64,000 nucleotides of DNA, taken from Amoebophrya sp. A120. Taxonomy: Eukaryota > Protista > Dinoflagellata. The stretch is from the NCBI GenBank assembly GCA_905178155.1, contig CAJINV010000002.1, positions 10,458,146-10,522,145 on the forward strand, read 5' to 3'. How positions within the stretch are numbered: position 1 is the stretch's first letter; the number at the start of each line of letters is the position of its first letter. The notes under the pieces are model-generated. The model was given only the letters and a program-made list of their open reading frames with translations. It ran no database searches and was not told where the DNA came from. The position numbers and the translations under genes are program-made. This document shows positions 1 through 64,000 of the stretch, piece by piece.

Positions 1-966
1 GCGTAAAGAGGCACTGGTGAGTCAGAGTGTCAGAATAGAGACGTCGTTGTAGAAAGAAACAGCTATAGGTGGAGGGCAATTATTTTGTTCCCAAAAAAAT
101 GTGTATAGTTGTGCAATAAAGAAATACTCACATCTAAAATGCTGCACGCTATGGGTCGTTGTCGTGGTTGTTGAAATAAGCCGGAGTTTCTAGATAAATT
201 TCCTGTGTCGCTTGGTCGTCATCGATCTCGCTATTAAGGTCAGAGGACTTATTCTTGGAATACTATCATGCCAGAAACTACTGCTGTGTTATTGGCTGCT
301 AGCGTGCGCTTCCGATGATTGAGCTAGATCCCGGGTTGCTACCTGTGTACATGGAGTTCAAAAAGATGACGACGACATGCCTTGTCCATCTGAACAACAC
401 GCCGTCATCACCTCTGGAGCAGAGAACCCACCACCTAGAAGCCGCTATACATTCTGTACAAAGTGAACAATGAATCGTACAACAAGACCTGCTAAATAAT
501 TCGAAACAAGAGAAAGTGCTGAAGTTAGTGTCTGTACCGCCTTGAAAACTTCAAATCATAATCATGTCAAAGAGTAGAAAAAGCATAAAGAGTGATGTGT
601 TAACATAAAAATGCGTCGCCGTCGTTAGAAGGTGTAGCTGTGTAGCTGCAGAATAGGAAATCATACTCGGTGTAGATCTGTTGTCTGTGCGAGAAAAGCG
701 ATCGTAATTGTTGAAAGTACAGTAGTGAGCAATTACTGATCGCTTTTACTGCTAGACTTTTGAGGTGTCGTTTTTGTCGTGCTGCGTCGCCAAGCCTAAG
801 TCGCCGTGTTTCTTGGGAAACACAATACGTCGTGGCACAACTTGTTCTATGGGTCGTCAGTGTCACACTCAATACCTTAAGGTCTTTTAAAAAATGTTTC
901 AAACAAATTTTGTCTCATCATGACGAAGAATCCCTTCCACATCTCGTGAAAGAAGTTGTGAAGAGT

Positions 967-1692
967 TTAATCGTACTCGAGATCGCTGTTGCGACCTCCG
1001 CCGATGAGATCCTGGTGGACCAGGTGACCCGTGTGCTGATCGACCCAAATCCAACGCACCTCCTCCGTCCTCGCGGCGTAGCGCAGCGGCAGGTGGTACT
1101 TCAGGTACCTTTGAGTTGTACGTGTTCTCATATCACTTCGGCCAGATCGAGATCTTTCTTCGTTGTTAAATGCAGCATACAATTCATGCGAACTAGAAAA
1201 TCTGGTTATAAAAAAGTTGCAGAACTAGAACAGGAAAAAAAATATTAATTACCCTGTCATTGGCGGTTTCGCCATAATGTCACGCGCGATGAACTCGTAT
1301 TCTTCTTCCGTCAAACGGCCCCGGCTCCGTTTTGCGCGAAACTGTTTAATTTGAGGAGACAAGTAGAGTGCAAAAGATCATCGAGTCATGTAAGTTTAGG
1401 CACATCGTCGAACAAAATCACGATTCCTAATTTCGTACACCGATGAATTTTGTAATAAATTAAATTTAAGTATTGCATTTTGTATCTATGAATTGTCAAC
1501 TTCAATCGTCATGTGCTGATTTACTTCTGTGTGTTGTACATTTACCTCATTGTCGCTGGTGGAGCCTGAGCTGGGGTCCTCACTTGACTTGTTGTTAGCG
1601 CTGGTCGTTGAAGACTCCGCCGGTGCTTTTTCTGACTCCTTCTTCACTTGCGTGGTGGCCTTCTTGGCCTGCGACGTGATTGAGCGCAACAT
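967..1692 (-). CDS. Small hypothetical protein, about 3 exons
   Basis: GC-richer coding-like blocks at about 1692-1540 (MLRSITSQAKK..., Ser/Thr-rich), 1345-1250 (QFRAKRSRGRLTEEEYEFIARDIMAKPP) and 1110-967 (YLKYHLPLRYAARTEEVRWIWVDQHTG...stop), separated by AT-rich spacers. No recognisable domain. Confidence 0.5.
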
Positions 1693-3299
1693 ACTGGTTC
1701 CGCTACGTATCTATCTGTAGTTCAAGCAAATGAACTACGAAATTTTTGTGCCTTTCGATTTAAGTGGCACAACAGTCGTGATACTACAATACAAATACTC
1801 GTGCTTGTTCTCGTACCTCTCCGAGCAAAAAAAACTGTAGAAACACTACTGGTAGCTATAAAAACAAAGCAACAAATCAGGAAAATCCAAAAAAAGTCAA
1901 AATATACAAATTTTGTTACACAAGGAAGATACTTATTATTATTTTGGGGTTGAGATTTGAGGATTCGGAACGTGTTGCCGTAACGATTTAGGCTGCATTA
2001 GAATTTATAGGGCGAAAGGATGATTTTTGTTGCGAGCTAATTGCGATCATCTCGATGTTGCGACGTAGTGCGGCTTTATACAAGTATTTCCATCAGCACA
2101 ATCGCACTGCAGGCTGGTACGGCCAAACGAAAGTGTGGATGAAACGAATGATAGAAGCCTTTCCGATGTTGTACGAATCTACTTCAGCGAAAAACGTTAT
2201 TTCTAGTATCCGGGACGGAGATACAACAATGCAAGACGAATTCCGAGTCCTCTGTGGGAGAATTTTGACGAAAATGCCCGACGTTTTCAAGTCGTTCTTA
2301 TTTCTTGACGAACTGCATACCGAGAAAGATGCAGCGTAGCAGCATGTCAGTTTCTGTTACCGACTTTCTGTTTTGGGAAGTTGTCACGCTTGGTACGATG
2401 AATTTCTTCTATACGTATATCGTAAATATTGGCTATTGCGTTTGACGAGTGACCTGCCATCCTTCTATCATGTGCGTACGAAATTATAGTAAGGACCGAT
2501 GGTTTTCTGCTTCTTGAAAAACCGACTTCTGCATTTCTCTGTGAACCAGGACCAGAACACTCACAATCAATGTGTAGCTTGCCATGTTGTCCGGTACGGG
2601 GAGCCTGAGCTTCGTGTTCCCTTCTGATAACATAACTTTACAGCACGGACATATTTTTCAGAGGTAGAGTTCCCGATTCTAATTATCTGTCTGAGTCAAT
2701 CAACTGCCGCGTAGTAGACCATAAGAAAGGAAACAGCGCATCTACCGGTCTCTTGCAACAATTGAAAAGTCCTCTCATAGCTAGGCGTAGCTCACCACAA
2801 GATTGTTCGACACGCAAGTGGCTTACAGAGTCCGTTTTCCAAAATGCTGATAGCTGCAATGGAAGCGGCGATATTTGTGCTAGTGCGTGTTTTGTTTTCT
2901 GTTTTCTTTGTGGTGGGTGTACATCCATCTCCATCATTTGAAAAAGTACTAAAAAGCATACAAACGATCCTTCAAAAAAAGTCTCGTGTCGCGCAGAGAC
3001 TACTTCCACGTTTTGCTAAGTGTGACAACGTTGCCTTCATCATTATTTTGCATCTTTGGATGTTGTCACACGTGCTTGTTGAACGACAATATTTGCAGGG
3101 GTCAGTATCCTAGCTTTCATCATCATCGATCCATCTGGGGCTGCAGTGATGTGATCCCAGAAGACGATCGTCTCTAATGACAAACTATTGGATCACTTCG
3201 TGCGTGTAAATTTGAGATCATGGTTGAAAAGTCGGTAAAACAGTTTTGGTGTGCAGTTGTTTTATATCGGTCGCTACTGAATATGCAGAGGAAGTGTCT

Positions 3300-6200
3300 T
3301 TACTTCTTTTCAGTAGCGGTTGAGCCAGCGGCGGTCTCAACCTTCTTGTCGCTCTGTTCCACGTCCTTTGTAACTTTAGTTGTCGCTTTTTCATCATTTT
3401 TTTGAGCCTTTGCCGCTGCAGCCGGGGCTGCAGCTTTTGCTGGCTCGTCTTTCTTTTGACTCTTCTTTTTGTTGTTCTTTTTCTTAGGTGCAGCAGCTGC
3501 CTGGTCTGAAGTGGCAGAAGCGGGCTGCTCTGGCTGCTGATTGTTCTTCTTTTTACCTTGTCCCTTCTTCGTGCCCTCCTTCGGCGCGGCCGGGGCACCT
3601 TGTTCCCGGTTATTCTTCACAGAATTTCTGGCATGCTCCGCCCAGAAGCCGCTGCTTCGTCGGGGCTCTTCTTGCTGCTTGCCCTGTCCCTTCTTGGCGG
3701 AAGCACCCTTCGTTCTCTTGCCGGATTGCAGCTGCTGTTCGCCACCATTGTAGACTTGTTGCTGTTGCTGACCATTCTGGTACATCATCATCTGTTGCTG
3801 ACCCGTGGCACTGGAGCAGCTCGCGGACGAGTTGCGTGCGACGCCGGAGTTTCGCGGGAGCGCGGCCCAGCACGGGTGCGTCGCTGTATTAGATTCGGCG
3901 TGCGACATGGTGAACGCGTTCTCCAAGAAAGGGTTCTGAACTCCGCAAAAGTTCCCGTAATACGTAGCGGCCATCGACATGGAGCTTGCCCTCGGGGCCG
4001 GAGTCATGTACGCAGCCGTCGAAGAACCGCAGGCAGCCGTCGGTGGCATTTGGAACGGTGCCGCATCCTTGTTAAGAGTGATAGCACTGCTTTTCGCGGT
4101 TTCTCTTTCAGCCGCGGATTTATTTGGAGGTACACCATTGGCTTCTCTAGTATCGTCGTCCGCGTTATTTGCTTCGCTTTTTTTTCCCTCCTTGGCGGCA
4201 GGAACGTCGGTACTACCAACAGCCTCCTTGCTGCTTTCCGCCGGCGCCGATGCGTTATTCGCGATAGCTCCGGAGGAAGGGGCTGACGCCTCCACGGGCT
4301 TGGTGTTGATCATGTGATTGGGGTCCACGAATTTGTTGCACTGGTTTGCGTACGCGTAGGGGTTGTCCAGGGAGAAATGCTGCAGGCTCTGCACCGCCGG
4401 CCCGCCGCCCACCCGCCAAGCGGACAGAAGCCGCTGGTTGGCTTCCTGCAACATGTAGAAGTACTGTTGCTCCGCTTCCTGAAACTGCATCACCAAAAGC
4501 TCCTCCTTCGAAACGGTTGGCGGCACAAACTCTTGCGCGTTCGGGTTGAAGGCGTCCGCGTTGCCATTGTAGAATGAAGGTCTGTGGTAGAGTAATTTGA
4601 CAAAGAATTTTTCACGAGGTTTAGGTTTTTTCCCTGGCGGTGCATAGATATCTTTTTCATGGACCAATGCAGGGATGTCTGCGTGTTTACATGAAACCAA
4701 AGTGAAACTGGAACTGCTCGTACGTCGTAAAATAAAGACACTGCTGCACAAGTACCTTCTGCTCTTTCGTCCGCCGCCCCGATTGGAAATGGAATCCTGG
4801 TCGATTCTGCCCGGACTCGCGAAGGCCTTGGAGACCCGGCGGGAACTGGAGATGATACTTCTCCGCACCGACTTCCGCGCGTCAAACTCGCCCTGCAGCT
4901 TCGCGATCCGGCCGGCCAGCTGCTCCTTCCGGGCGACCTTGGCCTTCTGCAGAGCGTCCAACTTGGCTTCCCCAGACTTCTCCTTCTCCTCCAGGAGCAA
5001 GATGTTCCGCATCTCGCGCTTCAGCTTCCGCAGGTGCTTGTCCTCGGCCTTGTCGTCCAGGAACCGCTTGTCCATGGGTTTGTGGGTCTTCTTCTCCTTC
5101 TATCAAATGTAAAAATGTCTGGGTCTGGAAATTTCTGAGACTTGTCATGCACGTTTTGCATGGGCCATGATGTCTGTGATGCATGCCCTACCATCACAGA
5201 CTTTTTGAGGGCTTCGCGATGCCTATTCCGCATGACAAATGCCTTCTCCGCGTAGCCAAAATTGCATTCCCTTTGCTGCTTATGCAATACAGATTTCTTT
5301 GGAATCCAAATGCAGCATCACAAGTTTGCATTCTTCCAGACCCAGACATTTTTGCATTTGATACCTTTTCCTTTTGGCCTTCCCCGGTGTGCGGCTCGGA
5401 CCTGTTTCCGGTGGACTTGCGCGACACCGGCGTTTGACAATCATTATAGGCAGAGTTTGTTCGGCTCTTCTTCTTTCGTTCGCCGGTTTGCGAGTACACG
5501 GAGGTCCGGCGGGACGCGTTGCTGTACACGGACGACCGACGCCCGTCCGCCTGGCTGTAGTTCGAAAAGACACTGTTGCGCCGGCTCTTGCTGGTGTTCT
5601 GGGTATTCAGGCCGGAGAAGTCGATGTTGTGGTGGGAACCCACACTGCACACGGATTCCCGCCCCTGCACAGACGAAATCGAGTTCCGCCGGCTGCGCCA
5701 GTCACAATCACCGTCCGGAGTCTCCTCGTACGCACGACGGCTGCGACGGGAAGTCTGTTTCATGGATGTTGGTTTTGATAATACATAGATAAAATCTTCA
5801 AGCAAAGGAAAGGGATGAGCTGCATCGAGCCAGAGCAGCCTGCCAAAAGCCTAATCTCCGGTCATACATTAAAGCGTACTACAAACGTTTTTTCTACCTG
5901 ACTCCACCGGGAGCTGTGACGGCTTGACTGCCGCGATTTGTTTTTCGTGATCTCCTTCCCACGACGACCGTGGTAGGTGCCGCCGACGCCCGGATAGTTC
6001 GCGTGCACAAACTGGTCGATCGATTCGCGGTAACACTCTTCTTCCAGGTACTGCTCACACAGTCGGTTGAAGTTCTGTAGAATTGGATAATTATTGAAAG
6101 TACATTATACGGGTTTCTGCTTGTCTTGTTTCAGGTTACACACGCACTGAAAGAACCTCAGTTGCCCCTTGATGTCAGTACCTGCGAAGATAACAACTGA

Positions 6201-6746
6201 CGCGTGCAAATGCAATTCCAATTCTGCATCAAAAATTAGCTTTATATATTGTATTACTTACCTCCAAGTCCAGACCCAACTCGGGGCTGCAGTCGAAGGA
6301 AGAGCACAGCTGTTCGTAAGCTTCGTCCCACGTTTGTTCCTCCTCTTCGAATCCCGTGGTAGCGGCGAACAGGCGCAATTCGTTACGGCCCAGGTACCTG
6401 GTAAGGATACAGCAACACAGGGTGAACAAGTTCACACTTTGTTTGATTTATTCTTATGATTTGAAAACACAAAGAAGTTCAAGTCACGGGATATGCAAAA
6501 GTGGGCGCCGGCCTGAGAGAAGTTTTAGTTTAATGATTGTGGTGGTCCCAATATGGTAAAAACTTACCCGTTGGTATCGGCGTCCAAGCAGCGGAACATT
6601 TTTTCCGAAGTGGACAGCTCCGCGTCCAGATGCTGGGAGATCCGCCGGGCAATGTTAGAGCTCGTCAACATCGTTTGCAGCGCATTGTCCAGAGCATCCT
6701 GCTGCAGCTCTTCGGCCTGCGCCAAAGCTGGATTCTGACTCGGCAT
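3300..6746 (-). CDS. Multi-exon protein with N-terminal EF-hand, a PYM/eIF2A-C-terminal-like helix and two PAM2 motifs (putative mRNA/translation factor)
   Basis: ORFs 6564-6746, 6229-6435, an exon at about 6075-5898, 5194-5805 and 3300-5075 join in frame through GT-AG introns and one introner. Splicing gives an EF-hand loop (FRCLDADTNG|YLGRNEL), KHLRKLKREMRNILLLEEKEKSGEAKLDALQKAK, and the PAM2-like FNPNAQEFVP (4521-4550) and LNKDAAPF (about 4053-4076). Confidence 0.7.
5101..5363. mobile_element. Introner/MITE-like element E1 (TAT...ATA, 30-bp TIR, 5-bp TSD)
   Basis: Left end tatcaaatgtaaaaatgtctgggtctggaa; reverse complement of right end tatcaaatgcaaaaatgtctgggtctggaa (29/30). Flanks ccttc (5096-5100) and ccttt (5364-5368). 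Removal joins ORF 5194-5805 to ORF 3300-5075 in frame (KEKEKKTHKPMDK). Confidence 0.92.
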
Positions 6747-8168
6747 CTTCCGCTAATATGTTTTACCCGAAGGAAGATGACCGGAAGATGGTTTCTTGTG
6801 GATAATGATCCCGTCCAGAAATCTTTGTTTTTCGGTTTCCTGGTCCCGCAAAGAGATGATAATGCTCGTCGGCGAACTCAAATCTTCGCTTGCGCAGTAG
6901 AGAGCTCGCCACTGCAAGGCGAAAATAGAAGATGTCGACCAGATTGAAAGCGTGTTCCTTAGTATACAGCTTCAATAGAGTAGTTTTCTACCGTGTTCCA
7001 CGGACAAAAAACACGGAACTGATTGAAACCAGCACGTGCTTCCAACCGTGGCTCCGATTATACTCAAAATGTGTCTATCAAGAAGCTGAAAGTGCAAGAA
7101 ACAAGAAGATGCTGAAAGATAAACCTAAAACACGGCACAGCTTTGCTTCCAAAATAAACTGCTAGCAATAACGACTTCCTCCTGAAGATTAAAAGAGTTC
7201 GTAAGTTTCATGATGGAAAGTTTGTAGATCCGTTTTTGAAATTGAATTCGAGAATACGGCTCTTCGATGCAGATCTGGCTGTTCTACTTTAACTTCTGTA
7301 AGTTGTAGTGTAGTAGAGTAATAATTGCCCTTAGTGGCTACGTAGCTTGTGTTTGTGATCCACGGTGAGGATGGCTTCAGAATGCTGCGACTCAATCGAC
7401 GACCAATGTAGGATCAAGAAAGACCCTGGAAGATGATGGTTGAGAAGTTTTATGTTGCGCCACGCTTGTAAGAACCAGAGCGGCAGAAAAGAGCTTATGG
7501 AAGATCAGATCTTCTTGGATTTTTCCGGTAACAAGCCAATCAACTTCAGTGTCGTACGTGCCGGGGGATCGGCTCGGCTTTTTAGATGATCTTATCAATA
7601 CTGAATTTGGATCTTTCCTTTACCTTTTCCTGTCCTTCGGTCCAGAGAAAAATTAACGTTACTCATACATGTTCATCATGATCTTCGAAAGTGCAAGGCC
7701 ACACACTACGTACGGTCACATTTTGTTGATCTTGTTTTCGCTGCTGCCAAGATCTCATTTTTGCAATCAGTAGTGGTTGTTTTAGTAGTTCCGTTCTTAT
7801 TCTGAATCTTACGACTATAAGACAAAGACCGATCCATTTGAAACTCGATGACTCTTTATCGAACTACGTCTGCTCGTGTGGTCTTATGCTTCACAGAAAA
7901 ACGCGAACAGTCGCAGGAGTGCGTCAATGCACTGACGAGCACCACGTCAAGAAGCTACAGGAGCTCGCAGAAAGTACAACTCCATTTTGTACCATTGTAA
8001 TACTACAAAGCTAAACCAATGCGCGAGTTCTTCGGAAAGAATTACGCACAACAACAAAATTGTCGTTAGGGATTTTCATTAGAGACACACGTGATTTTTT
8101 TAAAAAAATTTTCGCCATGCCAGATGGCTATCTTGTTTTTTTTTTGTTTTTGCTTTTATGAGTAATGA

Positions 8169-8212
8169 ATCGTTAGGAAAATCGTTAGGAAAATCCTTAC
8201 AAGAAATCATTA
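8169..8212. repeat. Short degenerate tandem repeat (aatcgttaggaa-like, about 3-4 units) in AT-rich intergenic DNA
   Basis: atcgttaggaaaatcgttaggaaaatccttacaagaaatcattag is visible directly, with a further cgttagg at about 8064. Confidence 0.6.
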
Positions 8213-8323
8213 GCTACAGCTGTAAATGGAACTTCAATTAATTAAAAAAAACCTTTTATGGAAAAGAGGTGCGGAAAAAACCGCGAAATAAGATCGATCC
8301 TTTCCAGCAACTCCGTCCTCTCC

Positions 8324-11300
8324 TCAACTTATGCTATTGGATTCGTCTCGACGGCCTCGCAATTGCTCAAGCAGTGCAGAACGAGTCGGCGCGGCTGCTT
8401 GAAACGCTGCGTACCTCCGCGCAAGGTCGCGTGAATCGATCCCCAACTCGAGAAGGTGTCTTCGCTCTACCTTGCTTTCGCCGACTAGAAGAAATTTATC
8501 TCTTAAGCCCGGCGGGAGTTCCTGTGGTGCGAAAAGGGTTGTCGGTGCATTCTTGTTGTGGTTTGCACTGTCATTCTCATTTCTGATCTTTCGGAAGACA
8601 AAAATTAGTATGAATACTCAACGTAAAAACATTCGTAAAACTAAATAAAAGTAGATCGATCATGTAGATACCTGTAGCTGCGTCTGAATGGCGATGTGTT
8701 CGGGTGTGAGGTTGTTCGCGTCGTTCGGAGCGCCTGAAGCTGTTGCTGAACTGTTTCCAAAATTCAACACGTAGGCTGCTTCCAGGTGCTGCGGGTAAAA
8801 CCTGCCTGCGTTCGCGCCGTCGGCGAGGAGAGACAAGTGTCGAAGCAGCCACTTTTTCCCGTTCACTTCGTCCTGGGCCGCCTGGTGTTGTATTGCCGCC
8901 GCCTCTTTTGGACTTGTCCTGCTATTCACCGGCACGGATGGCGAGGCGCCCGCCATGTCGTAGACCTCTATGGTTTGCGGCATGATGAAATGCGAGTTGA
9001 ACAGTTCGAGACTGTCCACCTTCTCCGAGTTTTCTCCGTCGATCGAGACCAGCTGCACGACCGGTTTTTTAATCCCGTCGATGCCGCCGCTGCTGCCTCG
9101 TCTACTCCGGCTAGCTGCCGCTTGCTGCGCCGCCGCGGCTCGCTTCTTGTTCTCGAACACCCTATTTTTCCAAATCGCGAGCTCGAGCCGCTGCCGCTGC
9201 AGATCCATCGAGCTCTCCATAGACCAAAGCCACAGAAACCGGAAATCCCGGATGCTAGAGTGCGAGGACCTTATGAGATGCGCGGGGCTTGATGTCGGTT
9301 GCGGCGTCAAAGAGCCACTGGCAAGCTGCTGCAAGCACGGCTGGTAGTAGTGGACGACCGCGCACTTGGTATTATTCACGATCGGAACTCCTCCCTGTCC
9401 GCCAAGCATACCCCCTCCTGAAGTTGAGGTGGACGTGCTGCTGTAGTAGGAGCTCTGACCCCCGCCGCTCAGATACCCTAAGCACGCCGACGGCCAGGCG
9501 TCGCGCGTCTGCAAAAGTCTCCGCAACGTCGTGGTCGGCAGCTTGATCAGTGGCGAACTCTGCCAGGGATCCGGGTTCCGCTCCCGCAACAACTCCTGCA
9601 GAATCTCGTCCGCGGGGGTGGATAGCAGCTGCCCGGCTACATTAGCGCCAAACGTCGGCAAACGTGGGTACCCACCCGTGACCAGTCGGGCTTCTTGCAC
9701 GATCTCTCTTTCCTGAAAATACCTGCGCCAGAAGGGATTGGTTTCTTCCAAATAGTCCTGGACGGTGTCGGTGCCCATAGACACCATGGGCGGGTCGTTC
9801 TTATTCCGCCTGGTTGTAGTTCTACTACTTTTGTTCATCCCCGGGTCGGTTGCCGTGCTCTCCTCGATCAGAAAATCCTCTGCGACGACGTTCTCCCAGA
9901 AGAAACTAGAGAGAGACAGATCGGATCCGATGTCGAAACTACTGACGAGCTGTTGAAAATTTTGGTATAGCAGGCTCTGACGATTATTAGCAGCTCCCGC
10001 GCTACTGGCTCGGCTTGCTCTACTACCATTCTTGTCTCCACCGAAGTAGTCAATCATCTCTTCATCGTGTTCCAACATGGTCGGAAGCAGCCCGTTGCTT
10101 TGAAGATGATACCCCGGAACCGCACCTCCTCCTGCGGGCCCGAAACCGCGACCGCCGAAGTTTCCTCCGCCGAACGCGCTGAAGGACGACGAGTTCTGTC
10201 TTGTCAACCGAGCCCGCTCATCGAGGTCGGCAGTGTGCGAGTGCTTCAGTTGCTTCAGCTTACTGGCCGTTATTCCGCTACCGACGAGATGATTCTGGTT
10301 ATTCATCATGCTAGTGTTGCTCGATGAAGAATTCGCGGAGCTGTTGCTCATGGTGTCGAAGTCGTTGGTGCTCGCGGTCGCGCTGGATGGGGAGCCGAAG
10401 TAATCGTCGCACAGGTCGACGGACTTTCGCGTTTGCGTCGTGGTCTCGAACTGCTTCACTTCCTTATTCCCGTGCTCGTCATAGACGATGCGCTTGGTCG
10501 GGATTTTGGTCTGTTGTTCCGACGTTGTGTCAGTGGCAACACCGCGATTCAGATTCAGCTTCGATTTCAGCCAGGAACTGATGCTGTTATCTTCTGTCGC
10601 TTCGTTGTTGCTATTTTTCTCGAACGGGGCGAGTGCTTCGTCGTCACTGCACGGCTCGCCGTTCCTGTTGTCCCCACTAGTCAATCCTAGCGCCTGCTTC
10701 GCTATCACGGCTCGCGGTGGCTCCGGATAGACCTGGCCTCCCGCGTCGGAGCTCTGCGGATCAAATCGCTTGATTCCGCCCTGCTGCAGGAAATTGCTGC
10801 CCTGCTTGGTGTTGTGCAGCAAAAACTCACTCTCAGTGGAGAAGAAGTCGTCGCCGAGCTGGATCGTCGTGACCAAGTGCTTCTGTTCGCGAAAAAGCTT
10901 ACATGCGAGTAACCTGGGAAACAGTTCTTCCTCTATGGCCGCTTGGATTTGGTGCGGAGGGAGGTGGGTGCTACGCCGGAAACCCGTTTTATCCAAACCT
11001 GGAGCATTATTCAAGTTTGCCGCGATGTCTAGACAAAACCGGTGCAGGCAATTGTACTTCCCGCCGAACGCGTTGAAGAAAAGAATCCAGCCCCGGTCGA
11101 GGCTGCCGGTGGTTTGCAGGGTTTGGATACCGGAAAGCGGCTTCGGCTTGCTCAGTTCCAACTCGAGGTCCTTGCGCTGCTGCTGCTTCTTCCGCTCCCT
11201 TTCTCGGTTTTCCACGTCGAACAGCATGTCATCCAGTGACTGGAGCTGTGGTAAACCCCGGCCGACTGCGACCGAGTTAATATCCGCATCATTTTGCATG

Positions 11301-12301
11301 CGGCTCGTCACACCTCGTGTGAACCGCTCGATAGGCGAGGGAGCTTGTTGGTGATTAGTCGCAGCCGCCGGTATTCTGCTCTGCTGCTGTTCCCCGTGCT
11401 GCGCTTTGTGAATGTTTCTCAAAACTATGTTTTGAAAAAGATATTCCAGTTCCGCGATTCGTGCCTTGCTGAAGGTCGGTAGACACCAGGAAGAAATGTC
11501 GTCTTCATCTACCGATGTTGAGGTGCCATCAGTATAGCCGGCACCTATCCTCCGGTGCCCGGTGTTCGGCGAGGCTAGGGACGTTATCTTTTCCGAAGAT
11601 ATGCCCAGAATTCCCGACAGACTTCTGTCGTACCCAAACGTCTGGTTTGCGCGAACCGTGCGAGAATAGAGTGGCTCTTTCGGTCTTTTGCCCTTTTTGT
11701 CATTCTCCTGCTTGTTGTTCGTGGATGAATTTTTGAACTCGCGCATAAATTCCTCCTCGTCGACAGCTGCCAGATCGTCTTCCAGCTGTTGCGCCATGAG
11801 CCTCGCTTTTCTCGCATTGAAGCACAGGACGGACGACGCCAGGCCACCTTTAGTGCGCTTCATTTCTTCCTCTTGCTTCTTGATCAGTTCCTGTTTTCGC
11901 TTTTCCAGAGCCGCACGGTAAGCCGCAGTCGTGCTCATCTGCGATGCGCTTTCCGCGTTGCTCGCTTGCCCTTCGCCGCAAGAAGAATCCCCTGCATCCT
12001 CCTCGCCCGCGTCCAGGTCGCACTGAATCTTGATGCTCCGGTAGTGTTTCTTTATCGGCGGCCGTCGCGCCATTTGTTCCGAACTTTCGGAGATGTCCAG
12101 CATCGACCCAAACGCTTGCAGCGTCCATTGTAGGCCGCGCGAAATGGATGACGTTGATGCTGTACTGTCTTCTTGCGAAGTCGAGGTGCCTTGGTCTGTC
12201 CGGCGATACAACCGGGGATCATACGACTGGCTTGAATTTCTATCCGCGACGACCATCCTAGGATGCGGGCTATAGTGGTGCTGCTCAGGGTAACGATTCA
12301 T
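8324..12301 (-). CDS. Large protein with a divergent Sec14/CRAL-TRIO-like lipid-binding domain
   Basis: 1213-aa ORF with a GT donor at about 8670 and a last exon reading LPPGLRDKFLLVGES...SIS* (stop 8324-8326). Blocks IEVYDMAG and RFYPQHLEAAYVLN resemble the Sec14 signatures 'IxDxxG' and 'YPERLxxxYIIN'. The family call is by eye. Confidence 0.5.
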
Positions 12302-13556
12302 GGCAAAGTATAGTGACTTGTTGTACGAGCTGGCTCTATACTAGCATCTTCAGAATCACGCTACCAATTCGTAGCTCACACTTTGCAAAAGTTGTAAAAG
12401 ATTAATTTCAAATAAGGCCAATTTCATTCACAGCTGAGCTACTATACTTACAGATGCTGATGTCAATTGAGTACTTTAGTGTAAAGAAAGTTCGACGAAT
12501 GAATATGAATTTCGACGATACTAGAAGATTAAGTCACCCCGGGCGAAACTGTCCGGGGTGGTCGTCGCGTAAATGAAAAGTAATAGACAAACATGGCATA
12601 GAAACTAAAAAATGATAATCAGAAAACAACAACATACAGATACACATAGATACTTAATTGAATAATACGAAATTGGGAAAACCGCTGTGTGTGGGACAAG
12701 GAAAAGCATTGATTGACCGAGGGTAAACAAGAACGAATACGAGTGACAAGGAGAGCAAGTGCTCGTGCTGCTCATCTAGTCATTATGATTATTTTCTGTG
12801 AGGACGACAGAGCCAAAATTTTTTTTTTGCACGAAACACCGTACGAAAGACATAGCTGATGGTAAGTTTGCACGACCGAGACTGATAACGCCAGCTATAT
12901 CTTCTTCTTGTTTTTGGTACGAGAAAATACCGCGGACGTCGACATGTAACAAACTACGTACCGATGGAGCCGTTTGTAAGTAAAATTATACGCACCGAGC
13001 AGGAGAGTTGTGGACGAGAGAAATCACACAAACCGATTTCAAAAGCGTAACGTTTCGGTTCATCGCATGTCAGGTTCTACTAATTAGTTTCACCGAGTAG
13101 TCGAGTGGTTTTCTCTTGTTGGTCGCTACTTGTTTGAACGAGCCATCGAAACAAAATGGAAAATTTTCGGCAACACTATGAGGGTACGGACTCATGCGGC
13201 CCAAGTGCAACAGATGTTTCCTTGTTTATCACTAGCACACGGAATTTGATGCTAGTTTCAGACGTGGACGAGCATCAGGCAAGTTTTCTGCGGATTATTC
13301 AAAGTGTGAACGTGATGCACAGATGGCAAAATGGTTAGTGAGGCTCGGCAAATCCGAAACAGTGGTTGGATCAAAAAACGAATGAATCCCATCTTTCTCA
13401 AACAGAATTTTAAAAAATTTGCGTTTTCGCAGACATGTGAGTGAAACTTTACGCGGATATCCGCAAAGATAGTTGCTCAGCAAAGCCAACAAACTCCGGG
13501 CACAATGAAGTCAGTGCGACTCGTTCCTACAGCCAACATCTTCACCCGGCGCCAGC

Positions 13557-16005
13557 TCAGAACTCGCACCAGTGCAAGTTGACGATGTCACTAGTGACGG
13601 ACGACTTCTCCACGGTTGGGAGCTTCAGCAGCCGCACCTGCTTGCACGTGTTTTCGTTAATCAGATCCGCTCCGTGCTCTTTCATCGCCTCGTGCAACGT
13701 CACAGACACCCAAAACCTTTTCTTGCTTGCCGGCATGGATGAAGCTGCACTGCCGACGGTTTGAAACTTCTGCTCCGTGGTGTCGTAGTTGTACTTGAAA
13801 TCGGAGCCAGCCGGTTCCAGCACCTTGAGCGAGTTGGTAATGTTTTCATCTTGGTGCAAAATTATCGTACTGACAGAAAAGGAAAACATGGTCAGGGGAA
13901 CAGCAAATAAATTATTGCGACTTTCAACATGAGAACGCCATTGCTGCAAATCAGAAAAATCACATCATACGTTTCTCATGCTCGCCAGCACCTGGTAGTA
14001 CATTTCGCTCTTCTGAGCAAAGTTGTCTAGCACGCCTTTCTCAAAAACGATGTCAAAATCGTCCAGCCCCAGTTCGAGGGGCTTCGTCGCGTCGAGAACT
14101 TGGTACTTAACTTCCGGGTTGCGTTCCTGCATCAATTTGACCATGGTGTCGGAGATGTCGGTCGCCGTGACGTCGTACCCGAACTTCGCCCGGACGGCCT
14201 CGGGCAGCTTGCTGTTGCCCGAACCCAGCATCAGGATTTTCACATTGGTATTCAGTTTCTTGTTCACCTCGTCGACCGCGCTCTTCGTTTGTTCATCTTG
14301 TTCAGGCTTGTTTCCGTCAGAAGGGGTCGGCGTGGCCGTGGAATAGTGGCGCAATATCGGCCCGTCAGGCCCGAAGAAGTCTTGCATTGTCTTCAGAGGC
14401 TTCGGTAGTTCGCCGCTGTTGTTCGTCAAAAATGCGGTCGTCTCGCTTTTCGATGCCTGCGCTGCGACGATGGTGCTGGCTGCCTCCGCACCGTCAGTGT
14501 TTTTCTTCTCGGACGTAGATGGCATTTTCGCGAATAGTTTTTCCTTGCGATTGTCGTCGATCTCCCCCACTTCCTTCATCGACAGCCGATTGCCGTCTTT
14601 GTCTACCGGGAACGTGTCGTCGTTCATGTCATCTTCTTTCTGGTAGTAGAACGGCCAGGACACCGGCAGGGAGACAAAATCTGTGTCCTCGTATCCTGTG
14701 CAAAAGTATCGCACTCGTAGTAATTGCAATCATGCATTACAAATTTTTTTCTTAAGGTAAATCCGCATTACAAATTTGATTTGCAATGCTGGGCGAATCT
14801 GTAATGCAATTTATACTAGTACGATACTTTTGCATTGCATACCTCGTCGCCGTCGGCGATACTGTCAATCTCCTCTTTCTCGGCCGCGTCAGTTCCCTTG
14901 AGCACCGGGGTGGTGGCGTAGGGGAAGAGTTCTTCATCGGGCGCGAAGTACCACTCGTACACGTTTCCGTTCGTCTGTTGGTACAACTGTTCCCAGTACG
15001 CCGGCTGGTCAAACGTGAACGTGTCCGTCAAGAATTCCTTCATCAGGCCGCTCAACTCCGTTTCCGGGAGCAGAGATTCCTTCTGCACCTTCACGCGAAT
15101 CACGCCCCGGAGCACGGACAGCGCGTTCTGCATCTGGGCCATCAGAGCCTCGGTTTGCTTTCCCGTACCGGAAGCCCACAAAACCTACTTCATTGATTCA
15201 CGACGTCGACTTGTTTGTATTAAAGGGAAGTATAAGAGCAATAGCAAAACAGGAGTCAGTGGACGAAACAAACACAAAGCTAATCCAGGTTGCAATCTAT
15301 AAACGGAAAGACGTCAAAGCAGGTGGGTCCTTTGATGTTTACGAATTCCTCCGCTCTCTTGCCGAACGCCTTCGTGTCCAGCAACAGCGTTTGCAGTTCT
15401 GCCAAAGAGTCCGAGTTCAGCTTCTCGCCGGTGGCAGCGATGACGAGCAGGTCCTCCATCATATGCATTATGAGCTTACGGATCGAGTTGTCCCGACTTC
15501 GCCGGTGGTACGCCACCGCCTCGAAGGGATCGTGCACCTCCGTGTCCACTTTGCCCGTCATCTTGTCCTCAATCCCGGGGTACATGTCGCTGACGTCTGT
15601 TTCGCCCGGCAACTCCGGCGTGTAGCCTTTGAGGCAGTCCAGGTCCTCGTCGCAGGCCCGTTTTTCGGCGCGCTTTTTCTCCTCTCGTTCGATCTTTTCC
15701 GCGAGAGCTTTTTTCTTCTCCTCCGCCGAACTCTTGGATTTTTTCTTTCCGGGCACTGTGCCATTTCCCGACGAACCTTGCGACACCAGGTCGTACACGA
15801 AACCGGAGAAAATGCAAACACCGAGGCCCAAAACAGCAAAGAGCCAGACGGGCGTTTTGGACGCTTGGGACAACTTTTTCGAGGGGTGTTTGGAGCCGAC
15901 AACATCGTAACTCCCAATGTTCAAGCTGCTCCGCTTGCCTTCCGGAGTGCTCAAACTGCTGCGCTTTTCAGCGAACGCCCTGTTCGAATCGGAAACCGAA
16001 GACAT
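13557..16005 (-). CDS. Class I SAM-dependent methyltransferase (EEF1AKMT4/METTL13-like) with N-terminal transmembrane segment
   Basis: Exons from ORFs 15280-16005, 14816-15181, 13965-14729 and 13557-13949. Motifs: YWEQLY...YEWY, ILMLGSGNS (motif I), VTATDIS, YQVLDAT, FDIVFEKGVLD. Hydrophobic stretch VWLFAVLGLGVCIFSGFVY. The 3'-most intron boundary is unresolved. Confidence 0.78.
14692..14841. mobile_element. Introner/MITE-like element E2
   Basis: tatcctgtgcaaaagtatcgcact...agtacgatacttttgcattgcata with perfect TSD cctcg (14687-14691, 14842-14846). Three GCATTACA(A/G)AT motifs inside. Removal restores DGDEDTDF. Confidence 0.9.
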
Positions 16006-16542
16006 GCTGCTGCGAGCGACTTGATGCGATTGCGCCGTGAAAATCTGCCTATCGTGCCTTCGCGTCGGTATAATTGGTGTTGGACTTTCTGCACAAAAGT
16101 ATACTTTATTTTGTTGCCTGATGTTGGCTACATGACGGGATCTTCTTCTTTGCTCGATGGGGTCCGTTCACAAAGTGCCGACTTTTTATTTGGAACGGAC
16201 CTGGGAACACACACGCAAAAGCAATCGAAAGGATGATCTTTCTGCAACTAAAAGAAGAAGAACAGAAACCTACAATACCGAACGATTTTCTGTCGAACAT
16301 TGCACCCAATGTCTGACGGCTGCAGCTTCGCGAATGTGCTATTTTCCCGTGTTGTTGCGACAAGCTCTTGATCTATTCAGAGTGATCGTTCAACGCCGGA
16401 GGTACAGACGACGTTGACGCAAACGTCGAATAGCATCTTCATGTGATTCCAATACCAAAAGCAATTCTTGTACAGTGTGTCGTTTTGTTGATTTTCTTTT
16501 TCTGCTATACTTTTACAACAACAAAAAAAAACTTGTTCCGCC

Positions 16543-17141
16543 TCAGAGCTTCGCAAGGTTTTTCTCTAGCTGAGCTGCCTCACCGTCTCGTACGCAGGAA
16601 ATCGTCTCCTGGCACTCCTGCTTGCAGCGCACTGTTATCGTGGCCCCATTCTCCGCCTGGAAGGTTTTTTCACTGCACGACGAGCTTTTCCGCGATCTCG
16701 TCGTTAGGGCAATGCTTCCATTTCCCCTGGGCATGTTTGCAAGCAGTTTCGCGTTTCTCGTCAGGAGTGCGTCGTGCTCCATGGAGGTGCGACGAGAATT
16801 CGCTTCGGCGTCGTCCGCATCTACCCGCGCCGGCTTCACCTTTCGGAGCGAGTTCCAGGTCATCGCCATCGTGATCTCCCTTGCCAAAAAAATTCCCTGT
16901 GCTAGTGCTATTCCTCACTCATGAGTCGGATTAGTTGTTTGATACCACTTTGGCGCAAGGAAGTAGGTGTGAAAGCACTGTGATCTCGTCGACGCACGCT
17001 AGAAGTGGGAGTTTCAGCCGAAATGGAAGAGGACATTCCTCGAGTTTGACGCGCTTTCTTCATTCTCTCGGAGACACGACGAATTTGCAGAGAAAAGGCA
17101 AATGTGTGGCCCGGACCCCGCCCATCCAATGTCATAGGCAC
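16543..17141 (-). CDS. Possible small hypothetical protein (2 exons, frame uncertain)
   Basis: Overlapping short minus-strand ORFs with a GT donor near 16945 and an AG acceptor near 16897. No domain recognised. Confidence 0.3.
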
Positions 17142-17231
17142 TCGGAGTTGATGTAGATGTTGATGTCGCCAACGTCTTGGTCGTAATACTACGTGCTGAA
17201 TGTACGAAGCGAATCCTTAGTGTACCGATTT

Positions 17232-19331
17232 TCACCCAGAGGACAGAAGCGGTTTTGCAAGGGAGGTTTCTTCCCTACGCGGGCTTTGTTTGGTTGCACG
17301 AGTCGGTCGGCGATAGTCAGGAACCAGCGTCGAAGACATTCTCATTGAAAGCGACGCATTTCGCATACTGGTCTCGGCAATGTCCGGAGTTAGAACATGC
17401 GGTACGGTGACGAGGTCTAGAAGTTCGAGGTCGGGAGGCTGGAGTCGGGCGGCCGAGACACGACTCACAATACTGGACAGCACGCCACGGCTTACAAAAC
17501 CCTCGGTCCTTTCCGTGGGCGGGTCCTGCTCCAGCTGGTGTTCTTGTAATTGCTCGAAGATGATCAAACTTTGCCGCAGTGCCAGCATTTCCTCTTCGTC
17601 GCTTTCCACGGCGCTCTCCCGTGGCGACTCTGCGGCTGGCCGATCACTGTCCTCCTCTTCGCGCAGCCGAGCCATTGGTTTGTTCTTTATTGCCGACATC
17701 CGCGGACTACTTGCCACCGTTTTCCTCTCCTCTTCGCTGGTCCCGGGTTGCTGTTGTAACTGGTCCATCTTGCTGCGGATCTGGTCGATGCCGGAGGTTA
17801 CCAGTCGCTGTTCCGTGTCTGCCGGCACGAGCGCAGAGAAACAGCACACGGCGCACACGGACACACACCCTAGGATGAAAAAGGGGAAAAAGCTTGTGAC
17901 GCCGAACAAATCCGAGGTGAAGGAACACAGCAGCGTCCCCACGACCCGACCGATGTTGCCGTAAAGACACATGCGGCCAAACACGTGCCCGCGTTTTGTC
18001 ACGTCCGGCGCACACATAGCAATCAACACCGGCTGGCTGCAGCTGCGAATGTTGTTGCCCACGTTCAGTGTCACGAGCATTAAAACGGCAAGCAACTTCT
18101 TCGACTGGTCGCAGGCGCAGAGAAGAAAAAAGGATAGGGCGGAACCGCTAGTCCCCCAGAGGAGGGCGGTCCGGTGCCCATATTTGCTCTGCACCACCGG
18201 AACGACAAACGTCGTACTGCAAACCAGGGCGGCGGAGACCAACGACATCAGATAGCTGATCTGCAACACCGTAAACCCGATCGCGTCGCAGAAAAACAGC
18301 GTGAAAATCGCTGTCGTGCCCGCACCGGAGAAATTTCGGAAAAAACCATCCACATACACCGCCATAAGTGTGCGGGTTTGCAGTGCCGTTGCTTGAACCG
18401 GAGCGATCTTTGCGTTCGTCAGTGGCTTCTTGTGCATAGAAGTAGATGATGCTCGCGGGGCGGCAGACGTGGCCACACTTCGAGTACTTCCTGAAGTAGT
18501 GCGACTTTGATCGTCCTGTCTTTTCCACCCGCTGTCGCCTTTCACTTTTACACTGCTCCGTAGTTCTGACTTCTTGCTTTGTTGCCTCATCGCCTCTAGC
18601 CACGCAGGACTTTCCTGCAGATACAGAAAGTCGATGAAAAACATCGCGAGGGATAACACACCGGTGAAGAAAAACCCACAGGACCAGCTCACGGCCGACA
18701 AAACGCCTCCTACCAGCGGCCCGAACAGACAGGCCAGCGGCTGACTTGTCTGCAGCCAGTTGAGCAGCTGTCGGCGGGTTGCTTCATCTTTCGCGACGTC
18801 GGTAAAGTACACCTGGGCAACCTCGAGAATCACCACGAAAATTCCCAGCCAGAAGTTGCTCACCGCCAGAAGCCAAATAGTCGGCGAGAAGCCCTGCGCG
18901 AACAGGCCGAAGGACACGCCGAGCGAGCTGAGATACAGAACCGTCGCCCTGCCGTAGCTGTCAGCAAGGGACGCAATCACCGGGGGGAAAACAGCACCGG
19001 ACACGGCCTTCAGCGAAAAAATGATGCCCACGTCCAGCGGGGTGCCGTGCAGTTGTTTCGTCACGTAGAACGGCAGGGTCAAGATGTTCACGGATACCGC
19101 AACGAAGTCGATGAAATTCGTAAGCACAACCAAGAAGATGGAGCGCTTCGTGACAGAACAACTCAGGATCGTTTGTTGAGGACCGGCTGTACCAGATGAA
19201 AACATCTTTTCACATGCCCTTGAGATCAATGAGTCACAGTGTTGATCCTCTCTCGCACCGACAGTCTCAGAATGGATATTACTGAGAAGCCACCCAGAAA
19301 AATATATGCCAAAAGCACACCTTGAACTCAA
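17232..19331 (-). CDS. Major facilitator superfamily transporter (DHA1/TetA-like)
   Basis: About 12 hydrophobic segments in two groups separated by a long hydrophilic loop. Motif A-like SLADSYGRATVL and second-half SKYGHR, plus LFGPLVGGVLS. The likely ATG is at 19205. Confidence 0.88.
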   Translation of the reverse strand: MSSRCAFGIYFSGWLLSNIHSETVGAREDQHCDSLISRACEKMFSSGTAGPQQTILSCSVTKRSIFLVVLTNFIDFVAVSVNILTLPFYVTKQLHGTPLDVGIIFSLKAVSGAVFPPVIASLADSYGRATVLYLSSLGVSFGLFAQGFSPTIWLLAVSNFWLGIFVVILEVAQVYFTDVAKDEATRRQLLNWLQTSQPLACLFGPLVGGVLSAVSWSCGFFFTGVLSLAMFFIDFLYLQESPAWLEAMRQQSKKSELRSSVKVKGDSGWKRQDDQSRTTSGSTRSVATSAAPRASSTSMHKKPLTNAKIAPVQATALQTRTLMAVYVDGFFRNFSGAGTTAIFTLFFCDAIGFTVLQISYLMSLVSAALVCSTTFVVPVVQSKYGHRTALLWGTSGSALSFFLLCACDQSKKLLAVLMLVTLNVGNNIRSCSQPVLIAMCAPDVTKRGHVFGRMCLYGNIGRVVGTLLCSFTSDLFGVTSFFPFFILGCVSVCAVCCFSALVPADTEQRLVTSGIDQIRSKMDQLQQQPGTSEEERKTVASSPRMSAIKNKPMARLREEEDSDRPAAESPRESAVESDEEEMLALRQSLIIFEQLQEHQLEQDPPTERTEGFVSRGVLSSIVSRVSAARLQPPDLELLDLVTVPHVLTPDIAETSMRNASLSMRMSSTLVPDYRRPTRATKQSPRREETSLAKPLLSSG

Positions 19332-19473
19332 AAGATCAAAGATATATAAAACGAGGATCTGTTCATCGCCGCCGGTTCCAAAGATTTAACAAGCCTGCGC
19401 GCGAAAGCAGAGTTGAAGCTTTGTTTCCGTTCATCTCAGGATGATGAAAATTAATTGGCTTTCTTCATAATTT

Positions 19474-22400
19474 TCAGCTGACTTTTTGCCAAAGCGGAGA
19501 AACCCCCGCTGCACCAGGAGTAGCACTTCCACTTCTGCTCTTTGCGTCTATGCTATTATTGTAAAAGCCTGCGTGCTGGTAAGCGTAGGGAGCAACTCCT
19601 GCTGACACAGTAGTTGCGGTACAGGTAGCTGCAACTCGACCAGCTGCACCATTCTCAGTCAAAGTTGCTTTCCTTCTTTCCTGCAACGCTAGATTCGCCT
19701 CCCGCTGCACCAAATGCAATTCCTTTAGCCGAATTTTCTTGTCCCGTGCGGTCGCATCGGTTCGTACCTCTTCCATCTTCGCCGCCAACTCCGCCACGCG
19801 GGCGTCCGACTGTCGCTTCTTTTCCTCGTGCTCCCGCTTTATCGCCTCCAGCTTCGTTTCTTGCAGCTCGAATTTCATCCGCCAGTCTCTGTTCAAATCC
19901 GCGATCGCAATTTCCTTCTCGTGCTTCGCCTGCGAAATTTCCTCGTCCTTCTTCGACGCAAGCAACGCGAGTTGCGACTCCTTCTCCAGAATCTGGGTTC
20001 GCGCTTCCTCCAGCTGAAGCTCGTAGTGGCTCTGGACCTGCTTGACCTGCAGGTCAAATTTCGCCACCCGCTTTTCAAAATGCTCGGTTTCCTGGCGCAT
20101 CGCGAGCTCAATGTGCTGCAGCTTTGTGGTCTGTTGGAGGCACTCGTCGCTCTTCTTGTCCAGTTCGGACTCGACGAATTGCAAGCGGCGGGCCAGAAGT
20201 TCTTGGTTCGTACTGCTCTTCTGTTGAGATTGCCCAGCGGGGGCCGGTGGAGCACCAGTCGCCGTTGCTTCTTCTTTCTTCGGGACAGAAGTTGTTGTGG
20301 ACTCCTGGTCTGCAGGCATCGCGACCGTCGTGGCCGGCGAAGTTCTTGCCGGAAGTGCAACATCAGTCCCAGGATGTGGAGTAGCAGCAGCAGTAGTGTT
20401 CGCAGCGCCAGCATCTGCCGTTGTATGGGACTCTGGAAGTAGTATGGTTGTATTTACCTCGTCCGGAGGTGCTGGTGGTTCCCCTGCACCAGCTGCGCCG
20501 GGCGCTCCTTGAGCTTTGCTCCGATCCTTCGGCTCGTCCGGAGCAGCAGCAGCAGCAGCAGCAGCTTCTCCCTTCGACTCAGCTGCAGGCTCTGCTCCGC
20601 TTTGCGCTTTGCTGCTCATGAACTGCTCGAATTCGGCAAACAGCTTGTCCGTTACCCGAGTTGCAGGAGCGGTGCTAATTGTGGTGGAACTTGATGAACT
20701 GGATGAGGCAGGTGCGCCTGTTGCTCGTGTGCTAGACGAGGACTGGTCCTTCACGACTTCAGGCAGGTGCAAGGGCGCCACGTGAAAGTCGATTGCAGGG
20801 GTCGGGAGATCCACGTGCGGCAAATCCAGAAATTGAGCGGCTGATGAAGAAGAAGCACGAGCAACAGTTTTCATCGAGGATGTAGTTGGAACTGCGTTCG
20901 ATTGACCCGGAATTACTGCAGAAACGGCAGATGTTGAGCCGACATCTTGATTTTTTTCCTCATTTCCTATTCCCGGCACAAGTGTATCTCCCACGTCGTC
21001 TGTTTCGCAAGGCTTCTTCGTGCAAGCATCTTCCTCCCCGCCCAAAATACTGGCGGTACACGTTGACTCTCTTCTGCTCAACACCAGCTTTTCTTTCTCC
21101 AGTTGCAAGATTTTTCGTTGGTACTCCAGATTCAGCTCGTCCAGCTTGCGATTATTGATCTCGAGCATCCGCAACTTTTTCCGCGGTGAGATCCTGCTCC
21201 GACTCGTGCTCGCTTCGCTCGCGTTCGAAAACGGGAGAAGATGCTCACTCCCAAAATCCAAGTTGAGCAGGTCGTGTCCGCTGTAGCTGCGACTGTAGGC
21301 AGACAGTCGAGACTTGTTGTGCGCACCTGATATATTGGCTGCTGCGCTGAGCGCAGCTTCGTCGAGGCTGAGAAAATGATCCGACGACCCTGCCCCAGCC
21401 CCTGCTCTACTCGAGTAATGGTCGTCGAACACGTCGAGCGCGAGCAAGTCCTCGTCGTCGCTATCCTCCTCGTCATCGGGCAACAGATTCAACAAATCCT
21501 CATGCTCACCCGCCGGGATGATGACAGACGGAGACCCGGGAGGTTCGGAGCCGTCGTCCACGGCCTGATGTTCTAGCTCCTGCTTGATGTCGTAGTTGCC
21601 TTCTCGACCTCTTTGTTTACGCTTACTCTTGTTCTCGACTTCTGCTCCTCCGTGGGAAAGACCGCTTGCGCTGAGCAGGGCGTTGCTTCTCTTCGCTGTT
21701 CCAGCACTCATCCTTCTTCGATTCTTCCCGGCTTTGTTCAGCGGCACGCGGTGCTGGTGGAATGAGCTCAAATTCGTGCTCCAATTCGACGTCGACCTGG
21801 AACTGTTCGGGGTTTTCACGGCCGACTTGCTGCTCGCGTTGTAGGTACTCCGCAGGTACCCTGCGTGCGGGTTATTGGCGCCTCCTGCCCGTGTGCTGCG
21901 ATTTTGCGGTCTTCCAGCTACACTAGTCCTAGCCCCCGCCACGGCGAACTGGTTGGGAAAATATTGCTCCGGATGGACGACATCTGTGTCGTGGAACGGG
22001 GCCTCTGGGTGATAATCGAAAAGATCTGACGTTTTCCGGGACGATCGAGGATCATGACCGGACGGGACACCATAGCTCTGTTCTTCTTTTCTCGTTCTCC
22101 TTCCAACTCCGGCGTAAGAGCTCGAGGTCCGCGAGTTCACCGAGCCTGTGCTCGGCACGCGCTTCAGGCCACGGGGCTGCTGCACGGTGCGCGAGGCAAC
22201 AAGCAACCCGTTTTGCTCTTCTTGGCCCAGCATGAGCTGCAGGTGCTCGTCCTGCTGCTGACCACGTGCGACGACTCCGGTGCCGCCCGGCGAGCGCAAT
22301 AGAGAGAGGTCCAGATTGGAAAGGTCGATCGCAGCTCCAACGCTGTGCTGCTGCGCAATATGATCCATAGAGCCAATACCGCTCGTGCCAGCTCCTCCGG

Positions 22401-23101
22401 GAACGATAGAGGTCGTGCTCAGATTGCTCGATGAAGCAGCAGCGGCGTGATGGCCTCGGAGATCTGATTTTGATGTGTGGCGCAAGAGTCGGCGCAGTCT
22501 TTTGCGGTCGCTTGTAGTCACGAGTAAATCAACACGAGGACGAGTAGAATGCGCTAGTAGCTCAAGAACAGTATGCATGGCGTTTCCATTTTGATTTTGG
22601 GAACATGTATACAGATTTTCGATTTGTTTTGCTTAAACGACAAGAACTGACAAAGGTCTACTCGAGTCTACCTCTCACAAGCGTTGCCACCCTGGTGGAG
22701 CTCGGTCCACCTTGCTGCATGTGTGAGGCTGGAGGATATCCCGCGGGGTAGAAGGACTTCGTTGATCTATTTCCGTGCTGCTCTACGTAGGCACCTGCAC
22801 CTCCATAGTGTTGTTTGCGCTGAGATGCTGGATGGTCTACCATCACACTTCTCGACGAGGTAGACGGAAAATACTGGCTTCGCGTAGCTCCTGCGGCGCC
22901 ATGCTGGAAGGACGAGACTGCTTGGTCGACGCGTTGAGCAAATTCTGGTTTGGAAAACCTTCGCAAGGCTTTCTCAAGCTGATTCTGGAACTCGGGGCTC
23001 GGCTTCAAGACACCCAGCTGTGGAACTTGTGTACGGCGATCAGCAAGCAAGGGCCGTGGATAATCCGGATCCGACGGCGAACTAGTTTTAGACTTGGACA
23101 T
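19474..23101 (-). CDS. Low-complexity / coiled-coil hypothetical protein (2 exons)
   Basis: ORFs 22658-23101 and 19474-22578 are separated by a short AT-rich intron with a GT donor. C-terminal heptad-rich region (LARRLQFVESELDKK...LALQERRK) and Ser/Ala-rich tracts. Confidence 0.7.
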
Positions 23102-23691
23102 CTTGATCTTGGGAATAAAAGGCGAGGCTTCACTTTTAGCGACTAGTGACGCAGAATCTGCATGTTCCTGTGTCTAACTGCAGCAAATTTGAAGTAGGCT
23201 TTTCTCAAAAAGGTCGCGCTCAACTCTACACAACCTGAACCTTGTCCATCGGACACCTTCGTAGCACGTGAAAACATCGCTCAAACAACCAAAAGAACAG
23301 AAGAAAGCTTACGCTTACCAAATCGACTCGACCCTCGAGCCTATTCGTGATAAATAACGGCGATGTCGAAGACAAAACGACGCGACGAGGGCCAGTTTGC
23401 TACATCATCTAAATCTCTCAACAACGACAAGGGAAAGAACATTGAGCCACTTAGTACCAGAATGGGATGAAGGACAACAACACATGAACAGACAGACGAC
23501 ATCAATGGCCCAGCAGAGGGATATGTCGGAAACTCGTGCCCCCTTATTGTTTTCGTGACAGCGACCTGTAAAAGAAAGCAAAAGTAAGAGATGAAAACTA
23601 AAACATCTTTCTTTATCGTGCGAACTTTTTTCGGTTCAACTCGACCCGTTGGCCGAGTCCGCGCGGCAATTCCTGCTGCACTGACCGCACT

Positions 23692-24165
23692 TTATGGTAG
23701 TACGAGTTCCACTTCTGAGGCGCTGGAGGGTGCCACGAGGAAGGCCGAGTAGTCGATTCCGTTCTTCACGCAGACTGCCTTCAGTTTCTCGAGGTCAATT
23801 TGTGCTTGCTGTAGCTCCTGCACCATCTCGCCCAGCTTTTCACTCGACTCGAGCTTTTCTTGTCGGAGCTTCTCGATTTCCACTTGTGCCTCCTGCAGCT
23901 GCATCAACACACTGCCGAGCTCCTCCCCGGTTGCGAGTTTCTCTTCCCGGGCCTTTTCGATTTCGACCTGTGCCAGCTGCAGCTCCTTCACGTAGAAGGC
24001 GACGTCCACCTCTGGTTCGTTCGGGCGGTCCTTGGAAGAGCTCGAGGGCGCCTTGTCCTCCGTCGTGGTCTCTACTTCCAGCAACGGCTTGAGCGAGCCC
24101 GATCGCTGCAGCTTCAGTTGCCGAAGCTTCGCGCTTGACTCTGGCGGCTCACCGGCGTCGGCCAT
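23692..24165 (-). CDS. Small coiled-coil protein with about three 28-aa repeats
   Basis: 157-aa ORF with ATG start and GC-rich third codon positions. Repeats ELQLAQVEIEKAREEKL / QLQEAQVEIEKLRQEKL / ELQQAQIDLEKLK. Confidence 0.75.
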   Translation of the reverse strand: MADAGEPPESSAKLRQLKLQRSGSLKPLLEVETTTEDKAPSSSSKDRPNEPEVDVAFYVKELQLAQVEIEKAREEKLATGEELGSVLMQLQEAQVEIEKLRQEKLESSEKLGEMVQELQQAQIDLEKLKAVCVKNGIDYSAFLVAPSSASEVELVLP

Positions 24166-24712
24166 GGTCGGTTTTTTATTGAAGCTGGCTTTGCAAGAAG
24201 GAGGTCCTCTCCGTCTACTTTTTGGAAAACGAAAATACGACTCTCCGACACAGGAAAATGATGATCATCAACATGAAAATGATGCCTCGGAATTTCTCGC
24301 GAGACGCCACCGTATGAGTTTTATTTTCCACCTCTCGATGCCGCACTGGCACTTCCTAATTGATTTATTTCTCTCAATGCAAAAAACAACGACACAAAAC
24401 GCGGAAAGGCAGGGACATGGACACCGTGCACAGCTACAGCGATAGACAAGCGGCTTCCCACGATGTGGATCCGGCAGTGTTCCGAAAGAACTGTGGCAGT
24501 CGATCGGTGCCGATTTATTCTTGCTCGTGCTATTCAGTTGTAGCTCCAGTAGCAGTACTACTACAGCGCCGCCACCAGACCATCATAAGTCTGGCTCTGG
24601 TGTGAAAGTGATTCTGATTGTGATTGAAGTTTACGAACATGTGAAAGTGAGATAGATGAAGTAAGACTTTGCTGTGGGACGACTCGCATCGCCTCTGGTT
24701 GACCACCACCCT

Positions 24713-27700
24713 TCAGAACCGGCCCCCTCGCGTCGAGTGCCGGCTTCCTGGACGGCTTGGTGACACTACCGGCGGCTTGAAGATGTCCAACAATTGTGAT
24801 CGGATGTCTTCCGACAGACCCTGCGTTTGCATCACCTGCTGGCGCAACTGCGGCAGGACCGTGTCACGTACGGACGGTGGCGCATCCTGAAAGGAGGATA
24901 GCGCAGCGCGCGGTGCCTCCAAAACGTCGTCGGACGAAGACGACCCGGATTTGGCGAATGGCCCCCTCCCGTGCAGAAACGTCAAGCCGCCCCCACCGCC
25001 ACCGCCGGCGCTGCCGTAGCGCTCCATGCTGCTCACACCACCGGAGAGTTCGATGCCGCGCTGCCGATCCGGGTAGGTGACAGAGCTCCTGATGTCCGCT
25101 TGCGTTTCGAGAAATTTCGACAGCGGGCTCACGTCCGGCTGCGCCGCTGCGTTTCGTGTGCTCAGGTGGCCGCGCGAACGGGACGACAAATTATTGCTCT
25201 GGACGGCCGAAACTGCAATGAGGAATTAAGTAAGTGTGTTCAGAGTATGTCTCATTTCTGTAGCTGGCAAATGGAGGACATCATTGATCTACAAATAAAG
25301 ATAAACACAAGCTGCGTACTGCATTGGAGTTCTGTTTCAAACCAGACAAGGAATTGACATCAAGTACGTTCTCGCTTCGTCTCTTTCAGTAGTTGCGAGA
25401 GCGGGCTGCCATCTTGGGACGGATCTGCGACCTCGGACACGTCATCGATTGCCAACTCGTAATTTCGCGTAAAAGACGCAAATGGATCGTCGAGTCCGTC
25501 GTTTGCAGACGCCGCACCGCGGGATATCCCACCACGACCACCGGCTATGTTTAGTACGTGGTGCGTCGCCGCCCCTGTACCACCACGGCCGGGTCTACTG
25601 GCGGCACTGGTCCCCCGGGAGCCCGCGGCTGCCGTGCCGTGGTCCTCCCGAATACTCCGCAACGCCTCGACTGCGTCCTCCAGTCGATGTAAAGACGCCA
25701 CAAAGTTCTGCGGCTTCCTACCACCAGTCTCGCCGGACTGTGACGCACTGTCTTCCTGACTATATACCTCTGCGTCCTCACCTCTCGTCCTCGCCGGCTC
25801 GATCTGATCAAATGTCCCCCCACCGAGCATCTGTGGCGTCGCCGCGCGGTCCAGGGTTCGTTTGCGCGACGCTCGTCTGGCCGAAGCTCTCGCAGTACCT
25901 GGTGCGGCCTCTTCCCCTTTCTCGTCCTGGGTTTCGAGCAGGATCTCTTTCTCCGTGCCAGCGATTTCCGGCGGCAGCGAGTACCTGCCAACGATCTCGT
26001 CCAGACTGCTGCTCTTCTCGCGGAGCATGCGCTGCATGCGCTTCTGTTGCGTGTCAAAGTCCACTTCGCTGTTGGTTTCCGTCTCACTGCGGATGGTGGC
26101 GCCAAAAAGCGGCTTGCTTCCGCGATCCTCCACGACGACCGTGTTTTCGCCCGCGTCTCCGCCCGCTTCCAAGACCGAGGAGGAGTCGTCGCCGTCCATG
26201 ACCACGGGCGCGACCGACTTGGAAAATGGCGGGTTCTTTAGGAACGCGCCCGCGCTCGTCCGCGAGAACGTATCTTCGGGGATGCGCAAAAAAGTGTTGG
26301 TCTTCCTGTTTTTGTAGAACACTGGCTGCGGCTGACGGGTCGGTACGTAGATTTTCGACCCCTTGTTGCCCGCCTTGTCCCCGTCTGTACTTGCCGGCGG
26401 AATCTGTTCGTAACTGTTGGTTTCTTCGTTGAGCAAAAACCGCTCGTCCGGGATCTTTGAGAACGTGCCATCGCGATTCCGCACGTAGCTGTTCGGCGGG
26501 GTCACGGTTTGCGCGAAAAACGGCCCGCGTTGCAAAAGCTCCTTCGGATCCGCGGCACTTGCATCGGAAAGTATCTGCGAGAAATCTTCGTTGTCGTTAC
26601 CTGGTTGTATCTGACCCTGCCGATCGTTTTCCTCCTGCATCAAGAGGCCGCTTCTACTGTGACTTCTACTTCGTTGGCCTTGCATCGGAGGTCGGTCATC
26701 AACTTCCAGTGCGCCGGACGAGCGCCCTGGACGTAGACCTATCGTGGGCGGGATGCCTACCCACGGGGTGAAGTTTCCGTCGTCGTTTTGCAAGAAGAGA
26801 TTTGGAGGCAACACCTCGAAGTACTCGGTTAGATGCGACGTCGCCGCAGGCCCCCTCGCGGATCCAGCGCCCGCCCTGCTTCGCACTTTGTAGAACAGGG
26901 GCGTTTGCTCCAGGGTGTTCTGCCGACTGAGCGGACTGGACGGCAGTGCGGTGGAGGCAGGAGGGAGAAACAGCTCCTCGAACAACTCATGGGTTCGCAT
27001 TTCGGACGACTGACGGATTGACCCGGACGTGACCCTTTGCTCAGTGTCTGGCTTTTTGACGAACCTGCCACGTTGGTCGCGTCGGTACGCGCCGTCCGGG
27101 TGCAGAGAAAATCGCTCGGGCGGGATCGGCACGTACTCCCTCGCGGAGTTTTTGTAATACAACTCCTCCGGAACGGGCACATACGCGTTGCCTCGTTCGT
27201 CCCGGTAGAAAATTCGCGGTTCTGCGGAAATCGACTTCGACGGCGAGCGGCTGCTGGTCGCTGAGCCAGACGCGTGGCCATTGTTTCCAGAAAAGTCCAA
27301 TCTTTCGATGGAGAGGGACGATCGGTGATCCGGATTCTTTTCGTACACCACCTCCTGGACCACCACAGGCGAAAAACTCGTGGTCGACGCCGGGTCCCAG
27401 GTCACCGAAGATGAGGCCTTGTTCTTCACCCGACGGCGGTACGTGGTTTCGGGAACCGGAACGAAGGTTGTTGTAGTTGGGGCTGCTGGATCGGCGCTGG
27501 TGGAAGAAGTTGCGGCTTTGTAATAAAGCATTTCTGGCATCTTCACATATCTGTCGCCGCTCTTCACGTATGCCCCACGCGGATCTTCAGTGTACTGCCA
27601 CTCTGCGCCGGTGCCCCGCCGCTCCCGGCGAAACGTCACCTTCGGCACGCGGCTGTAGTTGCCCCTGGCGTCACGGACGTAGAGCTGTTCGGGAATCGGC

Positions 27701-30700
27701 TCGAACTCCGTTCCATTTTTTGCAAAAGAGTCGTACGGCGGGCGACGCTGGGCAACGGAGTCAGGATCGATTGTCAGGCCGCTAGACGACGGCGGTATCA
27801 TCATGTTGCGGTGTAGTTGTTGTATTGGAGTTTGTGGTCCCGCTCCAGATTGGTCACTGAACATGGAGGCGGCACCAGCGACTCCTGGCTCCTCCGCTAC
27901 TGGGAAGAGCTGCTGCGCGTCTCGCATTCGCGAGGGCATCGCGGGCGTCGCCTGCTCATCTGCAGCAGGGTAGTTGCGAAAACTCAATAGTCTCGGATCC
28001 TCCGCCACCACGAATCTGGAGTCACCGGCCAGCGAGCTCTCGAGCGCCTTGACGCGCGCACTGCGGTCGTGGGTACGAATTTGCGGCGTTTGATTCTCAG
28101 GGTGTGCTGTGGGAAACGAGGACGAGAGCGGCGGAAACGACACGTCGCCAAAAATCCTACTTCTACTAGCACTACTGGCCTGTTGTGAGTTTCTCGCTGC
28201 TTTCTCCTCCACTTCAGCCTGAAACATATAGTCCATTTGCTTCGCCAGCAGCCTTATCTTTCCCTGTTTGTCCAAAACCGGGCCTCCCTCGCGGATGAGC
28301 TTCTCGGGGGACACCAAATTTGGCTCATGTATCCCAGCGGGCGTGTCGGTGGCCGCGCCGAAGTTTGGTGGACGAACGAAGAAAGAATGTGTTCCGATGG
28401 TCTGCTTCTGGAGTTTGGAAACCGCAATAGGCGGTTCATCCGCAAGCGCGCTGGAGAACACGGCCGTGCTGTCCCAGTTTGAAGACGTGAACGGCTTTCT
28501 GTTTTTCTCGTCGACGACCGGCTTCACTGTCACGATCCGACCACTCACGTCGCGCAGTTGCTGGCCTCCCTTCTTACTGTTGCGCACCAGTTCCGTCGCG
28601 GACAGAGGCTTTCCGTCGATATCCACGAAGGCCTTGCCGTCGCGCAGGAGCGCTTTTGTTGGAACGTACTTCTGCGTTTTTACGTCGATCAGGCTCTTGA
28701 CCCCCTCTTCTCGCAGGATGTTTGCGATGGCGAGCCGACGCCCCGTTGTCCGGTCGATGCCGGTCCCACCAGCGGAGGCAAGTTCTCTTAGTTGCACCGT
28801 TTTCTGGGCACTTCTTTCCTTGCCAGCGGAGGGATCCTCGCCTGCCAGGAAAACGCCCGGGACACGGCCGACGACTTGCAGCTGCTCTGGGTATACCAGT
28901 GTTTCCCCGTCGGCGGATACGAATTCGCCGTCGTAGCGTGCGGCACGCTTGACCGCGACTACGCGATTGTTGCGGTCCAAAACTTCTCCCCCAGCTTCCG
29001 CCAAATCCGCCGCGGAGACCGGACGCGCAGGGGAACTCCTGCTTTCGGGAACAAGGAAAACTTCGGCCCCGTCGACGTTTCTTCGCTGCAGGTTGGTCTT
29101 CGGGATTTTCCCGCCGTCCGTGAGCACGAAGACTTCCTCGTTCTCCGCAGGCAGAACTGCAACCGGGTTTCCGTTCAGATCCAAAACCGTGCCCCCAGAT
29201 CTGCGCAAGACGTGTTCTGGTATGGTCGTTGTGGGGGAGAAGGCGTCCAAAAAGTGGTTGGTCGCTGGGTCACGCTGCAGGATTCTCGCGGAGACCCGCT
29301 GGTAGCTTTTGTCGAAGAAGTCCTCGCTTACGGACGGTTGGAGCGAGACAACGGCACCCTGAAGATCGAGCACCTCGCCGCCGAGCTGCTCCAAGCGCTC
29401 GGGAGACACCGGGCGCCCCGTCGGCGACAGAATCAAATCGTCAAAGGTTCCGGTCTTTTTCAGCCGGGCCAGTGGCACTGGGGTGCCGGTGACATCTTCG
29501 AAGATAAAGCCGGTGCTTTTGGACAAGGGTAGAGAGTGTGTGCGTCGAGTACCTCGGCTCACTATTTTCGGGTGTTGATCAATCTCGGACGTAACACCGG
29601 TCTGCTTTGACGTGGAACTCTTGGTCTGCAAAACGCTCGCCGGAATTTCGGTACCGTCCACACTGGATGCAGTTATTGCTTGTCCTTTCGATCTATCGTT
29701 TGCAGGAAAGAAGGCGCCAACTGCACCCCCGGCGGCTGCGGAAACAGATGGACTGACTGTCACGGTAGCGCCACTGACGTCAAGTATACGGCCACCAGAC
29801 GTTGCGAGCTCTGCCGGCGAGATTGCTTTTCCAGGATTGTCAGCGCTCACAAAATCATCACCGCGCTTCATCAAAAGCTGCGGCACAGCAGCTCCTCTGT
29901 CCGTGCTGGCAGTTGCGCTTGTCGGAGAAGCGAATTGATGTTCCGCAGCAATCTTTCCCACGTTAGCGCCCACAAACGCCGGCCTGATATCCACAACGTG
30001 GCCGTCGACGTCAAGCACCTTGCCGCCAGTGTGCGACATGGCAATTGGGCTGATTCGAGTCCCGTCGACGCCAACGAAATCGGCGCCGAGTCGCTGCAGT
30101 TGCGAAGCTGGGACAAGGCGCAGGATAGCACCTTCGCCGTTGCGTATTAAACCCTGGTCTTCAGGAAGTGGAGTAGCAGTTCGCAGATTCTCAGCGAATG
30201 TCAATGGTTTCGCGAAGTCCGGAAACGGCTGCACCGTCCTTCGCCGCCCGTGCAGGTCGACCACCTCTCCCCCGAAGCGAAACAGCGCGCCAGGAGAAAC
30301 CACTGTCCCATCCGCCGCGACGAAACTGGCTCCGCTTCTCTTGAGTTCTGCAACAGGCACGGTCTCGAACAGCACCGCGGGATTTTTCGTGCTGGCATCC
30401 AGCGAGGCGGCCGTCAGGACCCTGGTCGCCTTCACAGTTGTCGTTGGCAGGAAGGCAACACTAGCTTTTCCATCTGCCCCGGAAGGTAAGAGCGTAACCG
30501 CCTCTCCCTGCTTGCTCAACACGGTTCCTCCGTATTCCGCGATAAGGGCGGCGTCCACGGGTGTTGCGCCGTCCAAATCGACAAAATCGGCCCCGAGGCG
30601 CTGCAACTGTCCGACGGGCACCCGAGACTGCACCTCTCGTGCAGCCCCTGTGGAAGAAGTTGCTTTAACGGTGGCAGTAGTTGTCGTCTTCGCTTCTTGA

Positions 30701-33700
30701 AAAACTTCCGGCAGCACACTACTTTTGACATCAACGCCGATGCTGGAGGCGTTTGCCGCTGACATGGGGGCGACGGACACTGCACGACCGTCAATGTCCA
30801 GCACCTCGCCACCGAAGACGATTAATTTCTTCGCCGGCACCTGACTGCCGTCCACCGCAACGAAATCCGTTCCGTTGCGCTGCAGCCGCGTGGCCTCGAT
30901 CTTCTTCAGTTTCGCCGGCAAATATCGCACGCCAGCTTCGGTTCTTTCCTGGCCCGGTAGTGTTTTTTTCTCCTCATCGTCCAAAATGTCAAAGACAAAA
31001 TTTGAATTCGCCTTCGCCGGTGCACCTCCCGCTGGGTTGGAGAAGTGGTGCGCCGGCTGCAGCAAAACCCGGGCTCCGCTCAGGTCCAAAACTTCCCCGC
31101 CGTAAGTCTCTAGATCCTTTGGCGAAACCGCAGACCGCCCGTCGGCGGCAACGAAGCTGACTCCTTTTCTGCGAAGCGCCGTGATGGACACCGGGTCACG
31201 AGTGGAGGTGTCCAAAAGTCTTGTTGACAGGGAGGAAACAGACGTAGCTGTGGTCCCTTCCACTGGCAGAACCGTCACCGGGACTGCTTCTTGCTGTGAA
31301 CTCCTATGATCGACGATTGTTTTGTCCTTGACCATCAAAACTTCACCCCCGTACCGATACAAGTCCCGCGGATGAATCTCGGTGACGCCGTCCCCAGCCA
31401 CAAAGTTCGCGCCTTTTCTGACGAAGTCCGTAGCGGAGTGCTTGGCCGTCAGCGGCCTAGCGCGACTTGCTGTTGGTGTAGAGATCGTGCCGGCCTGCGT
31501 TCGTGCGGACTGGCTTCTGTCAACCACCTCGAGGTATTGAGCGCCGCCAGGCGGTGTTGTAGCCGTAGAGCTGCCGTCCCGGTGCTGCTTTGTCATTGCT
31601 CCTCCGCTGATCATCACCGGATCTACCCGCACGGTCTTCGCGCTCTGCCCGTCTGGTTTTACTAGCCGCACCTCACCGCCGTATGCGAGAAGATCTTTCG
31701 CTGGCACCCGCGTCACACCGTCTCCGGCGACAAAATCTGCACCGAAGCGCTGCAGCTGATCGAGTTTAACTTCCTTCTGGGTGTCTGCGTCTCGAAAGGT
31801 ACTGAGGTGTGGCGGCGGTATGGTGACTTGCAGCTCGGCAGGTGTAGAAGCTGCGAGGGCTTGATCTGAAAGTTTAGTTGCGTCGACGAAAACCTTCCCT
31901 CCATACCGCATCAGATCTTCAGCTTTCACGCGACGGTATTTGCTGCCGGTGCCGTCCGGTTCAGCCGTGTCTTCAGCCGTCACAAAATCGGCTCCGAGTC
32001 GCTTCAAATTCTCAACCTTGATATCGGACAGGTGTGCATCAGCTCCACCTGCGGTCGAAATTTGGAGTGGCCCACCACCGAGTTGTGACTTCACCAGTAC
32101 CTTCCGTCCACCTTGATCCAAAACTTCCCCGCCGAAGCGTAGCAGCCTATCAGGGGCGACATACGACCCATCGACCGCGATGAAACCTGCGCCCGAACGC
32201 TGCAGGTTCAGCGCCTCGTAGGGGCGACCAGTCCGAGCTTCGCTGAGCTGACCTAGTTGGTTCGCGCCGTCCTTTTCTGCAACGCTCACACGGCGCCCTC
32301 GCTCATCCAACACCTCTCCGCCGAACATTGCAAGCGTTGCTGGAGCGACGAGCGACTTGTCCGCAGCCACGAAGTCACAGCCGACGCGCTGCAAATCGTC
32401 TTCGTCGGCTCCCTCTCGGTCGAACGCGGGCGCGTCAGTGCCACGAATCTTCACTACCCGGCCCTCCGTATCGAGAACCGCTCCTCCAAATCGTGCCAAA
32501 TCGGCGGGCGCAACTTGCGTTCGGCCGTCCGCTGCAACGAAGTTGGCACCGCGGCGGGCGAAAGTTTCGACACGACGATTCCCCCCCACCGCATTTGCTT
32601 CTTCAGCCGGAATAACTTTGATCGCGTCTCCACCGGCAGACAACACCTCGCCGCCGAATTTGAACAGGTCGGCGGCAGGCACTCGCGCGCCGGAGCCAAC
32701 TGCGACGAACTCTGCGCCGAACCGTTTCAAATCCTCTGGCTTCAGCGTTCCGCCATCGACGGTGCGCAGGAGGCGAGGCGGCGCCCTTTCCGCGTCGAGG
32801 GGTCGGACCGAAATGCTGTTGCCACGTATGTCCAGCACAGAGCCGCCATGCAGTGCAAGTTGCTCGGCGGAGCACACACTTCCATCGGGAGCGACGAAGT
32901 CCACCCCGTTTGGTGCACGGGACAAGTCAGCGAAAGAAATTCCCCGCCGCTCGTCAATGGTGTGGAAAAATTTTGGCTGCGTCGCGATCAAGGTTTCGAC
33001 CTGTACGGTCTCGCCCGACTTTGTTCTCAGGGCCTGACCGCCAAACCTGGCGACAACGCTCGCCGGAACGCGCTCGTACGTTGTAGCGGAAATGAAATCG
33101 GTGCCGATTCGCTGCAGATTCTCGACCTCTCGTTGTCGAGCGGGGTCAACACCTCGATCCGTATCGGTTGCAGCGCTGGCGTGATCGAATCCTGCACTGG
33201 TGGGTACCACCGCTGCAGGAACAATGCTGACGACGTCTCCGTCGACGCGCGCGACCTCTCCGCCGTATCGCAGCAGGTCTGCCGGGGAAACTGGACTTCC
33301 GTCTATTGCAACGAAGCTGGTACCGATTCGCCTGAGACCTCGGTCGGAGATGCGCAGCCCGTCCGTCGTTTGCCACTGAGAGGATCGGTTTCCTCGCACT
33401 GGCACCAGCCGGTCGCGCGCCAAGGACCGCACTAACCCACCGTACTCCACCAGATCGGCGACATTCACGGCACTACCGTCTGCCGCAACGTAGGTCGGGA
33501 TCCTCGCATCGGCTTTCAGCAATGTCGCATCGGAAATCGGCTGGCCGGAGGTGTCGTCTACGAAGTACGTCTCCTTCGGCAGTGCAAGGCTGCCGATCGC
33601 CGATCCCCCTCCGGACGCCGGACCGCTAGGCTGTTGATGTTCCGTGGCAGTCCGGGATTGACTGCGCTCATCAAGCGATACCGCGACGGGCCGCACATGG

Positions 33701-36700
33701 AGGGCCTGGCCCTTGACGTCAACGACCACACCTCCAGCGTCGGTAATTTCCCTCGGAGAAATTTTTGCGCCGGTCGGGGTCAGAAAGTTCGTTCCCGACC
33801 GCTGCAGGACCGCCGTTGGCACCGCTCGTCCCTCGTCGTCCGCGAGAGAAGTCTCCCTCAACCCCTTCAACTTTCTGGGCCGGCTGTGCAGATCGAGAAC
33901 CTCTCCGCCCCATTTTGCTAGTTCCTTCCCACTAACGAGCGCGCCGTCCGTTGCGACGAAACTCCAATTGCTCTTCGGGGCAGCCACTGCGCCGGTGGAC
34001 GAGAACGAAGCCTCTGGTGTAAGGCCCAGCGTCCCAGCAGTCTTCACGCGTTGCAAATTCTTTGCTGCAACCACGTTGTCGTTTATGTCGATGAACTGTT
34101 CTGGCTCCGCCCCAAAACCCTCAGAAAGTAAGGACTTTTCCTCCTCCTGCAGCACGGATTCCAGGACAGAATGCTGCCGTAGAGGCTCGATAGTGCCACT
34201 GCGTTGGGGGTGCACACGTGGCTGCACGGCGGCTGCGCGGCCTCGTATGGACACATGGCGGCCCTCGGTGTCCAGGACCTCGCCGCCCGCCTGCGCGAGC
34301 GCGACGGCAGAGATGTGCGTCCCGTCCTCGGCCCGAATGAAGTCGCCGAGTGCGGTCTGTTGCAGGGTTCGGGGGTCAACCGGTTCGTTATCCAAATCTA
34401 CCAAACTTGCCACCGCTGCGCGGATCGTGACGCACTCGCCGTTCAAATCTTCGATGTCGCCGCCGTCTCGTGCGAGCGTTCTCGGCGTGACGCGGTGGCC
34501 GGTACGAAACGCGACGAAGCTTTGCTTGTCCGGCGCCACCTTCAACCGGTTGGCTTCCACGATTCGCCCATTGGTGTCGACGAACGTGTTTTGTCGCAAC
34601 GCCGCATTTATTTCCTGTTGTCCTACCAAGGCACTCGAGGTAGATGCGCTGGAATCGTGCGAGCCCCGCAGGACGCTTTCCAACACAAATTTCCCCACCC
34701 CGTCGACCACCTCCTGCGCCAGCGAACGGTCCGGACCGATCAGCAGGGAGGCCGACAGCGTCTGGTCCGGACGAACGAACTTGGAGTCTGCGCGCATGCT
34801 CTTTTCCAAATGCGACTTCACACTTTCGTCCATGCGGGAGTGCGGTACCCGAGCCGAGGAAATCATCTGCGGCCCCCCGTCGGGGCGCGGTGTGATGAAC
34901 TGCTGACTCCCCCCTCCTACGTTCGTCGCGGTGCTAGTATTCGGGCCACGGCCCGGCGGGTATCGTACCTGTGCGAGCTCCAACGAGGATGGACCAAACG
35001 AGCCACTCAGCTGCGGATCCACATTGGACAGATCGTTCTGTACGCGCGATTCGTCGAGCGGGGCAACCGAAAAGTCCGGCGTTTGTGCCGCGACACGCGT
35101 CGACGCTGGACCGGGCCCGGTGCCATCGAGATGTTGACTCTCGTGGTCCCCCGTTCTTGTTAGCTCTGCTTGTCTCTGCTTCGAGGTAGGAGACAGATGC
35201 TCGGTGAGATGCGATGAGTAGATGCGGGGCCGATCGGGACTCCGCGACCCGAGCCGGCGCGGCAACTCTTCCACTGGGATGTCTTGTATGCCCGGACGTC
35301 CAGCGACCAGCTCCAGAGGTGGCACGACCGTGTCGACCGGAAGCGGAGGTTCGCCGCGCTGCAGCCGTAATTGGTTCTCCATCAGCCGCAGCTCGCGCTC
35401 CTTCTGGTACAGCAGCTTGTCCTTCATCTCAAAAAGGTCTTTCAGTGCGTCCTCCTTTTCGTCTCGCAACCGCTCCACCTCCTTCGTCATCTGTTGCGTG
35501 AACAGCCGGGTTTGCTCGGTCAGAAGGTCGTTGGCGCACTTCTGCTGCTCCGTAAACATCTTTTCAATGAACGGTTTGTCTTGCGGGTGCTGAGGAACCC
35601 CCTCCCGCGGCGTTGTCTGGTTGACGTTGATGTTCGTGAACCGCGGGTCCGGGCCGCGATAATGATGCTCGTGGATAGTTCCACTGGCCTGCGTCCCGGG
35701 TGGAATCGCCCTCGATACGCCAGGCGGCCCTCCTGCTCCGAACATGCCGGTCCCTGCTGCTACGGCGGACGAACTCCCGATGTCTTCGTCCTGGGAAAGC
35801 GAACCGTTGTTCACGCGTGTCCTCCCGAGCGCATCGTCAAAGTCCTCCGCCTCTGCGGAACTACCGTGTACTTGCGCGCCACCGGCATACGGATTCGTTG
35901 CATTGAGATCGATACTTCGATTATTGCCCCCGCCGACAAAGCCAACCCCGCTTCCCCTTTTTTGGCGTCGCGCTTCCAGCATGGCTGCGCGATCCATCTT
36001 CCTGTCACCCTCGGCGCCGACGGATGCCGCGTTGTTGAGGCCAAAGGACGCGGAGTCCTGATCGCCGTCGAACATGTCGGCCCGTCGCCCCGGGGCTGCT
36101 CTCCTCTGCTCGTCTCCCGCAGTAGGAGAGCTGTTAAGACCGTTGTTACCGCCATCACCAAACACCAAGGCGGGCGCAATCCTAGTGTTCGCACCCCCAC
36201 CCGCTTGCTCGACGCGACCGACGCTGGGTTCGTCGTCCTCCCCTGGCCTTCGTCGACCCCGACGCTCCGTTCTCGTGGCCCTGTCCTCTTCGCGCCGTTC
36301 AGACACGGAGCGGCCTCCACCACCACCCTGTTCCCACCACTCCGGCTGCCGGTTTTCCATTTCCTCCGCTGCGCGGCGCTTCTGCTTCTCTTCGATCTGT
36401 TTCTGCAGCTCGCCGTAGTAATCATTCTGGTCCCGCTGCCGCTTCTTCTTCAGATCGCTCGGCGACTGCGAGTCGCCCTGCCGCTCCCACCACTCGGGCT
36501 CTTTGCGCTCGCGCTTTTCCCGCTCCTTCTTCTGCTTCGCGTCCTGCTGCTGCTGCTCGAGCTCCTTGGCGTATTCCTCGCGGCGCCGGCGCTCCCGCTC
36601 CTTCGCGGCCGCCTTGTCGGCATCAGCCGCGCCCATGTTGGCAAAGAAGTTGTCCTCTTGGATGTCCCGTCCGCGGCCTCGGTTGTTCCGATTCTTGTCC

Positions 36701-39371
36701 TTCGGGCTGCGCGAGCGGCTTCGCTCCTCCCGCATCCAGTCCTGAAAATCCCGGCGCTGCTCCCGCAACGCCTGCTCGTGCCTCCGCTTCGCGCCTTCGC
36801 CGAGCCGGGTGAAAAAGCCCCCGTTATTCCCATCGTCGCCGGGACCTCCGTCCGGGTACGGCGTCCCGCGGTCGGGCGAGTGGCTCCGCTTGCGCAGCGG
36901 GGACTGCGAGTTGCGCTCTTTCATAGCCCGCCGCATCTCCCGCTGCTGCTCCCGCCGGATCTTCTCCTGCTTCTCGCGCTGCGCCTGCCCCAGCTGATCA
37001 AACATGTTCATATTGCCCCCGTTGGCGGCGGCAAGTGCTCCGGGGGCAGAGGGTCCTCCGCCACGCCCGCCCCCGGGGTTGATGTTATCTATGAAGAAGT
37101 CGTCGTTCATCAGCATCGGCGAGCCCCCGCTCGCGGCGCTGGCACTCTTCTGCACCGGGCTCCACTCTCCACGCGGTGTTCGCGTCGGGGATTCCGCGAG
37201 CCCACGTTCATCTCTGCGGTTCAGAATCGGGTGCACGCCGCGCCGCTGTTGCTCCTTCATCCGGGCACGCATCTCTTGCTGCTGCTCGCGCTTAATTCGC
37301 ATTTTCTTTTCCTCGTATGTTGCGCCAAGATCCAACAGGCCCCCGCCGCCGCGCCGGCCACCGCGGGCAGAATCTACTTGTTGCTGTTGATGTTGTATTT
37401 GCTCTACTTCCTGCCTGCCATTTGCAGCAGCTCCTGTTGTGCGGGACGAGCTACTCGGTCGGTCGCCGCGCGCAGAACCGCGGCCCCGTAGGTACTCTTG
37501 ATTGACAGGTGGGCGAGCAACTTCGCCAATCATTCTCTCATCATACGCGTCCTGAGCGGAAATCATGTCGCGGCCTGGGAATACGACGGGAGCAACCCGT
37601 GGCTGATCTACGACGTGCGCTTGGTGGTATGGACGCTCGACTTGCGCGGCGGCGGCACGTGGCTTCTTCGGCTTTCCGTACTTGCGGTCGCCCATTTCGT
37701 GCAAAAGCTCTAGTTCCGATTTCTGCGGCGGCGGGCTGCGGGGCTGTGGTTGCGCATTCGTCGTCCTCTCGTCCAAGTAGTTCTCGGCGAGAGGAGGATT
37801 CTCGTTGTACGGCCCAACCGCGCGCGGCTGCTCCCGATACGGCGGCCGCAGGGCCTGGGCCTGCGACGCGGGCGAGGGGGCTCGCGGGGGTGGCTCAAGT
37901 GCGACACCTCGAGCAGCACTGCCCCCGTTGTCGGGGCCGAGGTTGTGCTGCTGCAGATGCTTCTCCCTCTTTTGCCTCCAGACTTCCTCGCGCGACATTT
38001 TGCGCTTCGGCGCGATCATGTCGAATTCCGTGGTGTTGTCGAGCGAGGGGCCACTGTCGGCAGCAGTGTCCGCAGCAAAGACAAACGGAGCTGCATTGGC
38101 GACAAATCCACCCTGATGGTGCGGCGGAGGTTCCATCGGTTCTGCTCGAGGATGTGCTTGTGATGGGAGATTTCGAGGCACTGTAATTCCGTTATTCCCT
38201 TCCATCTGCAGCTCGCGCTCTCGCTGCCGTTCTGCAAGCCGCTCGGCGCGTGTTTTCTTTGCGCCCGTGACTGGCGGCTCGGCACTGACGAGATCGCGAC
38301 CAGGCTTTTGTCCGTTATTCTGCTGCAGCCATGGCGGCGCTGCGTTCTCCTTCTCCTGACCGGGGAGTGCGAAGTCATAGACGGCGTTCTTTTTCGCGAC
38401 GACCTCGGAATCCCCTGGTCCTGCAGTGGGTCCATCATCCTTTTTACTGAACCTGAATAAACACACAACATTCCCAATAAACTCTGGGTACTCCGGGTAG
38501 TGCACAAGCACACTAGTAAAATTAGCGTCGAATTGAATACGGAGCACATGATCCGATGCACTTGATGTTGACATCAGACTAGTCTGAGACGAGGAGCGCG
38601 TCCCATTAGAGGCCGTACAAGAGTTTTTTCAGTCCTAACACGACTGATCAAAGCCTCCATCTTCGTATCATACAACACGGATGCTTGTGCAAATAATTTG
38701 TATACGCTCTCGGCGCGCCCTGCGGATTGCTTTCCTGGGGCCCAAGCCTCGGCACCGGGACCACGACGGTCGGCTTCGACACTACCAGTCGCTGTTCGTC
38801 CCGCAGTTGCTGCTCGAGATTTGAAATATGGCGCTGTTTTTGACTAGCCAGCACTTCAGCTTCCAAGTCGCCCATGTCATACTGCTGCAGCAACACTTTG
38901 TGCACGGATTTTGCCTCCTTCAGTTCCTCTTCGAGCTTCTGAACTTTCCGCTGCTGCTATCGGGTAGAAACACACTAAGTAGTACGGTATCATATTTGGC
39001 GCGCGCCACGAGATTAGGATCATCAGATGCTGCTTACCATGAAGACTTCTATCTATTAATAGAAGCTTCCATACTTAAATGTATCCGCACAGATGAAGAG
39101 ACAGCTACAAAGACGGATGACAGACTGATGTATGCGATCATAGAGTCATTCTCCAACTTGCGCGGCAAATGTGATGCAGGCTACGGAGATTTCTGTACGA
39201 TAGCTGCACCTGCTCGTTCAGATGGTTGTGCAACTGGCTCTCTACGACGCGGTCCGTCGCCACACGGCGACTCGCTTGCGCACGTCGCATGATCGTTGTT
39301 TCTTGGCCCGCTAAGAATGGTACGTCGGCGAAGTCCGATTTTTCCTGCGGGACCAGACGCTGGTTGTACAC
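24713..39371 (-). CDS. Giant (~4,700 aa) protein: N-terminal coiled coils (CSPP1/CCDC66-like) followed by two repeat arrays
   Basis: 4404-codon ORF 25360-38574. It joins ORF 24713-25189 through a GT-AG intron (about 25213-25367) and joins upstream exons (about 38706-38957 and 39210-39371) with compatible phases. The start codon is unresolved. Confidence 0.8.
26235..27710 (-). repeat. Second protein repeat array, consensus (F/Y)xP(I/V)PExL(Y/F)xxxxxGx
   Basis: FEPIPEQLYVRDARGNYSRVP, YVPVPEELYYKNSAREYVPIPPERF, FSKIPDERFLLNEETNSYEQIP, FLRIPEDTF. Confidence 0.75.
28240..34590 (-). repeat. About 27 copies of a 45-60-aa protein repeat, consensus LQRxGADFVAxDGxxVxPxxLxxFGGEVLDxxGxxVxVxP
   Basis: Counted by eye in the translation, e.g. 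LQRVGCDFVAADKSLVAPATLAMFGGEVLDERGRRVSV and LQRNGTDFVAVDGSQVPAKKLIVFGGEVLDIDGRAVSV. Confidence 0.9.
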
Positions 39372-39672
39372 TAATTTCGTATTTCAGCCGGGCATGAAAC
39401 CACGTACCATGTTCTCGCTGCTGTCCAAAGCCGAAACAGCGCCGCAAAAAACACAGAAAATAAAGAACCCCTGTTGAATTATACACGATTCAATTGTAGC
39501 GGATTCGCGCAAAGCATCAAAAAAAGGACGAAAGAACTTTTGCGAAGCAGCGATGCTACTCGCGGTCTTGCGTTTTTGGTAGAAATGACGGGAACTACAA
39601 GAACTCAAAGAGAGTCATCGGCACTAAAAATTACGCAATTTGATTTTGATGTCCCTTTGTGAAAAAGATCCC

Positions 39673-42600
39673 TCACGACTCACACAAGTATTTTTTCTCT
39701 CGTGATGCGGCTTTTACTTTTTGAAAAACTTTCATTCGCTGAGCGCAACTCCGGAAGAAAAAAGAATCACTCATACCCAAAAATGGCTGGTTTTTGCCCT
39801 CAACGCCACGAAGAAGACAACTACGGGAACGGCTCCCGCAACGAATTCGACGCAGTAAAGAAGCGAAGAGGAAGAGGACTTTTGAGAAATCATTGCAGCT
39901 CTTAGACACGGTCATGGTCATCGTCATGTCCTTGGCTACTTCTGTGAGCGCGCCTGAAGTTGATTGTGGTTGCAGCCTCGAAGGACGTACATTCTCTTGT
40001 TTATGTTTTCGACCGTCCTTACTGGCGCTCGCAGTTCCAAATGGAAAAGCGAAGTTCGGCTCTGGTTCCACCCCACTAGTGCGCGTTTGGCTCTTTCCTG
40101 CAGCGACCTCGCTGGTGTAGTGCTCAAGATTCCCAAAGGCAGCTTTTCTAAGCCCACGCACCGACGCTCTGCGCCGACGAAAGCTTTCTTCATTCTGGAC
40201 CAGTGGCGGCACGAGACTGGCGCAGGTAGGTCGAAACTTTCGGAAAGCACCCAGCACGTGCTGCACGTCCTTGACCGGCACGTCCAGCACATAACCTTGG
40301 GTCGACAGCGCAATCCTGCCCACGCGACGGATCAATGCGTTGGCTCGGTGCTCCGACGCCGTGCGCATTTCTGTGCCGTCCGACGCCGTGGTGCTGAAAA
40401 TGTCGTCTCCTAATGTTGTGTCGTGACCATCATTTTTAAAATCTCCGAATGGTTGAAAATTTCTCTTCCCCCCGGCCGATCCTTCCTGCGAAGAGGGCAG
40501 GAAATACTGGTGCAGTTCCTTCTGCAGCAGCACAAGCAGGCGCTGGCGACTTGTGGACGTGCTGGTCGTGTTCCGCAACAACACCGGCACATACGACGGA
40601 CGACCAGAGAGTGGGGACATCCACCTCACCTGTGTCTGTCGTGTCTCGAGTACGCACAAAGCTCGAGAAAGCAGTTCGATTCGCTTCTGTTGGCAGTCGG
40701 TCCGAAAAGGATCGTCTTCGGAAGAACGTCGTGCACGACTAGATGGTGCAGCCAAAGCCGCAGCATTGGTGTTCTTCCGAGCAACATCTTGCTCTTTCAC
40801 GCTTGCTGCTTTCCCTCCGATGATTCTGGTACACGCACGCGCCGTCGTCACGACGTCGAGACCGAGGGCCTCGCGACACTGGAAAAAGAGCTGCTGAACC
40901 CGTTGCAGCCGCATCGTTTCCGGCGTCGGCAGGGCCAAGTCTTCAAAGCCGATGCCGAGCTTTCGGCCGAGGCGGTGGTGGGGTGCGAAAGTCGAAGAAG
41001 ACCAAGACGTGCTCCCTTGCCAAAGAGGAAGACCGCTAGAAGTTCTTCCCGCAGCGGTGGTGGATGATCTCGGAGTCGAAGAAGAAAGCAGAACTACGCT
41101 TTTGCCTGTGTCACCTCGAATCCGCCCAACGCGGTGGACGTACGTTTCCGCAGAGGGCAACCGCTGCAGCAACATGCCTCTCCTGTGGTTCTTCCCCGCG
41201 TGCGAATACTCCATAGCAAGTTTGGGAACATGCACCACCAGTGTCACGTTGTCAAAGTCAAGTCCGCGGGCGGCCAGGTCGGTGGCAACCAGCACGGTGA
41301 CGTCGCCCTCGCGAAATGCCTGCACCGTCGCGGCCCGCTCGGCGTCCGTTTGCGCGGCGTTCAATTGACACACACCCAGTGCCTGCGTCCGCGCAGAACC
41401 CTGCAGCGTGTGCGTCACAAGATCGCAATCACTGCGCGTTGCAGCGAAGATGATTGCTTTGCTCTTTCGCAGCTGCGGCTTTTCTGTGCTGTGATAGGTC
41501 GTGTGGTGTGCTGCAGCAGAGCGCTGAGATGTTTCCGGCGCCAAGTTTTCTTGCAGTAGCCAAGAGAGAACGTCCCCAATATTCTTTGTTGACGGAATGC
41601 TTTTGCCATTCTTCGTCTCGCCTACCAGTGTCAGTGTGCAGTGATGTACATTTTGCTTTTGGGCGAAAAATTGCGGAACAGAGGTACCCGCCACCGTGTC
41701 GCTGATTTCAGACAAGCGGTCCGCGCAGCAATGCTCGCGCAAAACATCCCGCAGCCAGGGGGGTGAGGTGGCCGAGAAGAACAGAAACTGCAATTTGTTA
41801 TCTTGCGAATTGTTCATCTTCCGGACCGCTCTTCCATCACCAACCCCTTGCTGCACAGGTTCGAGTTTCGGGTTTTTCTGCGCTTCTTCTACACGAAGTC
41901 GTGTGTTGTTGGGCCCTATCCGCCACTTGAGGGTTTGCGCGGATTTGATGTGCGATAGCAGCTCCGTCATCTCCGAGGCAAAGCCGGACCCTGCATCAAA
42001 CATTTGGTCGGCCTCGTCGAACATGTCAAAATCAAAAAGACTGCCTCCCCATAGGCAAAAACTAAAACAGCTTTGGTAGTTTTATATATAATTATACGTG
42101 CAATTCATTGCAGAGAACAACGAATGCAAACGCAAACGGCGGACGCAACCTAATAGTCGGCTCGCTTGTAAACTACCACAAAAATCCGCATCAGATATCT
42201 GCGCTATCTTGTTGCAAGGAGAGACGCGATTTTATCGTCAGGATAGACAACCAGGATTCGGCAGTTCTGCAATGCAGTATACACGTTGGCCTTTACAAGC
42301 TCCAGCAGGAATTGCGGCGTCGAGATCACCACGTCGTGTCCTTCGCGGAGAAGTCTCTTAGTGTACAAAAACTTGTCCGCGCTGGGTGGATTCTTGGGTG
42401 TATCTGCTTTTCTTCTCGTCTCACCACTATCGCCCACCTGCCCGGCGCACGAGATGGTAGAACTTCTGGTCAGCAGCAACAATCTTTGCTCGCTGTGCTT
42501 CAACTTCATGGCTTCGAACCGTGTTTGCTCGGCCAACTCAGGCGTGGGGCACAGCCACAGAACCGGCTCGTGCCCAAAGAGTGAACGACTACTCGTGTCC

Positions 42601-43229
42601 CCGAAGAACTGATTTTTCCCAGTCCGTCTGCCGCTCGAGCTGGTGCTGGCCTGCTCGTCTGCTGCCGGCTTGCAATCGCCTATTCTCCTCATAACTGCCG
42701 TGCGGTCCAACACGGGCGCCAAGAAGGCTACCGTCTTTCCCGTTCCTGGGGCGGCGCGGGCCAATACGTCGAATCCACGCAGGACGCATGGAAAGGCCTG
42801 CTTTTGAATGGGCGTCAGGGGATAGTAGCGATGCCTGCGCAACCGGTCCTGCATCCTCGGCGACAGTTGCGGTTCACGTGTGCGACCGTCATCTTCGGGG
42901 GATTGGGCACTCTCGGTTGTACCAGCACCGGGTGAAGTGCGCAAAAGTCCAGCATTGCGGCTGCTTTTCAAAAACATGTTCTTGTTTCCACCGTTTCGGC
43001 GGGCATCGGAAACGCGAAGGCCCGACCTGCGTGCCCGCCTTCTTCGTATCTTTTTCTCACAACGGAAGGACGAGGCAAAGAGGAGAGAACGAACAGAAAT
43101 GCAGAACGGCAGTGGCCGGGTCGTGGTGGACGTTTCTGACAAATTTCGTAGAAATGCAGACGTCACTGGAAGCAGTGCTCCAGCTACGCCTGCAATCGAC
43201 GGCGAGCTCGTGGATAGGGGCGGCATCAC
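39673..43229 (-). CDS. DEAD-box RNA helicase, possibly DDX21/RH7-like with a GUCT-like C-terminus
   Basis: Q motif LTPIQ, motif I APGTGKT, Ia CPTPELAEQ, II LV(V/F)DEAD across an intron, III SAT, V ATDLAARGLD, VI YVHRVGR. C-terminal VGRIALSTQGYVLDVP is GUCT-like. The start is uncertain (ATG of MFLKSSR at about 42977 is plausible). Confidence 0.88.
42024..42245. mobile_element. Degenerate introner-like intron E3 immediately before the DEAD motif
   Basis: Transcript-sense ends TAT...ACA; flanks ttgtc/tgttc (3/5). Removal of the element plus 5 nt gives ILVVDEAD or ILVFDEAD. No GT-AG pair restores the motif, and TIRs are no longer evident. Confidence 0.6.
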
Positions 43230-43824
43230 TGCGCGATTACGAGTTTGTCCTTGTTGTCGCTCTAAACTTGTTCTAAACTACTTAAAAGCGCACTATTTCA
43301 ACTCCAACTGGCTTTTCTTGCCCGACAGGAGGTGGAATGCTGAACTTTCAGGCAGGTGCAGGAAGAGAGCCGTCAGGGATCAGCGGAACCCATGTTCATT
43401 CTTTTTTCGTCCGCTCGATCTCTGTCCTCCTCGCCGTCGCAGCGGTGCCGGTGGATCTAAGAGCACCATAGGCATAAATATGCGGACCAACACTAGACCT
43501 CAACGATCAATGGTGAAGATCTTGTGTGATCTCTTGGCATTTGCTCGATAATGGCAGCTATCCAATGCAACAGAGCTTGTCCGTGTAGACCTTCGAACCT
43601 TGCCTGGGGCACGTTGACGAGATGAAAACTTGAACACCTGCCCGAAAAAAATCAACTACGCATGGCAGCATCCTGCCAAAAGTGACGTCAGCGTCACCCA
43701 CCGCGTGCTTCATGTTGAAGCTTTATTTTCTCAACGCAACGTCTGGGCACAGTTTGTGTTCAAGAAGCACAACTTGCATGATCAAGAATGCAGCAACATG
43801 TGTGCGGTCCCGAGTGTACTCCGT

Positions 43825-44902
43825 TCACCACCGACCGCGTCTTTTTGCGGGTCCTCCCCGATTCTTGGGAAATCGCTCCTTCTTAAGAAAGTTTTCCACG
43901 TCGCGGTTCCTTTCTTCGTCCACATTCGCTGCTACATCATCTTCCCGCGGCTCCTGACGGCGCCGGCCGTGCCTGTTCTTCGGGGACGACGAATATGCAC
44001 TCGACATATGTCACAAGATGTCTGAATCTGGAATGAATGATGCGACACGAAAAAAACTCGCATGCACAACCAGCAGCTTGTGACATATAATTTGCAAGAA
44101 TGGATAACGAAGGCTCCTCTACATCCATTTCCTCTTCCGCCGCACGTTCATCTTCCACTTCTCCCCGCTTGCTACTGCTGCTCGCCCCACCATGATGACC
44201 AGTATTGTTCCCCTGCTCTCCTCCGCCGGTCGCGGGGGTCGGAGGCGCGTCTGCTTTCCCGATGGGTATGTGGAAACGGCTCTGCTCTACGCAGAGCAAT
44301 CGATTTGCGGGGTCCGACGGACGAATCCGGGTGTCGTGGAGCGCGAGCGCCTTCTCGAACGACACCTCGTCGCAGAACCGCACGACGCCCTGGCCTCGGG
44401 ACCGCCCGTGGGGGTCCAGGAACAGTTTGAAGTGGCTCACGGGACCGCAGTGGCGGAGGAAAAACTCCATCAGCTCGGCCTCCGTGTACTTGAAGGGGAC
44501 GTTGCTGAAGAACACGGAAGTGTGCACGCGCTTGCGCTCCGCAGCGACAAGAGGGTCCTTCAGCCGCACCCCCGTGGCGTACAGCTGGTGCCGCTCGTTG
44601 CGTGCCAACTGGCCGTAGTACACCTCGTCGCCCTCGCGAATGTCCAGCTCCGGGTCGTCCAGGTCGTGGCAGTGCACGAAAATCTGGCACCCGTGCTCGT
44701 TGTACAGCTTATCGCTCTCGATGTAGCCGTAGCCCTTCTTCTCCATCCACCGGACGACACGCGCGACGTCTCGAACCTTCCCAGAGGGACCCGGGACGAG
44801 CTTGGCCTTTTTAGGCAGCACGCCATCGGGCGGATTCGCGCTGTGACTGCTGGAGGACGAGGAGGGCGCAGCAGCTGCCGCTGCAGCCGACGTCAACGTC
44901 AT
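43825..44902 (-). CDS. Cold-shock domain + RRM RNA-binding protein
   Basis: CSD: VVRWMEKKGYGYI...IFVH...EGDEVYY...ATGV. RRM: VFFSNVPF...RSRGQGVVRF. The last exon is ORF 43825-44007, reached by removing element E4. Confidence 0.85.
43994..44106. mobile_element. Introner/MITE-like element E4
   Basis: TAT...ATA ends with perfect TSD acgaa (43989-43993, 44107-44111) and inner inverted repeat atatgtcacaag/cttgtgacatat. Removal gives EEPSSSPKNR in the frame of the terminal exon. Confidence 0.85.
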
Positions 44903-45136
44903 GGCCGAGCGGATATCGAAAGGAAATGCGTCCCGCCCTTACAGCGAGATTTCGTATTGTTTGGGAAACAGAAATTTTTACGATAACGAGACAGCTAAGT
45001 AGGAACTCGTCTTCAAGATATGCCCGTATATGACGCACGGCATGTGTTTCTGTGTATCTGAAGCTGAGCGTCCGACTCGTTTCATGCCTTCTAGTTCTAG
45101 TTCTACATGGTGGAACATCTGCATCACAAACACTTC

Positions 45137-46246
45137 TCACTGCTGCAAAGCGGGTTCAGGGACGGCGCACGTTTTAACGTGGTAATTGACGGGCTTGCTG
45201 TTTCTTGCAAGGACCACTGGCTCATCTCCCGCTGCGGAAGTCGTCGCGGCCACGTTGTCTTGTTTTCGGGCAAGAAGAGAAATTCCTCCTGATGGTGCGC
45301 TCTTTTCTGGCGCCATTGATGCTGTTCCCGGCTTGCGACCGGCGGCGGTCGATGACGCACTGGCAGAATGTTGCTGCTGCCCAGGAAATTGCTTCTCCAA
45401 AGGTAAGTCCGTGAATCGGATCGGCTTGATCATCGGTTTTATCTTTGCCTTTTGCAGTTCCACCTTCGGCTGCTCGTGTGGTTCCTCATTTCTCATTTCT
45501 ATTCCGTCACCACGTTCTTTGTCCTCTCGTTCGCGTGAATCTTGGCCGCGCTGTTCATCTTCATCTTGATAATGTTCGACTCTCTGCACGCCCTGCGCCT
45601 CTGGCACGCCGTTCGGAAACCATGTGACTCTTTCAAATGAAACACTATCGCCGACCGAAAAAGTTGGTTTCCCGCCATTTCTTGCGCCTTGTTCTTGGCT
45701 GGCCGGCATTTTAAAAGTCGCTTTGCGTGCGAAGTCCGGGCCCGTCACCCAACCGCGATTTTTTTCCGCGTCAAACGCAACCACGGTGGCGCGTATCGGG
45801 TCGCCCGACCGAGGCGGGGGGTGCTCAAACCAGGCTGGTTCCTCAAGACTTTTGCTTGCATTTTCGCCTACGAGAACGCCAGCATCGTCAAGTCCCCGCC
45901 CATCGACTCCACCGACAACCGCTCGCTCGCGTCTGGCCGCCGCCTCCTCATCTTCTCTTTCCAGTCGCCTTCTCTTGGCATCTTCCTGGACGAAGTCCTC
46001 TCTGAGCGGCACGCCTCCAAATTCCGACAAGACTTCGTCGTCAACATCCAACCGCTTGGAAGAAGATGACGAGGATTTGGAGTTTCCTCCTGCGCCACCG
46101 TTTCGGTCTTGTGCCTGCTTCAGCTCCTTCTGCAGCAGGGACACGTTCCACGCCTTGGTCTTGGCATTGTAAAACTGTGCCAAGTTCGCACCCTTGCTGA
46201 GCCGCTTCAGCCGGAGAAACAACTCGGAACATTCCTTCTGCGACAT
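45137..46246 (-). CDS. Protein with a divergent cold-shock/OB-fold domain (separate gene or 5' part of the CSD-RRM gene)
   Basis: 369-aa ORF. ATVVAFDAEKNRGWV...FSVGDSVSF...AQGVQRV is CSD-like. Confidence 0.68.
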   Translation of the reverse strand: MSQKECSELFLRLKRLSKGANLAQFYNAKTKAWNVSLLQKELKQAQDRNGGAGGNSKSSSSSSKRLDVDDEVLSEFGGVPLREDFVQEDAKRRRLEREDEEAAARRERAVVGGVDGRGLDDAGVLVGENASKSLEEPAWFEHPPPRSGDPIRATVVAFDAEKNRGWVTGPDFARKATFKMPASQEQGARNGGKPTFSVGDSVSFERVTWFPNGVPEAQGVQRVEHYQDEDEQRGQDSREREDKERGDGIEMRNEEPHEQPKVELQKAKIKPMIKPIRFTDLPLEKQFPGQQQHSASASSTAAGRKPGTASMAPEKSAPSGGISLLARKQDNVAATTSAAGDEPVVLARNSKPVNYHVKTCAVPEPALQQ

Positions 46247-47020
46247 GTTGATACGTATTTACGCTGCTCAGTGTACTTACTACAGAGGTTCAAGTTTTGA
46301 TGCTGTTAAAACGCGCACTCAAATAAAAGGAATTCTGCAACACGTCGCCAGATGGACGAATAGGAGTACCAGTACAAAGTTCCAACTGTTCTTGTCGCTG
46401 TGGCTGTGAACAAAGATGATTCGGAGCAAAGCGAAAGTGCAGTACTCCTAGATATACCTAAAAGGAAGCCAGCGTGTGGGGCGAAAATGAGTTATGTGCT
46501 AGCCCCGACGACACCACCCCACCACCGCCCACCGTCTGGTAAAAATTCAAACGTACTGGCGGACAAAGAACCCTTCTCTTTGTGCCAGATCACTCGTGTT
46601 CGCAATCGGTGTATACCATGATTCCAGATCACAATCGCAGTGCCGGGTCCCGGTCCCTCGCCCGCAAGACACATTTCTATTTGCAAACAAGGAAACAAAG
46701 GATCTACTGCCTCCACGGCTGAAGTGGACAAGATCTTTGTAGGATAGGAACAACACAGCTGAATTCTGAAGGAAGATAGGACACCTCCTTCCGTGTATAA
46801 TGCTTGTAATTGCACAAGAGCCATATCCGAGAGGTTGGAAACCTGCGAACTGTCCTGCGCTCGTCGCGATTCGCGAACGCGACTGTTTTGAAGATGAATT
46901 CTTTCGAGCAGGGAATGTGAATGTCGCTGATAGATTGTCGCCTGAAATAAAGGGTGAATAGCACCACTTTCGGTGCTTCCGGTGCCGCTGTTTCACCTTT
47001 GCATCGAGTTCCTCCGAATG

Positions 47021-50000
47021 TCACCACTCCAGATTTAGTGACTTCAGCTGGCACTCCACCTTTTGAAGGTCGATTTTTGCCTTCGCCCGCTTGTAGAAGA
47101 TGGGGCAATCGGAGTTGGCGCAGATCACCTCTTGATGCAAACTGTCCTGACACCTTTGGCACTCCGTCCAGAGCCGCTGAAACTCAATCTGCTTCTCCCG
47201 GACTTCGGTCAGCTTCTCAAAGTAGATCTCCGGACCTTTGTCCTTCATGCAGTACTTGCAGAGCGCCAAGTCCTGCTGCTCCGACCCCTCTTTCTGTGTC
47301 ACCATGGCGACGGTACTTGGCTGTGGAATTTAGTTTAGTGAATGTCATGAGCTTTTTGGTTTGCAAGAGCAAGGTGAAAGAATGAGATTTGACCATAAAT
47401 CCTTTGTTCTTGGCGCACATGAACTGCTCACACCACAAGCATTCAGTAATCAGTTTTTGATATAATGGTATCAGGGACAGATCAATCGAAGGAGTATTGC
47501 AGTTTGTTCTAGCTCTACGTGGTCTCTACTGCCATGGAGTTCCACGAAGTCGGACTCGGAGGCCGCATAAAGATCTTCGTTCAGGACGATAAAGACCACG
47601 GATTTGGATCCCGGACCTTGACATTAACGAGCGCAAACGCTATAGTACCTTCAGGGTAGTCTTGCAACCGAGGCACTTTTTCGCAATGGTGACCTTCGCT
47701 CCGTCGCCAAATCCGAATTGGTTTGTGTTTTGGACCGCGGACTGAACGATTTTGCGGGTGTGATCGCCAGTGAACAGCTTCTGACTCGCGTTCGGCATGA
47801 TGGGGTCAAAAATGCGCAGCAACGGGTTGGCCAGCTGGTGGTCAATGTACCAGTGGGCGTCAATGGCCAATCCGTTTTCCAGCACATACATGGGATCTTC
47901 GCTCTTCTCGTAGTGGCATCACCAGAAAAAGTGTTCACGCTACCAGCTGCGTTGCGCTACTTGACGCGCTGCTTTCCTACATCAAGCCAAAAATGACAAA
48001 ACTCAGCCATCAGAAACTTTGCATGCTAAGCAAATATACCACCATAAACATAATATTTCGCATTATTTGAAACAGCATTTTCCAATCTTGTAGATATCGT
48101 GAACACTTCTTGCCGTGATAAATTGGCCGTCTTTTTCATGCTTTTCACTATTACGTAGGGGACCCGGTCACCGGCGCCGGGCGCTGTTGCTGGGTTGCGC
48201 TGCCGCATGCGTTCCGCGAGCTCCACGTGGGCCTGCTTCGCGGCGTACTCGTCTCGGCCCAGGGACTTGGAAATCACGAGCAGTGCGAGGTCCACCTTGT
48301 TCTGCAGCAGGTCGGACACAGATTGCTGCACGAAACCGATGGCCTGATTATAAAGTGAGTATCACCACTTTTTTTTTGGATCGGCGAGACGAGTATGGTG
48401 CATTCTATTTCTATGTACGAGTACTACATCAATAGAAAAATTCGGCCAGAAATACCATAGTACCTTCTCCTTACTGCGGTCAATGAGCAGGCACTTCAGT
48501 GCGGTGTCGACAACGCGCTGTACGAGCCCGCAGTTGTCGCGGCGGACCGTCTCAATGCCCTTTGTGTCCATTTTGTCGTACTTATCCGGATTGGTCCAGT
48601 ACAGGCCTGCGTACCGCTTTTTTGCGAGCAGCAAATACGGAAAGTAGACTTTCTCGAACTCCAGCTTAATCGGCTTGAGAAACGTGGCGGAAATTTTGTC
48701 CGCGGCCTTCAGGCCGAGGTCCATGGACTCCTTTACGGTGTCCGGGCCAAACTTCACCATCACAGAATCCGTGTCGCCATAGATTACCTCGGCATCGTGC
48801 TTGTATCCGTTCGCAATCGTGAACTCCCTGTTTTTTTCGTTTATTCTCACTTTATCCATATCTTCGTCGATCTCGGTAATCCATTATCATGACATCAAAC
48901 TGCATTTTTGCAATCGGTGATTCAAACGCTTTCTTCATCAACTCCTTGATTTTTGCCATGATTTGATTTCGAAAATCCAAGTGTTGTATCATTCTAGAAG
49001 AAAAACGGCAGCTGTACTGTTGCACAAGGTCGCGGGTTTGTTCGATCATGGTCCTGCCGAAAGCGGTGACAGAGGAGGAGATTTCCAGGCAGGGCATCAT
49101 GCCCACCTGCGCACCGGTGAAGCCGTACACACTGTTCGCGCTGATTTTCAGTGCCAGCTGCCGCCCGTTCAGGACCGCCTTCTTGAATGGATCCTGCTCC
49201 GCGTTCATCTCTTTTTTTGCGCGTTTCCTCGCCCCCAGAAGGTCCTCCAGGATCAGCGGCAACAGCCCCTTTCGCTTCGTAGGCTTCACGAAGTAGTTAC
49301 CGCAGGGTGTCACGGTGTAGTCGTCCTCGCTCATGTTCTCCACCTTCCCCGTGCTGGGTTTTATCAGACTGTTGGGGATCAGGGTGCAGTAACACAAATT
49401 GTGCGCCATCATGATCGAGGGGTACAGCGAGGCGAAATCCAGCGTGGCGATCGGTTTGTCGTAGAAATCCGTTTTCGGGTCCAGCACCGTGGCCCCCTCG
49501 AACTGGTCCCCGGTCTGTTCAACCTTGCGCGCCGGGGCGATGTAGCCGGACTCGCGCGCGCGCCGCAGGATTTGCCCGAACACCTTGATCGCCTGCCCCC
49601 GGAACTATCCAATGTGAAAACCCAAGCAAAAACTTAACATATCTTTATCTTCTGCCGTGCAAAATTACAAATTACTTGCGGCCATGATTGCGCAAAACCG
49701 AACAAGGAGAAACTTCTAGATCTATTACGTAATGCGGCCGCACTGCGGCAGCACGTCGACGCTGGCCCCTGTGGGGCGCCACATGCATGCGTGACTTGGA
49801 AAAGTTATCGGTTGCTGCACTAATAATAACGAGTATTTTTGCGTTTTCCCACTGGATAGAAAAAGCAGGAAATTCAACGGCGTGCCGGTGACGCGGGCCA
49901 TCTCAACGTAGTTGTAGAGGCAACAGAGCTTCTCGAGCAGTCGCAGGGGCAGCTTCGCGTCCTTCAGACAGTAGACCCCGAGCCGGCGGCGCGTCTCCGC

Positions 50001-52735
50001 CGTCCCTGTGTGCAGTGTGCCGATCATGCTGTAGTGCACGTCCTCCTTCTGGTCGCCCAGAAAGTGGGAAGACACGAAGTTCAGCGTGTAGGACCGCAGG
50101 TTGTGCTCCTTGGTGATTACGGTGTACATGTCGAAGATGATCCGCCCGTCGCACTTCACCTCCTTCTGCGGCCGCCCGTTCGGCGTGGTCCACTCGCGGA
50201 TGCGGGATATTACAATGAAAAATGCCCCCTCCCCATATCAAAACGGAAATCTGTGATGCAGATTTGTGGTCACAAATTTGTGATGCTAGAAGGCAAAAGA
50301 TGCGGACTGTAGTGCTGTCTAGCGTGGGAAAGCCTTGCAGCTCCAGGATGACAGGAGACAACTGGAAGTGGGAAACAGCATGACAGATTACCTGCAATTT
50401 AGGCCGCAGCTTCGTCTCTTGGCCTTCTAGCAATACAAGTTGATTTGTGTACTCAAATACAGCATCACAAATTCGCGCATCTTCCGTTTCCGATATGGGG
50501 TGGGGGCTTTTTTCACTTTGATACGGGACTGCACCTTCGCGAGGCGGCCCAGCTCGGCGAACTCCGGGATGTCGAGGGCGGCGGCCCGCTTGAGCAAGTA
50601 GGTATGGCGTTCTCAACTGTTACATTCTCAACTGTTACATGAATTTGTCATGCATACCCGACTGCACCACATCAAAAACCTTTGCACCGTCGCCGCAAGC
50701 AGCTTCGGACGCAGGAGATCTAGGGTCAGAAATACGGAAATACGGAATTTGTCATGCAAAAACAGAAATACGGAAAGGGACAAGCTTGCAAGTCTTGCAT
50801 CACAAATTGGGTACAGATTTAGATGCTGTTTAGCCCTTCGATAATTTGTCATGCGAAGCAGCTTGATCTTCTTGCAGCTCATGGTCATTTTGCATGACAA
50901 ATCATGTAACAGTTGAGAATGTAACATTTGAGAACGCCATAGTAGGGCAGATCGAAGTTGAGAATGTTGTACCCGGTGAGGAAATCGGCGTCGATGGCGA
51001 CCACGAATTTGGAAAAGGACACGAGCAGGTCCCGCTCGTCCGTGAACGAAAGGACAATCGTGTCCGCGATGTCTCTATCCACAGAAAAAAACCCATCCAC
51101 ATCCATTTTTTGCATGACAAACACATGATTTGATACGTGTTTTGCATCACAAATTGGATGTGGATGGGTTTTTTTCTGTGAATAGTCTCCGCAGCTGTCC
51201 AGCGTCCAGATCACCTGCGCGAACGCGGGCCCGTCGGCCCCCACGCACTTCACTTCCGCGGCGATCTGGATCACCGGGTTGCGCTCGGCTTCGGGAAACC
51301 CTTTGCCGAACTGGTTCCAACACTCGATATCGAAACTCAAAATCCGCAGCGGGGCGAAGGCATTCTGGTCGGAGGCAGGCTCCACGGACTTGTAGAAAAC
51401 ATCCAGCTCGATCTGGCACGTACCTGAGCGGAAAGGATTCGAAAAACTAAAACCTCCAAGCAACACTCTTTCGTACCAGCACACAGGTATAGTTGTATAC
51501 CTTCTATTTTTCTTGATCTAACTATCTATCTACTTTTGAAGGAAAAAGGCGAAGATTTATCTACTTTTCTTGCAGATCTATCGAAATCGATGCCTGAACT
51601 CTAGTAAAATAGAATCAAAAGAACGGCGCCTTTCTCGCGTACCGACGCGCTCGTCCGGGTTGGTCCGCAGTTTGTACATGCAGGGGGCGAGCGACACCCA
51701 GGACCCGCCGCCAAGCCCCTGGTCTACCAGAAACCGCAGGACGAAGGGCACGTTGGTTTCAAAGGTACCGAAGCCGGTGTACATCCCACCCCCCACGAGT
51801 TGAAAGCCCGTCTCGATGGCGGTGCGTGCGGCTTGGACCAGGCGCTGCACGCCCACGTGCACCTTGTAGTAGGACCGCAGTCCGTTCTCCGACCACTCCA
51901 TGACGTTGGTCTTCTGCACGATCTCCACGGACAGGACGTTTTTGTTCAGGCCGATGGCTACCCGGGACTGCCGCAACTGCGCCTCCAGGGACTCCTGGAA
52001 CACCTTCGCGTCCGGGATCGTGCCCCCACTCACTTGCTGCACGGGGCAGTAGAAGTAGGGGCAGAACCCGTGGATGTGAGCCAGCACGGAGTGGCCCTCG
52101 GGCGTCACGCCGTACATGCGCAGGATGGGTACCTCGGGGTTGGGACTGTCCTTCAGAAACACCGGGTGGGGCCGGCCCTGGTAGTCGTCCAGGTCCACCT
52201 GCATGAAGGTCAAGGGCTTGGTCGCAAAGTACGCGTCTACCGCCGCGGGGGGAGGGGGCGGCGGTGCGGAGGACGAGGACGATGCGGAGGCGCCCGTGAT
52301 TGGCAGGAGCGGTCGCGCGCTGCTGGCCGCGGCTGCCGCTCCATTTGATGAAGTAGAAGACGGTCCTGCGGGTGCACCAGCTGCGGCGTTGGAGCTGGAG
52401 GAACTTGCTGCGTTACTGCTACTGCTGGTCGTAGTTCCACCACCACTAGCTGCAGTCACCATGCTGGACCCGACAAGCGGTCGCTTCCATTGCTCGTAGT
52501 CAATTTTCTTGGGCTCTTTCACGATGTTCGTGCTGTCCTTCAGTTCCACATGGACCAGGCTGCTGGACGACGATGCCGCCGCGGCGCCGCCCAAACCTTC
52601 AGACGTGCCCTCCAGCAGCTGCTCGTCATCGGTTCGAAGCCGTTTCGCTGGCGGGCCGTGGCGACTCTGCTGATCCCGGATGTCCTGCTCAATCAGAGCG
52701 TCGATGTCATCGTCAAAATCAATGTTATCCTCCAT
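47021..52735 (-). CDS. POLD1: DNA polymerase delta catalytic subunit, 10 exons
   Basis: ExoI SFDIEC, Exo[14 protein letters not shown], Exo[49 protein letters not shown], CysA CLGC...CKYC, CysB CQRC...CANSDC. GT-AG introns: 51424-51642, 48828-49017, 48344-48463, about 47294-47648. The five other introns are introners E5-E9. Confidence 0.98.
47917..48120. mobile_element. Aged introner E5 in POLD1
   Basis: Arms catcaccagaaaaagtgttcacg versus reverse-complement tatcacggcaagaagtgttcacg; flanks agtgg/aattg (3/5). Removal of the element plus 5 nt gives KTANYEKSEDP or [11 protein letters not shown]. Confidence 0.78.
49606..49858. mobile_element. Introner E6 in POLD1
   Basis: Arms tatccaatgtgaaaac versus reverse-complement tatccagtgggaaaac; flanks ggaac/gaaaa. 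Removal of the element plus 5 nt gives the conserved [11 protein letters not shown]. Confidence 0.85.
50208..50523. mobile_element. Introner E7 in POLD1
   Basis: About 41-bp imperfect TIR (tattacaatgaaaaatgccccctccccatatc... versus tatcaaagtgaaaaaagcccccaccccatatc...), perfect TSD cggga (50203-50207, 50524-50528), four internal motif copies. Removal gives VQSRIREW. Confidence 0.92.
50603..50941. mobile_element. Introner E8 in POLD1
   Basis: 40-bp TIR tatggcgttctcaa(c/a)tgttacattctcaactgttacatga (39/40), perfect TSD gtagg (50598-50602, 50942-50946), five motif copies. Removal restores ExoII NFDLPYLLKRA. Confidence 0.95.
51076..51184. mobile_element. Introner E9 in POLD1 (near-palindromic, in-frame)
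   Basis: 30-bp TIR tat(c/t)cacagaaaaaaacccatccacatcca (29/30), perfect TSD gtctc (51071-51075, 51185-51189), two motif copies. Removal gives [16 protein letters not shown]. Confidence 0.95.
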
Positions 52736-53691
52736 TTTTCTTTGTAATCTTAAATGAGTAAATGCAACAATACCCTTACCTGCTACAGAACTTTTACGCG
52801 CGTGATTACACGGAGCGAGAAGTGGGTGAATCGGTATCGGTCAGATTTACTACACGTCACAAAACATTACATCATATTCAATCTCCAACGAACTATGGCG
52901 TTCCCCTTTTTGAAGGGGGTATAGTATCTATCAGTAGGGTGGCGAGAACGTGAATTCAAACAGAAAAACGTCGCGTGTCGCTGATACAACAAGGTTCCGC
53001 AAGATTATTTCATGCGAACGACAGATACTTTGGTCCAGGAAGGGCGGAAAAGTAAAACCACACTTGTTTGGGGAGCAGTAGCACTGCGAACAATGAGTAA
53101 ACAGATTTTTATTTCCATCCAGCACAATCGAAAGAATCATTCATCTGATTCTGCACTTTCGCTACCACGGCACCTTGTGTGCCACGAGGAACTGGCGCTG
53201 GTCCGCGTCTTTTTTGCGAAAAGAATGACGACGCGAGCGGGCTTCTTGGGATTTTTGTTTTTCCCCTAAGCCATGAACAACAATAAACCTCCAGCAGTGC
53301 GCCCTACTGTGGCGCTCTTGTTTGAATTGAATTGAATGGTGGCAGCGTGACTATCTTTTATTTGCGTCTTCCCACTCCATGTCGATTGTGCTGCACAACA
53401 TGTTTTTTTCATGTGGAAATTTGGAATAGTTGGACTGACACGGAAGCAGAACGGCGTAGCTTTGTAAGCGCCTTTATTTCGACGAGTCATTAGGAATAAA
53501 AACAATCTACTAGGAAACTAGGGGCTACGGGGATGTAAAACTTGAGCCTCCGCAACAATGTGGAGATGTTTGTTCTGCAAGCACTCTATGTGTATGACTT
53601 TCTTAGATACAAGATGCGTTCTTTGGATCTGCAGTACGCCATTCTTGACTGACTCAAGGTAAGTGAGATCTATCGCGCGTCGCCGTGATCT

Positions 53692-54616
53692 TTACCAGTA
53701 TCCTCCCTTCCCCTTCCCCTTTCCTTTTCCCTTGTACGCGTATCCACTCTCGTAGTAGCTTTGGTGGACCATCACCGGTGAATGCAGGACTATGGGCTTT
53801 GGTCCGCGCTGAGAACCCCAGCCCTCGTCGCCATAGGTACGCGCATCCCACAAACAGAGGTGGTAACAGTTAAGGACTTCCCAGAGGATGTGAAGAAATA
53901 TCATGATTAACCAGCCTGTGGCAAGCACAGCAACGTTGGGGTAGGAGATACAGCAGCACCAATAGAGCCAGGTCCAGTTGTGCAGGAGGTGCAAACAGAA
54001 CTCGGTTTTGCACGCTGGGGAATCCATCCCATCGAAGTTCGCCCTTATCACACTGAAAACTTCCCCTACAACCCTAAGGTGTGCTGGAAGTGCTTGGCCT
54101 GCAAAGTTTCCCTAGGCAACATTTTTGTCTACTTGATGTACAAATCTAAATTTTGATTTACGAGGACACTGAAATACAGGGCGCACAGATGATGTGTCAT
54201 AACATGTTGGAGCTGCGCGAAACATACCAGCCTAGATTTAAAACAAACGCGGCTCATCCTGTTTATGCAAGATGTTTTTTTTTATGCAAGACAAAGAAAC
54301 AGCATGTGAAAACGTTTTACGGATGAAAAACATCACCAACTTTCACTTTCTTGGGGCTGCGGGGAACTTTTCAGTTATGATAACTGTCAGACACACGCCC
54401 GTGCAACAAGCGCCGTTGCAATAACACGCAAGACAACGGACGATTGCATTCGGTTGCCAATACCGGTGACCACCCAAACATCCGAACTCGCCCAAATCCC
54501 GTCCGCGTCTGGGATCCGACCAGCACCGGTCGATAGCTAAAACAGCCGGCATAGTTTCTGGAATGCGAAAATGTCTTTGTCATCGATAAACTATACGAGC
54601 ACCATGGAAAATGCAC
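53692..54616 (-). CDS. Possible Cys-rich membrane protein with a KGKGKGKG tail
   Basis: ORF 53692-54051 has hydrophobic segments and ends ...YAYKGKGKGKGKGGYW*. An upstream Cys-rich block lies at 54343-54552. The exon structure is not resolved. Confidence 0.4.
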
Positions 54617-56052
54617 TTCGTTTGTATGTCACACTACTGAGGGGAACAATTACTGAGGATAACTACATGACCTAAGGCGTTTTTGTACTAGTGTGCGAAG
54701 TTGCCTATGAATGAGCATGGTGGGCAACAAATTTGGAAAGACTTTTATGAGGTTACGGCTCTCATACGTACTATGGGGTGTGTGCCAGTTGTGAATTCTA
54801 GTATTGCGCGTGCATTGGGGTCACAAAGAAGCCTGGTGACGTCGTGCATAAAATCCATCATCGAACTTCCTTTCGCTGCAGCGTTTCTCCTCGTTTCTGC
54901 GTTCCTCTATATCATTCTGTAATATGGTCTCGTTTGGACTGCTACTTTAATAAAGGACGAATGGTGCACGATAAATCCGAAGTATTTCTTTGCACGAATA
55001 CCGATGTTGCGCATCATTCAAACAGAAATCAGATGAACGTCAGTATCGATCACATAGGCATAGCGTTGTTCGACTTCACACACATGAGAATGTTGTAAGA
55101 AAGGGAAGGGGCTCTGGTGTAGAAGTTCACTTCGATTTATGAGGAAGAAAGATGAAGATCGCACTCGCATAGTAGGGAAAGATATCGTTGACAACCATTA
55201 CAGAACCGAACCGGAGCTGAAGAGTGCTATATTAAAGCAGTACCGACGTCTCGCGTTTTTAATCCTTTTTACTAGCTGCGGATGGGAAGTGCTCGTCTTC
55301 ACCTACATCTTAAAACCCAGCGACTCACAATGGAATCGTTGGGGAAGGGCTCTTCATATCCCAACACGAAAACCGATGGCCTTACGGGAAATATAGCATA
55401 ATGTTTACACAGCGCACTATACGCAATTATCGTTTGGAAGGCACGAGTCACAGAAGGAACGCCAGGGCATGCCACCGATCATCAGCAACAATGACATTGC
55501 TCTGGATGAAAAAGTTCCTTTTCGTTCGGATGCGTTCTTGTTGTAGAACGATGTTTATTACTTGGGGCAATTCTGAAAACGACAGAGGATGATCATTCTG
55601 TCAAGAAACCAAGGCAAAGATCATACAGATCGCAAGGCTAATAGCAGCGCAGAAGTCACGACTTCACTACAAACGCCATACAGAGGAATGTGCTCGTGAG
55701 ATTCGTTGCTTGAGATGGGACTCCATCTTCGAAAATCCGGTGAGGATCCCCATTTGAACCAGCACCGAGTTTTGATTTTTCGTGTCTCCGGCTTCTCCCG
55801 CGACCTCCAAAGCGCGCTGGTAGTAGGTTATGCCTGAGAGATAAGTGAATTTTTTTCAATTTCAAAATGAAAATAGTTGCGATTGATGTAGTTTTTGAGT
55901 AGCAGCTGCGATAAAGATACTTGATTTGACAGCAACCAAGCGCAAAAACAACCAACTTAAAAAAAATCGAAAAAAGATCGACTTCGAAGTACTTACATAT
56001 TCCGCATGCGATTGCGGTTGCGATCGCATCAACAAAGCAGAAACCAATCGTA

Positions 56053-57702
56053 TCAAAAAAAAAGGAAACCTTTTTCATAGTCTTTTTCCGCGGAGACGCA
56101 CAGAGTTCCGAGCTTCTTCAACGCGTTCGAATTGTCGTGGTGCAGCGTGTCGCAAAGCTGCACGTAGCGCTCGATCAGCGCCCTCATTTTTGTGGGATCC
56201 TGTTCATAGGAGCTGTCACTGGAACCTATCGCCAGGTTGCCAATAGCGAGGGACTGCCCCTCTACGCTGTGCAACTGCAAAGCAAATTGAAGGGCATACC
56301 TGTAAGTATTTTTGTATGTAAGTAATATGTTGAGTTTTGTATATTCTGGCATGTGCGTCGGCTTTGTGTGCTTGTTGTGCTGGCAAGGTCGCGAAAGCGA
56401 ATCCCATCTCGACGAACAACCCGCAGGCACAGTAGCTCTTAATAAGGTATCGTCTTTCTATTTTTTCTAAACGAATGTGTCAAACTTTACTGATGATTCA
56501 GCGTGGCCGCTTCCTTCTCCCCGAGCAGGTCGTAGCAGAGCCCCAAGTTCGCGTGTGCGATGAATTTTCCCACTGAGTCTGCGATTTTTCGGTGCTTGTT
56601 GTGGAAGTACAGCGCGGTCTTCAGCTGGTTCGTCTTGCTCGCGCCCGCATCCGCTGGCTGCGGGTGGTCTCCGACTCCTGAGGACGATGAAGATTTCGTT
56701 CCCAGAATCTGGTGCGTCGCGGCCAGGGAGTGGTACGCGAGCGCTTGGCCTTGCTTGTCCTCGCAGTCGCGGCAAATCTTCAGGAAGTCGTTATAGTACC
56801 GCAGCCCCTTCGTGTACTCCTTCAGATTGTCATGCAGCACGGCAAGACTGAAGCAACACCGACCCTCTTCCCGCAATTTTCCGCTACGGCGGCACGCCGA
56901 AAGAAGGAGCTCCAAGTCGCTTATTTTCTTCAGAGTGAAGTATCGTTCCTCCGCTGTGGGGTCGGCCTGTTGCAGTCATAATTGCATGAGTTACGATTTC
57001 TCTAATACATTCAGCAACAGATCCACAGTTGTAGATGTAGGCTAACAAACTCAATACATACGAACATGGAGCCTTGGCTCACTACTTCTACTGTAATTTT
57101 CTTTTAGTACATCTTAGAATCTTATCTTGTCCCATCTGAAGGTCAAGCTCAAGGTTACAGCTATTAAGCATAAAGACACTTCTGGAACACTGAATAAGTA
57201 CCCCGTCATCCTTTCGGTCGGGGGTGTTCAGGTACGCCGGTAGTTTCACCCGCAACACCGTCCAGTTCGTTTGCATTCTGGTTGGCGGGTCCCGATCGCG
57301 ATCGAGGGACCCCAACAGCGAACCGCTGTTGTTACCGCCGCGGCTTTGCAGGCCGCCCCGAGATTTCGGCAAACTGTAGTGGTTCGGCTTCTGCTTGTCC
57401 GAGGAAAAAAGCAGGCTCCCGCCGGGAGTCGTGCCCGGGCGTAGCTGGAGCGAACTGCTGCTACTACTCGAGCGGCCCTGGCCGTGCTGCGATTCGAAGC
57501 TTCGCTCCAACGAATCCTGTTGCGACAGGTTATGCCTTGGAAAAATCGCGTTGGACTGGTTCATGTGGAAGGGGGACCGCATGCGCCCGTCGAACAGTTT
57601 CTGGTTTAGACTCAAACGGGCCGCCCGACTTCCGCCGGGCGTCGTCTGCGCCCGGGAAGCCGGGCGCTCTGCAGTACCGAGCAACGCTCTCGGAGGTGCC
57701 AT
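56053..57702 (-). CDS. Tetratricopeptide-repeat protein (TTC29/TTC28-like repeats); 3' end uncertain
   Basis: Three exons joined by GT-AG introns. TPR-like EGRCCFSLAVLHDNLKEYTKGLRYY, QALAYHSLAATHQ, FIAHANLGLCYDLLGE, QSLAIGNL, ALKKLGTLC. Confidence 0.75.
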
Positions 57703-58426
57703 TTTTCTTTTCTAGAGAAATTTTCGATGCTTTCAGGTGCTTGAATTCTTTCTACTTCACATCGATTTTTGTGCCCTTGACTTCTCCTCTCTTTATTTTC
57801 GTGCTATGCATAGGCGTGCAGCAAAGTGGTTGCACGACGAAAATTGATTGCCTACAGCTAATAGATCGTTCACTGTATGTGTATTGTCAAAAATTTGAAA
57901 CGCGATCGCCCCCTGGCTCGACCCAATAGATGAAACAACAAACCGAGCTGAGCAAAACGAAGTAGACAAATGACTTCCACTGCTCATCCTTGAGACGATT
58001 GCGAAAATACGCTCGACGAGCTTCGTGCCACCGCTCGCGTTCTTCTCAACGACTATATTTTTCGTTTCGATGAGTGATGAAACAACGACCCACGAGATGT
58101 GACAGAAGGACAAGGATCGACCATTACTACGCTAGCCTAAAAAGAATTGGGATTGTATCCGGACGCGGACCAACGATTGAGAGCGCGCAGGCGTTCGAGA
58201 ACACAGAAACAGAAGCACGGATCTGCCTCCATATTAGAAGCAGAACGACACCAGCTGCGGCCTCATTTTGTGACGTGGGTGTTGATGACACCAGAGAGAG
58301 GTGGTATGTTCGCGTTTGGTCTGCTGGTCAACGAACGCGTGCGCTGGCATGCGCGGTCGGGAGGATATCGGAAATCGCGACAAGCTACTAATACATGATT
58401 TAGTTCTTCCTGTCCGACACTAGAGC

Positions 58427-61400
58427 TCAAAGTTCCGCGCGGTCGTGGCCAGCCGCGGGCGGCGGTGCCCCACCTGCGGCGCTCCTCGGCGAGCGGCCGC
58501 TCCCCTTGCCCGGACCTGTTCGGGGCCGACCCGGACCCCCGCGCTTGTTATTGTCCTCGTCGTAGTATCCGCGAGGCTTCTTTCGGCGCTGCGCCGAGGC
58601 GCCGGGGGACTTCTTTTTGGAAGCCGCGTCGCTGAGCTCGCTGAACTCCTCGGCGACGATGTCGTCGAGCTGCTGCTGTCGCGTTACCGCGTTGGTCTCC
58701 ACCCACTGGGCCAGCTCCGTCAGGTTTGCGGGCGACATTTCGTTCACATTCTTCACGAACAATCCCGCAAACAGTACTAGGAAAGTCAGGAAGAGGAACA
58801 GACAGCAGCAGGCCGAGCCACAGGAGCAGGTACCCCCCGACGTGGAAGATGCGCCGGCCTTCGCGCCCCGATCGCCAGCGCTCCCCGGACCAAGGTGCAC
58901 GGTGTAGTCCCCACTGGCAGACAGAGCCGTGGCAGGCCCGCTAAAGGCCACGCACTGCACCGCGAGCTGGTGGATGGGCTTCTTCGCGCTACCGCACATC
59001 TCCAGCTTCTTGAACGGCATCAGGCCTGCGCGGTAGCCGGCAACGTCGAGGGAGTACCTGTTGTAAGTTGTTTTCTCTTTAGGTAGCGGGCGAAAGAAAA
59101 GGAGCACGCAGAGGCACCACGATAAATCAGAATCACAAAACTGATGAAGCAACAAAAGACAAAATCCAAACAAAAATGTACAAATTTTTGTGCCCCTGGA
59201 CAAATCCGCACATCATCCGGTTTTTCTGGAGATTGATGCGCAGTGCGGAGCATGGCTTCGGATCGGTGTTTACTTGTATCGCGCATTTGGGTTCCTTTGC
59301 AGCCTTCCAGATACCCAGCTGTTATGCGATGATTAAAAGAGAGAATAAAAATGACAATGAGATGAAACTGCAGTAATTATTCATGGTCTCCGATTCAACT
59401 CGTTCCTTGTTCTCGATTCCTTGCAGCGACGTGAACTTTTGCTTCCTCACGTTATTTTCCGACTAAACAATAGTTTCAAAAAAACAAAGACACGACTTCT
59501 TCCTACCATCGCAGGGCCCCTGGGACCCGCGGCACTGAGGAGCACACTGTCTTCAGTCAAGAAGTGCGGGAACTTGAGAGTCATCGGGCTCGGCTGCTGC
59601 ACATCAGGGTCGTTCCATACTATTTTCGACACTTGTTCGCCCGTATCGATACGCCAGACGCAACAGCTGCGGTCTTCAGAAACCGTGGCGACAAGCCTGT
59701 TGTGTGCAGTTCGTGCTCGTGGTCGTGCATAAATCCTGATAAAAATACGGAAAAAACTTTCCGTGTTTTAAATCGTCCTCATCCTCATCGACAAGATCGA
59801 AAAAAGGGTGCTAGGAAGTACACAACCAAAAAGGAAACTGAAAAGAATCATGCCGATAGTCGCATCGTACTTTTCGTCTGGGGATACGTCCATAGCTTCG
59901 ATTTGCTTTGTGTGTCCCCCAAACTCCACCAGGGGTGTGTTTTTCCAGTCTGGGTAACTCCAGACCTTAGCGACGCCATCCGTTCCCGCTGTTAGAAGAT
60001 AACCCTCGCAGAGACTGTGGAATTTCATTTATTCATCGTGATAAAATAAACCATGTCTCAAAAATACATACATACACGCTCCACGCGGCTCTGCGAGAGG
60101 TTTGTGGTGCTCTAAATTTGACCCTGTCTCCCGGAAAGCGATCCACCCAACGTAGTACGGGCGAGCAAGGGTGTGAAGGAACCCTCTGCGTTCGTGATGT
60201 GGACGAACGCCGCAAGAGGTGAACAAGGATCCTGGAGGTGCCTGGGCCGCCCTTTGCTGGGGGGGGCGACTTAGAGCGCACCGGCGGGCTCTATATCGAT
60301 CCATGCTCCTGATGGCCGCGTCAATGCGTCTTCGCTACGAGCGTCGTGTTGATTGATTTTGCCGCGATCTTTCAATGTCGGCGGCGGGCTACAAGCCTTG
60401 TGCCGCGTTCATCGTGCATCCTGTATTCTAGCGGATGCAACTGCTCCATCTCTCCACAGATAGAGAGAGGAGGGGGGGAATCTACTACGAGCAGGCCCCC
60501 CGATGCCAGGGCAGCCTCTACGGCAGCAACCCGGAGGGCAGACGCGGACGCACGGGAAAGGCGCAGGGACCAGCCCTGCGAGGGCATTGCATGCGTCAAC
60601 GCGCGTAAGTAAGAGCGATGGGGGGCGCAGCCCAATCCTTCGGACGCGGGCCCATGGCTTTCAGGTGCTTGCTAGGTGGCAGGGAGGCGCATGGCAGTCG
60701 CGGGCCTTCGTGTCTCGCACATCTTTGCGCGCTCGCTGCGTGGCCCTGTATTGGCGTCCCGTTGTCGTATGCTCCGGGGCTGCACACGCAACCGATCGGA
60801 TGCGACGGGCATGCCACAGGGGAGGCTACAGGGGCGTGGGCAATGTTTTTAGACGCTGAAGGCGGCGCGCGATGGTCTAGCTGCGAGCTAGACCTGCTGC
60901 GGCGAGCGTTCCACGGACCGAACTAGGCCAGATGCTCCACAGGCCTCGCGTAGCTGAGGCGGATACATTGTCTCACTCTGAGCGCGTTGCCAGTCGGTCC
61001 TGGCATCTGCTGGGTCCTAAAGACAGACCAAGTACTTTTGTGCTCCGAGCACATGGGCTCCCTTCCCTACAAGGGCGGGAATGTCTCAAAAATGAATGTC
61101 GGAGGAGTTGTATGTAGGTAGTCCTAGTCCTCGGAAAAAGAATGTGCAACAGCCCTTGTTCACACTGCTGCCCAAAACAACATCAGCTGTCAGCAACAAG
61201 AGTTCGCACAAAGAGACGTAAGAAAGGAAGTAGTACATCATTAGCTCCTGGCAGCCCGGGTCCTCGCCGCCAGTATATCTGTTTGGCACGGGTTTAACCT
61301 CGCTTTTAAACTCGTGGACCACCTTCATTTTTTCATCTTCTGTTATCTCCAATACGTAGCCCTTGGGTCCCGCGGACACGCACCACAGGTCCTGTTTGGC

Positions 61401-61697
61401 CGAGTACGTGACCTTCGTGGGCAACACCGAGCCCATGTTCATTCGGTCGAGCGTGGTGAATCGCATCTTCTTGTCGGGATGAGAACCGTCGATCGCGTGC
61501 AGGTGTATTTCGTTTGGGATTTCCTTCTTCCCGGCCGCGCCGCCTCCTCCGCACGAGATCGCGTGTCGCCCGTTCTCGCAGCATTCCAGCCCCAGGAGCG
61601 GGTACGGCGCAATGTAGATGTCACGCTGCGGGTCGTAAAGGGGCTGGTTCGAAGCCGTCGACGAAGACGAGCCCCCGCCTTTGGAGGTTGCCGGCAT
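58427..61697 (-). CDS. SEC12: Sec12/PREB-like WD40 type II membrane protein (Sar1 GEF)
   Basis: N-terminal YP...CGGGGAAGKKEIPNEI (K-loop-like GGGG...N), LLTAGTDGVAKVWSYP, GHTKQIEAMDVSPD, ALSASGDYTV, then a TM segment CLFLFLTFLVLFAGLFV and C-terminal RAEL. Five exons reconstructed in frame, including one at about 59180-59317 that is missing from the ORF track. Confidence 0.78.
60030..61237. mobile_element. Long introner-like intron E10 with GC-rich internal sequence
   Basis: Plus-strand ends TAT...ACA with perfect direct repeat tcatt (60025-60029, 61238-61242). Removal gives GCQELMKFHS in frame. No GT-AG solution and no clear TIR. Confidence 0.65.
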
Positions 61698-62626
61698 GAT
61701 GGCTGTTTATGTCTAGCACAACTTCAACTTCGCGGTTGATTTACTTCTTTCCACCGAGGACTACCTCTAGGAAAATTGTATTCTTACTTACCGTTCGGTA
61801 CAGGATAAACGCAACAATTTCAGAGTCAGTGGAATCAATTAAATTGACAGACTGTTTTTTTCATTTACCGCTGTTGTTGTAATAAGGCTTACAACAGCTT
61901 GTGGCGATTGAATTTGCTGTTTCCATAGGTCGGATTCGGAATTTTACCTACACCTACTACTACTTCTACAAATTGTTATAAGTGCTACTATGGGTTAGAA
62001 TATCAACAGAACGCAGCCATCGTTAGATTAGAATACCTCCAGAAGTGCGGGCAAAAATATATGTATGAGAACGAGCAGTAGTGAACTGAGACTGCGTGAC
62101 ACTGCGGGTCATGAATGAAATTCACATTCATTTTGCTGGTATTGTTTTGGTTCTATGCCCTCCCAGTATAGAAGCAAGAGGTCTTGCACAACTCGGTGCA
62201 TGTCTACGGGCAGCTTTCCATCGCAATTTTGCTTCCTAGGCGGAAATTTCTTGAGATCGTTAGCTTCTTCAAATCGAGCTGTTTTGAAATCGCAGCTGTC
62301 TGTGTGGCTAGAACGAACTGCAGGTTTCTTGATGCGAAACACGACACGAAGAACGCAAACAGAACGAGCATGATAGATATGGACGAGACGAAACTACAAT
62401 TCGACGAACAACTTTTGCCGGGCAAATAAATATGACAACACACGCAAAGTTGTACGTGATGCACCTGCAAACAGACTGATAAGGATTGACTTCACAGCGC
62501 GTTAGAAATTAGTTGGATTTTAGTCTTTTTGTTGTTGAATACGCATCTGGTGACATACGGACATGCAGATGCTCTTCATCGCATCAAACAGGCACAAATC
62601 GGAAATAGTACAGATCCCGGCTACTG

Positions 62627-64000
62627 CTACCTGGGCAGAATGCGGAACAGTGTGACACTAGCGATTCCGCCCGTGGCATCGAGCACTTCGAACGCCGCGC
62701 CCTCCTTTTCCCAGTAATACGTGGTCGTGGCAAACGCGGGCTGTGGTATTCTCCGCATGCAGGACCCTTTCGCGTTCTTCGCAAGCACGTCGCGCATCTT
62801 CCAGCTGGGATCGATGGTACAGGGGCGACCGAGAAACCCGCTGCCATCCAACTCGAAAAAACACCGTTCATACTTGCCAAACAGCGGATGCTCCGGTAGG
62901 TTGGTGTGCAGCCGAATTTGCGTAACCCAGTGGCTCTTACTGCAGAAAATCGCGTCCACACCACGCTGGTGGTACTGGTACGCGTAGAAGTGGTGCCCGG
63001 CCTCGTCTTCGTCGACGTCATCCGGGCAACCGAGTTCGCTCAACACGTCCTGGCACGTGGCACCGAGCCGGATCACACTCACCTTTCATTTTTTGAAGAA
63101 CGACGTTACGATCAGCATCTTCAAGCTGGCCACCCGAAGAACATGAAAAGGCAAGGACATAGGCTAGACGCCTTAATGGCCCTCAATTCACTTCTTCTAC
63201 AAGAATACCGAGGGGCCACAGCAGAGGCAGCTAGGAAAATATCTGCACGACCAGAAGACCCCAAAACATAGATAGTAGTGATCCATCGTGGTCCTTTGAA
63301 AAACGATGCATGAGAGAGTACCCTGGCAGGCTGCTGTATCTGCACCCCTATGCGAAGACGCGCGATGGCCTTCGGTCTTGGGGGCAGCGGCTCCAGCTGC
63401 AGTACTTTGTTTGTGTCCTGCGCAAGATCTTCGGCCTCTGGTGCCATTTGTTGATGGCCCGGCAACACCCACAAGCGCGAGGCGATGTCCGCCTCCCCTC
63501 TGATTTCGTCTTTTACAGCAGGATCTTGATCTTGTAGAGTTCGAGACAAGGGAGACGATGCACCACCACCATCCCGGGCTCCTTCGATGTGCACTGCCAA
63601 TCCCTCAGGAAATCGGAGAACTTCCTCGTGCTCCTTTTCCGCCTGCCTTCCCACTGTGGTCAGCGCGCGACTTAAGAGGTCGGAGGCCGCACTTCCTAAT
63701 GTCTTCGATGTAGGTCGGAAAACCGCACTGCTCCTGCCCGGGACGCCGGATGACAACTCCCAACCACATCCGAAAAGTTCCTGAATTCGTCCTTTTGTTA
63801 CCAGATCGGTGCCCAGCGAAAAAAACGGCTCGTGGTTGTACGAGAAGCAGACTGCTGGCTTCTGCAATCTCCGCCCTGCAACGTTACTAGTTCCCTTTGA
63901 GGATAGCACGTCCCCTGCTGCTGCCGGTGATGCAAGACCCCCGCCCGAGAAAGCTGCCGGACCTTCGTCGCCCTCGTGATCGTGCGCGGACCCAAAACTC
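62627..64000 (-). CDS. UPF0183/PHAF1 (C16orf70)-like protein, 5' end outside the window
   Basis: LGATCQDVLSELGCPD...YAYQYHQRGVDAIF...VTQIRLHTNLPEHPLFGKYERCFF matches the family signature 'QDVLxxLGxP...YFYNY...GxDxLF...LHTNxPGHxxFxxYxRC' (recalled). Upstream exon in ORF 63121-63909. Confidence 0.78.

Follow-up and report, generated by a model that had tools for sequence, protein, structure and literature searches.

Introner elements of Amoebophrya sp. A120 were described by Farhat et al. 2021 (PMC7789003) and are also the subject of a second publication, Gozashti et al. 2025 (PMC12130899). According to the former, the inverted repeat begins with TAT, followed by 7 variable nucleotides and then by at least 3 A, and direct repeats of variable length, 3-5 nt (5 bp in the legend of Fig. 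S19), lie over the intron borders, whose position inside the repeat is left open in the legend of Fig. 3. About two thirds of A120 introns are spliced without GT-AG, the same layout of inverted and direct repeats is found in 15% of canonical A120 introns, and introns common to A25 and A120 are 98.6% canonical; neither U1 snRNA nor a transposase was found in A120, and spliceosome proteins are nearly all present (PMC7789003). In the available sections of a review (PMC11282704), introners of the Micromonas type bring only one of their splice sites with them, the second being recruited from the TSD.

The window analysed here is a stretch of DNA of 64,000 nucleotides, and the exons of two of its proteins match the A120 records P0001 and P0133 at 100% identity, which places it in the A120 genome. 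It holds ten true insertions of 109-339 bp in exons of six A120 genes, with all host genes on the minus strand. Nine of these (E1-E9) had been listed with the right coordinates in a sequence-only reading, whose tenth member (E10) is no introner and which overlooked one element, here called En. Since TAT-starting inverted repeats and 3-5-nt direct repeats have been published for A120 (Farhat et al. 2021), we count the system as already known: the ten insertions are the published introners of A120 and nothing in them is different in kind, so the earlier remark that introners with inverted and short direct repeats occur in Amoebophrya is borne out in the very same genome. Both the published elements and those of the window are about 110-340 bp long, have TAT inverted repeats with an A-run some 7 nt in, and come without a transposase. 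They differ in that the published direct repeats vary in length while the window elements have a net length of 5 wherever it can be fixed; beyond the paper, mismatched repeat copies in the window point to one register and an internal motif links otherwise unrelated families. That these are known A120 introners removed from RNA is in our opinion very probable. With introners of the Micromonas type, as far as the available sections of the review go, they share TIR and TSD, and E1 and E2 likewise take AG from the TSD, but the duplication is 5 bp instead of the 3 bp given there (PMC11282704), and GT/GC-AG sites are present in only 2/10.

All elements were compared with respect to their arms (identity over 25 nt, ungapped) and the two copies of the flanking 5-mer. 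E1 (5101..5363), in a gene for a protein of no known family, has arms of 24/25 and 5-mer copies agreeing in 4/5, the difference being silent; E2 (14692..14841), in a methyltransferase-domain gene, has arms of 20/25 and an exact 5-mer. En (38958..39202) runs from TAT to ATA between exact copies of GCTGC, with arms decayed to 13/25. E3 (42024..42245), which interrupts motif II of a DEAD-box helicase, is decayed (arms 10/25, 5-mer copies 3/5), and E4 (43994..44106), situated towards the 3' end of a gene of the cold-shock/RRM type, has an exact 5-mer and arms of 9/25, its arm being 12 nt long and offset by 6. The remaining five are found in the gene for the catalytic subunit of DNA polymerase delta (47021..52735, minus strand, record P0001), with 10 exons between which 4 introns are canonical (GT-AG) and 5 are introners: E5 (47917..48120, arms 19/25, copies 3/5), E6 (49606..49858, 19/25, copies 3/5 with both differences silent), E7 (50208..50523, 20/25), E8 (50603..50941, 24/25) and E9 (51076..51184, 24/25), the last three with exact 5-mers. 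E8 is situated in what we take to be exonuclease motif II.

TAT is present at the transcript 5' end of all ten elements (9/9 of E1-E9, and En), and ATA at the 3' end of eight (7/9 of E1-E9), so that both deviations, ACA in E3 and ATG in E5, are at the 3' end. The A120 spacing of TAT, 7 nt and A-run is exact in E1, E2, En, E7 and E9 (5/10); the A-run is displaced by 1-3 nt in E3, E4, E6 and E8, and in E5 it is present at the other end only. As a control for chance we counted pairs of TAT and ATA that are separated by 80-500 nt and whose arms agree in at least 19/25: the window has 7 (6 distinct elements and one pair inside E2), while each of 100 local dinucleotide shuffles has 0. The exact 5-mer criterion alone gave 11 in the window and is a weak sign, because shuffles reach 8 (mean 1.8). 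A general inverted-repeat scan of the window gave no further convincing element. Of the architecture proposed earlier, a 5-bp TSD with TAT...ATA ends, the common layout therefore stands, with the 5-mer exact in only 6/10 and ATA present in 8/10. The notion of a single family does not, as the best pairwise local score is 40 while self scores are 218-678; judged by their sequences, the elements are several families sharing one architecture. Nor does the difference between all TSDs establish a lack of target specificity, since ten different 5-mers are compatible with a weak preference, and AG occupies positions 3-4 in 3/10.

The motif GCAT(C/G/T)ACAA, chosen after the elements were inspected, occurs in 14 copies in the 2,214 bp of elements and in 2 in the 61,786 bp outside, and among elements it is present only in E1, E2 and E7-E9. 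We suggest that the elements would be inserted by a DDE transposase whose cuts are staggered by 5 nt and which likely binds this motif. The motif offers a way to search for the missing enzyme. The elements themselves are too short to encode a transposase, and no transposase family was detected among the 30 window ORFs scanned. A lead for the mobiliser, without implying membership, is IS3EU/GingerRoot, whose termini in the available text of PMC10045372 are TA..TA, occasionally TG..CA; in the window TA..TA is exact in 8/10 and E3 has an end of the TG type. The TSD there is usually 6 bp (PMC10045372), while the net length in the window is 5 by homology.

Spread of the youngest families through the genome with exact ends is seen directly in DNA contigs from run X1, which may be the source of the window. 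Unique sequence has a contig depth of about 25, compared with 5,600-46,800 in bins with E7-E9, a summed depth that does not give copy number. Contigs depart from the window exactly at the ends of E8 (87 at 50603 and 85 at 50941) and at the left end of E9 (37 at 51076), and their flanks are unrelated (agreement 0.36-0.38). E7, the member of a high-copy family, E8 and E9 are thus dispersed, their ends joined to many different flanks. Repetition in the genome was found for these three, E1, E2 and En being outside coverage, while E3-E6 lie in one unbroken X1 contig without differences and appear to be single copy, like the singletons of the paper. Decay tracks copy number. Folding z is -8.5 to -14.8 for E1, E2 and E7-E9, -0.9 to -3.9 for En and E3-E6, and about 0 for four canonical introns; the young elements E1, E2 and E7-E9 fold end to end, with 13-20 of the first 20 nt pairing with the last 30, while the ends of E3 are unpaired in the predicted fold (0/20). 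E3, E4 and En, weak-armed and single copy where tested, could be taken for old introns whose ends merely resemble transposons, and among 60 outside Pol delta loci there is a break near E5 in one and near E7 in one. Against this stand the dispersal of the E7-E9 families with exact ends, the canonical borders of 98.6% of the introns shared by A25 and A120 (PMC7789003) and, as a weak argument, the continuity of nearly all covering outside Pol delta loci through the E5-E9 sites, so we regard such an origin as highly improbable.

The continuity in question comes from a metagenome scan which gave 60 Pol delta loci, with best segments 32-71% identical. Covering loci were continuous in 46/46 cases at E9, 46/46 at E8, 46/47 at E7, 51/51 at E6 and 51/52 at E5, which is weak evidence as most loci are intron-poor or transcripts; since none is close to Amoebophrya, they provide no empty allele at the level of bases. 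The E5-E8 sites are likewise passed without a break by a gene call of 765 aa from an AT5.2-like relative, which was not counted because canonical intron sites are continuous in it as well and it may be a transcript.

Homologous proteins, together with the gene model already published, imply that the mRNA lacks the element together with 5 nt. That model for Pol delta is transcript-guided and already treats E5-E9 as introns, removing 209, 258, 321, 344 and 114 nt, in each case the element plus 5. The claim that removal of the element and exactly 5 nt restores the frame needs refinement, as the frame alone fixes the length modulo 3 and homologues fix it exactly for E5, E6, E8 and E9. All covering homologues, of 119 aligned, have the same length at these sites (105/105, 119/119, 110/110 and 108/108, respectively). 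At E7, where 3/111 homologues agree in length, it is fixed only by the two nearest relatives; for E3 the evidence comes from the orthologues of the AT5.2 type and of A25. Frame alone speaks for E1, where removal joins 159 and 601 open codons, and for E2 (111 and 243); removal of En with 5 nt joins 57 and 104. E4 leaves 59 open codons when present and 57 when removed, so the reading frame does not call for its removal. GT-AG alternatives were listed within about 36 nt of all ten elements: each of those at E3 and E5-E9 changes or deletes conserved residues, and at E4 and En such alternatives are possible. No element junctions were found in the RNA runs X9 and X10 from 2026, evidently of another strain, which matched 7 and 54 reads only (all 90-95% alike), none on host exons; run X3, guessed to be RNA and about half read, did not cover the host exons. 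Four runs guessed to be RNA, X3 among them, contain 0.59-0.62 of the words, which we do not count as evidence.

Apparent removal could also arise if the elements were retained in mRNA, with junctions produced by reverse-transcriptase jumps between direct repeats and with ribosomes hopping between matched codons, both of which exist as mechanisms. A direct repeat with a hairpin is a setting for such jumps and any 5-mer includes one whole codon, yet in E3 and E5 there is no matched landing codon because the codons read in frame from the two copies have different first bases, E3 has little hairpin, and the gaps would be 114-344 nt, five of them in one essential single-copy gene. This makes retention very improbable. 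Ciliate internally eliminated sequences are removed as an element plus one repeat, a geometry which would also fit an excision at the DNA level, in certain nuclei or stages, with one repeat copy left. X1 contigs carry E3-E6 in one piece with a flat depth equal to that of exons, and clean removal of an element was seen in none of the 15 joints listed of 53, although contigs drop rare variants; excision at the DNA level is accordingly extremely improbable.

Both removal from RNA and its register are deduced here from proteins. Perfect direct repeats conceal the position of the cut from every aligner, and mismatched copies are therefore of special value. In E3 the ILVVDEADQ of the orthologue is obtained only if at least 3 bases of the upstream copy are kept, and in E5 the AN-Y of the orthologue only with at least 2, which indicates that coding sequence is retained from the upstream copy and favours register 4, with the 5' cut one base ahead of TAT and the 3' cut four bases past ATA. 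The intron would then be N-TAT...ATA-NNNN, the element contributing donor positions +2 to +4, of which +2T and +3A are common to all local canonical donors (8/8 canonical donors in two published models begin with GTA). Because the ends are symmetric, a donor would be supplied in either orientation. Position +1 and the 3' dinucleotide would come from the target without constraint, and a target that by chance offers G and AG there would give a canonical intron. This is the case for E1 and E2, in which GT..AG is present at register 4 only (5097-5364 and 14688-14842, both minus strand) with AG from the TSD; at the same register En has CT..AG. Two canonical cases in ten are little above chance (about 0.4 expected over all registers, an estimate). 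Register 4 is thus indicated by 2/2 informative sites and two canonical cases; register 3 is excluded by the E1/E2 argument only, and registers 4 and 5 are the same by sequence, base 5 being identical in both copies in 10/10. The published splice-site tables of large families, with 5' GT/AT and 3' AG/AC about equally raised, do not settle the register since a strand-blind aligner is expected to give this pattern. Table S4 of Farhat et al., in which nine top A120 classes all start N-T, was dropped as support because 8/9 classes also end A-N, HISAT2 placed the junctions and the family tables are symmetric. We moderately favour register 4 and the spliceosome.

Cutting and ligation by a nuclease and a ligase that recognise the terminal hairpin, a structure-guided process independent of the spliceosome, has been proposed for euglenid introns. 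According to the available sections of the review, euglenid nonconventional and Fritillaria non-canonical introns likewise have a TIR hairpin, TSD-like repeats, non-canonical borders and a likely MITE origin; these are unrelated lineages, and the window elements have neither conserved triplets like the euglenid CAG at +4..+6 and CTG at -8..-6 nor the AG-AC/AG-AT ends of Fritillaria (PMC11282704). The lack of a GT-AG register in 8/10 introns, the end-to-end folding of E1, E2 and E7-E9 and the failure to detect U1 in A120 (PMC7789003) would agree with such a process. However, E3 must leave the DEAD motif with ends unpaired in its predicted fold, an RNA-strand bias in the arms is not significant (G.U against A.C mismatches 7 vs 4, p=0.27), 5' TAT is kept in 10/10 and 3' ATA in 8/10 in the manner of a donor, and E1 and E2 require no new machinery. 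We consider cutting and ligation unlikely, albeit not negligible. Rather unlikely, too, is a dedicated ruler-type machine acting on transposon ends without U1 or a 3' AG, possibly non-spliceosomal and serving tens of thousands of elements, with one IS3EU/Ginger-like transposase binding GCAT(C/G/T)ACAA and driving all families. In the preferred, spliceosomal reading the hairpin may join the ends and so help young copies, and would then decay.

The earlier view of non-autonomous DNA transposons in stages of decay, removed at the RNA level, is supported and published (Farhat et al. 2021), with removal from RNA deduced as above and only putative for E4, and with E10 excepted as an ordinary intron. 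On balance it seems probable that the ten insertions are non-autonomous DNA transposons spliced out with five duplicated bases, probably by a relaxed spliceosome. What is new here are the mismatched duplications of E3 and E5 pointing to register 4 and the shared internal motif. Elements whose copies have drifted apart (4/10 here) are free of the ambiguity about the cut and allow the register to be determined across the genome from existing RNA-seq. If the register is fixed with only +2U and +3A kept, this would show how a spliceosome can accommodate a transposon insertion anywhere and irrespective of its orientation.

The segment formerly counted as E10 lies in a WD40 gene (record P0133) and has no inverted repeat (arms 9/25). 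A canonical GT-AG intron (60015..61236, minus strand) fits the published model and both orthologues, relative to which removal with 5 added nucleotides would leave 3 additional residues; a reading as a decayed introner into which another insert is nested is likewise refuted by the orthologues. The intron does contain a multi-copy insert of 1015 bp and 62% GC (60066..61080, minus strand). It gave only 2 chance-level matches in Rfam (E 0.36 and 1.5) and none in Pfam for its 6 short frames, its folding z is -1.5, and likenesses to U1, U2, U4 and SRP RNA noticed by eye were not borne out. The insert is situated between 13-bp direct repeats (60053-60065 and 61081-61093) and has a short tail of 4-nt repeats at 60066; it is likely a retroposon.

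The insertions that the sequence-only reading described as intron-creating elements are real, were mostly observed correctly and are already known for A120: one of the ten is refuted here and one is added. Introner elements had indeed been reported by Farhat 2021 from this same genome, and the accessible text of that paper describes inverted repeats starting with TAT, direct repeats of 3-5 nt and 29,850 repeated introns, and reports no transposase (PMC7789003). Nine insertions, E1 (5101-5363), E2 (14692-14841), E3 (42024-42245), E4 (43994-44106), E5 (47917-48120), E6 (49606-49858), E7 (50208-50523), E8 (50603-50941) and E9 (51076-51184), lie exactly where they had been placed, in host genes which are all on the minus strand. 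Exons of the window's Pol delta and WD40 genes are 100% identical to the published A120 models P0001 and P0133, respectively. The added element, En (38958-39202), is bounded by TAT..ATA and flanked by an exact 5-mer; the frame there grows from 24 to 104 codons once element and 5 nt are removed. The 5-bp duplication claimed for every element is exact in E2, E4, E7, E8 and E9, while E1 retains 4/5 and E3, E5 and E6 3/5 bases. With a spacing of 80-500 nt and arms matching at 19/25 or better, TAT..ATA pairs occur seven times in the window (six elements and one pair internal to E2) and in none of 100 shuffles; the exact 5-mer as sole criterion gives 11 against a shuffle mean of 1.8 and maximum of 8. 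The common layout stands, but not the single family: since little sequence is shared beyond the ends (best local score 40), there are several families. The Pol delta gene (47021-52735) hosts five of the ten elements, three of them inside 1 kb.

Removal of element plus exactly 5 nt had been argued from restored frames. Frame alone gives the length modulo 3 only, and it is fixed independently at E3, E5, E6, E8 and E9. P0001 excises element + 5 nt at E5, E6, E7, E8 and E9, and its four other introns are all GT-AG. Among 119 homologues, all those covering the site have the P0001 length at E9 (108/108), E8 (110/110), E6 (119/119) and E5 (105/105). At E7 only 3/111 do, the two nearest relatives among them, because the lineage carries a 4-residue gap there; beside the E7 site (Pol delta aa 513-516), 4-5 residues are missing in Amoebophrya and some dinoflagellate homologues, so the gap was not caused by E7. 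Orthologues at E3 read ILVVDEADQ and IVVLDEADQ, the same length as +5 removal gives. Long joined frames are the one support for it at E1 and E2, and at E4 (59 versus 57 codons) the frame gives no verdict. That the elements are ancient introns fits poorly with 60 Pol delta loci from outside, where covering loci are uninterrupted in 46/46 (E9), 46/46 (E8), 46/47 (E7), 51/51 (E6) and 51/52 (E5) cases, a weak test, given that the set includes no Amoebophrya and consists mostly of intron-poor loci.

Where exactly the cut falls is a separate question. With exact 5-mer copies six registers are possible (the register being the number of upstream-copy bases kept), all giving identical mRNA, and the legend of Fig. 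3 in Farhat 2021 calls the border within the repeat unknown (PMC7789003). Copies are mismatched in four elements, silently in E1 and E6; the orthologue residue needs at least three upstream-copy bases in E3 and at least two in E5, where P0001 likewise has the upstream residue. We propose register 4, one nucleotide before TAT and four after ATA, from these two informative mismatch sites, from GT..AG ends which E1 and E2 have at this register and at no other, and from the N-T-A-T start it would give 10/10 introns, compared with GTA in 8/8 canonical donors of P0001 and P0133. Base 5 differs between copies in 0/10 elements, hence registers 4 and 5 are inseparable by sequence. An excess of G.U over A.C mismatches in the arms is not significant (7 versus 4), which counts against the proposal. 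Under register 4 the element end would provide donor positions +2 to +4 whichever its orientation, and donor +1 and the 3' dinucleotide would derive from the target. Published splice-site tables are, in the portions available, ambiguous on register (PMC7789003, PMC12130899); no paper fixing the cut was found in the literature searched, which omits most subscription journals, and Figs S19-S25 of Farhat (repeat length, position) may already bear on register and motif.

As the agent of removal we favour a relaxed spliceosome, because, according to the sections seen of PMC7789003, A120 has nearly all spliceosome proteins and 15% of its canonical introns share the inverted and direct repeat layout, because E1 and E2 would be canonical, and because the ends of E3 are unpaired in the predicted fold. 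Removal of E3 is required, which also tells against a hairpin-guided nuclease-ligase route; this route is rather unlikely, even with canonical ends missing in 8/10 elements and U1 not found in A120 as far as the same source goes (PMC7789003). Reverse-transcriptase jumps with ribosome hopping fit poorly, as does excision from DNA.

The idea that the elements are at different stages of decay is supported by dispersal, depth and folding. X1, a DNA run from which the window itself may derive, has 87 and 85 contigs that diverge exactly at the two ends of E8, and 37 that do so at the left boundary of E9, all into unrelated flanks; the analysis covered 15 of the 384 rows on loose ends and 15 of the 53 on joints. 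Summed depth is 5,600-46,800 in X1 bins containing E7-E9, whereas E3-E6 lie within a single unbroken contig of depth 25. Folding z is -8.5 to -14.8 in E1, E2 and E7-E9, -0.9 to -3.9 in En and E3-E6, and about 0 for four canonical introns, two of which were folded with their ends misplaced by a few bases. The motif GCAT(C/G/T)ACAA, picked after the elements had been inspected, has 14 copies in 2,214 bp of elements, all within E1, E2 and E7-E9, and 2 in the other 61,786 bp; this common internal motif and the testable register are the value of the finding. The families likely share one mobiliser. A120 families are mostly TIR DNA elements of unknown superfamily in the 21 of 58 A120 dataset rows covered, and family 38 combines TIRs with LTR-like ORFs (PMC12130899). 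IS3EU/GingerRoot has similar TA..TA ends, but in the text available its duplications are usually 6-bp, not 5, so it is only a lead (PMC10045372).

E10, the tenth candidate, has arms of only 9/25 and is instead explained by a canonical intron of the WD40 gene (61236->60015, minus strand). Its donor GTACTA is the start of two Pol delta donors, its last 11 bases are identical to those of one Pol delta acceptor, and its splicing yields QELMILCEG, the sequence that P0133 has, in colinearity with the orthologue of strain A25 and one further homologue. The +5 reading was rejected since it inserts three residues. The intron is long because of a multi-copy insert (60066-61080; 1015 bp, 62% GC) flanked by 13-bp direct repeats. 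Unique X1 contigs stop at 60093 and resume at 61052, which with 31-base words places the repeat at about 60064-61081, and its summed DNA depth is 170-380 versus 25 for unique sequence. A long duplication and a short-repeat tail are features of retroposons, and their presence here suggests that the insert is one; no fitting family was found in Rfam or Pfam. Within it, depth over 60303-60440 rises to as much as about 1,050, compared with 200-400 over the remainder, which would fit additional membership in a second family of higher copy number or a small-RNA gene. A T-run before 60303 appears in 5 and 45 reads from two RNA runs on a different strain, and in a contig of X3 (a run guessed to be RNA); it is the A-tail of a minus-strand RNA that ends at 60303 and comes from a related insert copy. 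The sole stretch in 20 kb with more than a couple of other-strain RNA reads at 90% or above is 60303-60338.

The window's 13-kb open frame (25360-38628, minus strand; intronless, 4,422 codons, without Pfam match) contains none of the ten elements and has internal repeats, including an inverted pair at 35229-36066. For the helicase at 42246-42845 (minus strand), a search of proteins 351-2000 aa long gave matches in A25 and other relatives but none from A120; its published A120 model may be split or of other length. The stretch 39673-52735 is syntenic with an AT5.2-type genome, in which two adjacent models correspond to neighbouring genes of the window: g853, a fusion of cold-shock, RRM and helicase, and g854, which is Pol delta. 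All identified genes of the window (1-64000) are on the minus strand, which fits the unidirectional clusters reported for Amoebophrya.

What the first reader, a model, noticed from the sequence alone, without database searches (positions are those of the whole stretch)
47912..51189. Non-canonical splicing appears obligatory for an essential gene
Seen: for E5-E9 in POLD1 (and E3, E4, E10 elsewhere), no position within the 5-bp repeat gives GT-AG. In transcript sense E8 (repeat CCTAC) has neither GT nor AG, E7 and E4 offer only GT, and E6 and E9 offer only AG. The same gene also has four ordinary GT-AG introns. POLD1 keeps all catalytic and Cys motifs, so it does not look like a pseudogene. Inference: a second mode of splice-site definition operates here, possibly guided by a hairpin that brings the two direct repeats together, alongside normal spliceosomal splicing.
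Basis: partly seen in the sequence, partly recalled or inferred. Interest (0 to 1): 0.85.

Follow-up and report, generated by a model that had tools for sequence, protein, structure and literature searches.

The report
Transposon introns spliced without GT-AG
Five transposon-like inserts in a DNA polymerase gene of the marine parasite Amoebophrya lack normal splice signals yet are missing exactly from transcript assemblies; this intron class is already published, and the cut likely falls at a fixed spot one base before each hairpin.

Summary
The gene is POLD1 of Amoebophrya sp. A120 (exon 100% identical). E5-E9 are TAT...ATA hairpin elements flanked by 5-bp repeats. None offers GT-AG in any register. 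All five are absent from spliced transcript-like contigs and present in the DNA-like run. Paralogue, nearby GT/GC-AG sites and DNA excision are not supported. These are the 'introner elements' published for this strain (PMC7789003), so the phenomenon is known; the mechanism is still open.

Corrections: E6 uses neither GT nor AG; retaining E9 creates no stop; two elements elsewhere (likely E3/E4) are GT-AG on the coding strand.

Added here: two elements with diverged repeats (E6, 54046-54382) share only one possible cut, 1 nt before the 5' TAT and 4 nt after the 3' ATA. That makes every donor N-UAU, close to the GUAC of 8 of 11 canonical donors here. All 9 top A120 non-canonical motifs in the paper's Table S4 have T at +2. 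I favour a relaxed spliceosome guided by the terminal stem (0.55). The scan noted similar introns in other genomes, none in this one.

The parts
47021..52735 (-). POLD1 (DNA polymerase delta catalytic subunit), 10 coding exons, 1203 aa
   Evidence: Spliced model translates to exactly P0001; Pfam DNA_pol_B, exo1, zf-C4pol; transcript-like contigs of 3901 and 4061 nt
51076..51184 (-). E9 introner, 109 nt, repeat GAGAC/GAGAC; 114 nt removed; CT..GA at the -1 register
   Evidence: X3 depth bin 9.31 observed vs 9.33 predicted if removed; fold z -12.8
50603..50941 (-). E8 introner, 339 nt, repeat CCTAC/CCTAC; 344 nt removed; CT..TA at -1
   Evidence: 437-nt record gap fits in two runs; fold z -10.1; 87 and 85 DNA-run contigs leave the window exactly at its ends
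50208..50523 (-). E7 introner, 316 nt, repeat TCCCG/TCCCG; 321 nt removed; GT..CC at -1
   Evidence: transcript piece ends at 50202; fold z -8.6
49606..49858 (-). E6 introner, 253 nt, diverged repeat TTTTC/GTTCC; 258 nt removed; cut at register 0 or -1 (TA..CC or CT..TC)
   Evidence: X3 pieces 49859-50202 and 49017-49600 are contiguous with 0 differences; X6 piece also ends at 49600
47917..48120 (-). E5 introner, 204 nt, diverged repeat CAATT/CCACT; 209 nt removed; TT..AC at -1 (registers 0 to -3 fit the protein)
   Evidence: depth bin 8.78/10.3 observed vs 8.80/10.34 predicted
51424..51642 (-). canonical GT-AG intron, donor GTAC
48828..49017 (-). canonical GT-AG intron, donor GTAC
48344..48463 (-). 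canonical GT-AG intron, donor GTAC
47321..47648 (-). canonical GT-AG intron, donor GTAC
54046..54382 (-). introner in a neighbouring 172-aa gene, diverged repeat ACAGT/AGGGC; 342 nt removed; cut at register -1 or -2 (TT..GG or GT..GG)
   Evidence: joint 54041->54384 in X3 and X6 with 1 ambiguous base; strand from the ORF spanning the joint and P0121
5101..5363 (-). same class of element, repeat AAAGG/GAAGG; GT..AG at the -1 register
   Evidence: not checked against RNA
14692..14841 (-). same class of element, repeat CGAGG/CGAGG; GT..AG at the -1 register
   Evidence: not checked against RNA
38958..39202 (-). same class of element, repeat GCAGC/GCAGC; CT..AG at -1 (a GT..AG 253 nt long is also possible by eye)
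   Evidence: not checked against RNA

Best explanation
E5-E9 are MITE-like introner elements (TAT...ATA inverted ends, 5-bp duplication) that are missing exactly from POLD1 transcript assemblies, and they are likely cut out of the pre-mRNA by a relaxed major spliceosome at an inferred fixed register, one base before the 5' TAT and four bases after the 3' ATA. Shown: element anatomy, absence of GT-AG, removal of the element plus one repeat's length, presence in DNA, other copies with other flanks. Inferred: DNA-transposon origin with a 5-bp target duplication; one register for all elements; the donor is read as N-U-A-U, so +2U and +3A are kept and only +1 is free; the acceptor is set by distance from the terminal stem rather than by AG; the catalyst is the U2/U6 spliceosome of a strain in which U1 was not detected. 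Because the element itself supplies U-A-U at both ends, any insertion in either orientation would be spliceable and leave the coding sequence unchanged.
For: Removal: X3 record 9 and X6 record 12 leave 437 nt between 51638 and 50202, equal to the three predicted exons. Depth fits within 0.05 in 8 of 11 bins for X3 and 8 of 11 for X6. Of the six misses, five lie over multi-copy E7-E9 and one X3 bin is 2.0 too high, unexplained. Junction windows are colinear with homologues: E9 91 of 92, E8 92 of 92, E6 92 of 92, E5 89 of 91; E7 only 3 of 92 (variable loop). Register: E6 allows only 0 or -1; the 54046 element only -1 or -2 (P0121 reads LTAN). E6 ignores an in-frame AG 3 nt upstream of its acceptor. 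All 9 top A120 non-canonical motifs in Table S4 have T at +2; about 0.29 each is expected under a random register (rough). Spliceosome: 8 of 11 canonical donors here are GTAC and 9 of 9 elements give NTAT. 2 of 9 elements are GT..AG and 3 of 9 end in AG at -1 (P 0.01 and 0.02, post hoc). 6 of the 9 Table S4 motifs keep GT or AG, whereas hybrids are rare in Euglena, where that rarity is taken to mean two machines. In yeast, U(+2) pairs with U6 A51. U2, U4, U5, U6 and 83 of 89 proteins were found in A120, U1 was not.
Against: The register rests on two elements, each leaving two options, and assumes one common register. The paper's Fig. 3 legend calls the sites 'variable' relative to the hairpin. 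The 54046 element also fits a GT donor at -2. Table S4's nine motifs cover only about 20 of the 65 percentage points, and aligners favour GT or AG when placement is ambiguous. The yeast P complex needs G(+1)-G(-1) and branch-A/A(-2) pairs, which E5-E9 mostly lack. U+2 is buried in the stem. No branch point is evident; the invariant A at -7 is at or under the 7-9 nt spacing described. No lariat or circle data. The 9 elements were picked by eye from 97 loose candidates. The transcript-like runs are one study (two samples), RNA by inference, and may not be independent of P0001's annotation.
Confidence: 0.55

Rival explanations
1. A separate, non-spliceosomal hairpin-guided cut-and-ligate system removes the elements, as proposed for euglenid nonconventional introns.
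For: All five elements pair their ends (6-12 of the first 12 nt) while the four canonical introns pair 0-2. The older E5 and E6 have weak overall folds (z -1.2, -1.9) but keep the terminal stem in the centroid. +1, -1 and -2 vary freely. U1 not detected. Euglena uses a fixed spacer from a CAG-CTG stem and releases circles. A fixed register fits this model equally well.
Against: Excess of GT..AG and ..AG at the -1 register; many hybrid motifs in Table S4; NTAT resembles the local GTAC donor; about 21% of repeat-bearing introns are GT-AG by my rough arithmetic on the paper's percentages versus 3.8% expected (open to false repeats and aligner bias).
Confidence: 0.33
2. The elements are excised from DNA in the expressing life stage, so mRNA never contains them.
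For: They look like TIR DNA transposons. Logan contigs drop rare variants, and the stage of the DNA-like run is unknown.
Against: X1 has one 0-difference contig over 47000-50233 (through E5, E6 and 26 nt into E7) and another from 51155 (30 nt inside E9), at flat depth 24-26. Element copies with flanks occur in the transcript-like run X3 (9 contigs loose at 50603, 5 at 50941). X1 may be the source of the window, so it is not independent.
Confidence: 0.05
3. The junctions are reverse-transcriptase template switches across hairpins flanked by direct repeats.
For: Direct repeats plus secondary structure favour this artefact (PMC4176328); all RNA evidence here is presumably cDNA.
Against: E6 and the 54046 element have only 1 nt of identity at the joint. 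The main contig lacks all five elements in both samples. Retention of E5-E8 would truncate a replicative polymerase with no second copy seen.
Confidence: 0.04
4. An intact paralogue supplies the mRNA, or nearby GT/GC-AG sites are used.
For: No genome was available to search. In-frame GT/GC..AG pairs exist within 40 nt (9 to 20 per element).
Against: Shown transcript pieces have 0 differences from this locus; DNA depth is flat over exons and introns. Same-length pairs: 0 for E6-E9, 1 for E5, which gives a stop.
Confidence: 0.02

Closest known systems
Introner elements among the non-canonical introns of Amoebophrya sp. A120 (Farhat et al. 2021, PMC7789003)
   Same: Same strain; inverted repeats of 8-20 nt starting TAT with an A-run; 3-5 nt direct repeats (5 bp in Fig. 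S19 legend); hairpins; genes with both intron types; RNA-seq support.
   Different: Nothing in kind. The paper's text leaves the border 'unknown' or 'variable'; here two diverged repeats narrow it to -1. Its figures (3, S19, S21, S23) could not be seen and may already show this.
Euglenid nonconventional introns (PMC12501133; review PMC11282704)
   Same: No GT-AG, terminal stem, repeats at the junction, coexistence with spliceosomal introns, fixed spacing from the stem.
   Different: Signature is N3CDG...CH'GN5-6|R, not N-TAT...ATA-N4; hybrids are rare there; circles are reported there and untested here.
Fritillaria borealis non-canonical introns (PMC13326754 abstract; PMC11282704)
   Same: MITE-derived with TIR and TSD; reported to be removed by a modified U2 spliceosome, which is the model favoured here.
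   Different: Dominant AG-AC/AG-AT ends, U1 kept, duplicated U2AF; A120 ends are far more varied and U1 was not detected.
Introners of algae and core dinoflagellates (PMC9860276, PMC12130899)
   Same: TIR/TSD DNA-transposon origin; splice sites partly recruited from the duplication; no change in mRNA length.
   Different: Those mostly build GT/GC/GA..AG ends; these tolerate any +1, -2 and -1.

Membership tests
Amoebophrya A120 introner elements | Host is Amoebophrya sp. A120 | tested here: met
   P0001 and P0121 are 100% identical and named A120
Amoebophrya A120 introner elements | 8-20 nt inverted repeat at intron ends, starting TAT with an A-run | tested here: met
   E5's 3' end is ATG; definition
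Amoebophrya A120 introner elements | 3-5 nt direct repeat over the exon/intron border | tested here: met
   5 of 5 in E7-E9, 3 of 5 in E5 and E6
Amoebophrya A120 introner elements | Non-GT-AG intron supported by RNA | tested here: met
Amoebophrya A120 introner elements | Repeated elsewhere in the genome | tested here: met
   Met for E7-E9 (contigs with other flanks at exact ends). E5 and E6 show single-copy depth at 90% likeness, which would make them the paper's 'singleton' kind
U2-type spliceosomal introns | GT/GC..AG ends | tested here: not met
   this lowers 'is a canonical intron', not 'is removed by the spliceosome'
U2-type spliceosomal introns | Lariat with 2'-5' branch; dependence on U2/U6/Prp8 | not testable with these tools
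   no raw reads on the locus; no such data in searches
U12-type introns | AT..AC or GT..AG with U11/U12 consensus | tested here: not met
   no register of E5-E9 gives AT..AC; minor snRNAs reported absent
Euglenid nonconventional introns | N3CDG ... CH'GN5-6|R signature | tested here: not met
   ends are N-TAT...ATA-N4 (against abstract); by inspection
Euglenid nonconventional introns | Excised as full-length circles | not testable with these tools
   no data
MITE / non-autonomous TIR transposon | TIR, TSD, short, non-coding, multi-copy | tested here: met
MITE / non-autonomous TIR transposon | Cognate autonomous transposase | not tested
   no genome held; PMC7789003 found none in A120, PMC12130899 reports TIR elements with integrase-like ORFs

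The most novel reading that the evidence does not exclude
Amoebophrya A120 runs a spliceosome without U1 whose only sequence demand is N-U-A-Y at the donor. The transposon's own inverted end supplies U-A-U at +2 to +4, the terminal stem fixes the acceptor 4 nt past ATA regardless of AG, and the 'diverse' splice sites collapse to one code, N|NTAT...ATANNNN|N. Any insertion in either orientation is then spliced without a trace.
Probability: 0.4. Interest if true: 0.7.

Novelty: already known. Interest (0 to 1): 0.38.

Why it matters
The phenomenon is published for this strain, so the locus itself is a clean example rather than a discovery: five non-canonical introns in a core replication gene, four of them required by reading frame. 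What is still open is how they are cut. A fixed -1 register would turn 'no splicing signature' into a single rule, correct intron borders genome-wide, explain how thousands of insertions are tolerated, and tell experimenters where to look for a lariat or a circle. It can be tested at once on public RNA and genome data.

Tried and rejected
No whole genome is held, so a second POLD1, variant snRNAs and a transposase were not searched. Rfam found 0 matches in the window. The run search listed no holder on record as RNA; X3 and X6 are taken as RNA because their contigs skip GT-AG introns. One search showed 15 of 70 joints and 24 of 5034 pieces, so no joint row for E5-E9 was seen: E6 and E7 come from piece ends, E5, E8 and E9 from length and depth arithmetic, and E5's register stays open. 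The 3901-nt total was fitted at the 3' end and is not evidence. The TIR scan is not enriched without the repeat filter (20 hits vs mean 20.1 in shuffles). 59621-60066 rejected as an intron. Two searches for an annotated protein of the helicase at 39.7-43.3 kb, meant to give a third register point, found none. Roy et al. 2023 is not held and was not read. A branch A at -7 was considered and left as speculation.

Full report
Identity. The exon 49014-49604 (minus strand) matches yeast and human polymerase delta structures and is 100% identical over 99% of its length to P0001, a 1203-aa protein named Amoebophrya sp. A120. A second gene in the window is also 100% identical to an A120 protein. Mapping P0001 to the window gives ten exons and nine introns: four GT-AG and five without (E5-E9).

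Anatomy. Each element starts TAT and ends ATA (ATG in E5), with an A-run about 10-14 nt in, and sits between 5-bp repeats. The removed length is always element plus 5: 114, 344, 321, 258, 209 nt. No register 0 to -5 gives GT..AG. E7-E9 fold far better than shuffles (z -8.6, -10.1, -12.8). E5 and E6, whose repeats have diverged, fold weakly overall (z -1.2, -1.9) but keep the terminal stem. The canonical introns pair 0-2 of their first 12 nt with the 3' end. E7, E8, E9 and 5101-5363 share internal motifs.

RNA. Four runs were laid. X3 and X6 (one study, two samples, RNA by inference since they skip GT-AG introns) each hold a single spliced POLD1 contig. In X3 the pieces 49859-50202, 49017-49600 and 48463-48826 are contiguous with 0 differences. 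Both runs leave 437 nt between 51638 and 50202, exactly the three exons left after removing one canonical intron, E9, E8 and E7. Depth fits the model within 0.05 in 8 of 11 bins for each run, including the E5 bin in both and the E9 bin in X3. Five misses lie over multi-copy elements and one X3 bin is 2.0 too high. The model translates to exactly P0001, which may rest on the same RNA data.

DNA. X1 (DNA by inference, possibly the window's own source) gives one unbroken contig over 47000-50233 and another from 51155, at depth 24-26 over exons and introns alike. 87, 85 and 37 contigs leave the window exactly at 50603, 50941 and 51076, so E8 and E9 have copies with other flanks; summed depth is not a copy number. 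This argues against an intronless paralogue and against DNA excision in that sample; rare variants would be missed.

Alternatives. Within 40 nt there are 9, 12, 20, 18 and 18 in-frame GT/GC..AG pairs for E9-E5, but none of the right length for E6-E9 and one for E5, which meets a stop. Retaining E5, E6, E7 or E8 truncates the protein; retaining E9 adds 38 residues without a stop.

Register. E6's repeats are TTTTC and GTTCC. The pieces end at 49600 and 49859, so the 5' copy is kept through at least position 4: register 0 or -1. The TT..AG option, and an in-frame AG 3 nt upstream, are not used in the main contig. The element at 54046-54382 (ACAGT/AGGGC) has a displayed joint 54041->54384 in both runs with one ambiguous base; its gene is on the minus strand, so the register is -1 or -2. 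Only -1 fits both. At -1 the nine elements read CT..GA, CT..TA, GT..CC, CT..TC, TT..AC, GT..AG, GT..AG, CT..AG, TT..GG. The nine were chosen by eye from 97 loose candidates. Independently, all nine predominant A120 non-canonical motifs in Table S4 of PMC7789003 have T second, though they cover only about 20 of 65 points and aligner bias is possible. Two data points do not prove a rule.

Mechanism. I favour a relaxed U2/U6 spliceosome (0.55). Donors become NTAT, against GTAC in 8 of 11 canonical introns seen here (one of the 11 inferred from a loose end). GT..AG and ..AG are over-represented at -1 (P 0.01 and 0.02, post hoc). Hybrid ends are common in A120 but rare in Euglena. U(+2) is the donor base that pairs with U6 A51 in yeast. 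Against it: the G-G and A-A pairs that dock the yeast acceptor are missing, the donor is buried in a stem, and no branch point is evident. A separate hairpin-guided ligase route stays at 0.33.

Known status. PMC7789003 describes exactly these elements in this strain: over 60% non-canonical introns, TAT-starting inverted repeats, 3-5-nt direct repeats, hairpins, mixed genes, U1 undetected, mechanism unknown, border 'unknown'. I found no statement of a fixed register and no lariat data in searches. The library lacks most subscription journals, and the paper's figures (3, S19-S25) are pictures I could not see; they may bear on this.

What I read. PMC7789003: abstract, passages, sections 10, 11, 12, 16, 25, 32, supplement legends and Table S4 rows. 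PMC11282704: passages and section 6. PMC12501133: abstract and Discussion. PMC13326754: abstract and a term search. PMC12130899, PMC9860276, PMC11453091, PMC4176328, 10.1101/2024.09.05.611473, 10.1101/212811: passages only. Roy et al. 2023: nothing.

Verdict. The class is already known; the register is a modest, testable addition. Interest 0.38.

Noticed in passing
window, 11 canonical introns in 47321-61236: Donor is GTAC in 8 of 11, all 11 end in CAG, and the 3' ends are A-rich with little pyrimidine tract.
   Followed up: partly
window 60015-61236: Likely GT-AG intron of about 1.2 kb (from a loose end) holding a multi-copy repeat near 60060-60500; X3 and X9 show a poly(T) loose end at 60303, as of a polyadenylated repeat transcript or retro-copy.
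   Followed up: no
window 25360-38628: Open frame of 4422 codons on the minus strand with internal repeats and no apparent intron.
   Followed up: no
window 44005-44089: AT-rich hairpin with TAT-like ends inside an open frame; possibly a decayed, in-frame element.
   Followed up: no
window 39673-43277: DEAD-box helicase split near 42204-42081 by an interruption whose borders I could not place; no annotated protein found.
   Followed up: partly
window 51419-51643: The first canonical POLD1 intron has a 7-position sliding repeat (GGTACG at both ends) and weakly complementary ends; possibly an old insertion.
   Followed up: no
window 50208-51184: DNA-run contigs join the end of E8 directly to the start of E9 or E7 (joints 50941->51076, 50942->50208), suggesting tandem or chimeric copies elsewhere.
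   Followed up: no
whole window: 10 of 14 open frames of 330 codons or more lie on the minus strand, and every gene examined does, in line with the unidirectional gene clusters reported for this genus.
   Followed up: no

Follow-up and report, generated by a model that had tools for sequence, protein, structure and literature searches.

A recurrently spaced 11-base motif shared by introners with divergent terminal inverted repeats in Amoebophrya sp. A120

What could hold together a group of mobile introns whose terminal inverted repeats (TIRs) bear little likeness to one another? The question is raised by a stretch of 64,000 nucleotides of the Amoebophrya sp. A120 genome (contig CAJINV010000002.1), hereafter called the window. 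An initial annotation, made from the letters alone, pointed there to five elements (E1, E2, E7, E8 and E9) which seemed to share only a terminal TAT and an internal word, GCAT(C/G/T)ACA(A/G)AT, interpreted either as a transposase-binding site or as a signal for a splicing factor. The five elements are known A120 non-canonical introners. They agree with those reported from the same organism (PMC7789003, PMC12130899) in their non-canonical boundaries, inverted repeats made of TAT and an A stretch, short direct repeats and many copies, and their lengths are similar to the published ones (about 110, 150, 210, 235, 260, 305 and 320 nt). The published inverted repeats consist of TAT, seven variable bases and then As (PMC7789003), and the direct repeats are given there as 3-5 nt at a variable position, whereas a constant 5-bp duplication is observed here. 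Most A120 families are listed with superfamily 'Unknown' in the table of Gozashti et al. (PMC12130899). The elements are thus already known, and it is the shared, spaced motif that appears to be undescribed in the literature searched: the accessible text of PMC7789003 and PMC12130899 describes neither an internal motif, nor its spacing, nor a single system behind the families, and figures S19-S25 of PMC7789003 may bear on this novelty.

Three of the motif-bearing elements (E7-E9) are located within the gene of the DNA polymerase delta catalytic subunit. The DNA polymerase delta of Amoebophrya sp. A120 (1,203 aa) is 100% identical to the exon 49020-49595, and splicing out nine introns from 52735 downward yields exactly the product P0001. 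Five of these nine introns (E5, E6, E7, E8 and E9) are hairpin elements with TAT…ATA ends, the intron being in each case the element together with a single copy of the 5-bp target duplication (Table 1). Outside this gene, the excision of E1 with 5 additional nucleotides is predicted, on sequence grounds, to fuse the longest minus-strand frames.

Table 1. Elements, host gene and motif sites discussed in the text (window coordinates)
Feature	Position	Strand	Remarks
E1, class A	5101..5363	.	duplication 4/5; five motif sites, one exact
E2, class C, in methyltransferase gene	14692..14841	.	perfect 5-bp duplication; four motif sites, three exact
DNA polymerase delta catalytic subunit gene	47021..52735	-	10 exons, 1,203 aa, spliced model = P0001
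E5, single-copy hairpin intron without motif	47917..48120	.	one end decayed to CAT; duplication 3/5; intron 47912-48120 (or shifted by 1)
E6, single-copy TAT…ATA intron without motif	49606..49858	.	duplication 3/5; intron 49601-49858 (or shifted by 1)
E7, class G	50208..50523	.	TIR; 316 nt; perfect 5-bp duplication; intron 50203-50523; skip seen in X4 contig
Motif in E7	50249..50259	-	exact; centre 47 bp from left end
Motif in E7	50276..50286	-	exact
Motif in E7	50378..50388	+	exact
Degenerate motif in E7	50430..50440	+	profile score 13.8; 32 bp ahead of next copy
Motif in E7	50462..50472	+	exact; centre 57 bp from right end
E8, class B	50603..50941	.	43-nt inverted repeat; 339 nt; perfect 5-bp duplication; intron 50598-50941; skip presumed
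Motif in E8	50643..50653	-	exact; centre 46 bp from left end
Motif in E8	50747..50757	-	exact
Motif in E8	50797..50807	+	exact; divergent partner of 50747..50757 copy, 50 bp
Motif in E8	50844..50854	-	exact
Motif in E8	50892..50902	+	exact; centre 45 bp from right end
E9, class H	51076..51184	.	38-nt inverted repeat; 109 nt; perfect 5-bp duplication; intron 51071-51184; skip presumed
Motif in E9	51112..51122	+	one mismatch
Motif in E9	51144..51154	+	exact; 32 bp past 51112 copy, centre 36 bp from right end

The distribution of the word in the window is sharply restricted. GCATBACARAT is found in 14 exact copies, where 100 shuffles give 0.06 on average, by which a chance origin is ruled out, and all 14 lie inside E1, E2, E7, E8 and E9, which together amount to 1,177 nt; the other 62.8 kb contains none. 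With up to one mismatch, 20 of the 24 matches of the window fall in the five elements and four in the other 62.8 kb. Outside the elements, the window also has 11 weaker profile matches. The threshold used for profile sites was a score of 10. The motif is not equally frequent in canonical introns, the twelve of them that were scanned (3,466 nt) holding a single weak profile match, in one intron; this is not the outcome that would have refuted the initial annotation. The strings quoted there were recovered at every place (5230, 14734, 14765, 50642, 50746, 50796, 50843, 50891, 51111 and 51143), and of the two to five copies per element, described there as usually in both orientations, the E9 pair lies on one strand only. 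The string quoted at 50843 ends in G and not in A, that at 51111 has one mismatch to the 11-mer, and E7 carries four exact copies not listed there. Motif remnants were sought in E5 and E6, and only chance levels were obtained (best profile scores 4.9 and 4.3, respectively).

The comparison was extended to a related genome. A metagenome scan for an inverted pair of the motif returned at least 107 loci, at least 32 of which are on JACKZZ01 contigs. The 75 others were set aside; they belong mostly to one palindromic repeat family in which the word occurs once per arm, and show no BLAST match to the window. For one JACKZZ01 protein the nearest match is an A120 protein, with an identity of 72% across the query and of 87-94% within two exons. 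JACKZZ01 elements match E1 and E2 over their full length with up to 86% identity, and two of them sit exactly at sites where the matching A120 protein runs uninterrupted. Altogether, 109 elements were called in 139 kb of related contigs and the window, 105 of them being 109-347 nt long. The counts exclude an overlapping locus, a merged pair, a duplicate element and four elements above 400 nt. The set retained has 104 elements: 98 from the contigs, the five motif-bearing elements of the window, and E6. Starting from BLAST clusters, they were assigned manually to 11 TIR classes; E6 was placed in none of them.

Once the motif and the ends are masked, the interiors of these classes barely align (BLAST E<=0.01 in 2 of 55 class pairs, both at about 30 bits). 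The motif is nevertheless present throughout. Of the 73 related-genome elements lacking the scan pattern, 52 match the motif exactly at least once, and the number rises to 70 if one mismatch is tolerated. With a profile trained on these 73 elements, which the scan had not selected, each of the 11 classes yields 1.5-5.1 sites per element, whereas shuffled sequences yield 0.1 or less. Class F has an exact copy in 0 of its 7 members and a one-mismatch copy in all 7. The top 8- and 9-mers common to the classes, as well as most of the top 7-mers, are pieces of the motif, which can be refined to tGCA(T/a)(G/C/T)ACA(A/g)(A/g)(T/c)t.

The ends of the elements were described initially as alike in TAT alone. 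They are indeed divergent, the best end-to-end identity over positions 4-20 ranging from 4 to 12 of 17 among the five window elements (12 for E1/E2), but this description was overstated, as TAT(C/G) and an A-tract are common to them: in the pooled ends, TAT is found in 100%, followed by C/G, and A reaches 59-86% at positions 11-15, more weakly in classes B and E. When ends were paired irrespective of duplication, from an end library itself derived from elements chosen with duplications, a perfect 5-bp repeat flanked 75 of the 107 pairs and a repeat of 6-10 bp none. The target bases are mixed, with slightly more C at the first position and G at the fifth. The number of motif sites is barely related to the state of the duplication (3.4, 3.5 and 3.9 sites at 3/5, 4/5 and 5/5). 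The proposal that TAT and the motif together define the family is correct in that the motif unites the TIR classes; TAT alone is no marker, and the signature consists of TAT ends, a 5-bp duplication and the motif. No motif site is present in a TAT…ATA element that has an 8-bp duplication and sits inside a class A copy.

The arrangement of the sites within the elements is recurrent. Spacings peak at 31-32 bp for same-strand neighbours and at 48-51 bp for divergent pairs. Same-strand pairs 31-33 bp apart are observed in 10 of the 11 classes, in 27-100% of the members against 5-14% at random, class B being without any. The spacers themselves are 33% alike between classes, 28% when shuffled and 53% within classes. 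The sites are also positioned with respect to the ends: over 14 class-ends, the modal distance of the first outward-pointing site is either 35-37 or 43-47 bp (p=5e-5, permutation against uniform), a phasing that comprises two peaks only, is fitted equally by periods of 9-11 and includes class-end pairs that are not independent; the inward-pointing first sites (40-56 bp) show no significant phasing (p=0.14). In 6 of 6 classes tested, the motif columns are more conserved than the other interior columns (0.66-0.94 vs 0.52-0.76), with some ascertainment bias in this comparison. No strand bias relative to transcription was detected: in 88 elements whose strand was called from a codon model, the sense sites (154) and the antisense sites (174) do not differ significantly in number (p=0.29) and have equal scores, and all nine classes with at least four strand-called members are found in both orientations. 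The orientation is skewed in class A (16:5) and in class D (7:2).

The elements appear to be skipped in one common register. In run X4, which is labelled as RNA by a guess, a contig of 3,910 nt that also skips canonical introns skips the introns of E5, E6 and E7 at the limits given in Table 1; at E7, 321 nt are skipped, with 5 letters fitting on either side. The skip of E8 and E9 is deduced from the contig coordinates, which leave 1,729 nt, a length equal to the exon sum once E8, E9 and one 219-nt canonical intron are taken out. When removals of the element plus 0, 3, 4, 5 or 6 nt were tried, only the element plus 5 nt kept the reading frame open. In E5 and E6 the excised segment starts at the 5' TAT or 1 nt before it and extends, respectively, 5 or 4 nt beyond the 3' ATA; since their two duplications are unequal, it can be concluded that the downstream copy is the one removed and that the register is fixed.

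The motif-bearing and motif-free introns of this gene differ in their repetition. The summed contig depth, which is not a copy number, reaches 33,065 and 20,713 in the bins with E7-E9 and about 25 in those with the motif-free E5 and E6. In run X1 (2,564 contigs), which may be the window's own source, the bins with E7-E9 are about 1,000-fold above background and E5 and E6 are not repeated. Contigs depart at the left ends into unlike flanks, 14 at E8 and 16 at E9. Since E5 and E6 are skipped although motif-free and single-copy, excision seems in two cases not to require the motif, whose presence accompanies repetition. These are the only two motif-free spliced introns, and an earlier possession of the motif by them is not demonstrable from sequence.

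The recurring spacing, the lack of strand bias and the skipping of motif-free introns make a subterminal DNA-binding site, rather than a splicing signal, the most likely identity of the motif. In the reading preferred here, to which a probability of about 0.6 is given, the elements are A120 TAT/5-bp introners whose 11-base word is likely to be a double-stranded DNA-binding site for one transposase, or for its dedicated partner, that would mobilise all TIR classes. Of the two functions proposed initially, the transposase site seems favoured, since the motif is strand-symmetric, recurs at given spacings and is linked to copy number. In each element, 3-5 sites would be occupied by copies of the protein. 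Their distance from an end would be about 36 or 45 bp, two positions differing by one helical turn if the pitch of DNA is considered, and their distance from each other 31-32 bp, which would correspond to three turns. The bound proteins would then draw both TAT ends together and insert the element with a 5-bp stagger. A 5-bp stagger and TA ends point to an integrase-type enzyme, probably of the DDE kind. If the motif confers the specificity, the rest of the TIR past its TAT would be free to drift between classes, provided that the arms are still complementary. The intron would be marked by the RNA hairpin of these arms and not by the motif, and its removal would take the downstream duplication along, restoring the frame. 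Some results count against the preferred reading: no transposase was found in the 149 ORFs examined, site number hardly follows the decay of the duplication, profile matches also occur outside the called elements, the phasing has two peaks only, class B has no 31-33 bp pair and class F no exact copy, and the test for selection on the hairpin arms was null. A bolder version of this reading, which must be considered doubtful, treats the TAT introners of A120 as one transposon system whose mobiliser recognises nothing but the 11-base words, arrayed in helical phase, and cleaves at a TAT lying at a set number of turns from them. The complementarity of the TIR arms would then serve excision from RNA and not recognition by the enzyme, and new families could arise from any DNA gaining the array and a TAT hairpin, through a host-encoded or unrecognised integrase-like protein missed by transposase homology searches.

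The main rival of the preferred reading, although it is judged unlikely, is a host DNA-binding factor (architectural, chromatin or ApiAP2-type) that binds the motif and was co-opted for transposition or for escape from silencing, with a transposase reading the ends only. The DNA-level signs, strand symmetry and spacing, fit it equally. It is also compatible with the 11 weaker profile matches outside the elements, with the fact that no transposase is known in A120 according to PMC7789003, and with the 5' half of the motif, TGCATG, which is the start of TGCATGCA, bound by the Plasmodium AP2-EXP protein (PMC11417369). However, the motif is asymmetric and longer than the AP2-EXP palindrome, its positions are tied to the ends of the elements, and the 62.8 kb outside them contains not one exact copy. 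In addition, the TIRs are too different between classes for one enzyme relying on them alone.

A role of the motif in RNA, either as the site of a splicing factor or as paired segments lengthening the excision hairpin, is quite improbable. It would account for the presence of every exact copy in non-canonical introns and for the pairing, in the predicted fold, of the inverted copies near both ends of E8; U1 snRNA was moreover undetected in A120 (PMC7789003), so that another recogniser is expected. The splicing-factor alternative of the initial annotation is nevertheless disfavoured by E5 and E6, two motif-free introns skipped in the same register, and by the absence of strand bias, and same-strand pairs such as that of E9 are unable to pair with each other, yet their spacing recurs. 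Least probable of all, and only a slight chance in our estimation, is that the motif is a neutral relic of one repeat-bearing ancestor, kept by descent only. A common ancestry is plausible in view of the TAT(C/G), A-tract and 5-bp duplication shared by the classes, and between classes the similarity of the spacers slightly exceeds that of shuffled ones (0.33 vs 0.28). On the other hand, the interiors have become all but unalignable while the motif is near-intact, and within classes the motif is more conserved than its neighbours.

The preferred reading, a DNA word bound for mobilisation, finds partial counterparts in known systems. The elements have the features of MITEs: they are short, with TIRs and a constant duplication, and no transposase family was found in 149 ORFs (116 from the related contigs, 33 from the window). 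One analogy is with maize Ac/Ds, in which short non-autonomous elements share little beyond their ends and subterminal repeats; apart from the TIR, Ds1 resembles Ac only in a few hexamers bound by the transposase (PMC3260210). End-anchored subterminal repeats, putatively binding sites, are likewise present here, and in Ac/Ds they are bound by the transposase. Ac/Ds, however, has one 11-bp TIR and an 8-bp duplication, whereas the TIR varies here by class and the duplication is of 5 bp; the 8-bp duplication and single TIR of hAT elements were not found (0 of 107 pairs at 8 bp, 11 TIR classes). Also unlike Ac/Ds, the 11-bp word recurs at a defined spacing and the element leaves the mRNA without trace. 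An analogy can likewise be drawn with the ends of Tn7-like elements, where several sites for the transposase TnsB are arrayed inside both ends (PMC8649781). These elements are prokaryotic and their sites measure about 20 bp, the outermost at a median of 12 bp from the end, whereas the present motif is of 11 bp, at least 35 bp from the end and spread through the element.

Among the candidate enzyme groups, IS3EU/GingerRoot elements have the TA..TA termini seen here, but their duplication is usually of 6 bp (PMC10045372), a length found in 0 of the 107 pairs. Ginger2/Tdd elements produce a 4- or 5-bp duplication (5 bp for TDD-4/5), in agreement with the present one, but their TGTNR termini and AT-rich RTATAY target (PMC2836005) contrast with the TAT ends and mixed target. 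The combination of TA ends and a 5-bp duplication is reported for A120 family 38 (PMC12130899), which has Copia/Gypsy-like integrase-like homology, a 5-bp TSD and TA/TA ends. As regards excision, both SOS splicing (PMC12779559) and euglenid nonconventional introns (PMC11282704) involve a TIR element removed from RNA without GT-AG, a removal triggered by or associated with end pairing. SOS splicing needs AKAP17A, CAAP1 and RTCB, and the pairing of the ITRs triggers excision regardless of their sequence (PMC12779559). Here, five elements with different arms share one excision register (presumed for E8 and E9), and the test for RNA-level selection on the hairpin arms was null, with TIR mismatches comprising 76 G·U and 65 A·C (p=0.40). 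In one SOS reporter the in-frame events were relatively few (PMC12779559), whereas the frame is here restored exactly. In the two motif-free introns, G·U and A·C mismatches number 4 and 0, too few for a comparison.

If one system is involved, the spread of the tens of thousands of A120 non-canonical introns takes a simpler form. The grouping by identical inverted repeats gave 1,954 A120 families (Farhat et al., PMC7789003), the kind of splitting that the initial annotation had foreseen for a clustering by TIR, and these would collapse into probably one system. Movement would depend on a DNA word and removal on an RNA hairpin, two functions open to separate tests. The shared spaced motif makes the mobilisation of introners itself testable: it can serve as a bait for the mobilising protein and as a probe for autonomous copies.

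Farhat et al. (PMC7789003) reported no transposase in A120 and ruled out a general mobilisation by transposase. The long motif-bearing copies coding for a transposase, suggested by the initial annotation, were not found in the window or in the related contigs; in the four elements above 400 nt, no transposase-sized ORF was seen, the longest being of 149 aa. Viral scans gave 1 match for the inverted motif pair and 0 for three other patterns, and a prokaryote scan gave 15 matches, located in coding frames or short repeats, with no convincing TIR element. Among structured RNA families, only miRNA-hairpin models matched, far under their gathering scores. Outside the called elements, 113 kb of related contigs contain 195 profile matches, not all of which were traced; many of them cluster at unpaired ends, and several lie in elements recovered later.

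At 12 element ends (classes A, C and J among the hand-sorted terminal inverted repeat classes), the initial TAT is immediately followed, at positions 4-14, by a one-mismatch copy of the internal motif GCATBACARAT. The pairing between the two arms is weakest at end positions 4-7. The element terminus may itself be a degenerate motif site.

The A120 element classes are also present in a related genome (JACKZZ01 loci, e.g. L012, L041 and L076), at an identity of at most 86%. The proteins of this genome differ from those of A120: for one gene, two exons agree at 87-94%. At L012/L013, 18 called elements lie within 12.7 kb. The A120 genome paper (Farhat et al. 2021, PMC7789003) describes the introner families as strain-specific, and the classes common to both genomes contrast with that account. 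The long copies listed in the table resemble the Ds2 elements of maize, in which normal ends likewise surround unrelated filler.

Several TAT…ATA elements are poor in the motif or devoid of it. One (L012:2204-2726), with an 8-bp duplication and no motif, is nested inside a class A element and probably represents a second transposon system. A motif-free class H element (L076:4890-5016) is situated in a Sec23/24-like ORF; its length and duplication add up to 132 nt, in frame and free of stops, and the encoded protein may keep it.

Coordinates of additional features
Feature	Location	Strand	Remarks
Long element copy	L040:571-1051		normal ends, interior filled with unrelated DNA
Long element copy	L041:3862-4492		as L040
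Long element copy	L047:4568-5189		as L040
Decayed TAT…ATA candidate	window 54046-54382		at most one weak motif site
Decayed TAT…ATA candidate	window 38958-39202		at most one weak motif site
Canonical intron, 1,222 nt	window 60015-61236		contains repeat with variant copies
Open frame, 4,422 codons	window 25363-38628	minus	internal repeats

The same 11-mer occurs once in each arm of a single abundant palindromic repeat family (L002, L010, L011 and about 65 similar loci) from another, AT-richer organism. Comparison of this family with the window gave no match, and the shared 11-mer was taken as a coincidence. Comparison of the long open frame with Pfam gave no match either. The repeat in the canonical intron shows a depth of about 10x background.
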